A stretch of 64,000 nucleotides of DNA from Mobula hypostoma (Eukaryota): NCBI RefSeq assembly GCF_963921235.1, contig NC_086108.1, positions 17,112,001 to 17,176,000 on the forward strand. Reading direction: 5' to 3'. Position numbers and translations under genes: made by a program. Below are positions 1-64,000 of the stretch, piece by piece. The notes under the pieces were generated by a model. The model had not been told where the DNA came from and searched no databases. It was given only the letters and a program-made list of their open reading frames with translations. Within the stretch, counting starts at the first letter, position 1. The number at the start of each line of letters is the position of its first letter.

Positions 1-334
1 TGCAAAATTTAGTTTCTAAACTATATTCTCCCAGAATCTATTTTTATAATGTTTATTCTACCAGTTGATCACGTTCAAGTTCTAGTTTAATTGTTATTCA
101 ACCATACATGAATGCCCATGAATACAGCCAAATGAAACAGTGTTACTCCGGGACCACGGTGCAAAATACAGTACCAAAAGTCATACACAGCACAAGGCAC
201 ATATACGGTAGTACATACTGTATAAGATAGGAAGCACATATAAGACAACAGTAAAATAAACTCATACAACAAAAAATGGTCCAAGTCTCTGAGTCCATTA
301 ATGTTGCAGCAGTCTGCAGTCAAACACAATAGTG

Positions 335-474
335 AAATTTAAGAGACTACTAGACAGGTATATGAAGCAATTTAAGGTGGGGGTTTATATGGGAGGCAGG
401 GCTTAAGGGTCGGCACAACATTGTGGGCCATAGGGCCTGTACTGTGCTGTACTATTCTATGTTCTATGTTCTAT
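335..474 (+). mobile_element. CR1 LINE 3' fragment
   Basis: CR1 3' UTR (ggcacaacattgtgggcc...cctgtactgtgctgta) with (ttctatg)n tail. Confidence 0.75.
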
Positions 475-1540
475 CTAGTCTTCTGCCAAGCAAACACTGG
501 AGGGCAGCACCAACTCCAGCTTTTAAGCCGTTGCCACACTGCCTCAGGCACTCTGCTGGAACGCACAGACTGTGTGGCTGCAAACAGGCGACACTGCAGC
601 TTGAGGCCTAGTCCTTGCTATGACCGAGGCCATGCAGCTCCCCCGTCATTCACCTTTGCCGTTCTCCAATAAACAGTGAGTTGGATCCACAGCATTCAAC
701 ATTAACAATGTCCAACAGGGTCTCATGATCATATGAAAAGCGACTAAGATGACCACTCACTGTTGGATAACACAACTCCTTTGCACACCCACTCCAATCC
801 AGGCAGCAGCATATTCGCACCATGTCCAGCTCCTTCAGTTTCTCTGCCAACGAGCAACTCACTGATGGGGTAAACCTGCAGTACTTTAAATTCTCAAGGT
901 CCAACAAGGTCCTGTGATCATAAAAATACCTTTAAAAAAATAATAGGACATTTGGTTGGCCCCACAGAAGCTGCTGCATCTGAATATGCCACCATCTTAC
1001 CAGAAGTTTCTAGTATTTCTAGTCATGCCATCAATTTATCTATCTTGCTGTGAATGCTGCAGGCATTCAGATCAAAATCATTTCATCTGGCAATTTTGCT
1101 CCTTGTGGTTCTATTTGCAGGTGTTCTCTTACGTTTGTGTGGCCTGTCCTTTCCTGTCAAATGGTGTCTACTGTTCTCCATATTGCTTTCCTGTTCTTCC
1201 AACAAATCTTTATCTTCCCAAATTTCCCTTCATCAGAACCTGAAACCTTCCCACTAACTTCAAACTATTCAGTTTACAATGTATTTAACTCTCTGTGTCA
1301 ATCTCAAACCCCAACCCTAAATATCAAACCCCAACTCTAAATACTAAAAGTAGAATTCTAACTGTAGCCCAGTTCATGTAAAGCCTTTTCCATTGGGAAA
1401 CTCCCACTTTCCCAAGTACGGGGGGTGACAGTGGCCCATGTACTGAGACCTATTTCTCCCACATCAATCTCTATGCCATGTAACAGACACAAAATGCTGG
1501 TAGAACACAGCAGGCCAGGCAGCATCTATAGGAAGAGGTA

Positions 1541-1582
1541 CAGTTGACATTTCGGGCCGAGACCCTTCATCAGGACTAACTG
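1541..1582 (-). ncRNA. Minimal type-I hammerhead ribozyme motif in pLTR
   Basis: Minus strand reads agtc CTGATGA a gggt-ctcg-gccc GAAA tGTC aact; core boxes intact, one stem I mismatch. Confidence 0.75.
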
Positions 1583-2348
1583 AAAGAAGTGGTAGTAAGA
1601 GATTTGAAAATGTGGGGGAAGGGGGAGATCCGAAATGATAGGAGAAGACAGGAGGGGGAGGGATGAAGCTAAGAGCTGGGAAGTTGATTGGCTAAAGGGA
1701 AACAAAGCTAGAGACAGTCCTTCCAGGTGAGGCGACACTTCACCTGTGAGTCGACTGGTGTGATATACTGCGTCTGGTGCTCCTGGTGTGGCCTTCTGTA
1801 TATTGGTAAGACCCGATGCAGACTGGGAGACAGTTTCGCTGAACACCTACACTCTGTCCGCCAGAGGAAGCAGGATCTCCCAGTGACCACACATTTTAAT
1901 TCCACATCCCATTCCCATTCTGATATGTCAATCTATAGCCTCCTCTACTGTCGAGATGAAGCCACAATCAGGTTGGAGGAAACAACACCTTATATTCCGT
2001 TTGGGTAGCCTCCAACCTGATGGTATGAACATTGACTTCTCTAACTTCCGCTAATGCCCCTCTTCCCCTTCTTACCCCATCCCCTATTTTGTTTATTTAT
2101 TCATTGATTATTTCCCTCCTTTTTTCTCTCTCTCTTTCCCTCTCACAATCACTCCTTGCCTGCTCTCCATCTTCCTCTGGTGCTCCCCTCCCCCTTTCTT
2201 TCTCCCATATCTCCAGCTTTGTTTCCCTTTAGCCAATCAACTTCCCAGCTCTTGGCTCCATCCCTTCCCCTCCTGTCTTCTCCTATCATTTTGGATCTTC
2301 CCTTCCCCCTCCCCCTCCCACTTTCAATTCTCTTACTAGCTCTTCTTT

Positions 2349-2390
2349 CAGTTATTCCTGACGAAGGGTCTCGGCCCAAAACGTCGACTG
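2349..2390 (+). ncRNA. Hammerhead ribozyme motif with mutated core (G12>A)
   Basis: CTGACGA agggtctcggccc AAAA cGTC gact; GAAA changed to AAAA at 2378. Confidence 0.65.
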
Positions 2391-2619
2391 TGCTTCTTCC
2401 TATAGATGCTGCCTGGCCTGCTGTGTTCTATCAGTATTTTGTGTGTGTTGCTTGAATTTCCAGCATCTGCAGATTTCCTCGTCTATGCCATGTATTTGGC
2501 TTTTTTTTTTAACCCTCTACTAGTTTGTTGAAAACTGAGATAAAGCAGAGATGGCTGCCTTTCTGGTGTTGCTTTTTAACTTACACTCTGGTTGCTTTTA
2601 TGTTCGTAATGGAAACTTT

Positions 2620-3080
2620 GTCTTTGGTTCCTATATGGCCATAACAATTTCATAATATCTTCCTCAATGTCAACGAGACAAAGGAGATGCTTATTAACTT
2701 CAGGAGAACTTGCACCACTCAAACCACTCTTCACATCAGCAAAACATCAGTGGAATCTGTGAGAGGTTTTAAACACATGGGAGAACATATCTCACACGAC
2801 CTCCCAGAACAGATCCTATAGGGTCAAGAAAACTCATCAATGCCTCTACTTTCTGAGGAAGCTGAAGAGAGCTGGACTTGGCACATCAATACTCATGAAG
2901 TACGGATGTGCAGTTGTGAGCATCCGAACATGCTGCAACATTGTGTGGTAAGGAAACTGCACTGCAGTGGACAGAAAGTCTCTACAACAGGTAGTCAAAA
3001 CTGCCCTATGCATCATTAGCACTAGCCTACCTGCTATCAAGGACAAATATTCAGAAAGTTGCCATAAAAAGGCCAAGACC
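2620..3080 (+). mobile_element. Degenerate Rex1/Babar LINE 3' fragment
   Basis: LNVNETKEMLINFRR and LYFLRKLKR-type C-terminal RT motifs. Confidence 0.7.
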
Positions 3081-3739
3081 ACTACTCCTGCCTTACTGAT
3101 AGCCTCAGATGCCTGTCTGTATAATATCTATAGTACATAAGGGATATGTCTGCCTTCTGAAACAAAATTCCTCTCTTTCACAAACTCTCACTTTGGGTTT
3201 CTGCTGGTGCCTTGTATTAATTCAACTCAGATATGTTTATTTTAGAAGGGGAGTAACTCTTGCCTGACTTCACCAAACTCTCCCTGTTTCCAAAATGTGC
3301 AAAATTCTGCATCCACAGACTCTCAGTCTCTGTATTTGTAGAACTCTGTTCTGTGCTACTAATCATTGCACAATTTATCAAAAGGACACGATGCCAGGTC
3401 ATAAAGGATACAGTTGTGTAACTGGCCAAAAGCTGGCCTTATAAGGTACTTTTTAAAGAAACAACTTAAAATGGAAAAGCAAAGGAGACATTGAGACACA
3501 GTGAGGACACTCCAGATCATTGGCAACACTGGAAGTGATTAAAATTAGGTATGTGTACAAAACCAGAATTGGATGAACAAAAATGTTTGAAGGATTGCAG
3601 GACTAAAGGAGGTTCCAAATGTTATGGACAGCAAAGACAAAGGTTTGAAAACCAAGATGAGAATTTTTAAATTGACCTATTGTTTGACCAGGAGTAAAAT
3701 AGTTCAGGAGTGAATTAGAATGTGGGCAGGAAAAATCGA

Positions 3740-4750
3740 AGTGAAAGTGGAGTTTATCGTCATCTGCATGTGTCCATGTGTGCACAGGTGCAATGAAAAA
3801 CTTACTGCAGCATCACAAACACAGAACATCAGTTAAGTAGCATTCACAAGAAAAACATAAATTGAACACAGAAATAACACAATTAACAAAAAATATCCAT
3901 TTTAGTGCCAAGTGATTAAGTTGGTCATAAAGCTGCTAAACTCTAGTGATGAGGTTTGAGCCGGTTGGTTCAAAAACTGAATGGTTGGAGGGAAGTAGCA
4001 TTACCTGGTGGTGAGGGATTGGGGCTTCTGTATTTCCTACCCAGTGGTAGCTACAAGAAGATGGCAGGCCCAGATTGTGGGGATCTTTGATGATGGATCT
4101 TGCCTTCTTGAGGCAGCCCCTCCTATAGATACTACCACTAGTGGGCAGGATTGTGCCTATATTGGGCAAATTGCCTATGTCCCCTTGCATTCAAACTGCT
4201 GTAGCAAACTATAATACACTCAATTAGGATACTTTCAACAGTAAAGCTGTAGGAGTTTGTTAGAGTGTTTTGTAACAAGCCAAACTTCCTTAACCTCATA
4301 AGAAAGTAAACATAATGGTGTGCTTTCTTTGTGGTTACATCTATGTGCACCCAGGACAGGTCATCTGATATGTAGATACCCAGGAATTTAAAGCTGCTGA
4401 CTCCTCGACTGATCCCCTATTGTTGATTAGTGCATGTTTGTCCTCCTTCCCCTTCCTGAAATCAACAATAAGCTCTTTAGTTTTACTGAGAGGTTGTTTT
4501 GTGGTACCACTCGTTTGTTAGGAGTCCTTTCTCGTTCTGGTAAGCTAATTCATCACCATTTGTGATTCATCCAACAGTGGCAAATTTGTATCTGGCTTTC
4601 AAGCCCAACCACACAGTTGTGTGTGTATGGAGTCTAGTGTAGGTTGTTAAGCATGCAGCCTTGGGCTGTACCTGTGTTGATGGTCAGCGAGAAGAAGATG
4701 TTGTCACCATTCATCACTGATTCTGATCTGCCATTGAGGAAGTTGCAGAG
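3740..4750 (-). mobile_element. Degenerate Rex1/Babar LINE fragment
   Basis: ORF 4138-4350 HIDVTTKKAHHYVYFLMRLRKFG; ORF 3936-4190 CLKKARSIIKDPH. Confidence 0.7.
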
Positions 4751-5083
4751 CAAGATACAGGGGCAAAGCGGCAGCAGACAAGATTACAAAGAGGACACGA
4801 TCAGAAATGTATTAGAATAGTTAAATCTGGAGTTCACAGACTTATGGATGATTATTTCAGCAGCAATTAAATCAATGTATTCTTCCAAGCTGATGATGAG
4901 AATTGAAAGTCTGGAGTTAAGTGTGATACTAACGTCGTGAATGATCTGTTTCAGTTTCAAACCATTGCTATAGAGAGAAAGAAGAAAGAGAACAGAGTTA
5001 GATTTGATATGATCATGCATCAATTAGATAGGTTAAAACTATTCCCGTTGATTATCCCCACTCACAAATTCTGTTTCATACAG

Positions 5084-5174
5084 CAATCAGCAAAGTATTG
5101 CTGGTGGCTGATGTTGAGATATATCCGAGGAGGTGCTGGGACATATCATCGGTGACGTGACCTGGGATCAGAAG
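5084..5174 (+). pseudogene. Possible degenerate upstream exon of the KIAA1614-like gene
   Basis: ttctgtttcatacAG acceptor and AAG/GTATGG donor; phase-2 end joins exon 12092 (...CWDISSVT*PGIRR|EF); in-frame TGA at 5158-5160. Confidence 0.35.
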
Positions 5175-6071
5175 GTATGGCAGACCTTGCAACATTGAAA
5201 TACTGAGTGCCAAATCTGCTGATGGCTGACCAATACAATGCAACCAATGTGATGAACATTTCCTTTATTGTGACAAATGTTCAGGGGATATTTGCATGGA
5301 GTTCTGCATAAGTACATTCCAATGAGACAGGGAGAGAATGGAAGGGTACAGGAACCGTGGTGTACAAAGGCCCCGTAAATCCCGTCAACAAGAAAAGAAG
5401 ACTTAAGAAAGGTTCAAAAAACTAGGTAATGATAGAGATCTAGAAGATTATAAGGCTAGCAGGAAGGAGCTTAAGAAAGAAATTGTGAGAGCCAGAAGGG
5501 GCCATGAGAAGGCCTTGGCAGACAGGATTAAGGAAAAGCCCAAGGCATTCTACAAGTATATGAAGAGCAAGAGGATAAGAGGTGACAGAATAGGACCAAT
5601 CAAGTGTGACAGTGGAAAAGTGTGTATGGAACTGGAGGAGATAGCAGAGGTACATAATGAGTACTTTGCTTCAGTATTCAATGGGGAAAAGGATCTTGGC
5701 GATTGTAGGGATGACTTACAGTGGACCGAAAAGCTTGAGCATGTAAATATTAAGGAAGCAGATGTGCTGGAGCTTTTGGAAAGCATCAAGTTGGATAAGT
5801 CACTGGGACCAGACAAGATGTACCCCAGGCTACTGTGAGAGTTGAAGGAGGAGATTGCTGAGCCTCTGGTGATGATCTTTGCATCATCAATGGGTACGGG
5901 AGAGGTTCTGGAGGATTGGAGGGTTGCGGATGTTGTTCCATTATTCAAGTGTAACACTCAGCTATACTGGCTCGTATATGTCTAGGGGAAATCCCGCCCT
6001 GCACCAGCCTGAACGCTTCCCTCTGGGTCAGTTGCTGTACCACTGCCACCCAAATCAATCTCCAACATCAA

Positions 6072-8457
6072 CTCTTCCACCCCCACCGATGACCCCTTCT
6101 CCCGTCTTCAACCCTCCTCTTCTTCATGGACACCCCGCTCTGGTCTTCTGCCTGCTCTGGATCTCTTTATCGCTAACTGCAGACGGGACATCAACCGTCT
6201 CGACTTTACCACACCTTGTCTGCGTACTGACCTCTACCTTGCCGAGGCACAGCGACAACTCGCGGATACCTCCTCTTATTTACCCCTCGATCGTGAACCC
6301 ACCAAGGAGCACCAGGCCATTGTCTCCCACACCATCACCGACTTTATCCGCTCAGGGGATCTCCCATCCACTGCTACCAACCTTATAGTTCCCACACCCC
6401 GCACTTCCCGTTTCTACCTCCTACCCAAGATCCACAAACCTGCCTGTCCTGGCCGACCTATTGTCTCAGCTTGCTCCTGCCCTACCGAACTCATTTCTGC
6501 ATACCTCGACACTGTTTTATCACCCCTTGTTCAATCCCTTCCGACCTATGTTCGTGACACTTCTCACACTCTTAAACTTTTCGATGATTTTAAGTTCCCT
6601 GGCCCCCACCGCTTTATTTTCATCATGGATGTCCAGTCCTTATATACTTCCATCCCCCATCAGGAAGGTCTCAAAGCTCTACGCTTCTTTTTGGATTCCA
6701 GACCTAATCAGTTCCCCTCTACCACCACTGTGCTCCATCTAGCGGAATTAGTCCTTACTCTTAATAATTTCTCCTTTGGCTCCTCCCACTTCCTCCAAAC
6801 TAAAGGTGTAGCTATGGGCACCCGTATGGGTCCTAGCTATGCCTGCCTTTTTGTTGGGTTTGTGGAACAATCTAGGTTCCGTGCCTATTCTGGTATCTGT
6901 CCCCCACTTTTCCTTCGCTACATCGACGACTGCATTGGCGCTGCTTCCTGCACGCATGCAGAATTCGTTGACTTTATTAACTTTGCCTCCAACTTTCACC
7001 CTGCCCTCAAGTTTACCTGGTCCATTTCCGACACCTCCCTCCCCTTTCTAGATCTTTCTGTCTCTGTCTCTGGAGACAGCTTATCCACTGATGTCTACTA
7101 TAAGCCTACTGACTCTCACAGCTACCTGGACTATTCCTCTTCTCACCCTGTCTCTTGCAAAAACGCCATCCCCTTATAAGCCTACTGACTCTCACAGCCT
7201 TCTGGACTATTCCTCTTCTTACCCTGTCTCTTGCAAAAATGCCATCCCCTTCTCACAATTCCTCCGTCTCCGCCGCATCTGCTCTCAGGATGAGGCTTTT
7301 CATTCTAGGACGAGGGAGATGTCTTCCTTTTTTAAAGAAAGGGGCTTCCCTTCCTCCACTATCAACTCTGCTCTTAAACGCATCTCCCCCATTTCACGTA
7401 CATCTGCTCTCACTCCATCCTCCCGCCACCCCACTAGGAATAGGGTTCCCCTGGTCCTCACCTACCACCCCACCAGCCTCCGGGTCCAACATATTATTCT
7501 CCGTAACTTCCGCCACCTCCAACGGGATCCCACCACTAAGCACATCTTTCCCTCCCCCCCTCTCTGCATTCAGCAGGGATCGCTCCCTACACAACTCCCT
7601 TGTCCATTCGTCCCCCCCATCCCTCCCCACTGATCTCCCTCCTGGCACTTATCCGTGTAAGCGGAACAAGTGCTACACATGCCCTTACACTTCCTCCCTT
7701 ACCACCATTCAGGGCCCCAAACAGTCCTTCCAGGTGAGGCAACACTTCACCTGTGAGTCGACTGGGGTGATATACTGCGTCCGGTGCTCCCGATGTGGCC
7801 TTTTATATATTGGCGAGACCCGACGCAGACTGGGAGACCGCTTTGCTGAACATCTACGCTCTGTCTGCCAGAGAAAGCAGGATCTCCCAGTGGCCACACA
7901 TTTTAATTCCACATCCCATTCCCATTCTGACATGTCTATCCACGGCCTCCTCTACTGTAAAGATGAAGCCACACTCAGGTTGGAGGAACAACACCTTATA
8001 TTCCGTCTGGGTAGCCTCCAACCTGATGGCATGAACATCAACTTCTCTAACTTCCGCTAAGGCCCCACCTCCCCCTCGTACCCCATCTATTACTTATTTT
8101 TATGCACATATTCTTTCTCTCACTCTCCTTTTTCTCCCTCTGTCCCTCTGAATATAACTCTTGCCCATCCTCTGGGTCCCCCCCACCCCTCCTTGTCTTT
8201 CTTCCCGGACCTCCTGTCCCATGATCCTCTCGTATCCCCTTTTGCCTATCACCTGTCCAGCTCTTGGCTCTATCCCTTCCCCTCCTGTCTTCTCCTATCA
8301 TTTTGGATCTCCCCCTCCCCCTCCAACTTTCAAATCCCTTACTCACTCTTCCTTCAGTTAGTCCTGACGAAGGGTCTCGGCCTGAAACGTCGACTGCGCC
8401 ACTTCCTATAGATGCTGCCTGGCCTGCTGCGTTCACCAGCAACTTTGATGTGTGTTG
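6072..8457 (+). mobile_element. Penelope-like element (RT + Cys linker + GIY-YIG, Neptune-type), 5'-truncated and frameshifted
   Basis: FYLLPKIHKP..PGRPIVS, MDVQSLYTSIPH, GVAMGTRMGPSYA, RYIDD, PCKRNKCYTC, GVIYCVRCSRCGLLYIGET; 12-bp TSD ctccaacatcaa at 6060-6071 and 8458-8469. Confidence 0.97.
8355..8396 (+). ncRNA. Minimal type-I hammerhead ribozyme, intact core
   Basis: Stem I agtc(8360-63)/gact(8392-95); CTGACGA 8364-8370; short stem II; GAAA 8384-87; cGTC with predicted cleavage after 8391. Confidence 0.85.
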
Positions 8458-9234
8458 CTCCAACATCAATCAATAGCCAGCACACACAGTACGTTTTACC
8501 AAGTACACTTATTATTACTAAGATATTAATATAAGATATTACTAAATCTTTGAAATTAATATAAGTTCGATACAGAAAAGGAAGTAATGGGAAAAAAAGG
8601 CACCAGACTTATCAAAGTCCGAGTTCTTCGTGCATAACCCGTTGGAGCTCAATAAATTCCTGATGACCACCCGAATCCTGTCGACTCACGGCTCGGGACC
8701 GCCCGGAGTGATCGACCGGAGTCTTTTCGCACGTCCGCCATCCTCCCCGTCTCTCCTCTGACTCCCCGCCAAAAACCCTGGTTCCCAGTCATATGAGTCA
8801 GCATTATCACCCGAAAAAAATGATAACATGAACACCCATTGGCTAATAGCACCCTGCTGTCCATATTAACCCCAGCAAATGTCTAGCTAGAGACTTTCTC
8901 AGCATTTAACACAACAAAGAAGCCATTTTAATCCACATATGCAGCAATTTAAAAGATTAACATAACAAAGAAGCCATTTTAAATTTAGCATACAAAGAAG
9001 AGACCCCGTACACAAGAAAGGGAGTAGAGATAGCCCAGGAAATTATAGACCAGTAAGTCTTACTTCAGAGATTGGTAAATTGATGGAGAAGATCCTGAAA
9101 GGCTGGATTTATGAACTTTTGGAGAGGCAAAATATGATTAGGAATAGTCAGCATGGCTTTGTCAAAGGCAGGTTGTGCCTTACGAGCCTGATTGAAATTT
9201 TTGAGGATGTGACTAAACACATAGAGCAGTAGAT

Positions 9235-10778
9235 AGTCATAGTCATAGTCATACTTTATTGATCCCGGGGGAAATTGGTTTTTGTTACAGTTGCGCCATA
9301 AATAATTAAATAGTAATAAAACCATAAATAATTAAATAGTAATATGTAAATTAAGTCCAGGATGGGTGTCTGACCCTCCAAGGGAGGAGTTGTGAAGTTT
9401 GATGGCCACAGGCAGGATTGACTTTCTCTGACGCTCTGTGTTGCATCTCGGTGGAATGAGTCTGGCTGAATGTACTCCTGTGCCCAACCAGTACATTATA
9501 TAGTGGATGGGAGACATTGTCCAAGATGGCATGCAACTTGGACAGCATCCTCTTTTCAGACACCACCGTGAGAGAGTCCAGTTCCATCCCCACAACATCA
9601 CTGGCCTTACGAATGAGTTTGTTGATTCTGTTGGTGTCTGCTACCCTCAGCCTGCTGCCCCAGCACACAACAGCAAACATGATAGCACTGGCCACCACAG
9701 ACTCGTAGAACATCCTCAGCATCGTCTGGCAGATGTTAAAGGACCTCAGTTTCCTCAGGAAATAGAGACAGCTCTGACCCTTCTTGTAGACAGCCTCAGT
9801 GTTCTTTGACCAGTCCAGTTTATTGTCAATTCATATCCCCAGGTATTTGTAATCCTCCACCATGTCCACACTGACCCCTGGATGGAAACAGGGGTCACCG
9901 GTGCCTTAGCTTTCCTCAGGTCTACCACCAGCTCCTTAGTGTTTTTCACATTAAGCTGCAGATAATTCTGCTCACACCATGTGACAAAGTTTCCTACAGT
10001 AGCCCTGTACTCAGCCTCGTCTCCCTTGCTGATGCATCCAACTATGGCAGAGTCATCCGAAAACTTCTGAAGATGACAAGACTCTGTGCAGTAGTTGAAG
10101 TCCGAGGCGTAAATGGTGAAGAGAAAGGGAGACAAGACAGTCCCTTGTGGATCCCCAGTGCTGATGGTCACTCTGTCGGACACACAGTGTTGCAAGCACA
10201 CGTACTGTGGTCTGCCAGTCAGGTAATCAAGAATCCATGACACCAGGAAAGCATCCACCTTCATCGCTGTCAGCTTCTCCCCCAGCAGAGCAGGGCGGAT
10301 GGTGTTGAACGCACTGGAGAAGTCAAAAAACATGACCCTCACAGTGCTCGCTGGCTTGTTCAGGTGGGCGTAGACATGGTTCAGCAGGTAGACGATGGCA
10401 TCCTCAACTCCTAGTCGGGGCTGGTAGGCGAACTGGAGGGGATCTAAGTGTGGCCTAACCATAGGCCGGAGCAGCTCCAGGACAAGTCTCTCCAGGGTCT
10501 TCATGATGTGGGAGGTCAATGCCACCGATCTGTAGTCATTGAGGCTGCTGGGGCGCGGCGTCTTCGGCACAGGGACGAGGTAGGACGTCTTCCACAGTAC
10601 AGGAACCCTCCGGAACCTCAGGCTCAGGTTGAATACATGGTGAAATACTCCACATAGCTGAGGGGCTCAGGCTTTGAGCACCCTGGTACTGACACCATCT
10701 TGTCCTGCAGCCTTGCTTGGGTTGAGATGTTTCAGCTGTCTTCTCACCTGTCAGGCTGTGAAGCCCACCGTGGTGGTT
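9235..10778 (-). mobile_element. Rex1/Babar LINE, 5'-truncated, fairly young
   Basis: ORFs 9755-10570 (FFDFSSAFNTI, PQGTVLSPFLF, KFSDD) and 9351-9722; (gactat)n tail; tagat repeated at 9230-9234 and 10779-10783. Confidence 0.93.
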
Positions 10779-12091
10779 TAGATGTAGTGTATATGGATTT
10801 CAGCAAGGCATTTGACAAGGTACCCCATGCAAGGCTTATTGAGAAAGTAAGGAGGCATGGGATCCAAGGGGACATTGCTTTGTGGATCCAGAACTGGTTT
10901 GCCCACAGAAGACCAAAGGTGGTTGTAGATGGGTCATATTCTGCATGGCGGGGGGAGGGGGGAGGGGTCAGTGACTCAGGGATCTGTTCTGGGATCCCTA
11001 CTCTTTATGATTTTTATAAATGACCTGGATGAGGAAATGGGTTAGTAAATTTGCTGATGGCACAAAGACTGGGGGTGTTGTGGATAGTGTGGAGGGCCGT
11101 CAGCGGGACATTGATAGGATGCAAAACTGGGCTGAGAAGTGGCAGATGGAGTTCAACCCAGATAAGTGTGAGGTGGTTCATTTTGGCAGGTCAAATATGA
11201 TGGCAGAATTTCGTATTAATGGTAAGACTCTTGGCAGTGTTAAGAATCAGAGGGATCTTGGGGTCCGTGTCCATAGCACCACTCAAAGCTGCTGTGCAGA
11301 TTGACTCTGTGGTTAAGAAGGCATACAGCTCATTAGCCTTCACCAATCATGGGGCTGAGTTTAGGAGCCGAGAGGTAATGTTGCTGCTATATAGGACCCT
11401 GGTCAGACCCCCTTTGGAGTACTGTGCTCAGTTCTGGTCACCTCACTACAGGAAGGATGTGGAAACCATAGAAAAGGTGCAGAGGAGATTTACAAGGATA
11501 ATGCCTGGATTGGGGAGCATGCCTTATGAGAATAGGTTAAGTGAACTCGGCCTTTTTTCCTTGGAGCGATGGAGGATCAGGTGACTTGATGGAGGTGTAT
11601 AAGATGATGAGTGGCATTGATCGTGTGGATAGTTAGAGGCTTTTTCCCAGGGCTGGAATGGCTAGCTCTAGAGGTTTTAAGGTGCTTGGAAGTAGGTACA
11701 GAGGAGATGTCAGGGGTAAGTTTTTTCCGCAGAGAATGATGAGTGTGTGGAATTGGCTGCCGGCGACGGTGGTGGAGGCAGATACGATCTTTTAAGAGAC
11801 TCCTGGACAGGTATATGGAGCTCAGAAAAATAGAGGGCTATGTGTTACCCTAGGTAATTTTTAAGGTGAGGACATGTTCGGCACAGCTTTGTGGGCCGAA
11901 GGGCCTGTATTTTGCTGTAGGTTTTCTATGTTTCTATGTTTTATTTAAAGAAATAACTTTTATACCTAGTAAAACCATTCTTTATTTCCTCCAACAGGCT
12001 TACTACTGACTGTCTTGTGAGATTATGTGTGTGTTGGATTGTAGTTTCACTTTGTCAACTAATCTGTTTTTGTTCTTCATCTACCTGACAG

Positions 12092-12232
12092 AGAATTTGA
12101 ATCCTTCAACCAGCTGCCACTGAGTCCCAGGCATAAGTTGGCAAAACAGCTGCTGGAAAGAGGTCGGATGAAAGCCCGAGCTTGTTCACTCAAGGCTGTC
12201 CACAACATTCTCCCTGAAGAGAAGCATTTAGT
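12092..12232 (+). CDS. KIAA1614: Internal exon of KIAA1614-like gene
   Basis: Pyrimidine tract + CAG acceptor, GTAAGT donor, 141 bp phase 2/2; EFESFNQLPLSPRHKLAKQLLERGRMKARACSLKAVHNILP resembles the recalled KIAA1614 RHE.AK.LL.RARMKAR..PL.A.H.I.P motif; orthology vs paralogy unverified. Confidence 0.7.
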
Positions 12233-12359
12233 GTAAGTGCTGCTCTTATCTCCCCTCAGTGACCATTAATAAAACAAATCTTGCTACTGATGAATGGCCT
12301 GAAGTTTCAGAACATCTCTATAGTATTGCAACGTACAGTACGTGCTTGAAGTCAGCTGC

Positions 12360-12705
12360 ATGCTAAAGGATGTTTCCCATGGTGGAAGAGTCTAGGACAA
12401 GAGGGCGCCAGGATAGAGGGGGCGCCCTTTCAAAACAGAGATGCAGAGGGATTTCTTTAGCCAAATTGTGGTGAATATTGGAATTTGTTGCCATATGCAG
12501 CTGTGGAGGCCAGGTCGTTGGGTGTATTTAATGCAGAGATTAATATGTTCTTGATTGGACATGGTATCAAAGGTTATGGGAAGAAGGCCGGGAACTGAAG
12601 TTGAGGAGGAGATAGAAAAAAATGATCAGCCGTGATTGAATGGCAGAGCAGACTCGATGAGCCAGATGGCCTAATTCTGCTCCTATGTCTTATGGTCTTA
12701 TGGTC
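12360..12705 (+). mobile_element. CR1 3' fragment
   Basis: MFPMVEESRTRG-type C-terminus; (cttatggt)n tail. Confidence 0.8.
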
Positions 12706-13109
12706 ATACCAACCAGTGCATTCCATGCATCCATTACTCTCTGAGTAAAAAACTTACCCCTCACATCCCCCTTGAACCTATCCCCTCTCACTTTCAATGC
12801 ATGTCCTCTGTGTCTTCCCTAATGCTGTGATATATAGCAAACTGTATTATATGGATCACCATCTGGTATGATCCAGAGGCTAGGAATATGTTAACCTTAC
12901 GTCTACAGATATACTTCTTGCTCTCCCTTCATGAGGCTCCAAACCTTAGTCAGCACTGGTTGAAAGAAAAACTTTACTCTGTTTTTGTTGCCCGTTAAAG
13001 ATCTGGAGACAGGCTCTGAACCAAGAGGGAGGCTGAGGACAAAATAGTATCTATACCCAAGCTATTCGTCCCTCCTCCTGGGATTTTCAAGACATACTTG
13101 GCCTTCCTG

Positions 13110-13410
13110 GGTGCCACAGTAGTATAGCAGTTAGCACGTCGTTAATACAGTTCAGGGCGTCAGAGTTCAGAGTTCAATTTTGACGTCGTCTTTAAGGAGT
13201 ACAGTATCCATGTGCCCTCCCAATGGAATGTATATGTTTTCTCCGGGTGCTCCGATTTCCTCCCAATGTCCAAAGACATAATTGTTAGTAGGTTAATTGG
13301 TCATTGTAAATTGTACGGTGATTAGACTGGGTTAAATAGGTGGGTTGCCGGTGGCGTGGCTAGCTTGGCCAGAAGAGCCTGTTCTGCACTATATCTCTAA
13401 ATAAATAAAC
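13110..13410 (+). mobile_element. V-SINE (HE1-like)
   Basis: tRNA-like head; V-domain ttctccgggtgctccgatttcctccca..tccaaagac; (aaat)n tail. Confidence 0.8.
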
Positions 13411-13889
13411 AGAATACCTCCCATATCCCAATACATGCACCTTACCCAGCAGGAGCACAGTCAGAACACCAAGTGCAAAATGGTGATAAGGTGGAGAAAT
13501 GAGAGTAAACCTCATTCAGAATTTAAGGGTCAAAGGCAAAACTGAGTTTATTGTCATATTGAACAGGTAACATAATTGAACATAATAAACTGAGTTTATT
13601 GAACAGGTGTAATGAAAAACATACAACAGCTTCGTATAGGCAACATTCACAGGAAAAGCATAAATTATACACTATTCTTGTGAGAAGAAACACAATCAGA
13701 ACCTAAAAAGCACTAGGTCCACTTTAGTGCCAAGTGATCCAAGTCGTCATGGTGTTGCAAAATTGGTCGATTTAGGTCCCTCTTTTGAAGTGCAAAATTG
13801 GTCGAAATGATAATGGCAATTTTCATACTTACATACTTTCCTTCATTATCAACATTATTATCCCAAGAAACCTTCTCTGGAGAAAGTCC

Positions 13890-14375
13890 CGAGGAGGTCC
13901 ATGAGAATGATCCTGGGAATGAAAAGGCTAATATATGAGGTGCGTTTGATGGCTCTGGGCCTGTACTCACTGGATTTTAGAAAAATGAGGGAGTATCTCA
14001 TTGAAACCTATCAAACCTTAATGGCTTAGATAGAGTGGATGTGGACAAGATGTTTCCCTTAGTGGGGAAGTCTAGGACCAGAGACCGTTGCCTCAGAATA
14101 GAAAGATGTCCCTTTAGAACAGAAATAAGAAGGAATTTCCTCAGCCAGAGGGTAGGAAATCTGTGGAGTTCATTGCAACAGACAGCTGTGGAGGCCAAGT
14201 CACTGGGTATATTTCAAGTGGAGGTTGATAGCTTCTTGATTAGTCAGGGCATCAAAGGTTACAGGGAGAAGGCAGCAGAATGGAGTTGAGAGGGATAATA
14301 TATCAGCCATGATGGAATGATGAAGCAGACTTGAAGGGCTGAATGGCCCAATTCTACTCCTGTGTCTTATGGTCT
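13890..14375 (+). mobile_element. CR1 3' fragment
   Basis: ORF 14035-14289 DVDKMFPLVGKSRTR...RNFLSQRVGNLW. Confidence 0.85.
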
Positions 14376-14503
14376 AAATGTTTCCATTGAAGGCTTCTGA
14401 ATGAAGGCATCCAGTATGAAGGCACTGAAGAGAGTCCAGAGAGGGGCAACAAGACTCATTCTGGATCTGCAGGGTATGAGCTATAAAGAAAGATTGAAAG
14501 AAT

Positions 14504-15285
14504 AAGGTATAATCTGTACGAGAGGGTGTTGTCCAACAGTCTGTAATGAGGTGTAATCTGTACAAGAGGGGATGGTCCAACAGTCTGTGATGAATTACAA
14601 TGTGTATGAGAGGGTGTTCTCCAACAGTCTGTGATGAGGTATAATCTGTACAAGAGGGGTTGGTGCAACAATTTATGATGGGGTATAATCTGTTCGAGAG
14701 GGCGTTGTCCAACAGTCTGTAATGAGTTAGAATCTCTATGAGAGGGTGTTGTCCAACAGCCTGTGATGAGGTATAATCTGTACGAGAGGGGATTGTCCAA
14801 CTGTCTATGATGAGGTATAATCTGTATGAGAGGGTGTTGTCCAACAGTCAGTAATGAGATATAATCTGTACCAGAGGGTATTGTCCAACAGTCTATAATG
14901 AGGTATAATCTGTATGAGAGGGGATGGTCCAACAGTCTGTGATGAGGTATAATCTGTACAAGAGGGGATGGTCGAACAATCTATAATGAGATATAATCTG
15001 TACGAGAAAGCGTTGTCCAACAGTGTGTAATGAGGTATAATCTGTACGACAGTGTGTTGTTGAACAGCCTGTGATGAGGTATAATCTGTACAATAGGGGT
15101 TGGTCCAACAATATATGTTGAGGTATAATCTGTTCGAGAAGGTGTTGTCCAACAGTCTGTAATGAGGTATAATCTGTACGACAGTGTGTTGTCCAACAGT
15201 CTGTGATGAGGTATAATGTGTACAAGAGTGTGCTGTACAACAGTGTGTGAAGAGGTATAATCTGTTCAAGAGGGGTTAGCAACAG
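14504..15285. repeat. 44-bp minisatellite, ~18 diverged units
   Basis: Consensus gaggtataatctgtacgagagggtgttgtccaacagtctgt(a/g)at, head-to-tail without spacers. Confidence 0.95.
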
Positions 15286-15404
15286 AGGACTCTTATATGA
15301 CCTGTCTGAGCCTACTGCTCCATCTGCTGGTCATCCATTGCTTTTCTGCCTGTGTAGCCAATCACTGTGGGGTGACTGGCTCATTAAATCTGATTACTCA
15401 AGGG

Positions 15405-15825
15405 AGGTGGCAGATGCTGGAAATCTGGAGCAACTCAGAACTGTTGACATGTCAGGCTGAGACCCTTCGCATTAGGACTGGAAATAAAGAGGGCAAATGT
15501 CAAAATAAATGGATTGGGGAGGGTATGATCACGAGCTTGTGGGTGGAAGGTGAGGCCAGGTGAGAGCGCAATGGTAGAAGAGTGACAGACAGGAGAAGGG
15601 AATGATCTGAGAAGCTGAGACATGATAGGTGGAAGAGGTGAAGGGCTGAAGAAGAGGGAATCTGATGGGAGCGGATTGTGGACCATGAAACAAAGGGATG
15701 GAGGAAAGTGTAAGGGATTGGCAGTTTGTAAGGAGAAGGGAGAAGGAGGAAAGGGGGATAAGAGAGATCAGGAAACCAAAGTGGGGAGGGGGGATGGTCA
15801 AGGAAGACAGAGGGGGAAATGGTTT
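15405..15825 (-). mobile_element. Old Penelope pLTR fragment with degenerate hammerhead
   Basis: gcagatgctggaaatc tail; gttgacatgtcaggctgagacccttc; purine-rich pLTR body. Confidence 0.7.
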
Positions 15826-16067
15826 CTGCCTGCCCTCCAGTTTTTTGTGTATGTCAGTCAATGTATGATCCACAATGATCACAAGTGCTTTTGAGTAAGT
15901 GGATCCACAATGCTCTCTTTTTATTGTGATCAGTCAGGAGCTGCAGATGGGCATGGTTTTGGCACTGGAATTGTCCTCGATTACAGGTAGAGCATGCCAT
16001 TGGTTGAATTACAGGTGGTTCTGCTGTTGAACAGTAGTTATGTTCCGAAGAAACGTTGCATTATAGA

Positions 16068-16191
16068 CGAAGGGTCTCGGCCTGAAACGTCGACTGCACC
16101 TCTTCCTATAGATGCTGCTTGGTCTGCTGCGTTCACCAGCAACTTTGATGTACGTTGCTTGAATTTCCAGCATCTGCAGAATTCCTGTTGT
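16068..16191 (+). mobile_element. 124-bp Penelope 3'-end insertion
   Basis: Near-identical to the 8368-8457 end plus tail; 12-bp TSD ttgcattataga at 16056-16067 and 16192-16203. Confidence 0.9.
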
Positions 16192-16955
16192 TTGCATTAT
16201 AGAAAGTCGTTTTATAACAGAATGGTGCTATTGCCTTCAAAACGTGAATTTAAACAGATACAAGAGATTCTATAGATGCTGGAAATCCAGAGCAACACAC
16301 ACTAAATGCTGGAGGAGCTCAGCAGGTCAGGCAGCATCTATGGAAATGAATAAACAGTTGACCTTTTGGACCGAGACTCTTCTTCATGACTGGAAATGAA
16401 GGGGGAAGCTGTCAGAATGAAAAGGTGGTGGGAGGGGAAGGGGGATAGTTAGAAGGTGATAGGTGAAGCCAGATGGATGGGGAAGGTAAAGGGATGGAGA
16501 AGAAAGAATCTGATAAGAGAGGAGAATGGACCACGGGACAAAGTCAAGAAGGAGGAGCATCAGAGAGAGAGTTGATAGGCAGGTGAGGAGAAGAGATAAG
16601 ATGCCAGATTGAGGAACAGAAGAAGAGGGAAGGGTGAGAGAAATTCTGACCGGAAGGGGAAATTGATGTTCATGCCATTAGGTTGGAGGCTACCTAGAAG
16701 GAATATGAGGTGTTGCTCCTCCACTGGGAGTGGCCTCACCATGGCAAAAGAGGAGACCATGGATCAACATGTCAGAACAGGAATGGGGAAAGGAATTAAA
16801 ATGGTTGACCACTGGGAAGTTCCATTTTGGTGGATGGAGCAGAGATGCTCGACAAGGCATATCCTCAATTTACGTTGAGTTTCACCAATGTAGAGGAGGC
16901 CACATTAGGAATGACGTATACAATAGACAACCCCCAGCAGATTCCCAGGTGAAGT

Positions 16956-18053
16956 AACACTCACGAAACACTGGAGGAACTCAGCAGGTCGGGCAGCATG
17001 TGGAAATGATGAGTCGACGTTTCGGGCCGGAACCCTTCGTCAGGACTGAAGAGGGAAGGGGCAGAGGCCCTATAATGAAGGTGGAGGAGGGTGGAAAGGA
17101 GAAGGCTGGACCGGATCCAGCACATTATCCTCCGCAACTTCTGCCACCTTCAACAGGACCCCACCACGAAGCACATCTTTCCCTCTCCACCCCTCTCTGC
17201 TTTCCGCAGGGATTGGTCCCTCTGCGACTCCCTTATCCACACGTCCCTCCCCACGGATCTCCCACTTGGCACTTATCCCTGTAAGCGTAAGTGCTACACC
17301 TGTCCCTACACCTCCTCTCTTGCCACCATTCAGGGCCCCAAACGGTCCTTCCAGGTGAGGCAACACTTCACTTGTGAGTCTGTTGGGGTCATCTATTGCA
17401 TCGGGTGCTCCCAGTGCGGCCTCCTCTGCATCGGTGAAACCCAATGCAGATTGGGGGACCGCTTCGTCGAGCACCTCCTGTCCGTCCGCCACAACAGACA
17501 GGATCTTCCGGTAGCCACCCACTTCAACTCTGCTTCCCATTCCCATTCAGATATGTCCATACATGGCCTCCCCTACTGCCATGATGAGGCTAAACTCAGG
17601 TTGGAGGAGCAACGTCTCATATACCATCTAGGTAGTCTCCAGCCCCTTGGTATGAACATAGAATTCTCCAACTTCCAGTAATTCCCTTCCCCTCCCTTCC
17701 TCTATCCCTATTTCACTCTGCCCCCTCCCCAGCTGCCTGCCACCTCCTTCTACTACCCATTGTGTTTTCCCCTATTCCTTCTTCACCTTTCCTACCTATC
17801 ACCTCCCTGCTTCCCCTCCCCCACCCCTTTGTCTTTCAAATTACTGGTTTTTCAACTGGACCTACCAGCCTTCTCCTTCCCACCCTCCCCCACCTTCTTT
17901 GTAGGGCCTCTGCCCCTTCCCTCTTTAGTCCTGACGAAGGGTTTCAGCCCAAAACGTTGACTCATCATTTCCATGGATGTTGCACGACCTGCTGAGTTCC
18001 TCCAGCGTGTTGTGAGTGTTGCTTTGACCCCAGCATCTGCAGGTTATTTTGTG
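16956..18053 (+). mobile_element. Penelope-like element with inverted 5' pLTR
   Basis: ORF 17091-17681 (Cys linker + GIY-YIG); inverted pLTR ~16956-17110; 13-bp TSD tcccaggtgaagt at 16943-16955 and 18054-18066. Confidence 0.93.
17011..17048 (-). ncRNA. Minimal type-I hammerhead ribozyme, intact
   Basis: Minus strand: agtc CTGACGA a gggt-tccg-gccc GAAA cGTC gact. Confidence 0.85.
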
Positions 18054-18544
18054 TCCCAGGTGAAGTGTTGCTTCACTTGTTTGGGACCCTGAGTGGAGGT
18101 GAGGGAGGAAAAGAATGGCCAGATGTAGCATTTTTGTTGCTTGCAGGGATATCTGCCAGGTGGGAGATTAGTGGGAAGGGATGAATGGACAAGGGAATCA
18201 TGGAGGAAACAATCCCTGTGGAAAGTGGAGAGCGGGGGGAAGGAAAGATGTGTTTCGTGGTAGGATCCAGATGAAGATGGTGGAAGTTGTGGAGAATGAT
18301 GTATTGGATGCAGAGGTTCATGGGATGGTAGGTGAGGACGAGAGGAACTCCATCCTTGTTAAGGTGGTGGGAAGATGGGGTAAGCGGGGATGTGGGTGAG
18401 GGCAGCATCAATAGCATAGGAAAGGAAAGAGGGAGGACATCTCTGATGCTCTGAAAAGGAATAGATGCAGCAGAGACGAAGGACTTGAGAAAATGGAGAC
18501 GGTGGGAAGAGGTATAGTCAAGATAACTGTGGGAATTGATAGGT

Positions 18545-18800
18545 TTATTTATTTTTTGAATTAATTAATTATTGAGATACAGAACAGAATTGCAATTTCA
18601 GTCCTTTGAGCCGCACCACTCAGCCATCCCCATTTAACCCTGCCTAATCATGGGACAATTAACCTGCCAGCCGGTACGTCTTTGGTCTGTGGGAGGAAAC
18701 TGGAGCACCTGAAGAAACCCACATGGTCACGGGGAGAATATACAATTCCTTACAGCGGTAGGAATTGACCCTGTGTTACCTGTGCTGTAAAGCATCGTCC
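18545..18800 (-). mobile_element. V-SINE (HE1-like)
   Basis: Reverse-complement V-domain gtctttgg.ctgtgggaggaaactggagcacc. Confidence 0.75.
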
Positions 18801-19879
18801 CTTTACACTGTGGGATTAATTGCATTCTATGTACCAAATTCTGTAATCTGAAGTGCCTAGCTTTACTTATACTTAGAGAATTGAAGTGATAAAGAAAGGT
18901 GGAAATATTAATCTGTTGCTATTCAGTAATCATCCTCTTCGAAACCCCTCACTCACCAAAGCCTGAACTCTGGGGTTGCTGCCCTCCAAGGTCCAATGTG
19001 CATATCCGCAGCAGGGGAAGTTGCAAAATTCTACGTGTAATTCAATGATACATCCCATGTGGGTAGAATTTCCTCGATTTATGCTGGAGAGCAGGCCTCT
19101 GCAGCCTGGCTCAGACTGTAATCCTCAAACATGTGAAAGGGGTTCTAGGTTTGAACATTAGGAGGAAAAGGTAGATTAGGCTTTTCTTTTACTTAACCTT
19201 AATACAGAAGAACTCAGCAGGTCAAAACATTACATTAGGAATGGCAATGGAGAGAGGAGATGGCTAGAAAAATGAGGAGGGGGGAGTGGTGAGATAGGAG
19301 CCCAAGGTGATTGGTGGACTGAGGAGGACTGAAGGATAATGGGAAGGTCGAGCAGGTAGGAGATGGGTGGGTGGATTTGGTAGACAAAGGCAGGTGAGTG
19401 ACAAATGGTGACAGACAAAAAAAATTAGAAGAGGCAGATGGAGCATGGTGGGGGAGGGGAAGGTGAAGTCGGAGATAGCTGCTGGAGACTACCAGGGCTG
19501 AACTCAGATCCTTACTTATCAGATTTCTTAAAATTCAGATTCACCACTTTAAACTAATATTGACCTAAAGTATCTTGGGATCTTAGAGATATCAAGAAAC
19601 TATGAAAATTTCTCCTAGGTTTGACAGGTCCTCTGCAATATTGTCAAGTTATTCTGATGGCATGGCATTAGCTTTGTGCCATGTGCATTGTTGTACCTTG
19701 ATACCAACGCATAGGGTAGAAATTTACCTCATTTGTCCCATTGTTCATGTAAACTGGATGAGTGGTGAGTCCAGGTGGTGGGCTGAATCTTGCTTGATTC
19801 GGAGTATTAATTGGCATCACTACACTGGACAATAAATTGGAAGGATTGGCGAGCTTGTGGTATGACTGGAGACTGGATC

Positions 19880-20270
19880 AGCTGTGGCTATTTTCCATGA
19901 AATGAAGGAGGCTGCGGTGTGATCTTATAGACATATATAAAATGATGAGGGTCATGGGTAAGGTGAACGTTCACAGTCTTTTTCCTAGAGTAGCAGAGTC
20001 TCAACTGGAGGACATACGGTAGGTTTAAGGTGAGAGGATGAAGATTTAAAGGGGATCTGAAGGTCAAGTTTTTCACTCTGGGGAATGAACTGTCAGAAGG
20101 AGCTGTAGAGGCAGGTGCATTTACAATATTTAAAGGCATTTGGGCAGACATATGGATAGGAAGGATTTAGAAAGATATGGGCCAAGTTCCAGCAAACGGA
20201 ACCAGCTCAGGAAAGTATTTTGGTTGTCTGAAGATCCTATTTCCATGCTGTGGAACTCTAAGATTCTATG
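19880..20270 (+). mobile_element. Degenerate CR1 3' fragment
   Basis: RRLR.DLI..YKMMR region and CR1 3' UTR. Confidence 0.7.
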
Positions 20271-20469
20271 ACACAATCAGTTTCTTGCACAGCAAACAAA
20301 AGCTAGTGTGGGAGAAGAAATAGAATTGAAATAAAATTTAGGGTTCTCTCTATAAAAATGCAGAGAGTAGAGAATGGTTACAAGTATCATGTGCTTATGA
20401 TGTTTTGTGGATGCTACAATAGAGAAGAGAGAGAAGACTTAGGTTGAGGGTAAATACTGAGAAAGACAT

Positions 20470-20720
20470 TTTGTTTTATTGAGATACAGTGTGGAATAAG
20501 TGCTTCAAGCCACATCACTCAGCAATCCCCTGATTTAATCCTAGCTTAACCATGGGACAATTTACAGTGACCAATTAGCCTAGCAACTGGTATGCCTTTG
20601 GACTTTGGGTGGAAACCCACACGGTCATGGGAAAAACGTACAAACTCCTTACAGGCAGCAGCAAGAACCAGGGTTGCCTATGTTTTAAAGCATTGTGTAA
20701 CCACTATGCTACCATACCCC
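20470..20720 (-). mobile_element. V-SINE (HE1-like), internally deleted
   Basis: Same family as 18545-18800 (ggacaatttacagtgaccaatta, gaaacccacacggtcatggg). Confidence 0.7.
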
Positions 20721-21027
20721 ACCCATTGGACAGAATTACCTTATTGCTCTCTGAAATAGTGAGAAGTACTAGAGACTTCTATCCAACATCTTGGGACAAT
20801 ACTAACACTGAGTCATGGCTATGCTTTATCATTATGAAAACCTGAGATTCAGATCATCTGTGATTGTCTAAGGAAGATTGAGGAACTTGGCAGGTTGTAA
20901 ACATGACAAATAATTTATTGTTGCTTTCTGGTATGACCTTTGATCTGCAACTATTTGGAACATTGAATTTCTGCTTTTGTAGCAGTTCAGGTTGTGAAAT
21001 AACCCTCTATTTCCCCATTTTCTGTAG

Positions 21028-22994
21028 GAAAATTGGCATGAGAGGTATCCCTTCACCAAGGAAAAGCTCTTTGTTCCAAGAAGATTGTTCATTAAACACC
21101 CAAAACTGCTGCAATCTCAGCGACCTCTCCAGTGGCGAGTTGTGTTGTGGACTATGCAAGAAGCGAAGCCAGTCTCCGAGCCACATAATTTTTGATGATG
21201 AGTTTACCCAACAGGCTGAAGTCTGCTCCCAATTACACAGGAAGTGTGGCCTTGAGTCTGCGGTTCAGCGCTTCCCAATTGGATTGATACAAAAGCATGG
21301 GTTTCCACCCTGTGGCATTCCAGAGAAGGAGACTGTGTCAAGAGCTGAGACAGGGAATTGTGGCAAACCTTTCCATGGAAAGACTGATGTTATCGGGAGC
21401 AGGAGTTGGAAAAGTGGAGAAAATCCAATTACCACAGGAGATACTGGAGGAAATCCATTCAACAAGGACAGCAGCCATCATTTCAACATAGCTGTCTGTA
21501 TCGATGGTAAATGTAGCTGTTGTGGCTCTTACATTATCTCAGATACCAAAGCCATTTGCCCTGACCCTCCTTCTTATGAATTTCCAGCTGCTAGTATACT
21601 TCACCAGGACAGGGAACCCCAAAGACCCAATCATCATGAGCTTCCCATATCGACTGCAATGGATTTTCAAACTAACCTTGTTGTCGAAGCTCCAGATGTT
21701 GGAGTATTGTCTCCCAGAATTGTACCTTGCTGGGTTCTCCCTTCACAGCACCGAATCAGAATTGAACCAATAAAGGAAACGTATATAGGGGAGATTACTA
21801 CCATTGATGATGTATTAGTAACTGAAGGTAACACTCCTGACACTGCTTTCCAAAAGATGAAAGATTGTAGAGAGCCTAAGAACCCAACTCACTGCTCTGA
21901 TACAATGCCAGAGAAAAATGGAAGTTCTACAAATTGTACTGAACTTAATACAAAAGGCATTGAGGTGTCAACTAGATGCGCTGGAGGGAACACTTTTAAC
22001 AAGGAACTTGTAAGTATTGAGACGGACAGAAAATCAAGGCGCGGAAGAAAAACCATTGAGAAACCACAAGATAGTCTCCAACGTGTTCACTGCCAAGTAA
22101 GCAGCATTCAAGAGTCAAAAGATTCTGCTGATTCTGAACTTGCAGCCAGTGTTTCAGTGTCAAAACACAGTCATGTACAAAGGCTACCTACAGAACAACT
22201 TATGGATGCTTCCTCCTTTTCAATGCAGCCACTTACTTCATCCTGTCCAGTTGTGAAGCTAGTTCAAAGTTCTAAACAGAATATAAAGAACTCCACCTTA
22301 TACTGCTCATTACTTTCCCAGCAAAAGGGAACTATCTCTCTCAGAAATAGTCAAGTTAAGGACACTCATTCTTCCTATTCCCAGAGCAGATCTAGGAAGT
22401 CCAATTCTCACTCACTGAATACATTGTTTCCCAAAAAGTGTGAAAAAAACACTTCTGATCAAAATCATCTTCCCAAGAGACCAGTGATCAACAAAGCCGA
22501 CTTGACAGTTCTGTCCAAATCCCAGCAAAACAAACTGCCACAAACCCAGGACAACAAATCTTTAACAAATCTGTACACCTGTCCTCCTCACTACAGGGTA
22601 ATTCATCTAAATCCAGAGGAGAATGCTGGAAAACCATTTAATTCTCAGCATTTCCCAGAAATGTCTTTGCTTCGACATCATCAGAGTCCCAGTGGTCCTG
22701 ATCAACAGTTACAAAATGGCCAGACTAATGATGTATCTGTCCCTTTAGCTAAACCCCCTTTGAGTTCTGCTGTTCAGTTGCTAAGGAGTGACAATAAAAG
22801 TTCAGAGGGCCACAGATCAGAGGTTTGAAAAAACTCAGAAATGCTCAAAGAGATAACTGATATAAATGGTGGGCACTTGTCCTCTGAGCATAAAACATCC
22901 ATCAAATTGACCAAACTCCAGAATTGTCTTATCAATCCAAGTCATGCAACCATCTCCTCATCTAAGCAAAGTACTGAAAAACAAGACAGAATAG
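21028..22994 (+). CDS. KIAA1614: Large internal exon of KIAA1614-like gene with in-frame TGA at 22826-22828
   Basis: ttttctgtAG acceptor in frame with exon 12092-12232 (EKHLV|KIGMR); ~600 open codons with IIFDDEF..QAE, CSCCGSYI and IKETYIG motifs; same frame continues after the TGA to a G/GTAAGT donor at 22994/22995. Confidence 0.8.
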
Positions 22995-23595
22995 GTAAGT
23001 GGGTAATTGATATCAACTTCTGATTTCCTTTGTCTTCTATACTACTTGAAGGTAATCATTATAAAAAATTAGCTGAATACCACTCATTTTTCTTTCCGTG
23101 CTGCATAATCTCCTGTGCCTCCAATAGGATGGGCTGTAAAACCACACACATGAAAGGCCAAAAATGTGCCACCTTTAGGCAGAATGACAGGGGCCAAAGC
23201 CAGTATCTTACATAGCATTATTCCATTCCAAATACAAATAAAAGGCTTACTGCATGTTTGAAATCCTTGACATGGAGTCATAGAGTTATGCAAGACAGAA
23301 TTATGCCTTTTTTTCCCAATTCATCCATGCTAATCAAGTCCCATTTGCCTGTATTTGGCCTATATCCCTGCAAACATTTCCTATCCATGAACCTAACCAA
23401 AAGTGTTGTCATTTTTGCATCTCACTTGCTCTTGAGAGTGGGAAAAATTGTATGTTCTTTTTCATGCCCTTTTAGGTTATGGAATCTTATGGCAAAACCA
23501 GAATTTATGCCCAAATCTAATTATCCCTGAGAAGGTGAAGGTACAACATGTCGTAGAATTGTTACGGTCTGTTGAAAGTTGAAAGTACTTCAACA

Positions 23596-25224
23596 ACAAG
23601 CACAAGATACTAGGGAACTCAGTAGGCCAGGCAGCATCTATGGAAAAGAGAACAGTAGACGTTTTGGGCTAAAACCCTTCAGCAGTCTGGAGAAAAGAAA
23701 ATGAGGGGTAAAGGTGAGGAGAGGGGAGAAAGAAACATAAAGTGATAAGTGAAACTGGGAGGGGGAGGGGGCGAAGTAAAGAGCTGGAAAATTGACTTCC
23801 AGGGCTGGAGAAGGAGAAATCAGATTGGAGAGGACAGAAGGCCATGGAAGAAAGAAAAGGGGGAGGAGCACCAGAGGAAGGCGATGGGCAGACAAGCAGA
23901 TAAGATGAGAGAGGAGAAAGGGGTGAAGGAGTGGAGGGCATTACCGGAAGTTCGAGAAATCAATGTATGTGCCATCAGGTTGGAGGCTACCCAGACGGAA
24001 TATAAGGTGTTATTCCTCCAACCTGAGTGTGGTCTCATCATGACAGTGGAGGAAGGGGAATGGCAAGTGGAATTAAAATGGGTGGCCACTGGAAGATCCC
24101 ACTTTTTCTGGCGGACGGAGCATAGGGGCTCGGCAAAGCAGTCTCCCAATCTGCGTTGGGTCTCGCTGATGTATAAGAGGTTGTACCGGGAGCACCAGAC
24201 ACAGTATATGACCCCACAGGTGAAATGTCGTCTCTCCTGTTTGGGGCCCTAAATGGTAGTGAGGTGAGGGAGGATATGTAGGAGCAGGTTGTTCTGCATG
24301 CAAGGATAAGTGTCAGGAGGGAGATCAGTGGGAAAGGACGAATGGACAAGTTAGTCGAGTAGGGAGCGATCTCCGCAGGAAACAGAAAGTTGTGGGGGGG
24401 TGAGGAAAGGTGTGCTTCGTGGTGGGATCGAGTGGGAGATGGAGGAAGTTGCAGAGAATTATGTGCTGGACACAGAGGCTGGTGGGGTGGTAGGTGAGGA
24501 CAAGAGGAAGCTATCCCTGGTAAGGTGGCGGATGGGGTGAGAGCCCTCCGCACAGATATCCCTCCTGGCACTTATCCCTGCGAGCAGAACAAGTGCTAAA
24601 CCTCCTTCCTCAACTACCATTCAGGGCCCCAAAAACTCCCATGGCCATCCATTTTAATTCCACTTCCCATTCCTATTCCAATATGTCCATCCATGGCCTC
24701 CTTCACTGTCGTGATGAGGCCACATTCAGGTCGGAGGAACAACATCTTATGTTCTGTTTATGTAGCCTCCAACCTGATCGCATGAACCTTTATTCCTTGA
24801 ACTTCCGGTAATGCCCCCTTTCACCATTCTCCATTTCCCTTTCCCTCTCTCACTTTATCTCCTTGGCAGCCCATCACCTCCCTCTGGTGCTCCTTCCCGC
24901 TTTTCTTTCTTCAATGGCCTTCTGTCCTCTCCTATCAGACTCCCCCTTCTCCAGCCCTTTATCTCTTTCACCAATTAACTTCCAAGCTCTTTATTTCATC
25001 CCTCCCCCTCTCAGTTTCACCTATCATCTTGTATTTCTCCCACTCCTCCCCCCCATCTTTTAACTCTACCCCTCATCTTTTTTTTCTTCTGTCCTGCTGA
25101 AGACTCTCAGCTTGAAACCCTGACTGAACTCTTTTCCATGGAAGCTGCCTGGCCTGCTGAGTTCCTCCAGCATTTTGTGTGTGTTGCTTGGATTTCCAGC
25201 ATCTGCAGATTTTCTCTTGTCTGA
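23596..25224. mobile_element. Older Penelope insertion: long inverted arm (~23596-24545, -) plus direct arm (~24546-25224, +)
   Basis: GIY-YIG remnants and degenerate hammerheads in both arms; degenerate TSD gaaagtacttcaaca / gaagtattccaaca. Confidence 0.85.
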
Positions 25225-25564
25225 TTGAAGTATTCCAACAGTCTGAGTGAATGAGATGTTCCAATACTTGTTGATGAGGGATAGATACTGTATGTAATGT
25301 GTAACCATTGGGATGATGCTTAACTCGAAAAGGAACCTGCCAGCTTGGTGGTGATCCTAAGTACCTGCTACATTTTTTCCTTCGGACACTAGAAACTATG
25401 GATTTGTTGGAGTTGTTCGAAGAAGCCTTGTTAAATTGTTGTGTGCATTTCCTAGATAGCACCCTTGTGGTATAAGGAGAGAATTATCAGGGTGATTGGT
25501 TAGTCGAGACAGCTGCTTTATGCTTGATAGTTTAAGAAAATTTTGAAGCAAGTAGATAGTAGAT

Positions 25565-25870
25565 ATACCTTCCCTTGGGTCCCCTCCTCCTTCCCTTTCT
25601 CCTATTGTCCATTCACCTCTTCAATCAGATTCCTTCCTCTCTAGTCCTTTACCTTTCCCACCTACCTGGCTTCTAGCAATCCTCCTTTTCCTCCTCCACC
25701 TTTTTATTTTGATATCCTCCTGCTTCCTTTCCAATCCTGAAGAAGGGTCTCGACCTGAAATGTCAACTGTTTGTTCCTTTTCATAGATCCTGCCTGACCT
25801 GCTGAGTTCCTTCAGCATTTTGTATGTGTTGCTTTGGATTTCCAGTATTGGCAGAATTTCTTGTGTTTAG
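25565..25870 (+). mobile_element. Penelope pLTR fragment with hammerhead motif (25731-25769)
   Basis: CTGAAGA agggtctcgacct GAAA tGTC aactg; 10-bp TSD gatagtagat at 25555-25564 and 25871-25880. Confidence 0.85.
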
Positions 25871-26569
25871 GATAGTAGATTTATGCCTTGTCAATGATTC
25901 AAATGTTTAAGCAGTCAGGTCACAGGCACTGAATCTCTTTTAACCGTAGAATTTATGTGGCTGGTTCAGTGATGTTTGTGGTCATTAATGACCCTCAGTG
26001 TGGGATATCACAATAGCTTTGAGTGTCAGTGCTTTACAAAATGGAAGAGGTATATTTGAAATATAAATAATCATGAAATTCACCTGTGTCCTGTGGGGAC
26101 CCCAGCATCAAATACAGTGAAGGGAGTATGACTGTTAGCTCAGAAGCAACCTTTAAAAATCTGTCTGAGGAAGGATGACTGATATCCATCCATACAATAA
26201 ACTATGTTGCAATTAGCAATCATGTAGTCGCAACACAGATTACTGGCAAGAATCACTGGTTTGTTAGAAAGCTACAGATCATTTAAGTGATAGGTCTTTT
26301 GGAGAAACCAGAGTAAGTGTTTCCAGTAATTCTACTTGAAAATTGAGAAAGAACTGGCAGCTCACTCATTGTTCAACACCCTTGCACTCTTCCCCCAACC
26401 CCGCAACTAAATGTGGCCTTCCCTGTGATATAGAGTAATTCATTTTGTTGTTAGTTGCCTTCTGGTACATAATCTTTCTGCTTTGTTTAAAAAGAATCCT
26501 TGTGTGACCAAAAATCCAGCAGTAATTTGAATATTTGTTAGTGATATGAGTAGGCATCCTTCAGAATTG

Positions 26570-28830
26570 CCCTCAATCTCAAATACTTAGATACTTAAAG
26601 ACCAACCACCAGATAAAACTGAAACACAGAGCCCTCAGGCCACCCCTCTCTATCATTCTCTTGGCTAATATCCAATGTCTGGAAAATAAAATTGAAGATC
26701 TCAGGGCAGTATTGCTGTACCTGAGGGATATCAAGGACTGCTGCACACTCTGCTTCACAGAGACAGACTTATCCCCAGCACTCCAGACATAGCTCTCCAG
26801 CCTGAGGACTTCATTTTCCACTGCATGGACATGACAGTGGCATCAGGTAAAGGCAGAGGTTTTGGCATTTGCTTCATGGTGAACTCATCCTGGTGGACAG
26901 ACATGGTGGTTCTGCCTCGGTCCTTCTCCTCTGACCTGGAACACTTGGTGGCCACATGTCATCCATTCTGTCATCTTGGGTTGCAATGTACATTCCACGT
27001 ATGGCAAACATGAGGAGCAAGCACCATAATCAGCAGTCATGAGACATTGCACCCTGAGGCCTTCCAGGTCATTGCACATTACTTTGACCAGACCAGCTTG
27101 AAGAACAGTCTGACCAACTACCAGCAACATGGTACCTGTGGAACCAGAGTACCCAACACTGTTACACCATCATCATGAGCACTTTCTGTGTCAACCTATG
27201 CCTGCATTTTGACAAGTGTGGCTGTACTTCCACTCTCAGCATATAGGCAGAGACTGAGGACTGCAGCAACAGTGGTGAGGACCACAAAAATATGGTCAAG
27301 GGAGGCAGAGGAGCACTTAGAGGACTGCTTTGAATTGGTGGACTGGACCATATTCGGGAATTCATCTTTGGATCTGAATGAATATGCCACAGTTGTCACT
27401 AACTTCATAAAGACCTGTGTGGATGCGTGTATGCCTTTGAGAACTACCAAACATATCTAAACCAGAGCCCATGAATGAATCAGGAGATTCACAGTCTGAT
27501 GATGGTAAGATATATGCATTCAAGATTATCCAGAACCTTATAAGAAATCCAAGTTTGACCTATGGAAAGCCATTGTGAGAGCAAAAAGGCAATTCTGTGT
27601 GAGGATAGAAATACAGTCAGACAAATGACAGCTGTGGCAGGGTTTGCACGCCATTACACCCAAAAGGCAAACACCAACAGCATAAATGGCTATAATGCTT
27701 TACTCCCTGTTGAGCTCAAAGCTTATTATGCATGATTTGAAAGGGAGAATAAAACTACAGCTGTGCAAATCCCCACATATCTGTACTCTCTGTCTTGGAG
27801 GCTGACTTCAGAACATCGTTCAAAAGAGTGAACCTGCACAAGGTGTCAGACCCCAATGGTGTACCTCACTGTAACTGAAAATCGGGAGTGTTCAAGGACA
27901 TCTTCAATCTCTCACTGCTGTAGTCAGATATTCCCACCTGCTTCAAAAGGATGTCAATCATACGGGTGTGCAAGTAGAGCAGGATGAGCTGCACCGATGA
28001 CTATCACCTGGTACCACTCACATCTACAAAGTGCTTTGAGAGGCTAGAATGAACTTTTGCTTGAGCAAAGGCCTGGACCTGATGCAATTTGCCTCCTGCC
28101 ACATCAGGTCTACATGGATGCAATCTCACTGGTTTTCCGATTGTCTTTGGAGCACCTTGACAAAAGCAATACATGGGTTAGGCTGCTATTTATTGATTAC
28201 AGCTTGGCGTTCAACACCATCATCCCCTCAGTACTGATCAACAAGTTTCTAAAGCTGGTCCTCTACACCTCCCTCTGCAACTGGGTCCTTGTCTTCCTCA
28301 TCAGGAGACCATAGTAACAACATCTTCCCATCGCTGACACAGGTGCACCTCAAGGCTGCATGCTTAATCCACTGCTCTACTCTCTCTACACCCATGACTG
28401 TGTGACTAGGCAAAGGTCAAACACCATCTATAAATTTGCCGATGACACCACTATTGTTGGCAGAATCTCAGTAGGCTATGAAGTGGCCTGAGTAACAAAA
28501 GTGAGCTAGATAGGTTGATTGAGTGGTGTCGCAACAACAACCTTGCACTCAACATCAGCAAGGCCAAGGAATCGATTGTGGACTTCAGGAAGGAGAAGAG
28601 AAGACACATCAGTCCTCATTGAGGGTCAAGGGTGGAAAGGATAATTGGCTTTAATTCCTGGGTGTAAACAGCACAGAAATTGTATCCTGGGCCCAACATA
28701 TTGATGCAATCACGAAGAAGTCGGACCAGCGGCTCTACTTCATTAGGAGTTTGAGGAGATTTGGTATGTGACCAAAGACTCTTAATAAATTTCTACGGAT
28801 TTACTGTGGAGAGCATTCGGAATGCCACTG
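26570..28830 (+). mobile_element. Long degenerate Rex1/Babar LINE (APE + RT)
   Basis: ILLANIQCLENK, CFTET, LEDCFELVDW, VRLLFIDYSLAFNTIIP, KFADDTT motifs with many stops. Confidence 0.88.
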
Positions 28831-28939
28831 TAGGATTATGTTCAAGTGAAGTACGGAAAAGGTTTATTTTGAGAAATTAAGAATTGGGTGACATTCACGT
28901 GCAGTTTAAAAATGTGTTCTGTTTCACTTGCTCACACTG

Positions 28940-29185
28940 TAGTTTAAAGCTGAAGAGTATAGAACTTTCTTCTCCCAGAGGATAGTGAATCTCTGGAATT
29001 CTCTATCCCAGAGAGCAGAGGACACTATTTGTATCAAAAATGGAGATAGTTAAATATTTGGAAGGCCAGGGGATTGAAGGCTATGGAGAACTGGTACAGA
29101 AGAAGAAATGAGGCTGGGAAAGTTCAGGTAAGATCTTATTGAACATTAGCACTTATATGAGAGGCCGAATGGCCTATTCCTGTTC
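28940..29185 (+). mobile_element. Old CR1 3' fragment
   Basis: ttcttctcccagaggatagtgaatctctggaattc ... ggccgaatggcctattcctgttcct. Confidence 0.7.
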
Positions 29186-29267
29186 CTTTTGTGCTTTTCT
29201 TTGTGAGTGAAATCCACAAGACTCCGGGGACATGTTATGATATTCTCTCCTTTTGAACCTGCAACAG

Positions 29268-29454
29268 TGAAGATACTGCCACAAGACATCACCTCCAGCG
29301 GGGAGCCAATGCCACCTGTCCCTTTGTCCAAGCCTCTTCAAAGAGCAGACAGGGATGATGAACCACTGTTGCCAGGGACTGGATCAGCACACTTCACAGA
29401 TAAGCCCATGCCAAATCCAGCCAGAAAACCTTTAGACAACAATCGGCAACTGTT
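29268..29454 (+). CDS. Probable internal exon of KIAA1614-like gene
   Basis: Pyrimidine tract + CAG acceptor, GTGAGT donor; phase-1 start fits donor 22994 (g+tg=V, then KILPQDITSSGEPMPP...), open throughout. Confidence 0.65.
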
Positions 29455-29959
29455 GTGAGTTAAAGCTCCAATTGCATTCAAAAGATTTCCTGGCTAAACT
29501 TGTGTACCAGGGCTGGTAGGCATCAAGGTAGATGCACTATGAACAAACAAAAAAAAAGCATGGGGGTAGGGGGTCATGGTAGGGTCCAAGTAGCTACCTA
29601 AAATGTTTTCTGCGTTTGTAGATTCATCTGGGAAGCTCTTATTAGCCACATATAGTCAGTGATGAGAAGTGAAGGGTGGGCATTGGATGTTTGGGCATCA
29701 GATGCCAGTTTGGATGATAGTTCTGTTACCACTTACTTTTGTGTTAGAAGATTGTGGGATCCACTCCAAAGTTCAAGGAACTAGCTGCGCAAGTGCAGTG
29801 CAGAAGCTTGAGTGTAGACTCATGCTGAGCAATATTTCTCTGCCGAAAGTGCTATCTTTTAGATGAACTGCTCTATGAAAATGATGTTGATCTCATAACT
29901 GGCATAAAGGTAACATTGTTTGTGCTACTTTAATATGTTTTTAATTTCAGGTGGTCCCA

Positions 29960-30497
29960 CAGCCTATTTAATTTGTGGGTATTGGCCTTTATGTCTCTCA
30001 TGGCCAGGAGGGCGATCTTGCTCAAGTGGAAGGAGGCTGTCCCGCTCACTCATGTTCAATGGCTATCTGATGTTCTGTTATGCTTTGATCTAGAGAAGAT
30101 TCACTGTTCGATTTCTGATTCTAAACATGATTTTCTAATGTTATGGGGACCCTTATTTTCACAATCTTTGAACTGTTATTAAAGTATAGATCTGCGCTAT
30201 TATTATTATTATAATATCATATGGTCAGCTATTTTTCTTTTTTCCTTTTTTTTTACCAACCAGCTCATTTTGGAAGTGGGGGTAGATTTTTTTTAATAAA
30301 ATACAATTATTTTATCTTATTTAATTTCATAATTCAATCTTTTTTTATACATGATTGATTTGGAATATGGGAAACTGTGATCATATTACTGTGATTTATA
30401 TGTAAAGTAATTCATATTATTTACTTGTATCCTTATGAATTTTGTATTTGTATTCATGCAATTTATAAAATATCAATAAAACTAATGAAAAAGAAAG
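29960..30497 (+). mobile_element. L1-clade LINE 3' end
   Basis: LMARRAILLKWK...W...LEKI ORF2 C-terminus; AT-rich UTR, AATAAA and A-rich tail. Confidence 0.8.
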
Positions 30498-30789
30498 CCT
30501 ATTTAAATAGTTGTGGAACCATCAGAAATTGTAAAGGATGCTGCACGAGAAGCAAGCCCTTTTTTCTAAGAAAGGGGGAAAGTGCACAAATATTTTGCCC
30601 TTGTGAAGTAGACTTATGATATAAATCAACGGAAGAAAGCTAGCATTAGTGTCCTTGAAGCAGAGGATTAGGTGTAAATAAGATCATTTGGTTAAGGGGA
30701 AAGAAAAGGGGCAATTAGAGAGAGATTCTGTACAAAGGAATTTGAAGGCTGCAAAACATGGAGCTGTAGTATATATATCCAGAAGATCA

Positions 30790-30901
30790 GGCTAATGAGG
30801 GGACTTTGAGCTGAAATGTTAACCTTGTTTCTTTCTTCGCAGATGCTACCTGACTTACTGAGTTTTTCCAGCATTTTCTGTTTTTATTTCAGATTTCCAG
30901 C
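30790..30901 (+). mobile_element. Ancient Penelope-type pLTR end with decayed hammerhead
   Basis: ctaatgagg..ctgaaatgttaac...cagatgctacctgacttactgagtttttccagcatttt...gatttccagc. Confidence 0.65.
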
Positions 30902-32934
30902 CACCTCTTTATTTTCATAGATTATCCTATTCTCTGAGAAAAGAACCATCAGCTATCAACTGGGTGGCAGGTCAGAGAACTCATTCAGGTGAGAGGTGGA
31001 TAAAATTCTGACTTGAGTAACTCCATCTTCATGCGGCTGAATATGACTTAATATTTTGGTCACATGCCTGTGCCATCACTTGCACCATCTAATTCTGTCT
31101 CTTTGATATTGCTTAACTCCACCAAACTCCTATCTTCCTTGTACTAAACTGTCATCATTCTTGTTAGCCCTAGACATGTTAAATGTAAAGCACTCATGGC
31201 CACCCTCCTTGTTCACCAGCTCCAGTCTCCCTGCTTTTGGCAGTCCCTCAGAATCTAGGATGAATTGTTTCCTTCTAGTTCTGTGATTCTCACCTTCATG
31301 ATGATGTTAGTGTGTGATCCGCAGACAGATGGAGAGGAAGGAGTGGTTAGTTCATTCATAATTTCTGGTCCTCTGTGCAATGATGTCTTTTGTCAATGAG
31401 TGTCACTTAATCAGTCATTGAATGGTGGAGGCCTGCCTCAACACAACTTTAAGGGTCTGATATTACCTTGGCTGCAGCCAGAGACTTTGAAGTGTCCATC
31501 TCCATATAGGTAAATTCTTTGTTTTTTACTGGTGATTGGTCTCATAAATGCCTAGCTGTTAATGTGCTACCTGCTACCAATGTCCCTCCCAGCACTCTCC
31601 CCACAATAGCCTTTACAACTGACTACCATCCAGTACTCTCCCAACCAACCGACACCCTGGATTACACTTCTGAACAACAGACTCCACGCCATCTTCACTA
31701 ATCATCTCTCTTCAACTGAATCTACTCTGGCCAGTTCCCTCCCCATCCAAAACCTAATTAACCCATTTAAGTGAGCATTGATTCATCAGATAAGGGAGGT
31801 CATTAACTGATTAAATCAGAAGAGGTTTTGTTGTCATGTTTGACATTCCAAACTGCATATATAAAACCAGTCCCTATAGTCTATAATATAAAGTAGAGAT
31901 GAACTACATGCTTAAGTAACATTCTGCCTTCTTGTCCAGCACCTCTCAGGGTACCTCTAGAATTCAGCACATTACTAACAGTCAACACGACTCTTGATCT
32001 CTCGTGAAGGCCTTCTTTGCATCAATTGGTCGCAACACAGTCAGTAAACTAAACAGTCTCTGATCATCCAGCATGGAGCAGATGAACTGGCAATCGACAG
32101 AGTACAAATCTGGGGAGCTGTGTTGTGAACAGGCCTGAAGAAACCTATGGAAGACTCCCTCTCTACAATCACTATGGCTGGTACACAGTCTCAATTGTTT
32201 TACTGAATGATGTGGAGGATTACATTTAAAAATTGAGAAGTTATGTTTAGAGTATGAAAGATGTCCAATGGTCAGTGAGTCTCCAATGTGGGAGATCTAT
32301 GAACTGCACATATTGCTCCAAATGGGAACTGCTCTTCGCATGAAGCCGTCTGAATGCTGCCATACTTTTAACATACTTTTCCCCAATTTTGTGAGTTTTT
32401 TTAAGGGGCAGGGGAGATCTGGGTGACTATTAACAATATACAGAGAGTACGTTTATCACATTAAAAGAGAATGGACTCTTTTGGGCAAATGTTTCTTCTT
32501 GAGAGAGAAAGCAGAACCAAAGGGCACAAATGTGAATTAAGAATGGAGTGACCATCCAACTCTTGGTCCTGCTTTGCCGATCACTTGGATTTTGGATGAT
32601 ATGAATTTTAACGTGGTTTTGCAGCCTGAGATAGTTAATATAGTTAATATAATAAAATTATAGTTAATATAATAAAATAGTTCAGTATCCTATTGAAGAA
32701 AAACTTTCACACAGGGAGTTTTGGGAACTTGGAAACTCTAAGTAGTTGAGGTAAATGCCACTGATGTCCTTGAGGATAAATTAGATAAGTAAATGAAGGG
32801 AATGAAGAGTACACAGGTTGGGTTAGATGAACTTGGCATAATGGAGGACTTGTGGAATTTTCTATGAACCATGAAGCATTCTTGTCAGCCTGCAACAGGG
32901 GAAGGATTAAGTGAATAGTATAAATTGTCCATGA

Positions 32935-32950
32935 GCGCCACCAGGTGGCA
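32935..32950. promoter_or_regulatory. Candidate CTCF site (palindromic)
   Basis: gcGCCACCAGGTGGCa matches the CCASYAGRKGGCR consensus in non-repeat DNA. Confidence 0.5.
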
Positions 32951-35900
32951 AAGAAGAATATGCATATGTGATAATGGTATGATATTAGGTCTGGCAGCTA
33001 GAAATTGTGAATTCAAAGTCACATGATTTCAATAATCTGATGACTGGAAGCTGCTGCATAAATGTAAGAACCCAACAAGTCAGCTTGTCACGCAGTACAA
33101 TTAACCTGGCAAATGGCTCCCATTCAACATTGTTCGATTGCCATACCAGGGAATTTTCCAGATACGATTCAGACCCATCAACAGGTTATGAAAATTCCTC
33201 GAAGTCCTGAAAGATTGGAGAAATCTTGGGTCACTCTGGGTTGAAGTTTCCCACTCACATCTTCCTTTAGAGTCACTCATGTGGAGGTGCTCCTTGAGTT
33301 TTCACAGTACAATTTTGCTCCAAAATTCCATCATCTGCGGTCTATTATGTCTACAATTAATCATCGATGATCTCAGGACAACAAGGGGTGGGTAATAAAT
33401 CTTTACCTGTTTGACTGTAGTAACATTGGTTGTAGGAACACCTATGCATCAGCAGTACTGTTGCTCCTATTCCAGTAACTTCTGCTGTTTTTGTTCAGCC
33501 CTTGTTACCTCCAGACCCTACAGTTCTGGTGCTCTCCTGATGGCCTCAAATATTCTACTTCAATTTGCAGGCCAAACAGCAACTGTGGCAAGAAAAGAAG
33601 TTAACATTTCAGCTTCTAGATCCTTTATTTTAAACAGTTACTGAATCTCAGCTGCATGTCCCTTGCTGAGATTCCAGCAGCATCTTATTCTGTTGTGAAG
33701 ACTGACAAACCTCAGGAAAGTCCTTTGCCTCCAGAGTAAGTTTACTTAATGATCTTTCATCATCCCAACTCCTTTTCAGTTAACTCTTTGTCCATTTTTC
33801 TGTATTTGCTGTCTATCTTTTTTCATGCTCTTTCTTTGGCTCTCTCATTTCCTTTTTGCTTTCTTTCTGAGTTTCTCTAATCTGACTGCTTTCCATGTAG
33901 TAATAAATGATCATTTGTCATTTGCTCTCTTTCCTGATCAGTTTTACTCTCTAAGGTTATGATCATACAGGAAGCAGGGGCATTGCTGCTCTGTGTGAAT
34001 ACAACGAGACCATAGATGAAATATCTCCACTTTAAAGGCCTTACACAGTTTTGGTGCCAAGCTTTGATTCCAACTTACCTTCGCCAGAACTATCCTCAAC
34101 CCAGAAAATAACTCTTCTCCAATGCACTATTTTTTAACATTGAACTATATATTTCTTAGAGGTATTCTGAACATTAGGATCACTCTTTCCCACAAAACTT
34201 ACTTCACTTGGCCAAATTAATTTAACTGCTTCATTGCACCAAAATCATATTGTTCATACAAGTTCTCCCTTATGTTATTGCTATGTCAGTCTATATCTCG
34301 ATAGTTGAAGTTTCCCATTTTTGCTAGCCTTAGACTTAACATATTCCTGCACTTCCCATACAAATCCATTAGACCATAAGGCATTGGAGCAGAATTAGGC
34401 CATTTGGCCCATTGAGTCTGCTCTGCCAGTTGATCATGGCTGATCTATTTCCCACTCAAACTAATTCTCCTGCCCTCTGTAACCTTTCACAACCTGACTA
34501 ATCAAGAATCCTATCAACCTCCCCCTTAAATACACTGAATGACCTGGTCTCCACAGCCGCCTGTGGCAACAAATTCCACAGATTCGCCATCCTTTGGCTA
34601 AAGGAATTCTTCCTCTTCCTCTATGTTCTAAATGGACATTCCTTTATTCTGAGGCTATGCCCTCTGGTCGTTGACTCCCAAGCTATAGGACACATCCTCT
34701 CCACATCCATTCCTTTCAACATTCAATAGGTTTCAATGAGATCTCCCTTATTCTTTTAAATTCCATTGAGTACAGGCCCAGAGTCATCTATTGCTCCTCA
34801 AACAATAAGCCTTTCATTCCTGGAATCGTTCTCATGAACCTCCCCTGAACTCTCTCCAATGTCAGCACATCCTTTCTTAAATAAGGGTCCCGAAACTGCT
34901 CACAATACTCTAAGTGAAGCCTTATAAAGACTCAGCATTGCATCCTTGCTTTAATATTCTAGCCCTTTCAAAATGAATGCTAATATTGCATTTGCCTTCC
35001 TTACCACTGACTCAACCTGCATATTAACCTTTATGGAATCCTGCAGGGGGACTCCCAATTTCCATTGCAACATAGATTTTTGAATTTTCTCTGTTTAGTA
35101 AATAGTCTGTGCTTTTATTCCTTCTATCAAAGTGCATGACCATACACTTCTGACACTATATTCCATTAGCCACTTCTTTGCCCATTCTTCTCCTCAACCC
35201 AAGTCCCCTGTGACGTCCCTGCTTCCTCAACCTTACTTGCCCCTCCACCTATCTTCGTATCATCTGCAAACATGAATTCCATCTTTGAAATCATTCACTT
35301 GCAACATTAAAAGAAGTGGTCCCAATAATGACCCCTACAGAACACCACTTGTCACTGGCAGCCAATCAGAAAAGGCTCCCCTTATTCCCACTCTTTACCT
35401 TCTGCCAATGTGCCAATGCTCTATCCATGCTAGTATCTTCCCTGTAATAGCGCACCTTTAAGCAGTCACCTGTGTGGCACCTTGTCAAAGGCCTTTTGAA
35501 AATCTGAGTAAACAACATCTATTGATTCACACTTGTCTATCCTGCTTATTATTTCCTCAAAGAATAGTAGCAGATTTGTCAGGCAAGAATTTCACTTAAG
35601 GAAACTTAATGCTGATTTTATCAACTGCCTCCAAGTACCCCGAAACAACATCCTTAACAATCAACTCCAACATCTTCCCAACCACTGAGGTCAGGCTAAC
35701 TGGCCTATAATTTCCTTTCTTCTACTTCTCTCCCTTCCTGAAGAGTGGAGTGACATTTGCAATTTTCCAGTCCTCAGGAACCATTTCAGGATCTAGCGAT
35801 TCTTAAAAGATCATTACTAATGTCTCTGCAATCTCTTCAGATACCTCTTTCAGAAACCTGGGGTGTACACCATTTGGTCCATGTGACTTATCTACCTTCA

Positions 35901-36045
35901 GACCTTTCAGTTCCCCCAGCACCTCCTGAAGAAACATTTGGTATCCTATTTGATATCATGGGCTAGCATATCTTCATATTTAATCTGTCCACCCTTATGG
36001 CTTTTTTAGTTGGCTTTTGTTGACAGTTCTCAATACAGTCTCGAT

Positions 36046-39000
36046 CCTTGCTTCGGATACTCCAGCATTTGGGTCCAAATCATCCTTGTCAAGGATTCTC
36101 ATCACATTATGATTGAGCCAGTGTGGACCCAGTGGTGTATCAGAGTCTTTCGTCTGCTGTGGCCAACCACAGTGAAACAATTTCCAGACAAAGCCTGGAG
36201 ATACATGACCTCCAGGTAGCCATTAGTCAGCTTTCACAAGAGGGAAGTCAAAGTAACTTGAGAGAGTCAGTCAGTCGCTCTGCAGACCCAGTACATCTTC
36301 CAACTCTGGAGAGATTCGATGATGACCTGTGATCTTGCCATGGGTTCCTCATTCAAAGCTCATTAGTGTTTGAACTCCAGACATCCTGTTTCCCTTTGGA
36401 ACTTCATTATGTCTCTTCTGACTGGAATTGCCCTGACCTGGGCCACAGCTCATTCAGAATGCAGGTCAGAGATTTGGATTTGGAGGAATTCAGGCCACCA
36501 TGAGGAAGGTGTTCCTGGAACCAGCCGACATTCGGACTGTGCGATGAAGATTCAACAGGGTGGATGGTCAGTGGCCAACTACAAGATTGAATTCTGGATC
36601 TTGACCCAAGAGAATGGCTGGAAAGCTTTGTCCACTCTATATCATCATGGACTCAGAGATGAACTGAAGGATCCCTCACCTTGGGAGAGGCAGCAGAGAA
36701 CTTAGAAGTTCTGGTTGACCAGTCCATTCATCTTGATAATCATCTGGTAAAGTGAAAGTGGGACTACTTCAGGAAGTCGGAGACAGCCAGTCCGAGCCCA
36801 GTCCCAATGCATAGCAGTTCCACTCCCCAACCTTGGACCATGGCCAGCCAGTCGCCTGTTCAGGATCCTGTCAGGATAGCTGCACTGGACTCTTTGCCGA
36901 TGAGCAGACCTGGCGTTGGAGTCAAGGTAGCTGTTTTTACTGTGGGGAATCAGGTCACCTACGGGCTCAGACTGTTGGGAGAACTGCTAAGATTGTCCTG
37001 TGTCAGGAGGACTGTGATGGTAGCAGCCACTACTCCCTATCCCATGGATACTGATTTCATGCTGAAGGAAAGGTTCACCGGGGGAAGAACCCAAGGCAGG
37101 TGAAGGCTTTTGTGGACACTGGGGCAGTGGGTAATTTTCTAAACTTAGGAACTGCCTGTTGGCTTGACATACCACTGTGAGATTTGAGCCAGTTGTTGCC
37201 CGCAACTGTCTTAGATGGACTTGAAGGAGGTCCTCAGCAAGGGAAAGTTCTCGACTCTTCCACCACACTGTCCCTATGACTGTGCTGTTGACCTGCTGTC
37301 TGGTACTTGTCTTCCATGGGGTTGATTGTAGGCACTCTCAGGCCCAGAGAGAAGCTCAATGGAACAGTAAATAAAAGAGGCTTCTTGTCAAGGGCTTCAT
37401 TCGGCCCTCCACCTCACCAACCAGTGCAGGCTTCTTCTTCGTACAAAAGAAAGATGAGAGCCTGCAGCCATGCATTGATTACAGTGGATTAAACTGCATT
37501 ACAGACGAGAATCATTACCCACTTCCACTCATGAATGCAGCCTCTGAGATGCTCCAAGGAGCGAGAGTATTCACAAAGCCAGACCTGCAGAGAGCATACA
37601 ATCTGCTTCATATAAAGGAGGAGGATGAGTGGAAGACCGCATCGAGTATATCGATGGGACACTATCAGTAGTTGGTTATGCCTTTTCAGTCTTGCTCCAG
37701 CAGTCTTTCAGACCTTTATTAACGACGTGCTCTGGAATACTTTCCATTAATATGCCTTTGTCTACTTGGATGTTACCCTAATCTTCTCAAAGTCTACGGA
37801 GGAGCACATTATTCATGTCAGAGACATTTTAAAGAGGCTTCTAGACCATGGGCTTTATGTAAGCTGGAAAAATCTGAATTTCATGCAACAACCATTTCTT
37901 TTTTGGGTTTCATCATCTCCAATGGTAAACTCAAGATGGACCCAACCAATGCCAAGGCAGTCAGAGACTGGCCACCACCATACAATGTCTAACACAGCGG
38001 TCCCCAACCACTGGGCCGCGGACCGGTACCGGGCCGCAGAGCATGCGCTACCGGGCCACGAGGAAGCAATATGATTTGGCGATATGAGTCAGCTGCACCT
38101 TTCCTCATTCCCTGTCATGGCCACTGATCAGCCATTACGCATGCGAGGTCATGACCCACGCGTCATCCGTGTCAGGGCGGGAAGGTGATCAACTCCTCGA
38201 GCTTGCAAATGACGACGGGCTGAAAAGTATGTTTGACATCACATCTCTGTCGGCATTTTGGATCAAAGTCAAGGCTAAATATCCTAAGATAGCTACGAAA
38301 GCATTGAAAACGTTGCTTCCATTTCCAACATTTTTCTGCGAAGAGGAGTTTTCTGCAATGAATGCAACGAAAATTAAACTGCGGAATAGACTGGACATAA
38401 GGAACCCCCTTCGAGTATTGATGTCTCCCATCACCCCTCGATAGGGCGGTGTTGTTGCAGGGAAACAAGCCCAGGGCTCCCACTGATTCAGCGATATTGG
38501 TGTGTTGCAATGATTTTATATATTCATGCGGGGAAAATATTTGCTGTGCGTTTAAGATCCAAATGTTACTTAAAATGTTATGATGCTATTGACTTATAAG
38601 TGACCTATATAACCATATAACAATTACAGCATGGAAACAGGCCATCCCGGCCCTTCTAGTCCGTGCCGAACGCTACTCTCACCTAGTCCCGCCGACCTGC
38701 ACTCAGCCCATAACCCTCCATTCCTTTCCTGTCCATATACCTATCCAATCTTTCTTTAAATGATCATATGGAACCTGCTTCTGCCACTTCTACTGGAAGT
38801 TCGTTCAACACTTACTTCAAGCTCCCCTGATAATTGACTTATCATTATATTCATGCGAGGAAAATATGCGCTCTGTGTTTAGTGTTAAATTCGTTAGGTA
38901 AACCCTTTTAGAAACAAAATTGAGTGTATTACCCACTTATCACCTATATTCTGGTAGTGATTAATGCCCACCCCCACGAACAGAATCGCCAAAAAGGATT

Positions 39001-41275
39001 TGCTGGGGTGGCGGGGGGAAATCGGCAGGTTACGACGCGCATGCGCATTGGTGCCCGCGCAAGGCTTCATGGTCATTGCAGTCTTTTGGGTAAACAATGC
39101 ATTTGACTGCTACTCTTGTCCGTTGGCAACCCTACCCCGCCCCTCCCCCAGCCCCGGTCGGCCGGTCCGCAAGAATATTGTCAATATTAAACCGGTCCGC
39201 AGTGCAAAAAAGGTTGGGGACCCCTGGTCTAACAGATCCAATGATTCCTGGGTTCACAAGCTTCTACTGGAAGTTCATCAGGAACTTCAGCTCTGTGACA
39301 GTTCCACTGATGGTGCTAACTTAGAAATCCATGGGCCCTTTTGTCTAGGCACCTGAAGCAGAGGCTGCTTTTGCAGAGCTTAAACAACGGTTTACATCAG
39401 CTCCCATCTTGGTTTTTCCTAACCCAGACCTTCCCTTCATCGTGGAGTTGGACTCTTCAGACATCGGAGTGGGTGCAGTTTTGTCTCAACAGTCACTTTC
39501 GGATGATAAACTGCACCCATGTGCATTCTTCTCCATGCAGCTATCCCCGACAGAGGAGAACTAGAACATTGGCAGTTGGGAGCTTCTTGTGGTTAGGTTA
39601 GCTTTGGAGGAATGGCATCATTGTCCCAAGCCAAGGTGGTAGTAGCAATTCACTGGGGAATCAACACTCTTGTTTGCAAGGCCCAAGCGCAAGGGGAGAT
39701 TCCTCAGAACGGTCTTGAGTTGGCTGTTCATTCCAAGTTCTGCCCAGTCCCAGGTATTCCAATGGGAACATTCATTGAGAATGACCACTCATCCAGGGAC
39801 TGCCAGGACCCTCAGGTTGATCAAGAGGAGGTATTTGTACCTCGGAATGATGAAAGAAATTCAGCAGTATGTGCAGGCACGATAGGTGTGTGTTGGGAGC
39901 AAGGAGCCCCTGATCAGACCGCAAGGGCTCGTCCACCCCCTACCTGTTCCAGAAAAACATGGTACACATCTCCATGGACTTTGTCATGGGTCTTCTGCCA
40001 TCCAAGTGGTTATTGTCAGTTGGTTTTTGAAAGTCTGCAAGTTTATTGCCTTAGAGAAGCTATCATCTGTGGCAGAGATGGCCAAAATTATCCTGCACCA
40101 GGATTCCTGGTGGACATTGTCTTGGATCATGTTCCACAATTTCCATCATACTTCTGGAAAGCATTCCATAAGCTGATTGAGGCAACACCAAGTCTTTCGT
40201 CTGGGTTTCACCCATAGTCCAACAGCCAGATAGAGTGACCAACCAAGATTTAGAACATACTCTAAGATGCTTAGCTCCGGAAAGTCCGGATGAGTGGTGT
40301 GACTATTTGATGTGGGCAGAGGTCACCCACAACATCTGACAGCATTCAGCGCATGGATTGTCACCGCTTGAGTGCCAGTTTGGTTATTCTCCACCTCTCT
40401 TCCCGGAACAGAAGGCCGAAGCTGGGGTCCCTACAGTGGAAGATCTCATCCAACGCTGCAAGCAAAAATAGATTGGATTTTTCTGGCCTCTACCCGGAAT
40501 GCGGAGACCAAGGCAAACCATAGGAGAAGACATGGACCCGCTTTGCAGCCTGAGCAATAGGTCTGACTGTCCACTCAGGATTTGCCTCTCCAGGTGGTGT
40601 CTAGAAATTTAGTGCCCAAGTTCATTGGACCCTTCGAAGTCCTGAGAAAAGCAAACCTGGAGGCTTACACCTTGCAGCTCCCCAAGACCCTAAAGATCAA
40701 TCCCACCTTCCACATGTCTAAATTAAAACCCATCTGCACCAGCCCCTTAACCCCATTGCCACCCAGGTTTATCGATGGGGAACATGGTGAGAGGACTTTA
40801 GGACTTGTGTACTGTTTGAGATGTTCAGCAATACCTTGTGTTCTGGGAAGGATTTGGGCTTGAGGAGAGTTACTGGATGCTTGAAAGAGACATCCAGGAC
40901 TACCATCACTACCTCTCTGAGCAGCCAGGGCTGTCAGGAGTCAGCTGTAAGGGAGGGTGTCCTGTTATGAGATGCTCCCAATTGTGCCAGCTTCCGGGAT
41001 TTAGATGTTCAAACTCTCCAGACTATGGAGAGGTAGCTTTTTAATGGTTCAGGATGATCCCACTAATTGGCAATCATGTTTTGGATGGCAAGAATTGAAT
41101 AATTAAAGAGCACCTGAACTGAGGTTTGGTGCTCAATCATGAGCCCTAATAGTATTATTGTCTAGCATTTGTTTTGTGCACAGGTACAATTCAGTTTGGT
41201 ACCTTGTTTCAGTACTTGCTTCAGATGCTCCAGCATTTGGGTCCAAACCATTCTCGTCAAGGACTCTCCTCTCAC
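36046..41275 (+). mobile_element. Degenerate chromodomain Gypsy (sushi-like) LTR retrotransposon
   Basis: gag SLLTGIALTWATA, CFYCGESGH knuckle, protease FVDTGA, RT, RNase H, integrase with PKFIGPF, chromo WEGFGLEESYW; PPT then 3' LTR from 40963; partial 5' LTR 36046-36106. Confidence 0.92.
37995..39226 (+). mobile_element. Non-autonomous hAT (Charlie3/MER1-like)
   Basis: TIRs cagcggtccccaacc / ggttggggacccctg; 8-bp TSD gtctaaca at 37987-37994 and 39227-39234; hAT dimerization remnant FWIKVKAKYPKIATKALKTLLPFPT. Confidence 0.95.
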
Positions 41276-42189
41276 CTGCATATGAAATCTCCCATGACTA
41301 TTGTAACATTGCCCTTTTGACATGACTTTTCTAAGTCCCCTTGTAATTTGTAGCTCACATCCTGGCTACTGTTTGGAGGCCTATATATAACTCTCAACAG
41401 GGTGTTTTTACCTTGCAGCTTCTTAACTCTACCCACAAGGATTCTACATCTTCTGATCTTATGTCACCTCTTTCTAGTGATTTAATTTCAGTTTTTACCA
41501 ACAACCCCATGCTGTCCCCTCTGCCCACCTGCCTGTTCTTTCAATATAATGTGTATCCTTGGATGTTAAACTCCCAGCTATAATCTTCTTTCAGCCGCAA
41601 CTCAGCGATACCCACAACATCATACCTGCCAATCTCTAACTGTGCTGTGAGATCATCTACATTATTCCACATACCAAGTGCACTCAAATATAACACCTTC
41701 AGTCTTGTAAATCATCACCTTTTCGATTTTGACCCTGTTATACACTGCAACTCATCTCACTGATTGCAATTTCGCCCTATCATCTACCTGTCCTTTCTGA
41801 CAGCGTCACTACGCACTGTCTCTGCCTGTAAACCAACAGCCTTGTTGCTTTGGTTCCCCTCGCTAAATTAGTTTAAACTCTCCTCAACAGCTCTAGCAAA
41901 TCTGCCTGCAAGATATTTGTCTCCTTTGGGTTCAGGTGTAACACATCCCTTTTCATACCTTTCCCAGAAGAGATCCCAATGATCCAGAAATCTGAAACCC
42001 TGCCCCATGCACCGATTTCTCAGCCACGCATTCATCTGCCAAATTATCCTATTTTTACCCTCACTGGCATGTGACATAGGAGGTCCTGCTTTTCAGTTTT
42101 CTACCTAGCTCCCTAAATTCTCTCTACAGGATCTCCTCACTTTCCTACTTATGTCATTGGCGCCAATACGTACCAAGACTTCTGGCTGC

Positions 42190-42655
42190 GGGAATGAGAG
42201 GGTTAACATATGAGGAACGTTTGTCCGCTCTTGGACTGTATTCCTTGGAGTTTAGAAGAATGAGGGGAGACCTCATAGAAACATTTCGAATGTTAAAAGG
42301 CATGGACAGAGTGGATGTGGCAAAGTTGTTTCCCATGATGGGGGAGTCTAGTACGAGAGGGCATGACTTAAGGATTGAAGGACGCCCTTTCAGAACAGAA
42401 ATGCGAAGAAATTTTTTTAGTCAGAGGGTTGTGAATCTATGGAATTTGTTGCCACGGGCAGCAAATCATTGGGTGTATTTAAGGCAGAGGTTGATAGGTA
42501 TCTGAGTAACCAGGGCATCAAAGGTTATGGTGAGAAGGCAGGGTAGTGAGACTAAATAGGAGAAAATGGATCAGCTCATGATAAAATGGCGGAGCAGACT
42601 CGATGGGATGAATGGCCTACTTCTGCTCCTTTGTCTTATGGTCTTATGGTCTTAT
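42190..42655 (+). mobile_element. Younger CR1 3' fragment nested in older CR1
   Basis: ORF 42194-42505 GLTYEERLSALGLYSLEFRRMRGDLIE; (cttatggt)n tail. Confidence 0.9.
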
Positions 42656-44110
42656 GCTCCCCCTCCACCTTTAGAATATTGTGGACCTGATCTGAGATGT
42701 CCTTGACCCTGGCACCTCAGGTCTCTCTTTCGCATCCACAGAATCTTGTGTCTGCTCCTCTAACAGTGGAATCCCCTATTGCAATTGCAGTTCTCTTCTA
42801 CCCTGCCTTCTGAGCCACAGCAGCAGACTCGGTGGCAGAGACCCTGTTGCTGCAGAAGTCCCCCCCCCCCTCCAGTCGGTCTTCTCCATCAACAATATCC
42901 AAATGGTATACTTATTGTTGAGGGGAATGGCTACAGGGGTACTCTGTACTGGCTGTCCAATTAACTTTCCCTCTGCTGACAGTCACCCATTTTCCTGTCT
43001 CCTGCAACTTAGGGGTGACTACCTCCCTGTGGCTCCTATCTATCATCTGCTCAGTTTCCTGTATGAACCAAAGTTCCTTGACACGTTATGTGAGGAGCTG
43101 CAGCATGGTGCAGATGTGGTTATCCAGGAGGCTTGAGGTCTCCCAGAATTCCCACATCTCACTCAAAGAACACAGCACAGCACAGCCCCTGGAGCCATTC
43201 TCACTACTCTAACTATGTACTCACAGACAAAGATTGAAGAATGAATAAGAAAAAACTTCTGATATGTACCTCACCCAAGCCTATTCCCGCTGAAGCTTGA
43301 TGAGCCAAAGCCTCCCCACTCTAACACTGGTCTACTCACACAAGGGCTGCTCCATTTGGCACTGGCTTATTTTTATTTGCCCTTGTTAACGAATCACGAC
43401 TATGCGGCTGAGAAAAAAGCTGAAATCCCACAAAAGTTAAAAGCCCCTTTTATTAAATCTCTCCCCCCCCCAACCTACATGAGGCCCCTGACTGCTGATT
43501 CGACTGTGACTCCACTGCTGAATAAAGAAACATGCTTTCTACTTTTAGACAAGCTTTCAGATAGTTTCAGTACTCAAAACAGTGTCTGTGCTTATACATT
43601 CCAGGAGATACCTCTCTCCAGCACTGTTATATCCTCCTGGTTGAAACTGCCACTGCCCTTCCTTACTTCCCTTTGTTACCTTTCTAAACAATTGCCTCCA
43701 GGAAAATTCTGCTTTTTATTGAAACTCCTGAAGACAGGTGGCAGATCAACTGATGATCCCACTGGTGATAGCGCAGAGCAGTTACATCTTAGTCCAAGTG
43801 TATTTTCAATGCAATTCTTGAGCCAGGCATCATAATTCCAAGTGGTTAATTTCACCAGCAGCTTACTAACCTTGATTTATATGATTCATATGTGTATATA
43901 AATGGCACAGTAAATCCATTTTAGTCATTCTTAACTCTCTTATGATCCAGTCCTTTCCAAAAGCTTTCTGTTTTGTCTTCTAATGCTCCTTATAACTCCC
44001 AATCCTTTCTCACCATTTAATTGTACTGAACCCCCTGCCAAACAAGTTTAAACCTCTTCTCCTCACCCCCACATCACAAGCCAACCTTCCTGGAAGGATA
44101 GTCATCCTAG

Positions 44111-44276
44111 GTTTATTGATGTTCAATCTCACTGGTGCTTCAGCTGATGATAATACCTGCACTGTGGTTGACCAGGAAGTATACACATGCTTGATCCAAT
44201 ATCTTGGAAATGCTTTCTAATAGTGTGTAACATGCAGGTATCTCCGGACATTCAAAATCAAGCCCATGGATTTCAG
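44111..44276 (+). pseudogene. Possible decayed exon encoding the N-terminal part of the PDZ domain
   Basis: CAG/GTAACT phase-1 donor fits the PDZ exon; ILEMLSNSV*HAGISGHSKSSPWISG has weak positional similarity to recalled KIAA1614 sequence; contains stops. Confidence 0.3.
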
Positions 44277-44699
44277 GTAACTCCCAGCTGATTTTCGACT
44301 GAGGTTGAATAGTTGGTGCTATTTTCATTTCTAAACCATATTAGATCCTGTGTACAGTTCTTCTGTAGAATAATTACAAGTACAATGTCAAAACTGAGAC
44401 TCCTCTCCGGTTGAGCAAATATGCAATGACCTTTTATAGGTCACGAAAATGACGAAGAAATGATAGAATGAATGTTGAGAAACTATTTCCATTTAAGGGA
44501 TATCTCGACCAGTAGATATAAATGTAAGGTTTTACAAAGTAGGATATTAGTTTGTGTATATGTGATTTGTGGTGGATTAACCAGTCTTCTGGAGACTTGC
44601 TTTATTAGAGTACTGGGAAAGTATTAACCAGGGTTTGTCACCAATATTTATCACGTTTTGCTTTTGTTTTGAAGTTTCCTTAATCTACGAAGAGTACGT

Positions 44700-45215
44700 T
44701 ATGAGAACAGGCCCTTTGGCCCACAATGTTGTTCTAGATTAATTAAATACCCAACTAAACTCGTCCCTTCTGTCTACACAAGGTCCATATTCCCCCATTC
44801 TCTACGTATTTATAAACCTCTTAAACATCTCCATTGTATTTACTTCCAGCACCACTCTGGCTGCACATTCCTGGCACCAATCACTCTCTGTGTAAAATAC
44901 TTGCCCCACATATCCCACCTCACCTTAAATTTATGTCCTCTAGTATTAGACACTTCAACCTTGGGACACAGATACCAACCGTCTATCTGTTCCTCTTTTT
45001 GCTAAATCTCTGCCACTCCGGAATAAACAACTCACATTTGTCCAACCTTTCCTCATAACACATGCCCTCTAATCCAGGCAGCATTCTGGTAAACCTCTTC
45101 TGCACCCTCTCCAATGCATCCAAATCTTACCTGTAATAGGGTGACCAGAACTAAATGCAATACTCCAGATGTGGCCTAACCAGAGTTTTATAAAACTGCA
45201 ACATATTAATTCATA
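44700..45215 (-). mobile_element. CR1 3' fragment
   Basis: LYKTLVRPHLEYCI.FWSP on minus strand and CR1 3' UTR. Confidence 0.8.
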
Positions 45216-45322
45216 AACTGACAAGGTAACATCTCTAGAGAAAATCGGATTATCCAGAAGTGGATTCAAATTCAATTGAACAATTAATGTTAAGGAAAAT
45301 AAGGAACAGGAGCTTAGGAGGA

Positions 45323-45940
45323 TTACTTTACTTTACTTTACTTTATACTTTATTGTCGCCAAACAATTGATACTAGAATGTACAATCATCACAGCGATAT
45401 TTGATTCTGCGCTTCCAACTCCCTGGATTACAAATATTAAATATTAAAAATAGTAAAAATTAGTAAATATTAAAAATTTAAATTATAAATCATAAATAGA
45501 AAATAGGAAAATGGAAAGTAAGGTAGTGCAAAAAAACAGAGAGGCAGGTCCGGATATTTGGAGGGTACGGCCCAGATCCGGGTCAGGATCCATTCAGCAG
45601 TCTTATCACAGTTGGAAAGAAGCTGCTCCCAAATCTGGCCGTACAAGTCTTCAAGCTCCTGAGCCTTCTCCCGGAGGGAAGAGGGACAAAAAGTGTGTTG
45701 GCTGGGTGGGTGGTGTCCTTGATTATCCTGGCAGCACTGCTCCGACAGCGTGCGGTGTAAAGTGAGTCCACAGTTGGAAGATTGGTTTGTGTGATGTGCT
45801 GCGCTGTGTTCACGATCTTCTGCAGCCTCTTCCAGTCTTGGACAGGACAACTTCCATACCAGGTTGTGATGCACCCTAGAAGAATGCTTTCTAAGGTGCA
45901 TCTATAAAAATTAGTGAGGGTTTTAGGGGACAGGCCAAAT
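45323..45940 (-). mobile_element. Rex1/Babar 3' fragment
   Basis: AARIIKDTTHPANTLFVPLPSGRRLRS...SFFPTVIRLLN; (agtaa)n tail. Confidence 0.88.
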
Positions 45941-46789
45941 TAATGGCACCTAATGGCGACCCCTTTGCTGCATCTTCGGAAACAGCTCTATTTCCATTTT
46001 TAATATCTCTATTTTTCCCTTTCAGGGTTCTTTTGAAGACCTTGACCTGGAGCTATACGCTGACTACGGATCTTTACAGGAATGGGATGCGCTCTCAGGG
46101 TTTCATGACTGGCTGTTATTTGGCACGCCAAGGGCATGGCCCAAGAGCTCAGCTCAGCTTTGGAGGGCCGCGATCTTGTGGTCCTGCAGATGGGCGAATC
46201 AAAGGTCAATGTCCGGGTGGGAGATCGGTGTGTCATGGGAGATGGAAGATCTAAGGCTGTGTGCCCAGAGACCCGAGATCTTTGGGCACAGAGCTTGGAA
46301 AAAGTGACACAACGGACTTTTAACATTATAAATCAGTGAGTTGTTTGTTATGTCTCCCCTCCTGTCAAAACGGGGACACCTCTTGTCCTCTTATTGGGGG
46401 AGAGAGAGCCTGTGGTTTGTTGAATCGCCGGGTGAATGAGTAGTTTTTGGAGTACTGCAAGTCTGTGTCTTTATTGATGCTTTGCTGCGTGCTTGAGTGC
46501 TCAGTGGAGGGTGCTGATGCTTTTTTGCTAGTGGGGGTGGGGGGTCATTGCCTTGCTGATGCTTATGTGGGGGAGGAGGCAGCTGGGGGTGCTTTGGGGT
46601 TCTAATGTCCTAACTGTGATTCGTTCTCAGTTTTCATGGTTGTTTGTGAAGAAAAAGAATTTCAGGATGTATATTGTATACATTTCTCTGACATTAAATG
46701 TAACCTATCGAAACCTATTGAAAAATCCTTTAGGCTCATTAGTATTCTTTAAGGAAACTAGCCTGCTAACTCTACCCATTTGGCCACCA

Positions 46790-48300
46790 AGTCAGCCAGC
46801 ATCTAGAGAGGGAAATGAACAGTTGACGTTTCAGGCCAAGGCCTTCATCAGGACTGGGAAAAAAAGGGGGCAGAAACCAGAATAAGAAGGTCATGTAAGT
46901 GGGAGAAGTATAAGGTGGCAGGAGATAGTGATAACAGGTGAGGAGGAAGGAGAGTGGGTGAGATGGGGGATGATGTAAGAAGCTAGGAGGTGACAGATAG
47001 AAGTGGTAAAAGGCTGAAGGAGAAGGAACCTAATTGGAGAGGACAGTGGACTCTGGAAGTAAGGGAAGGAGGAGAGGAACCAGAGGAAAGTGATGGGCAG
47101 GTCTTGAGAGTGAGAGAGAGAGAAAAGAAGGGGTGAGAGGGTAATCAGAATGGGGAATCAAATAAGTGATAAAGGGGAATTGGGGGTGTGAAGAAAGGGA
47201 AATTCAAGATGGCGCCAAGCTGCTTTCTCTGTTGAGGTCGTGGCTCAGACAATTATACTTTTAGGTTAACAGAGATGGTATTGGAACCATAGAGGTGAAT
47301 TAGGGGTCAGGTTGGGGGTTTGGGACAGGAATATGAGGAGTGAGAAGACAGGCCTAAGTCTAGGCCTTTGCTCTGTACTCTGTGTTTGAAGGCCATTGAC
47401 AATGTGGACAAAGGATATCTGTGGACGGTTGTCAAGTTGACAGGTACAGTGGATGAAAACCAGTGAGGAAAATCCTCGTACCAAATCACCAAGTTCCCCG
47501 CAGGATTAGTGGGATTGGAGGTCTGTGCAGGTAGGAGGCATGAAGGCGAGTGATTCTCTAGGTACGCGAGGCAGCGAGCCCAAAGTTTGAAGCCTGGAAC
47601 TCAGGATCCTGTCATCAGTGAGTTGGAGTTCGGGGTCCTGTCATCTGCAGGTTCTGGTATTAATATTGAAGATTGCAGCCCAAATATCAATCTGGTCCTG
47701 AAGTGATAAATTTAAAAAATCTGAATCTGAAAGAAAAAAAAAGGGGGAGATAAAGAAATTATCGGAAGTTAGGGAAATCAATGTTCATGCCATCAGGTTG
47801 GAGGCTACCCAGACAGAATATAATGTGTTGCTCTTCCAACCTGAGTTTGGCCTCATTGCGACAGTAGAGGAGGCCATGGACTGACATGTCGGAATGGGAA
47901 TGGGAAGTGGAATTAAAATGGGTGGTCACTGGGTAATCTTACCTTTTGAGTCAGAAAGCGCAAAGCTGCTTGAGAAACACGCCCTCGAGTCTGCAACGCG
48001 TCTCACCAATGTAGAGGAGGCTGCACCAGGAGGAGCTGGACTCACAGGCGAAATGTTGTCTCACCTGGAAGGAGTTTTTGAGACCCTGTATGGTAGTGAG
48101 GGAGGAGGTGCAGGGGCATGATAGCACCTATCATGGTTGCAGGGATAAGTGCAAGGAGGAAAATCAGTGGGGAGGGATGCGTGAATAATGGAGTTATGTA
48201 GAAAGCAACCCTACAGAAAGCAGAGGTAAGTGGAGAATAGGGAGGGCAAGATTTGCCCAGTGGTATGTCCCATTAGAGATGGTGGAAGTCACTATGAATG
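46790..48300 (-). mobile_element. Degenerate Penelope-like element, interrupted at ~47200-47745
   Basis: pLTR with hammerhead; GIY-YIG C-terminus (LEEQHIIFCLGSLQPDGMNIDF) near 47760-47930. Confidence 0.85.
46820..46856 (-). ncRNA. Minimal hammerhead ribozyme motif, core intact
   Basis: Minus strand: cagtc CTGATGA aggc-cttg-gcct GAAA cGTC aactg. Confidence 0.78.
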
Positions 48301-48658
48301 ATACTATATATTCAATGGATCAGATTAAAGCAGCACAGTCAGTCATGAACAATATTGGATAATTTGATATCTAATAGGGAGACCGCATTCTTGTTCGCAC
48401 ACAAAACTGAAACATTTATTAGGAATTCAGAGCTAGTGATCCATCCTGGCTTTCACCTGAAGTCTCCATGATCACATATGTGGGTCTTCAACCAATTTGA
48501 GTCACTCCATATGATTTCAAGAGATAACTGAAACCAATGAACAATGCAAGAATTTTGGGGTTAGGTAATGTCCCAGCTGTAGTTCTGAGTACTTATACTC
48601 TAATAATTAGCTTTGCCTAGATAAGCCTTTCCTGTATTGTTATAACAATGGCATCGGC

Positions 48659-50254
48659 TGTCATGGTCCGGTCTGTGAAGTCCGTATTCCGGTTCATGGT
48701 CCGGTCCATCGACCCTTGCTCCAGGTTTTCCTGTCTACCCTGTTTCTGTTCTTGTTGAGCTCTAATTGAGGCAGCTGATTCTCGTTGGGGCTGGCTGCAT
48801 AAATACCTTCAGAGACCAGGGCATGGCTGCTGGATTGTTCTTGTCCTTACTCCTTGTATCCCTTCCTTTGCCTTCTGTTTCCTCACCTGAAGCCTTGCCG
48901 GTAACTCTTGCCTTGCCTGAAGTTCTCTTTTTGCCTTGCATTGCCTGAAGCCTTGCCTGGTCTTGCTGGTAACTCTCGCCTCGTCTCGCCTGCAGTCTTG
49001 TCCTGGAGCTACCCCGTACCTAGCTCCCTTCCTGTCTCTTGCCTCCGCCGGGTAAGTCTAGCCGTCTTGCCATTACCCTGCGGTTGATTCTGTCCCTTCC
49101 TGTTCCTTGCCTCTGTCGGGTAAGCCAGGCCATATTGCCATTACCTACGGTTGGTTCTGTCCCTTCCTGTCCCTTGTCTCCTCGGGTGGAGTTCTGCGCC
49201 CTGCCCAGGAGGAGCCTCCAGCCTCCTGCCAAGCCTCTAGCCTCCAGCCTCCTGCCAAGCCTCGCCTCTCAAGTCTCTAGCCTCCAGCCTCCTGCCAAGT
49301 CTCAAGTCTCAAGTCTCTAGCCTCCAGCCTCCTGCCAAGCCTCGCCTTAAGCCTCAAGCCTCAAGTCTCTAGCCTCCAGCCTCCAGACTCGCCTCAAGTC
49401 TCCAGTCTCCTGCCAAGCCTCCCCTCAAGTCTCAAGTCTTTAGCCTCCAGTCTCCTGCCAAGCCTCACCTCAAGCCACAAGTCTCTAGCCTCCAGTCTCC
49501 AGTCTCGCCTCAAGCCTCAAGTCTCCAGTCTCCAGTCTCCTGCCAAGCCTCACCTCTAGTCCCTAGCCTCCAGCCTCCAGTCTCCTGCCTCCTGCCAAGC
49601 CTCACCTCTATTCTCTAGTCTCTAGCCTCTAGCCTCCTGCCAAGCCTTGCCTCAAGTCTCTAGCCTCAAGCCTGAAGACTCCAGCCTCCTGCCTCCTGCC
49701 AAGCCTTGCCTCTAGTCTCTAGCCTCTAGCCTCAAGCTTGAAGACTCCAGCCTCCTGCCTCCTGCCAAGCCTCACCTCTAGTCTCTAGCCTCTAGCTTCA
49801 AGCCTGAAGACTCCAGCCTCCTGCCAAACCTCGCCTCTAGTCTCTATCCTCTAGCCTCAAGCCTGAAGACTCCAGCCTCCTGCCTCTTGCCAAACCTCGC
49901 CTCTAGTCTCTAGCCTCAAGCCTGAAGACTCCAGCCTCCTGCCTCCTGCTAAGCCTCGCCTCTGGTCTCTAGCCTCAAGCCTGAAGACTCCAGCCTTGTC
50001 CTGCCTGCCAGCCAAGCCTCATCCTTGCCTAGTGCTGGGGTCCGAGCCAGAGGCAAGACCCAGGTACTGGGTCCTTGTCCAGTCCCTGGCTTGGAGTCCA
50101 AGCCCGGGCTCCTAGCTCTCTTGTTCGGTCCTGTTCTGGGTTCTCGGTTTTTGTGTGCATGTCCTTGCCCCCACCGTGTATCCTAGTCCTGTCCCTAGTA
50201 CTTCAGTGTCTGTGTCTTGCACTTGGGTCCGTTCTTAGCCACCCCCTTATGACA
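48659..50254 (+). mobile_element. Solo Gypsy-type LTR enlarged by internal tandem repeat
   Basis: TGTCAT...ATGACA termini; imperfect 5-bp TSD tcggc/tctgc; cataaatac TATA-like box; subterminal gcacttgggtcc similar to the Gypsy LTR at 41233. Confidence 0.8.
49215..50010. repeat. Modular minisatellite built from 7-mers
   Basis: gcctcca / gtctcta / gcctcaa / gcctcct modules grouped into variable ~35-60-bp units. Confidence 0.9.
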
Positions 50255-50877
50255 TCTGCAGGACAACCTCAAGCAGTATTTTACAACAGTCAGACACAGC
50301 CTGCTGTCTTACTGACATTAAAATCAACTCTTACTAAGTGCATTAGTGGCACGATGTGTCTCCACCAAATTACAACCCAATTACTTCCCCAGCCTAGAAT
50401 AATACTGGGGGATTTGTGGAGAAAGAACTTTTCCCAAACCTACATACTGATCACTGGGTGGTTCTGTAGAACATCATTCTATTTTTCAACCTGCCAGCTG
50501 GTCCAGATTCTAGCCCTTCATGCAGATATGGCACAGTCCATAGTGGGACAACCTAGGGGAATTTCCAGGCTTTCCGACCTTCTCCACAGCAAGGACCAGA
50601 TTTCCAGTGTAAGGCTGCGCAAATAAAGTTCACAGAAGCAACAGGGCAAGCAAAGTCTCCAGAGGAAGCATAATGCTCAATAATCAGTACATTGACTGTA
50701 GAATGAGTATGGTTTGTTTCCTAAAATGTCATTTGTTTAATTTTATTTATCTATTTGTTAATAAGAACTTGCAGCTATAGCTGTAATGGTCCAAAGTTAT
50801 TGACCTTTCATTAGACTTTTTCACTTTTCAATTCTGTAACTATCTTGGTATTTAAGCCCTTAAAGATGAAAACACTA

Positions 50878-52910
50878 CAAGACCATAAGACATAGGAGCA
50901 TAATTAGACCATTTGGCCATCAAGTCTGTGCTACATTTGATTATGGCTGATTTATTATCCCTTTCAACACCATTCTCCTGCATTCTCCCTGTAACCTATG
51001 ATGCCCTTAGAATCAAGCAGCTATCCAACTCCACTTTTAATATACTCAATGACTTGGACTCCACAGCCATCTGTGCAAAGAATTCCACAAATTCACTACC
51101 CTTTGCCTAAAGAACTTCCTCTTCATCTTTGATCAAAAGGGACATCCTTGTATTCTGTGGCTGTGACCACAGTTTCTAGACTCCCCCACTCTAGGAAGTA
51201 TCCTCTTCATGCTACTCTCACTAGGCCTTTCAATATTTGATAGGCTTCGAGGAGATCTACCTCATTCTTCTGAACTTCAGTGAGTACAGGCATCAAACAC
51301 TCTTCATACCTTTCACCCAGAATCATTCTAATGAACCTCCTCTGGACCCTTCCCAATTCCCAGCACTTCCTTTCTTAGGTAAAAGGGCCAAAACTGTTCA
51401 CAATGTTCCAAGTGTGGTCTGACCAATGCTTTATAAAGCCTCACCATTATGTCCTTGCTTTTATATTCTAGAAATGAATGCTAACATTGTATTGACCTTT
51501 CTTAGCACCAACTCAATCTGCAAGTTAAACCTTTAGTGAATCTTGCATGAGGATACCCAAGTCCCTTTGTACCTCTGATTTCTGAATGTTCCTCCCATTT
51601 AGAAAATAATCTACGCCTTTATTCTTTCTACCAAAGTGCATGACCATACACTTTCCTACACTATATTCCACCTATCACTTTTTTGCCCTTTCTCCTAATT
51701 TGCCTAGGTCCTTCTGTGCACTTCCTGCTTCCTCAACATGACCTGCCCTTCCACTTATCTTTATAACATCTACAAACTTGGCCACAAAGCCATAATTTCC
51801 ATCATCTGAAGTGATGACATATAATGTGAAAAGAAACTGTCCCAATGCCTACCTGCGTGGAACACTACTAGCCTCTGGCAGCTCCATATAAAAGGTCCCT
51901 TTATTCCCACTCTTTGCCCCCTACCAGTCAGCCAATCTTCTATCTGTACTAGTGTCTTTCCTGTAATACAATGAGCTGGTGCATTGCAAAGTCAGGGGAC
52001 AATGTGTTCGAGGCAGTTTCAGAGATGGAGATGGAGTTGGAATGAGCAATTTGAAGAGGAGTCGAGGCTGAGAAGTTTTGATGCCCATCCACCTAAAACA
52101 AGTGTGAGGTTGTGAGCTCTAAGTATGAAACTGATCTGGAGAGGTTGAGAACAACTTCGAGCTGGGTGGCGAAGTCTAGGTCTTGTGCTGGGGCCTGGTG
52201 AGGCACGACCTGGTGTCTGGATGATTTAAATACCGGCCAAAATAGACTGAAAAGGTAGGGTGCCGGGACCAGAAGCAAGGGTCAAGCTTACTTCGCTCTC
52301 TCTTCCACGATATTCACTTCTCTTTCCGCGGTGCTGAGGCTGTGAGTCTGCTCCTGTTACCACACACTTTGTGATGGCTTGTCCTGCTAACTTGAGACCG
52401 AGGCTTTGGACTTGCTCCTGCTGCTCTAGGGACTGAATTTGGTTTGGAATGCTGTAGTTTGCTTCTATTGTTTGCATGATTTGTGTTTTTTTCTCTTTTG
52501 CTGCCCATTGGGTGTTGATCTTTTTTTTAATTGGGTTCTTTCGGGTTTCCTGCTTTGTGGCTGTCAGTAAGCAGACAAATCTCAAGGTTCTAAGATTTAA
52601 ATACACTTTGATAATAAATGTACTTGAATCTTATCTTCTGTTGCACCTTGTCAAAGACCTTCTGGAACTCCATGTAAGCAACATCCTCTGACTCTCCTTT
52701 GTCTATCCTGCCTGTTATTTCCTCAAAGAATGCCATCAGATTTGTCAGGCAAGATTTCCCCATCTTGGAACTATGTTGACTCATGCCTATTTTATCATGT
52801 GCTACTAAGTAACCTGAAAACTTATCCTTAATGATGGACTCCAACATCTTTCCAACCACTGAAGTCAGGCTAAGTGGTCTGTAATTTCTTGTCTTTTACC
52901 TCCCTCCCTT
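50878..52910 (-). mobile_element. CR1 3' half, interrupted at ~51975-52630
   Basis: (accataag) tail; VGKMLESIIKD...GKSCLTNL..FFEEIT...Y.EFQKVFDKV. Confidence 0.85.
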
Positions 52911-52914
52911 CTGG

Positions 52915-53425
52915 TGAAATTTCACTTGGAGTATTGTCATCCTTATCTAAGAAAGAATGTGAGGACATTGGAGAGCGTTCAAAGGAGGCTCACAAAATTA
53001 TTGTAGGAATGAAAGTCTTATCATATGAGGAGTGGTTGATAGCTCTAGGCCTGTACCCTGTGGAATTTAGAAGAATAACAGGAGATCTCATTCAGACCTA
53101 TCGAATGTTGAAAGGCCCAGATAGCGTGGATGTGAAGAGGATGCTTCCTATGGTGGGGGAGTCAAGGACTAGGGCACGACCTTAGAACAAAGATGAAGAG
53201 GAATTTCTTTAGCCAGATGGTGGTGAATTTGTGGAATTTGTTGCCACAAACAGCTGTGGAGGTCAAGTCATTTAAGGAGGAGGTTGATAAGTTCTTGATA
53301 AGTCAGGAAGGGAAAGATTACTGGAAGAAGGTAGGAGATCAGTTTGAGAGGGAAATGGATCAGCCATGATCAAATGATGGAGAAGACTGACCTGATGGCC
53401 TAATTCTGCTCCAATGTCTTATGGT
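52915..53425 (+). mobile_element. CR1 3' fragment
   Basis: LSYEEWLIALGLYPVEFRRITGDLIQTY; CR1 3' UTR. Confidence 0.8.
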
Positions 53426-53708
53426 GCTGTAGACTGAAGTCTGTTGGAAAGTTCCAAAAGGCTCCACTCTTTTTTAAAATCTCGTGCTGGCTCTCCTCAA
53501 AACAAAAGCGAGTATGGTTTCTACTCAACTCCGTATTTTTGCCCTGCTTTTATTCAACAGATACTATAATTCATTTTCATCAACAATCTCTGCAAATAGA
53601 GAAAAGATTTACAATTCCACTTTCCACTTCCTTATTATACAGGTAGATGAACAAACATTGAATGCAGGATTTTATGAAGTTAACTTGTATTCTTTCTTTT
53701 TGCTTCAG

Positions 53709-53874
53709 GTATATTTATTCATGAAATGGCCACAAGAATGCTGAAAAATTGTACTCTGGAACCAGGAGATGAAATGTTGGATATCAATGGGAATGTGTGG
53801 AAGGTCACACTTTCAATGTGATCAACAATCTGATATTACAGGACAACAGAGTGCCAATTAGGGTCAGAAGACAG
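53709..53874 (+). pseudogene. KIAA1614: Frameshifted PDZ-domain terminal exon of KIAA1614-like gene
   Basis: Strong acceptor tctttcttttttgcttcAG; GIFIHEMATRMLKNCTLEPGDEMLDINGN, then after a 1-nt shift near 53795 VEGHTFNVINNLILQDNRVPIRVRRQ; abuts CR1 tail. Confidence 0.72.
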
Positions 53875-56710
53875 AACATAGAACATAGAAATCTACAGCA
53901 CATTACAGGTCCTGCGGCCCACAATGTTGTGCCAACAATGTAAGTACTCTAGAAACTGCCTAGAATTTCCCTAGCGTATAGCCTTCTATTTTCCGAAGTT
54001 CTATGTACCTATCTAAGAGGCTCTTAAAAGACCTTATTGTATCCGCTTCCACCACTGCTGCTGGAAGTACATTCCAAACACCCACCACTCTCTGCGTGAA
54101 ATCCCCTCGGTACCTATTTTCAAGCACCTTAAAACTATGCCCCCTCGTGTTGGCCATTTCAGCCCTGGGAAAAAGCCTCTGGCTATCCACATGATCAATG
54201 CCCCTCATCATCTTATACACCTCTATCAGGTCACCTCTCATCCTCCGTCGCTCCAAGGAGAAAAGGCCAAGTTCACTCAACCTATTCTCATAAGGTACGC
54301 CCTCCAATCCAGGCAACATCCTTGTAAATCTCCTCTACACTCTCTCTATAGTATCCACATTCTTCCTGCAGTGTGGTGACCAGAGCTGAACACAGTACTC
54401 CAAGTGGGGTCTGACCAAGGTCTCATATAGCTGTAACATTACTTCATGGCTCTTGAACTCAGTCCCACGGTTGATGAATGCCAACACACCATACTTAACA
54501 ACTCTGTCAACCTGCACAGCAGCTTTGAGTGTCATATGCAAGATATCTCTGATCTTCCACACTGCCAAGAGTCTTACCATTAATATTATATTCTGTCTTC
54601 AAATTTAACCAATCAAAATGAACCACTTCACACTTATCTGGGTTGAAGTCCATCTGCCACTTCTCAGCCCAGTTCTGCATCCTATCGATGTCTTGCTGTA
54701 ACCTCTGACAACCCTCCAGACTATCCACAACACCCCTAACCTTGTGTCATCAGCAATCTTACTAACCCACCCTTCTACTTCTTCATTCAGGTCATTTATC
54801 GATATCAAAAAGAGGAGTTGTCTGCGGAACACCACTGGTCACCAACCTCCATATAGAATATGAACCATCTACAACCACCCTTTGCCTTCTGTGGGCAAGC
54901 CAATTCTGGCTCCACAAAGCAAGGTCTCCTTGGATCCCATGCCTCCTTACTTTCTGAAGGAGCCTGGCATGGGGAACCTTATCAAATGCCTTACAGAAAT
55001 CCATTACACTACATCCATTGTTCTACCTTCATCAATGTGTTTTGTTACATCCTCAAAGAATTCAATTAGGATCGTAAGGCATGACCTACCCTTAATGAAG
55101 CCATGCTGACGATCCCTAATCAGGTTATGTCTCTCCAAATGCTTATAAATCCTGTCTCCCAGGATCTTCTCCAACAACTTGCCCACCACTGAAGTTAGAC
55201 TCACTGGTCTATAATTTCCTGGGTTATCTCTACTCCCTTTCTTGAACAAGGGAACAACATTTGCAACCCTCCAATCCTCTGGTACTTCTCCTGTCCCTAT
55301 TGATGATGCAAAGATCATCACAAGAGGCTCAGCAATTTCCTCCCTCACTTCCCACAGTAGCTTGTGGTATATCTCATCCGGTCCCTGTGACTTATCTAAC
55401 TTAATGCTTTTCAAAAGCTCCAACACATCCTCTTTCTTAATGTCTATATGTTCAAGTGTAGCATCCTAGTAAGCCTCAGGCTCGCTCAGCTCACTTTTGT
55501 CTAGGGGGAGCAGCCTTCGGCCCCACCAAACTGGGTAATCAAGTTTGTGTGGATGCTATGTGATGTACCCCACCACGCCAAATAACAGACAGTACACCAT
55601 ATGTGATTAAATGATTACACTTTATAAGTATTTCTTGGTGATGGGTTAGTAGAAACAAATACAATAAAGGAGCCAAGTCAGTAACTCTAACAATTCTGTA
55701 CACAAATAGTTCATTGGAGCTCTTACAGAACATTATTTCCTCCAGTTGATGTCCTCTGAACTCTGCCAACCCTTAAATGGGACCACCCTCGGTGGTCGGC
55801 CGAACGCTCCCCACGGGTCTGTCCTCGTCTCCTCTCCTTGCTGAAGACCCTGGGCCTTGAACTCCCACTCGGGGTCCGTTCCATCGCCCAGCTTACAGCA
55901 TCATGTCTCCTCTCTCTGTCCCCATCGTGCCTTCTCCCCAAAGCCCACAAAAACAATAGCTTACAGACACACAAGAAAGAATAACATCTATCCCAATTGG
56001 TTAGCAAATGAATACAATTCTCGTTATCAGTAATTATAATCCAAACAAGCTGCTACCGTTAACTCAGCAATTAACATTACAGAGAAGCCATTTTATTAGC
56101 TTTAGCAGTAACATCAAAGAAGAAACCCCTTACAGTCAGCTGTAAGTCATACCCACAACTGCCAAGGTCTTTTTTTCTGGTGAATACTGAAGCAAAGTAC
56201 TCATTACGTACCTCTGCTACCTCCTCTGACTCCATGCACATACTTCCACTATCAGAACTGATTGGTCCTATTCTCACACGGCTCGTCCTCTTGCTCTTCA
56301 CATATTTGTAGAATACCTTGGGGTTTTCCTTAATCCTGCTCATCAAGGCCTTCTCATGGCCCCTTCTGGCTCTCCTGATTCCATTCTTAAGCTCCTTAGC
56401 AATCTTGTAGTTTTCTGGACCTCTAACAGTACCTACTTTCTCAAGCTTTTACTTTCTTCTTAACTAGATTTTCTACATCCTTTGTACACGATGGTCCTGC
56501 CTCAATGAACATACTTATGCAGAACTCCATGCAAATGTTCCCTGAGAACATCTGCTCCCAATTTATGCTCCCAAGTTCCTGCCTAATAGCATCATATTTC
56601 CCCCACCCCAATTAAATGTTTTCCCAAATTGTCTGTTCCTATCCCTCTCCAGCGCTATGGTGAAGGAGATAGAGTTGTGGTCACTACCTCCAAAATGCTC
56701 TCCCATTTGT
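53872..56710 (-). mobile_element. CR1 LINE, 5'-truncated, containing a solo LTR
   Basis: ORFs 55004-55426, 54792-55004, 54507-54728, 53960-54319; (ttctatg)n tail. Confidence 0.95.
55457..56134 (-). mobile_element. Solo LTR (678 bp) related to 5950-9012
   Basis: TGTA...TACA termini; shared gtctagggg, ttggagctc, agaagccatttt and aaagaaga.acccc blocks; TSD not preserved. Confidence 0.78.
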
Positions 56711-57434
56711 AATATAATGCCAACACACGACAAAAGGATATTGGTAGAAACAGCCACTGGCTCATGGTTTATGCACACAGTCAAAGTACTTTTAGTATAT
56801 TCAAAAAGTTAAGAAGTTCTCTGGAGTGGGCACTGCAGTGTTTTATGTACCTTAGTTGTCATGTCTAAGACGTGTAAGGCAACAACATCAACAACTGATT
56901 CGTGGTCTTATCAGACGCCAGGATCCAAATTTGTATCCTTGTGCATACAGTTTTGTTAATCAAACTCTATCTTGTTGCTCAGTTACAACTTCACTGAATT
57001 GTAAAACCTGCAATCCTGCAGAGTACTGATAAGTCCTTTCCCTGATATCCCATTGTCTGAAGCCCTGCTCAGTGTCTGCATAGGTACCAATGTATCTTTC
57101 TGTACAATTCCCTCTCATTCTGAATGAACTTGAGTGTTTATTGGCACAGGCAGACCCTTTCATTTGCCACTCAAGCTTTATGTTATAAGAGATTAGCATT
57201 TGAAGTAAAATTAAACATATGTATTTGATAAATTAATGAACCAACGAAATGTGAGTTTGGGTACAGCTTTGACTGGGTTTTATTCTTCGTCAAGCATCTT
57301 GAAGCTCTTTAACAAAATGAATTGATGCTTTATAGCCAGACCAAAGTACGATCGCCATTCTATCAGAAAAGGCACAGTGAGTTACTGAAAAACCATTTCT
57401 CTATCATTTGTTAGAAAATATTACTGACATACAC

Positions 57435-57605
57435 ACAATGTTCTCCTTGTGACCACATGGGTTTCCTGTGGGTGCTCCAGTTTCCTCCTGCATTCCAAAG
57501 ATGTGCGGGTTAGTAAGTTAATTGAACACATGAGTATAACTGGGCATTGCAGGCTGTAGGACAGAAAGGCCTGTCACCATGCTATATATCTCAATGAATA
57601 AATAA
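57435..57605 (+). mobile_element. V-SINE (HE1-like) 3' part
   Basis: gggtttcc..tgggtgctccagtttcctcc..cattccaaagatgtg V-domain; (aata)n tail. Confidence 0.75.
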
Positions 57606-58119
57606 ACCTCAGTCCCTGCTCTTTAATAATAAAACAGTTTTGAATTCAAAATTTGCCTGTTTTCTTTGCAATATTGTTTAGGAATACAAACACATTATTC
57701 ATGAAATAAAATTATTATTCATTTAACAGCACTGGTGACAGTTACTTATTTCAAGAAACAGAACATCCATTCTGCTTGCTAGTCTTTTCCCCTCATTTCC
57801 CCCTAAAATGTTCTCCTCTGAGAACTGGTGCTCAGGGATTCCAATAGCAAAGAGATTGCTTAATTGGGGTCACAAGTTAAACCCTTCTAAAATAAGTGAA
57901 GTCTATGACTGATAGTTCAGTCCATGATGTAGAGATGAGTACAGGAAGTTCAATATCCAAAATTGTTAGTTATAGAAAATAGGAGAGCTTGAGAGGCAAC
58001 AAGGATTGTGAAAGATTGAGGAGAGATGGGAGTGGGAGGATATAATAGTGGCAGTTACAGGTTAATGGGTGGAAGTATAAGATAATCAATTTTAAGAAGA
58101 AACTTGATTAATAAATCAA

Positions 58120-58634
58120 TGAATGCTATTAGTGAGACTTGGTTGCAGGAGCGGCAGGACTGGCAGCTTAATGTTCCGGAGTTCCGTTGTTTCAGACGTG
58201 ACATAGGAGGAGGGATGAAAGGGGGAGGAGTGGCATTACTAGTCAGGGAGGATATCATAGCTGTGCATAGACAGGACAGCCTGGAGGGCTTGTCTACTGA
58301 GGCCATATGAGTGGAGCTGAGGAATGGGAAAGGGGTGACCACACTAATGGGGTTGTATTATAGACTGCCCAATAGTCAGAGAGAATTGGAGGAGTAAATC
58401 TGTAGAGAGATAGCAGACCGATGTAAGAAACAGAAAGCTGTAATTGTAGGGGATTTTAACTTTCCACATATTGACTGGGACTCCCACACTGTGAAAGGGT
58501 TAGATGGCGTGGAGTTTGTCAAATGTGTTCAGGTAAGTTTTCTAAATCAATATATAGAGGTACCAATGAGAGAAGATGCAATACTTGATCTCCTATTAGG
58601 GAATCAGACAGGGCAGGTGACAGAAGTACGAGTA
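58120..58634 (+). mobile_element. CR1 APE endonuclease fragment
   Basis: AISETWLQ, GGGVALLVRE, IVGDFNFPHIDW, AILDLLL. Confidence 0.88.
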
Positions 58635-59235
58635 GGCAAACATTCTGCAGATGCTGCAAATTCAAGCAGCACACATCAAAGTTGCTGGTGAACGCAGCAG
58701 GCCAGGTAGCATCTCTAGGAAGAGGTACAGTCGACATTTCAGGCCGAGACCCTTCGTCAGGGCTAACTGAAGGAAGAGCTAGTAAGAGATTTGAAAGTGG
58801 GAGGGGGAGGGGGAGATCCAAAATGATAGGAGAAGACAGGAGGGGGAGGGATGGAGCCAAGAGGTGGACAGGTGATTGGCAAAAGGGATATGAGAGGATC
58901 ATGGGACAGGAGGCCCAGGGAGAAGGAAAAGCCGGGGGGGGGTGGGAACCCAGAGGATCGGCAAGGGGTATAGTCAGAGGGTCAGAGGGAGAAAAAAGAG
59001 GGAGAGAGAAAGAATACGTATATATAAATAAATAACGGATGGGGTACAAGGGGGAGGTGGGGCATTAGCAGAAGTTAGAGAAATCAATGTTCATGCCATC
59101 AGGTTGGAGGCTACCCAGATGGAATATAAGGTGTTGTTCCTCCAGCCTGAGTGTGGCTTCATCTTTACTATAGAGGAGGCTGTGGATAGACATATCAGAA
59201 TGGGAATGGGACATGGAATTAAAATGTGTAGCCAC
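58635..59235 (-). mobile_element. Penelope 3' fragment (same family as 6072-8457)
   Basis: VATHFNSMSHSHSDM...LGSLQPDGMNIDFSNF; full pLTR and tail. Confidence 0.92.
58728..58769 (-). ncRNA. Minimal hammerhead ribozyme motif
   Basis: Minus strand: agcc CTGACGA agggtctcggcct GAAA tGTC gact; stem I mismatch. Confidence 0.72.
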
Positions 59236-59974
59236 TCTCTTGCTTGGTTTGAATTTGTAGAAGGTAATAGCATTCAAATTGTCAAAGCTGTTGAGCATCC
59301 TTTGTGATTCAAGTTTTTTTTAGATTATGAGGACACTCAGTCCTCGTTTGTCATTTAGAAATGCATGCATTAAAAAAAATGATACAATATTCCTCCAGAG
59401 AGATATCACAGAAACACAAGACAAACGAAGACTAAAACTGACAAAACCACATAATTATAATATATAGTTACAGCAGTGCAAAGCAATACCATAATTTGAT
59501 AAAGAACAGACCCTGGGCACGGTAAAAAAAAGTCTCAAAATTCCGATTGCCTCATCATCTCACGCAGACGATAGAAGGAAGAAACTCACCCTGCCATGAA
59601 CCTCTAAGCGCCGCAAACTTGCCAATGCAGCACCCTGGAAGCACCCGACCGCAGCGGACTCTGAGTCCGTCCGAAAACTTTGAGCCTCCGACCAGCCCTC
59701 TGACACTGAGCACCGAACGCCATCCTCTGCCGAACGCTTCAACCCCACCCCTGCTGCTGAGCAGCAAGCAAAGCCGAGGACTCGGGGCCTTCCCCTCCGG
59801 AGATTCTGTATCACACAGTAGCAGCAGCAGCGAAGCAGGCATTTCAGAAGTTTCACCAGATCTTCGTACTCTCACGTCTATCTCCATCAAATCAGGATTG
59901 TGCACAGATAACAGATATCACCCCGGAGTGACCACTGCGAGCTGTGTTGCACCACCATCTTCTCATCCCGTGTT

Positions 59975-60775
59975 ACTACAAAGAATTCCAACAAATTTGT
60001 CGGGCAAGGTTTCCCCTTAAGGAAACCATGTTGACTTTGGCTTATTTTATCATGTGCCTCCAAGTACCCTGAAACCTCATCCTTAGTAATGGAGTCCAAC
60101 AGCTTACCAACCAGCGAAGTCAGGCTAACTCCCTATGATTTCCTGTCTTTAACTTCCTTCTGTTCTTAAACAGTGGAACAATATTACCTCTAATATTTTT
60201 ACAGCTGTGCAGACCAGCCATTGCTCTCAGCAAGAAGCTTTACACAGCCTGAAAACTGCATGGCATTTTAAGGAAACATTATAAGAGAAAACTCCAGCTG
60301 TCCAGCAACAAAGGCTATGTGAACGGGAGCATTTCAGTTACTGTGCGGTCGCATACCCACACAGTTTAGAGGGAACAGTGGAGTGGAGTGACATTTGCAG
60401 TTTTCCAGTTCTCCAGAAGTATTCCAGAATCTAGTGATCCTTGAAAAATCATTACTAATGCCTCCACAATCTCTTCAACTACCTCTTTCAGGACACTGGT
60501 GTAGTCAATCTCGTCCAGGTGACTTATCTACCTTCACACCTTTCAGCTTCCCAAGCACCTTCTCCTTATCAATAGTGACTACACTCACTTTTCCACTCTG
60601 ACACTCTTGAATCTCAGGCATACTGCTGGTGTATTCTACAGTGAAGACTGGCACAAAATACTTATTGAGTTTGTTCACCATTTTTTGGTTTCCCATTACC
60701 ACCTCACCAATGTCATTTTCCAGTGGTCTGATATCCACTCTTTTACTCTTTATATATCTGAAAAAAACTTGTGCT
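59975..60775 (-). mobile_element. CR1 fragments
   Basis: SQHGFLKGKPCPTNLLEFF; LNKYFVPVFTVE; KLKGVKVDKSPG. Confidence 0.8.
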
Positions 60776-61305
60776 ATACTTTTTTATATTATTGTTGGCC
60801 AGAATGAATGCTGTCTACAAATTAATGAATTTGCATGAATCAAGGACACTGGAAGTAGACAGACCAATTGTCTTTGTTCTTGCTCAGTGCTTGAAGAAAT
60901 GGAGGCTGCCATTTTGTGAACTGCTGTACACCTTCCATTTTGTGAAATTAAGTTTCTTGGCTTGATCAGTGTTTTTAAGTAGACACAATGTTGTTGCAGG
61001 TAACCTGCTGGTCTAGAGATCATATCCAAATCGGAAGTTATTTGTGAAGTGTTCTTTGGTACAGTGTAACATCCAGGTTTGTGAATGTTGGGGTCTGTGT
61101 CTGTCCTGAGAGATTCAAGCTGGTTGCTGGTTTGGTAACTGATTTTAAACAAAGTGTCATAGATTACCAGAGTCAATAAGAAGGTGTTAAAGGTCAGTCA
61201 GATGACCCATAGCCAATTACACTGAAAGGCAACATTTGAACTGGTAAAGAATGAATATAAAAACTAGAGGTTTTCAGATGCAGGGCAGTGAAGACTCTCT
61301 CTAGT

Positions 61306-61460
61306 CATCACATAGTCATAGTCATAGTCATACTTTATTGATCCCGGGGGAAATTGGTTTTCATTACAGTTGCACCATAAATAATAAATAGTAACAGAAC
61401 CATAAATAGTAATATGTAAATTATGCCAGTAAATTATGAAATAAGTCCAGGACCAGCCTA
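61306..61460 (-). mobile_element. Short Rex1 3' end (family of 9235-10778)
   Basis: (gtcata)n tail followed by ctttattgatcccgggggaaattgg, as at 9235-9280. Confidence 0.85.
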
Positions 61461-62139
61461 TCGTGGATGTGAAGTACGCCATGGATGTGGAGATTCGAAA
61501 CGGGACTATGAGGAACATGTGTCCAGCAAAGACTCCTTTATAATGGTATTATCTTTTCTATTCTTTAACTGTTCATGGAAGGTCAGGAAAACTTAGGAGG
61601 TGTACACACTGGTACTCAATTGTGTAAATTCACCTGTTCTTCTGTTGAGACAATAAACATACTTGTTGAGAATTACAGATTCCCTTTGTGCCCCCATGAT
61701 CATTATTACTAAGGGGAAGATCCTTGTAACATTATTGACTAGCTTACCTTCATATTTCTTCTTTTCTCTCATTATTTTTTGGTTTTCTTCTGTTAGTCCT
61801 TTAAAAATTTCCTAATCTTCTAAACTTGCTCTATATTTTGCTATATTGTAAACCAGTCTATTTTGTTCTTATGCTGTATTTGACTTCCCTTGTCAGCCAC
61901 AGTTGTTCTATCCTCCCTTTAGAATACTTCTTTGGGATCATTCTATCCTGCATCTTTTGAATTGCTCCCAGATCTTCAGTATTTGCTGCTCTGCTGTCTT
62001 CCCTGCCAGTGTCCCCTTCCAATCAAATTTGGCTAGCTCCTCTCTTGTGCCTCCGTAGTTTCTTTTACTCCACCGTCATTCTGATACATCTGATCTTAGC
62101 TGCTTCTTTTCAAACTGCAGGGTGATCTATCATAGTATG

Positions 62140-62620
62140 ATAGATATTACACTTTGGGAGATCAAATGTAAAAGGCCAGTCCACTATTAATGGCAATACC
62201 CTTCATGGTAGTGATGTACAGAGGGATTATGGGGTCCAAGTCCATAGCTCCCTGAAAATGGCTGCACCAATTAATTAGGAGATAAAGTAGACGTATGGTA
62301 TGTTTGCCTTTATTAGTCAAAGCATTGGATTCAAGAGTCATAACGTTATGTTGCAGCTTTATGAAACTCTGGTTAGGCTGCAATTGGAGGTTAGGCTGCA
62401 TTCAATTCTTGTCACTCCATTGCAGGAAGGAAGTGGAGGCTTGAAGAGGGTGCAAGACCTTTACCGGAATGCTGCCTGGATTAGAGAATAAGGAGAGGTT
62501 GGACAAATTTGAATTGGTTTCTCTTTAGTAGCTGAGAAGAGACCTGATAAAAGCTTGCAGGATTATGAGAAACATCTTTTTCCCGAGTTGAAATGTGTAA
62601 TACTAGAGAGCCATTATTTT
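62140..62620 (+). mobile_element. Old CR1 3' fragment
   Basis: FAFISQSIGFKSHNVMLQLYETLVR. Confidence 0.75.
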
Positions 62621-64000
62621 TTCTTTATTTCTAAAAGCTTCCCTTCACTGAGGTTAATCGATGGTCCCATTGTTTCCTGGCACACCTTTACAGCTCTGTC
62701 TGATCTGGGATATTACCTTTGCTCTTTTCCAATCCTATGGTATCTTTCCTGCACCTCAGAAAGAATGGAAGATTCTAGTGAGCTCTTGTACAATCTCCAC
62801 CTCCAGTTCCTTTGGACTGTATTACATTTGGTCTTGGTGATATACTTACTTCAAGCATAGCCATCCCTTCCTCCTTTTCAATTTTCATTTTCTCAATTAT
62901 TTCTGTACCACCACTGCCAGTGAGAGTTTGGCAGTATCTCACCATGAAGTTGGTACTAAGCATTCATTAATGTTTTAGCCTTGCACTCTGTTTCTGTACA
63001 TCCTTCTTCATTAGTCCCCATCCCATCTTAATCCTTACTAACATCTACTGAGTATTTATAAAACTTCGTTCTATTTATGCAGTCAATGACCCTTTTCAAT
63101 TAGGCTTTGTACTCACATTTTTTTACCAGTCTACTTTCCCAGTTAACTTTAGTTGAATTATTCACTGAACATACATAATTTACTCTTGTTTTATTATACT
63201 CCCATCATTCTTTTGCAATTAGTGAGCTGTGGCCTTGGTTTCCCTGTCTTTCTCCTGTGGAAATATATCTAGTTGGTATCTGATACATCTCCTGTTCTAA
63301 AAGTCCTTGACTTTACAGTACACTAGTCAGATCCTCTCACATCCCATTATAGTTATTCCTCCTTCAATTCTGCAGTTCTGCTCTAGATTTTTTCCCTGCC
63401 CTCTCCATTATCAACCGAAGCTTTACAAATTCTTTCAAGTTCAAGGTCAGTGAAGAAAATGTGGTTGATGTGGACTTTCAAAATTATTTTGATCAGCCTC
63501 ATATGGGCATATAAATTTAAACACTGAACCCCTTAAGACAGCTCTTTCATTCAATATAAGATTGTGATTGATCTGATTGTCAATTCAGCCCCACATTGCT
63601 GATCCTCCCACATCCTCTCAAGACTCTGCAGGATTTTATGTTTCTAAACCAGCACCTATCACACCTAATTTTTTATATTTGATATCCCACCCATTCCAGA
63701 GAGCCTTCTCTGAATGAATTCCATGGAATAAGAGGCAATAGCAGGACTGATACAAAAACACAGTAAAGTGGCAGGAAATTGAGAATCAATAGATAGCTTC
63801 TATTCACACCCAAGATAAATGTACACAGTAGCTCAGAGATTTTTTTTACCAGGAGCACTGCCTTCTGAAAGGCAGATTTTAGTGCAGCAACAGAGGAATT
63901 GTAGCAAATTGTCAAGTGGATAGCAATGGACTTCCAAGAGGTTAGAGATAAACAATGGTAAATGTACCAGCTAAAAATATGAATCAACCACTTTGGAACA

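Follow-up and report, generated by a model that had tools for sequence, protein, structure and literature searches.

The window (the whole 64-kb stretch of Mobula hypostoma DNA that was analysed) carries a KIAA1614-like gene on the plus strand, a further exon of which, with AG/GT on its flanks, lies ~1.5 kb upstream of the window. Dispersed over the same DNA are copies of a 36-base repeat that is the known minimal hammerhead ribozyme pattern of Penelope-like element ends. A profile built from six window copies, which match it by construction, detected 14 copies at E ≤ 1.5e-8. These fall where a preliminary description of the sequence had placed about 14 recurrences of the motif; a weak 15th relic is absent from its list. 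The copies had been described as lying inside host introns, which holds for 13 of the 14, all in introns of the KIAA1614-like gene; 58729(−), ~4.8 kb downstream of the final coding exon that could be mapped, was not counted as intronic. Fewer than 14 insertion events are represented, since at least three inverted pairs each derive from one insertion. The features are as follows.

12090..53901, plus strand: KIAA1614-like host gene (DUF4685), coding exons near 12090-12227, 21029-23005, 29255-29446, 31932-32192 and 53690-53901
1453-2479: inverted pair from one insertion, copies 1542(−) and 2354(+)
1542..1577, minus strand: young A6 copy that keeps both boxes but has lost the first helix I pair; forms the inverted pair with 2354
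2354..2389, plus strand: young A6 family; G12A from CpG decay, plus a helix I change
6071..8459, plus strand: 5'-truncated Penelope-like element of the youngest family
8360..8395, plus strand: descriptor-intact minimal hammerhead in the same orientation as the host gene; helix I formed by 8360-8363 and 8392-8395, CUGACGA 8364-8370, extra A 8371, helix II 8372-8383 (G10.1-U11.1), GAAA 8384-8387, palindrome ACGU 8387-8390, predicted cut after 8391
8410..8459, plus strand: conserved block downstream of the ribozyme
15442..15479, minus strand: old family; decayed hammerhead motif
16066..16198, plus strand: short young-family insertion with its 5' end inside the CUGANGA box
16356..16391, minus strand: old A6 family; decayed hammerhead motif
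16952-18042: inverted pair from one insertion, copies 17012(−) and 17927(+)
17012..17047, minus strand: descriptor-intact copy from an older A6 subfamily with a UCCG loop, antisense to the host gene; forms the inverted pair with 17927
17927..17962, plus strand: same insertion as 17012(−); G12A from CpG decay
23587-25223: inverted pair from one insertion, copies 23654(−) and 25090(+)
23654..23688, minus strand: A6C-lineage copy (CUGCUGA) with additional decay; forms the inverted pair with 25090
25090..25125, plus strand: A6C lineage (CUGCUGA), further decayed
25733..25768, plus strand: old A6 copy; both boxes kept, helix I disrupted
30797..30880, plus strand: strongly decayed copy, profile E 1.5e-8
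33567..33612, minus strand: weak 15th relic, E 2e-4
46821..46855, minus strand: genome-unique one-base deletion in stem II; helix I broken
58729..58764, minus strand: young A6 family; helix I broken; past the last mapped coding exon

The motif and its retroelement

The motif has the CUGANGA and GAAA boxes and an additional base following A9, with a departure at position 6 in one lineage (A6C, below). Six copies had been called intact; both boxes are indeed kept in all six, but the full minimal-hammerhead descriptor, with helix I and helix II pairing and the helix III palindrome, is passed by only two of the 14 window copies, 8360(+) and 17012(−), while helix I is broken at the first or second pair in 1542(−), 25733(+), 46821(−) and 58729(−). 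The loopless palindromic helix III and the extra base after A9, both noted beforehand, match the 2014 consensus (Cervera and De la Pena, 2014; PMC4209133), and the cut predicted after 8391 is correctly placed (C17 = 8364 + 27). An Rfam scan gave no hammerhead family match up to E = 1, likely because helix III is missing. No tandem array of the motif was found in the window, none of whose 25 tandem-repeat rows holds it.

All 14 copies are 3' ends of Penelope-like retroelements with a reverse transcriptase (RT) and a GIY-YIG endonuclease. The element at 6071..8459 is 96-98% identical to the full-length copy L064 and consists of an RT part, a GIY-YIG end (stop at 8060), a pyrimidine-rich 3' UTR and the hammerhead; a 76-base duplication at 7099-7251 shifts its frame, and it ends about +68 from the predicted cut. 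Full-length elements have the motif at both ends of one 1016-residue RT/GIY-YIG frame, and the order motif-ORF-motif, 3.5 kb apart, was found in 4 of 10 long-frame loci (L064, L065, L066 and L069). RVT_1 (E 5e-5) and GIY-YIG (E 8e-4) match this ORF, both below Pfam's cut-off. With the motif in both repeats of RT/endonuclease elements, the earlier proposal of a minimal type-I hammerhead in Penelope pseudo-LTRs is supported. The linker before the endonuclease, CKRNKCYTC (CxxxxCxxC), fits CX2-5CxxC, a feature common to Neptune and Nematis; the assignment as Neptune/Nematis-type is by this shared linker rather than by a reference tree and leaves the two clades unseparated here, and no named reference elements were among the 120 homologues listed. 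The majority of copies are 3' ends that lack the 5' part of the element and go on to decay once inserted; many copies are continuous with sequence coding for the endonuclease. The family also shows partial tandems, 5' partners in inverted orientation and a tail of 30-40 bases. Its 5' repeats vary in length (172-1179 bases), and the first shared Met lies ~140 bases beyond the predicted cut.

The hammerhead class itself was already described in 2014. With the minimal hammerhead ribozyme (min-HHR) of that study the ray motif shares the type I topology, CUGANGA with an extra base, GAAA, a loopless palindromic 15.2-16.2, a short helix I, a U-rich upstream region, its presence in both repeats, a predominance of single dispersed copies and opposite-strand pairs; in contrast to that min-HHR, helix II of the ray family is short (4 pairs) and nearly invariant, and the core variant reported there is U3-A8 instead of A6C (PMC4209133). 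Cartilaginous fish were not found in the examined parts of its alignment and supplement, whereas the present family comes from a ray. The Neptune and Nematis elements (Craig et al., 2021; PMC8557442) likewise have a single ORF with RT and then a C-terminal GIY-YIG, the CX2-5CxxC linker, pseudo-LTRs, inverted 5' partners and a tail. The Poseidon element PAc of Anolis carolinensis (Frangieh et al., 2024; PMC11167929) has in common with ours a pseudo-LTR ribozyme, two 3' end points, a 30-40 base tail and no ends at the cut site, but Poseidon lacks the CX2-5CxxC linker, and the PAc ORF starts inside stem II, unlike that of the ray element with its more distant Met. A type I hammerhead with a relationship to Penelope pseudo-LTRs is also present in non-LTR retrozymes, which were reported in one chondrichthyan (Li et al., 2026 preprint; 10.64898/2026.07.22.740005); they are tandem non-coding arrays, in contrast to the dispersed, often coding-linked copies described here.

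The family had been expected to be very large, and it is: one 31-base form has 50,694 exact matches genome-wide (control, 0). In an 880-kb genome sample the profile gave 174 matches (reversed control, 0) and the descriptor 24, of which 23 belong to this family (0 in the reversed control and in each of five shuffles), and elements cover at least 4.9% of the sampled DNA. Genome totals are estimated at ~91,000 descriptor-intact motifs and ~690,000 motifs with relics included; the intact counts given under a different descriptor are ~4,000 for coelacanth and ~9,000 for Xenopus (PMC4209133). A literature search, which covered papers and not Repbase or Dfam, found none on this ray family.

Conservation and the A6C lineage

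Among the five subfamily majorities, 7 of the 36 ribozyme columns vary compared with 63 of 72 in the flanks (p 3e-12), so the excess conservation over the flanks that the preliminary description named as a test is supported. The downstream 47 bases are about as conserved as the ribozyme (15 of 47 columns variable, p 0.22), and conservation alone therefore does not single out catalysis. Stem II had also been thought to vary between subfamilies while keeping its pairing; the covariation test among subfamily majorities was negative. The stems gggt-ctcg-gccc and gggt-tccg-gccc differ only in the loop and thus offer no covariation, and aggc-cttg-gcct was rejected as a subfamily stem, occurring once in 3.48 Gb, in the decayed window copy 46821(−). 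No compensatory base change in the helices was found within the genome, the subfamily differences in stem II being confined to the loop and 11.1: G10.1-C11.1 is the majority in groups Y2, C6, G14 and O15, the youngest family carries G-U instead, and the two copies of G4 disagree. Since helix I is invariant, the pairing rests on pattern and class rather than on covariation.

Runs from four organisms were used only for sequence variants. Every variant that reaches ≥ 10% within 8360-8394 falls at a CpG site, loose ends concentrate at 8360 and at 8394-8397, and 8395 is often A in two other organisms, which would cut helix I to 3 pairs. In the monomer fold, G5-G8 are paired to the cleavage strand; all pairs of the hammerhead dimer are allowed, and the active dimer lies 9-21 kcal/mol above alternatives in a nearest-neighbour model that ignores tertiary contacts. 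The monomer's z-scores for folding, 0.08 and -0.77, do not stand out, so that fold stability is evidence neither way. For the min-HHR of Penelope-like elements, an inactive monomer and a weak dimer were reported (PMC4209133), and 8 of 9 Xenopus hammerhead dimers did not cut (10.64898/2026.07.22.740005).

What is new here is the A6C lineage, an older one, behind 23654(−) and 25090(+). Both had been labelled damaged; they are decayed, but as members of this lineage they are not simply damaged. Core position 6 is C in 13 of 14 lineage copies and in 1 of 72 others, and the lineage comprises roughly 20,000-80,000 copies. A6C would be predicted to slow self-cutting, and the spread of a lineage carrying it suggests that efficient cutting was likely not needed for multiplication of the element. 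In the literature searched, A6C turned up in no more than a phage ribozyme, an engineered mutant and one review. The phage Bcep176 hammerhead (Perreault et al., 2011, PMC3088659; Naghdi et al., 2020, PMC7151607) has the same C at position 6; it is a single phage ribozyme with a measured Mn2+ preference, whereas the ray A6C is a retroelement lineage of tens of thousands of copies.

In the best tree, the dominant young A6 family is nested inside the A6C lineage, which suggests a reversion to A6, short of proof at p-AU 0.06. A first tree had rejected a single A6C clade (p-AU 0.002), a result that rested on one possibly chimeric copy. With seven more copies the test was spoiled by L212, a sporadic mutant of another subfamily; with these copies added and L212 left out, a single A6C clade gave p-AU 0.064, 0.11 and 0.075. 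Tentatively, and at slightly below even chances, the master lineage may have passed through a long phase with a crippled core (A6C, possibly Mn2+-preferring), leaving tens of thousands of copies, and regained A6 before its youngest and largest burst.

Taken together, the preliminary observation of the motif stands for its presence and excess over chance but not for the six-intact count, the stem subfamily and the damaged label, and its interpretation as a ribozyme family is partly supported.

Insertion ends and the part played by cleavage

The 3' ends of 81 of 86 young copies fall in two clusters, +55..+72 and +95..+107 from the cut. None of the 86 starts within 3 bases of the cut at its 5' end, also when the listed sequences were read by eye; three start calls at +7 are likely alignment trimming, as no listed sequence begins at the cut. 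Of 30 copies running into the 5' UTR, 21 read through the cut and none starts there. Cleavage was accordingly rejected as the maker of 5' ends, none of that kind occurring among the young or the 5'-UTR copies. The 5' ends are concentrated within and just upstream of the motif, where a 57-base stretch has 27 of 86 and the preceding 240 bases have 8 of 86. The lack of starts at the cut, together with ends 55-107 bases beyond it, makes an uncut template likely, and these genomic data speak against cleavage as the process that generates the ends of the RNA being copied.

We consider it probable that the motif is a minimal type-I hammerhead, located in the pseudo-LTR of a Penelope-like element that has amplified hugely, that it is likely slow and would cut only as a dimer or with the aid of the element's protein, and that the template is likely uncut. 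Reverse transcription would start internally, at two positions on the 3' side of the ribozyme, and the block at 8410..8459 is likely where it starts; two internal starts would account for the 35-base tail. Reverse transcription of the Anolis Poseidon element also begins internally, and its ribozyme cuts only with protein (PMC11167929). Selection would act only in master elements, the element would manage with little cleavage for a long time, and cleavage, where it occurs, would be a side or late step that trims tandem read-through RNA or limits the template.

It is considerably less probable that cleavage is required, with tandem transcripts cut as dimers and re-joined to template circles as in the 2014 model, A6C having retained enough activity, for instance through Mn2+, protein or mixed A6 dimers. 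The strongly conserved core, CpG sites included, in all subfamily majorities except at position 6 would fit this, as would the variable length of the 5' repeats, the regaining of A6 before the youngest burst in the best tree and the cleavage that a natural A6C ribozyme retains in Mn2+ (PMC7151607). Copies that read through the cut fit it as well: a cut-and-rejoined circular RNA would likewise read through the site, and this counts against an uncut template, as does the likely return of A6 in the youngest family, which argues that catalysis is still selected. Against a need for cleavage, the two repeats of L065 differ at two common family-variant sites, unlike products of one circle (one case, by eye), the Anolis Poseidon element inserts in vitro with no need of ribozyme cleavage (PMC11167929), and Naiad elements amplify without a ribozyme (PMC8557442).

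That the motif is no longer a ribozyme and is kept, together with the downstream block, as part of a promoter or protein-binding element appears doubtful. Equal conservation of the downstream block, the wide spread of A6C, G10.1-U11.1 in place of the usual G-C in the youngest family and a pile-up of 5' ends such as a transcription start would give speak for it, but the conserved block is bounded exactly by the two helix I strands, every min-HHR consensus feature is kept, and a return to A6 is unexpected absent catalysis. Co-option of intronic copies to regulate the KIAA1614-like gene by cutting its pre-mRNA is very improbable: one intact copy (8360) does lie in sense within an intron, but it is simply young and has no intact same-strand partner in the window, the window density (14 in 64 kb) matches that of the genome sample, and older subfamilies decay at similar rates in core and downstream. 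On the probable reading given above, the intronic copies would be passengers of the host gene.

The arrangement has been known since 2014, and its detection as such is ordinary; value is added by the scale, with an intact motif count about ten times the Xenopus figures. The ray genome also bears on what the Penelope hammerhead does, since it holds matched natural variants, each of them amplified: old A6, A6C, and young A6 with G10.1-U11.1. Side-by-side cleavage of these variants would tie ribozyme activity to mobile-element success. If true, an A6C phase followed by A6 would be a natural loss-and-return experiment on the purpose of the Penelope hammerhead, and would provide a high-copy example, in a vertebrate, of a core variant whose only described source to date is one phage.

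Hammerhead copies in the window and the genome

A profile search seeded from six window copies recovered 14 copies of the motif at E <= 1.5e-8 and a weak 15th, while the Rfam scan of the window reported no hammerhead family. The motif had rightly been recognised as a hammerhead of known kind, but the number of intact ribozymes was overstated in the preliminary description. The minimal-hammerhead descriptor required both boxes, the UH, a palindromic helix III and three or more pairs in each of helices I and II. Of the 14 copies, 2 satisfied it, 8360(+) and 17012(-); the other four previously called intact keep their boxes, with helix I mismatched at the first or second pair. Likewise, the stem aggc-cttg-gcct, proposed as a subfamily, occurs once in the whole genome, in the window, and therefore represents a decayed copy. 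Stem II is wholly deleted between repeated letters at its two ends in two unrelated loci elsewhere (L063, L072).

The family proved to be very large, as had been supposed. One 31-base form of the motif gave 50,694 exact matches in the 3.48 Gb genome and its control none. In a sample of 88 stretches of 10 kb at round coordinates, 174 profile copies (reversed control, 0) and 24 descriptor matches were found, 23 of the latter belonging to the Penelope family of the window; the reversed control and the five shuffles gave no descriptor match at all. The genome-wide estimates are ~687,000 motifs (589,000-797,000) and ~91,000 descriptor-intact motifs (58,000-136,000), both with Poisson ranges that ignore clustering; the element accounts for at least 4.9% of the sampled DNA.

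The large frame at 20882-22828 carries DUF4685, and its homologues were elasmobranch proteins in 6/6 cases, four of them named KIAA1614-like or homolog, with a sawfish protein as the best; a ray is accordingly the likely source of the genome. Host exons run on the + strand from ~1.5 kb before the window through 53901. The exon map thus places 13 of the 14 copies in introns, whereas 58729(-) lies past the last mapped coding exon. Other features of the window are:

14505-15274: tandem array of a 44-base unit, 17.5 copies, in a host intron
49025-50020: complex low-complexity array, units of 7 to 125 bases
9758-10666, - strand: RT frame of a different retroelement family (RVT_1, E 5e-22)
55007-55465, - strand: RT frame of a different retroelement family (RVT_1, E 1e-8)

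Both RT frames are likely LINE-type.

The carrier element and its insertion ends

Copy 8360 forms the end of an element that has lost its 5' part, matches RT and GIY-YIG, and carries a 76-base duplication that shifts its frame. A genome search with its RT gave 63,861 first-look candidates, and the 128 scored ones were 96-100% identical. Two motifs ~3.5 kb apart enclose a 1016-residue frame in 4 of 10 loci selected for long open frames. In the element protein a CxxxxCxxC linker precedes the endonuclease, as in Neptune and Nematis, which it is described as marking, and unlike in Poseidon, described as lacking it (PMC8557442, in part). The best named relative is from bamboo shark (72% identity), and inverted pairs typical of the Penelope-like class are present in the window. 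By eye, this young Penelope copy is apparently nested in another repeat (5950-6070, 8460-8800), which itself seems to break a LINE-like fragment at ~5949. In one full-length element elsewhere, the repeats at L065:3649 and L065:7166 differ at two common family-variant sites, suggesting that there were two templates or that the source was not circular. The element's 5' UTR segment also recurs elsewhere in short tandem runs ~310 (G000:C2:157816721-157817372) and ~262 bases apart (C2:122542760-122543053), possibly retrozyme-like arrays.

In 81 of the 86 young copies with resolvable ends, the 3' end lies at +55..+72 or +95..+107 from the predicted cut, and the other 5 extend into the ORF. These two clusters match the two start sites and tail described, in the part of the source available, for an Anolis element (PMC11167929). 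Since most young copies span the cut and the others lie beyond it at the 3' end, the template was uncut or re-joined there. No 5' end fell within 3 bases of the cut (0/86), and of 30 copies reaching the 5' UTR, 21 read through the cut and none begins there; 5' ends show no enrichment at the cut and are too few to show a deficit. Among the 86 copies, 56 of which came from loci picked for other reasons, 27 have 5' ends within 57 bases before the cut, compared with 8 in the preceding 240. Young-family 5' ends and inversion junctions cluster from ~30 bases upstream of the core into the core, away from the cut (window 16066, L149, L151, L158, L166). RNA synthesis may start in this stretch, or the enzyme may stop there.

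The A6C lineage

Of 200 motif hits, the 86 with enough flank were clustered by flank columns only, some clusters being merged after inspection. The group containing 23654(-) and 25090(+), formerly taken for merely damaged copies, has C at core position 6 in 13 of its 14 members, against 1 of 72 other copies (p 2e-13). A 22-base pattern with C6 had 3,049 exact genome matches and its G6 version 308; the change to G6 is a transition, normally the commoner kind. Among the first 30 of 287 matches to a 34-base C6 pattern, ~22 were judged by eye not to be young-family mutants and 8 to be so. We estimate 43,000 A6C copies (22,000-78,000) from 11 flank-verified copies, with an upper estimate of 75,000 from 19 of 115 box-covering hits. 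At non-CpG sites these copies lie 6-9% from their own majority, compared with 1-3% for the youngest family and 11-15% for the oldest. When runs from two other organisms were aligned to a C6 copy, A made up just 65% and 69% of summed depth at position 6, a weak hint, biased by the choice of reference, of a lineage shared with other organisms.

A tree was built from the endonuclease end and 3' UTR, with the ribozyme left out, of 35 copies (8 young A6 chosen from many, 16 C6, 11 old A6; two sporadic mutants removed). The best tree has two position-6 changes and the young A6 family nested within C6; the group as a whole has support of 97/76 and its inner node 96/90. As a single C6 clade was not rejected (p-AU 0.064; 0.11 and 0.075 after removing one or two rows), A6 reversion or recombination in the young family is suggested only. 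The A6C copy L176:2520(+), at a locus elsewhere, may be an intermediate or a chimera: within one window of 150 columns, its endonuclease end shares 92% identity with the young family. The same core change occurs in the hammerhead of phage Bcep176, for which k under 0.1 per minute is given in the portion of PMC3088659 available, and which is described as strongly preferring Mn2+ over Mg2+ (PMC7151607, in part).

Conservation and the role of cleavage

Five subfamily majorities were compared (groups of 2-19 copies, excluding the youngest group and 12 unassigned copies). Excess conservation of the core was borne out against the flanks, with 7 of 36 ribozyme columns variable versus 63 of 72 (p 3e-12; gaps scored as variable, upstream alignment rough), but not against the further 47 bases downstream, whose 15 variable columns are no significant excess (p 0.22). 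Part of the ribozyme's variability is likely CpG decay. The earlier claim of stem II covariation was likewise overstated: no helix covariation was found among the five majorities, helix I being invariant and stem II varying in the loop and 11.1 only. The ~47-base downstream block (window 8410-8459, all subfamilies) contains the first insertion end point and is likely a reverse transcriptase start element. In contigs of runs from four organisms, variants at 10% or more within 8360-8394 are confined to CpG sites, and their loose ends gather at both helix I edges; position 8395 is often A in two of the four. At window 8383, and genome-wide, the youngest family has G-U instead of the usually fixed G10.1-C11.1, with the CpG lost; the older young group retains C at 11.1.

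In the monomer fold G5-G8 are predicted to pair with the cleavage strand. For two window copies the active dimer is predicted at -11 to -16 kcal/mol, two monomers at -23 to -25 and the best dimer at -30 to -32. These modelled folds fit published findings of weak activity in the class: an inactive monomer and a weak dimer are described for Penelope minimal hammerheads in the parts of PMC4209133 available, and 1/9 Xenopus dimers was active in those of a preprint (10.64898/2026.07.22.740005). Cleavage in the Anolis element is described as protein-assisted and dispensable for insertion (PMC11167929, in part). We consider it probable that the ribozyme would be slow and need assistance, and that its cut would not be the template-making step. 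Required cleavage with circles appears possible but considerably less probable. A non-catalytic role of the motif is judged unlikely, and co-option by the host highly improbable.

Minimal hammerheads of Penelope elements were described as a class in 2014, together with a consensus and a dimer model (PMC4209133, in part); no cartilaginous fish appears among the species seen in supplement 2 of that work or by term search. Hammerhead retrozymes have been reported in one chondrichthyan (preprint 10.64898/2026.07.22.740005, in part), and a Penelope-like expansion in whale shark introns, with ribozymes unmentioned in the part of the source available (10.1101/443036). Literature searches returned no account of the window's Penelope family, nor of A6C in any Penelope element. 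The kind of ribozyme is thus already known, and the value of the present case lies in its scale and in the A6C lineage.
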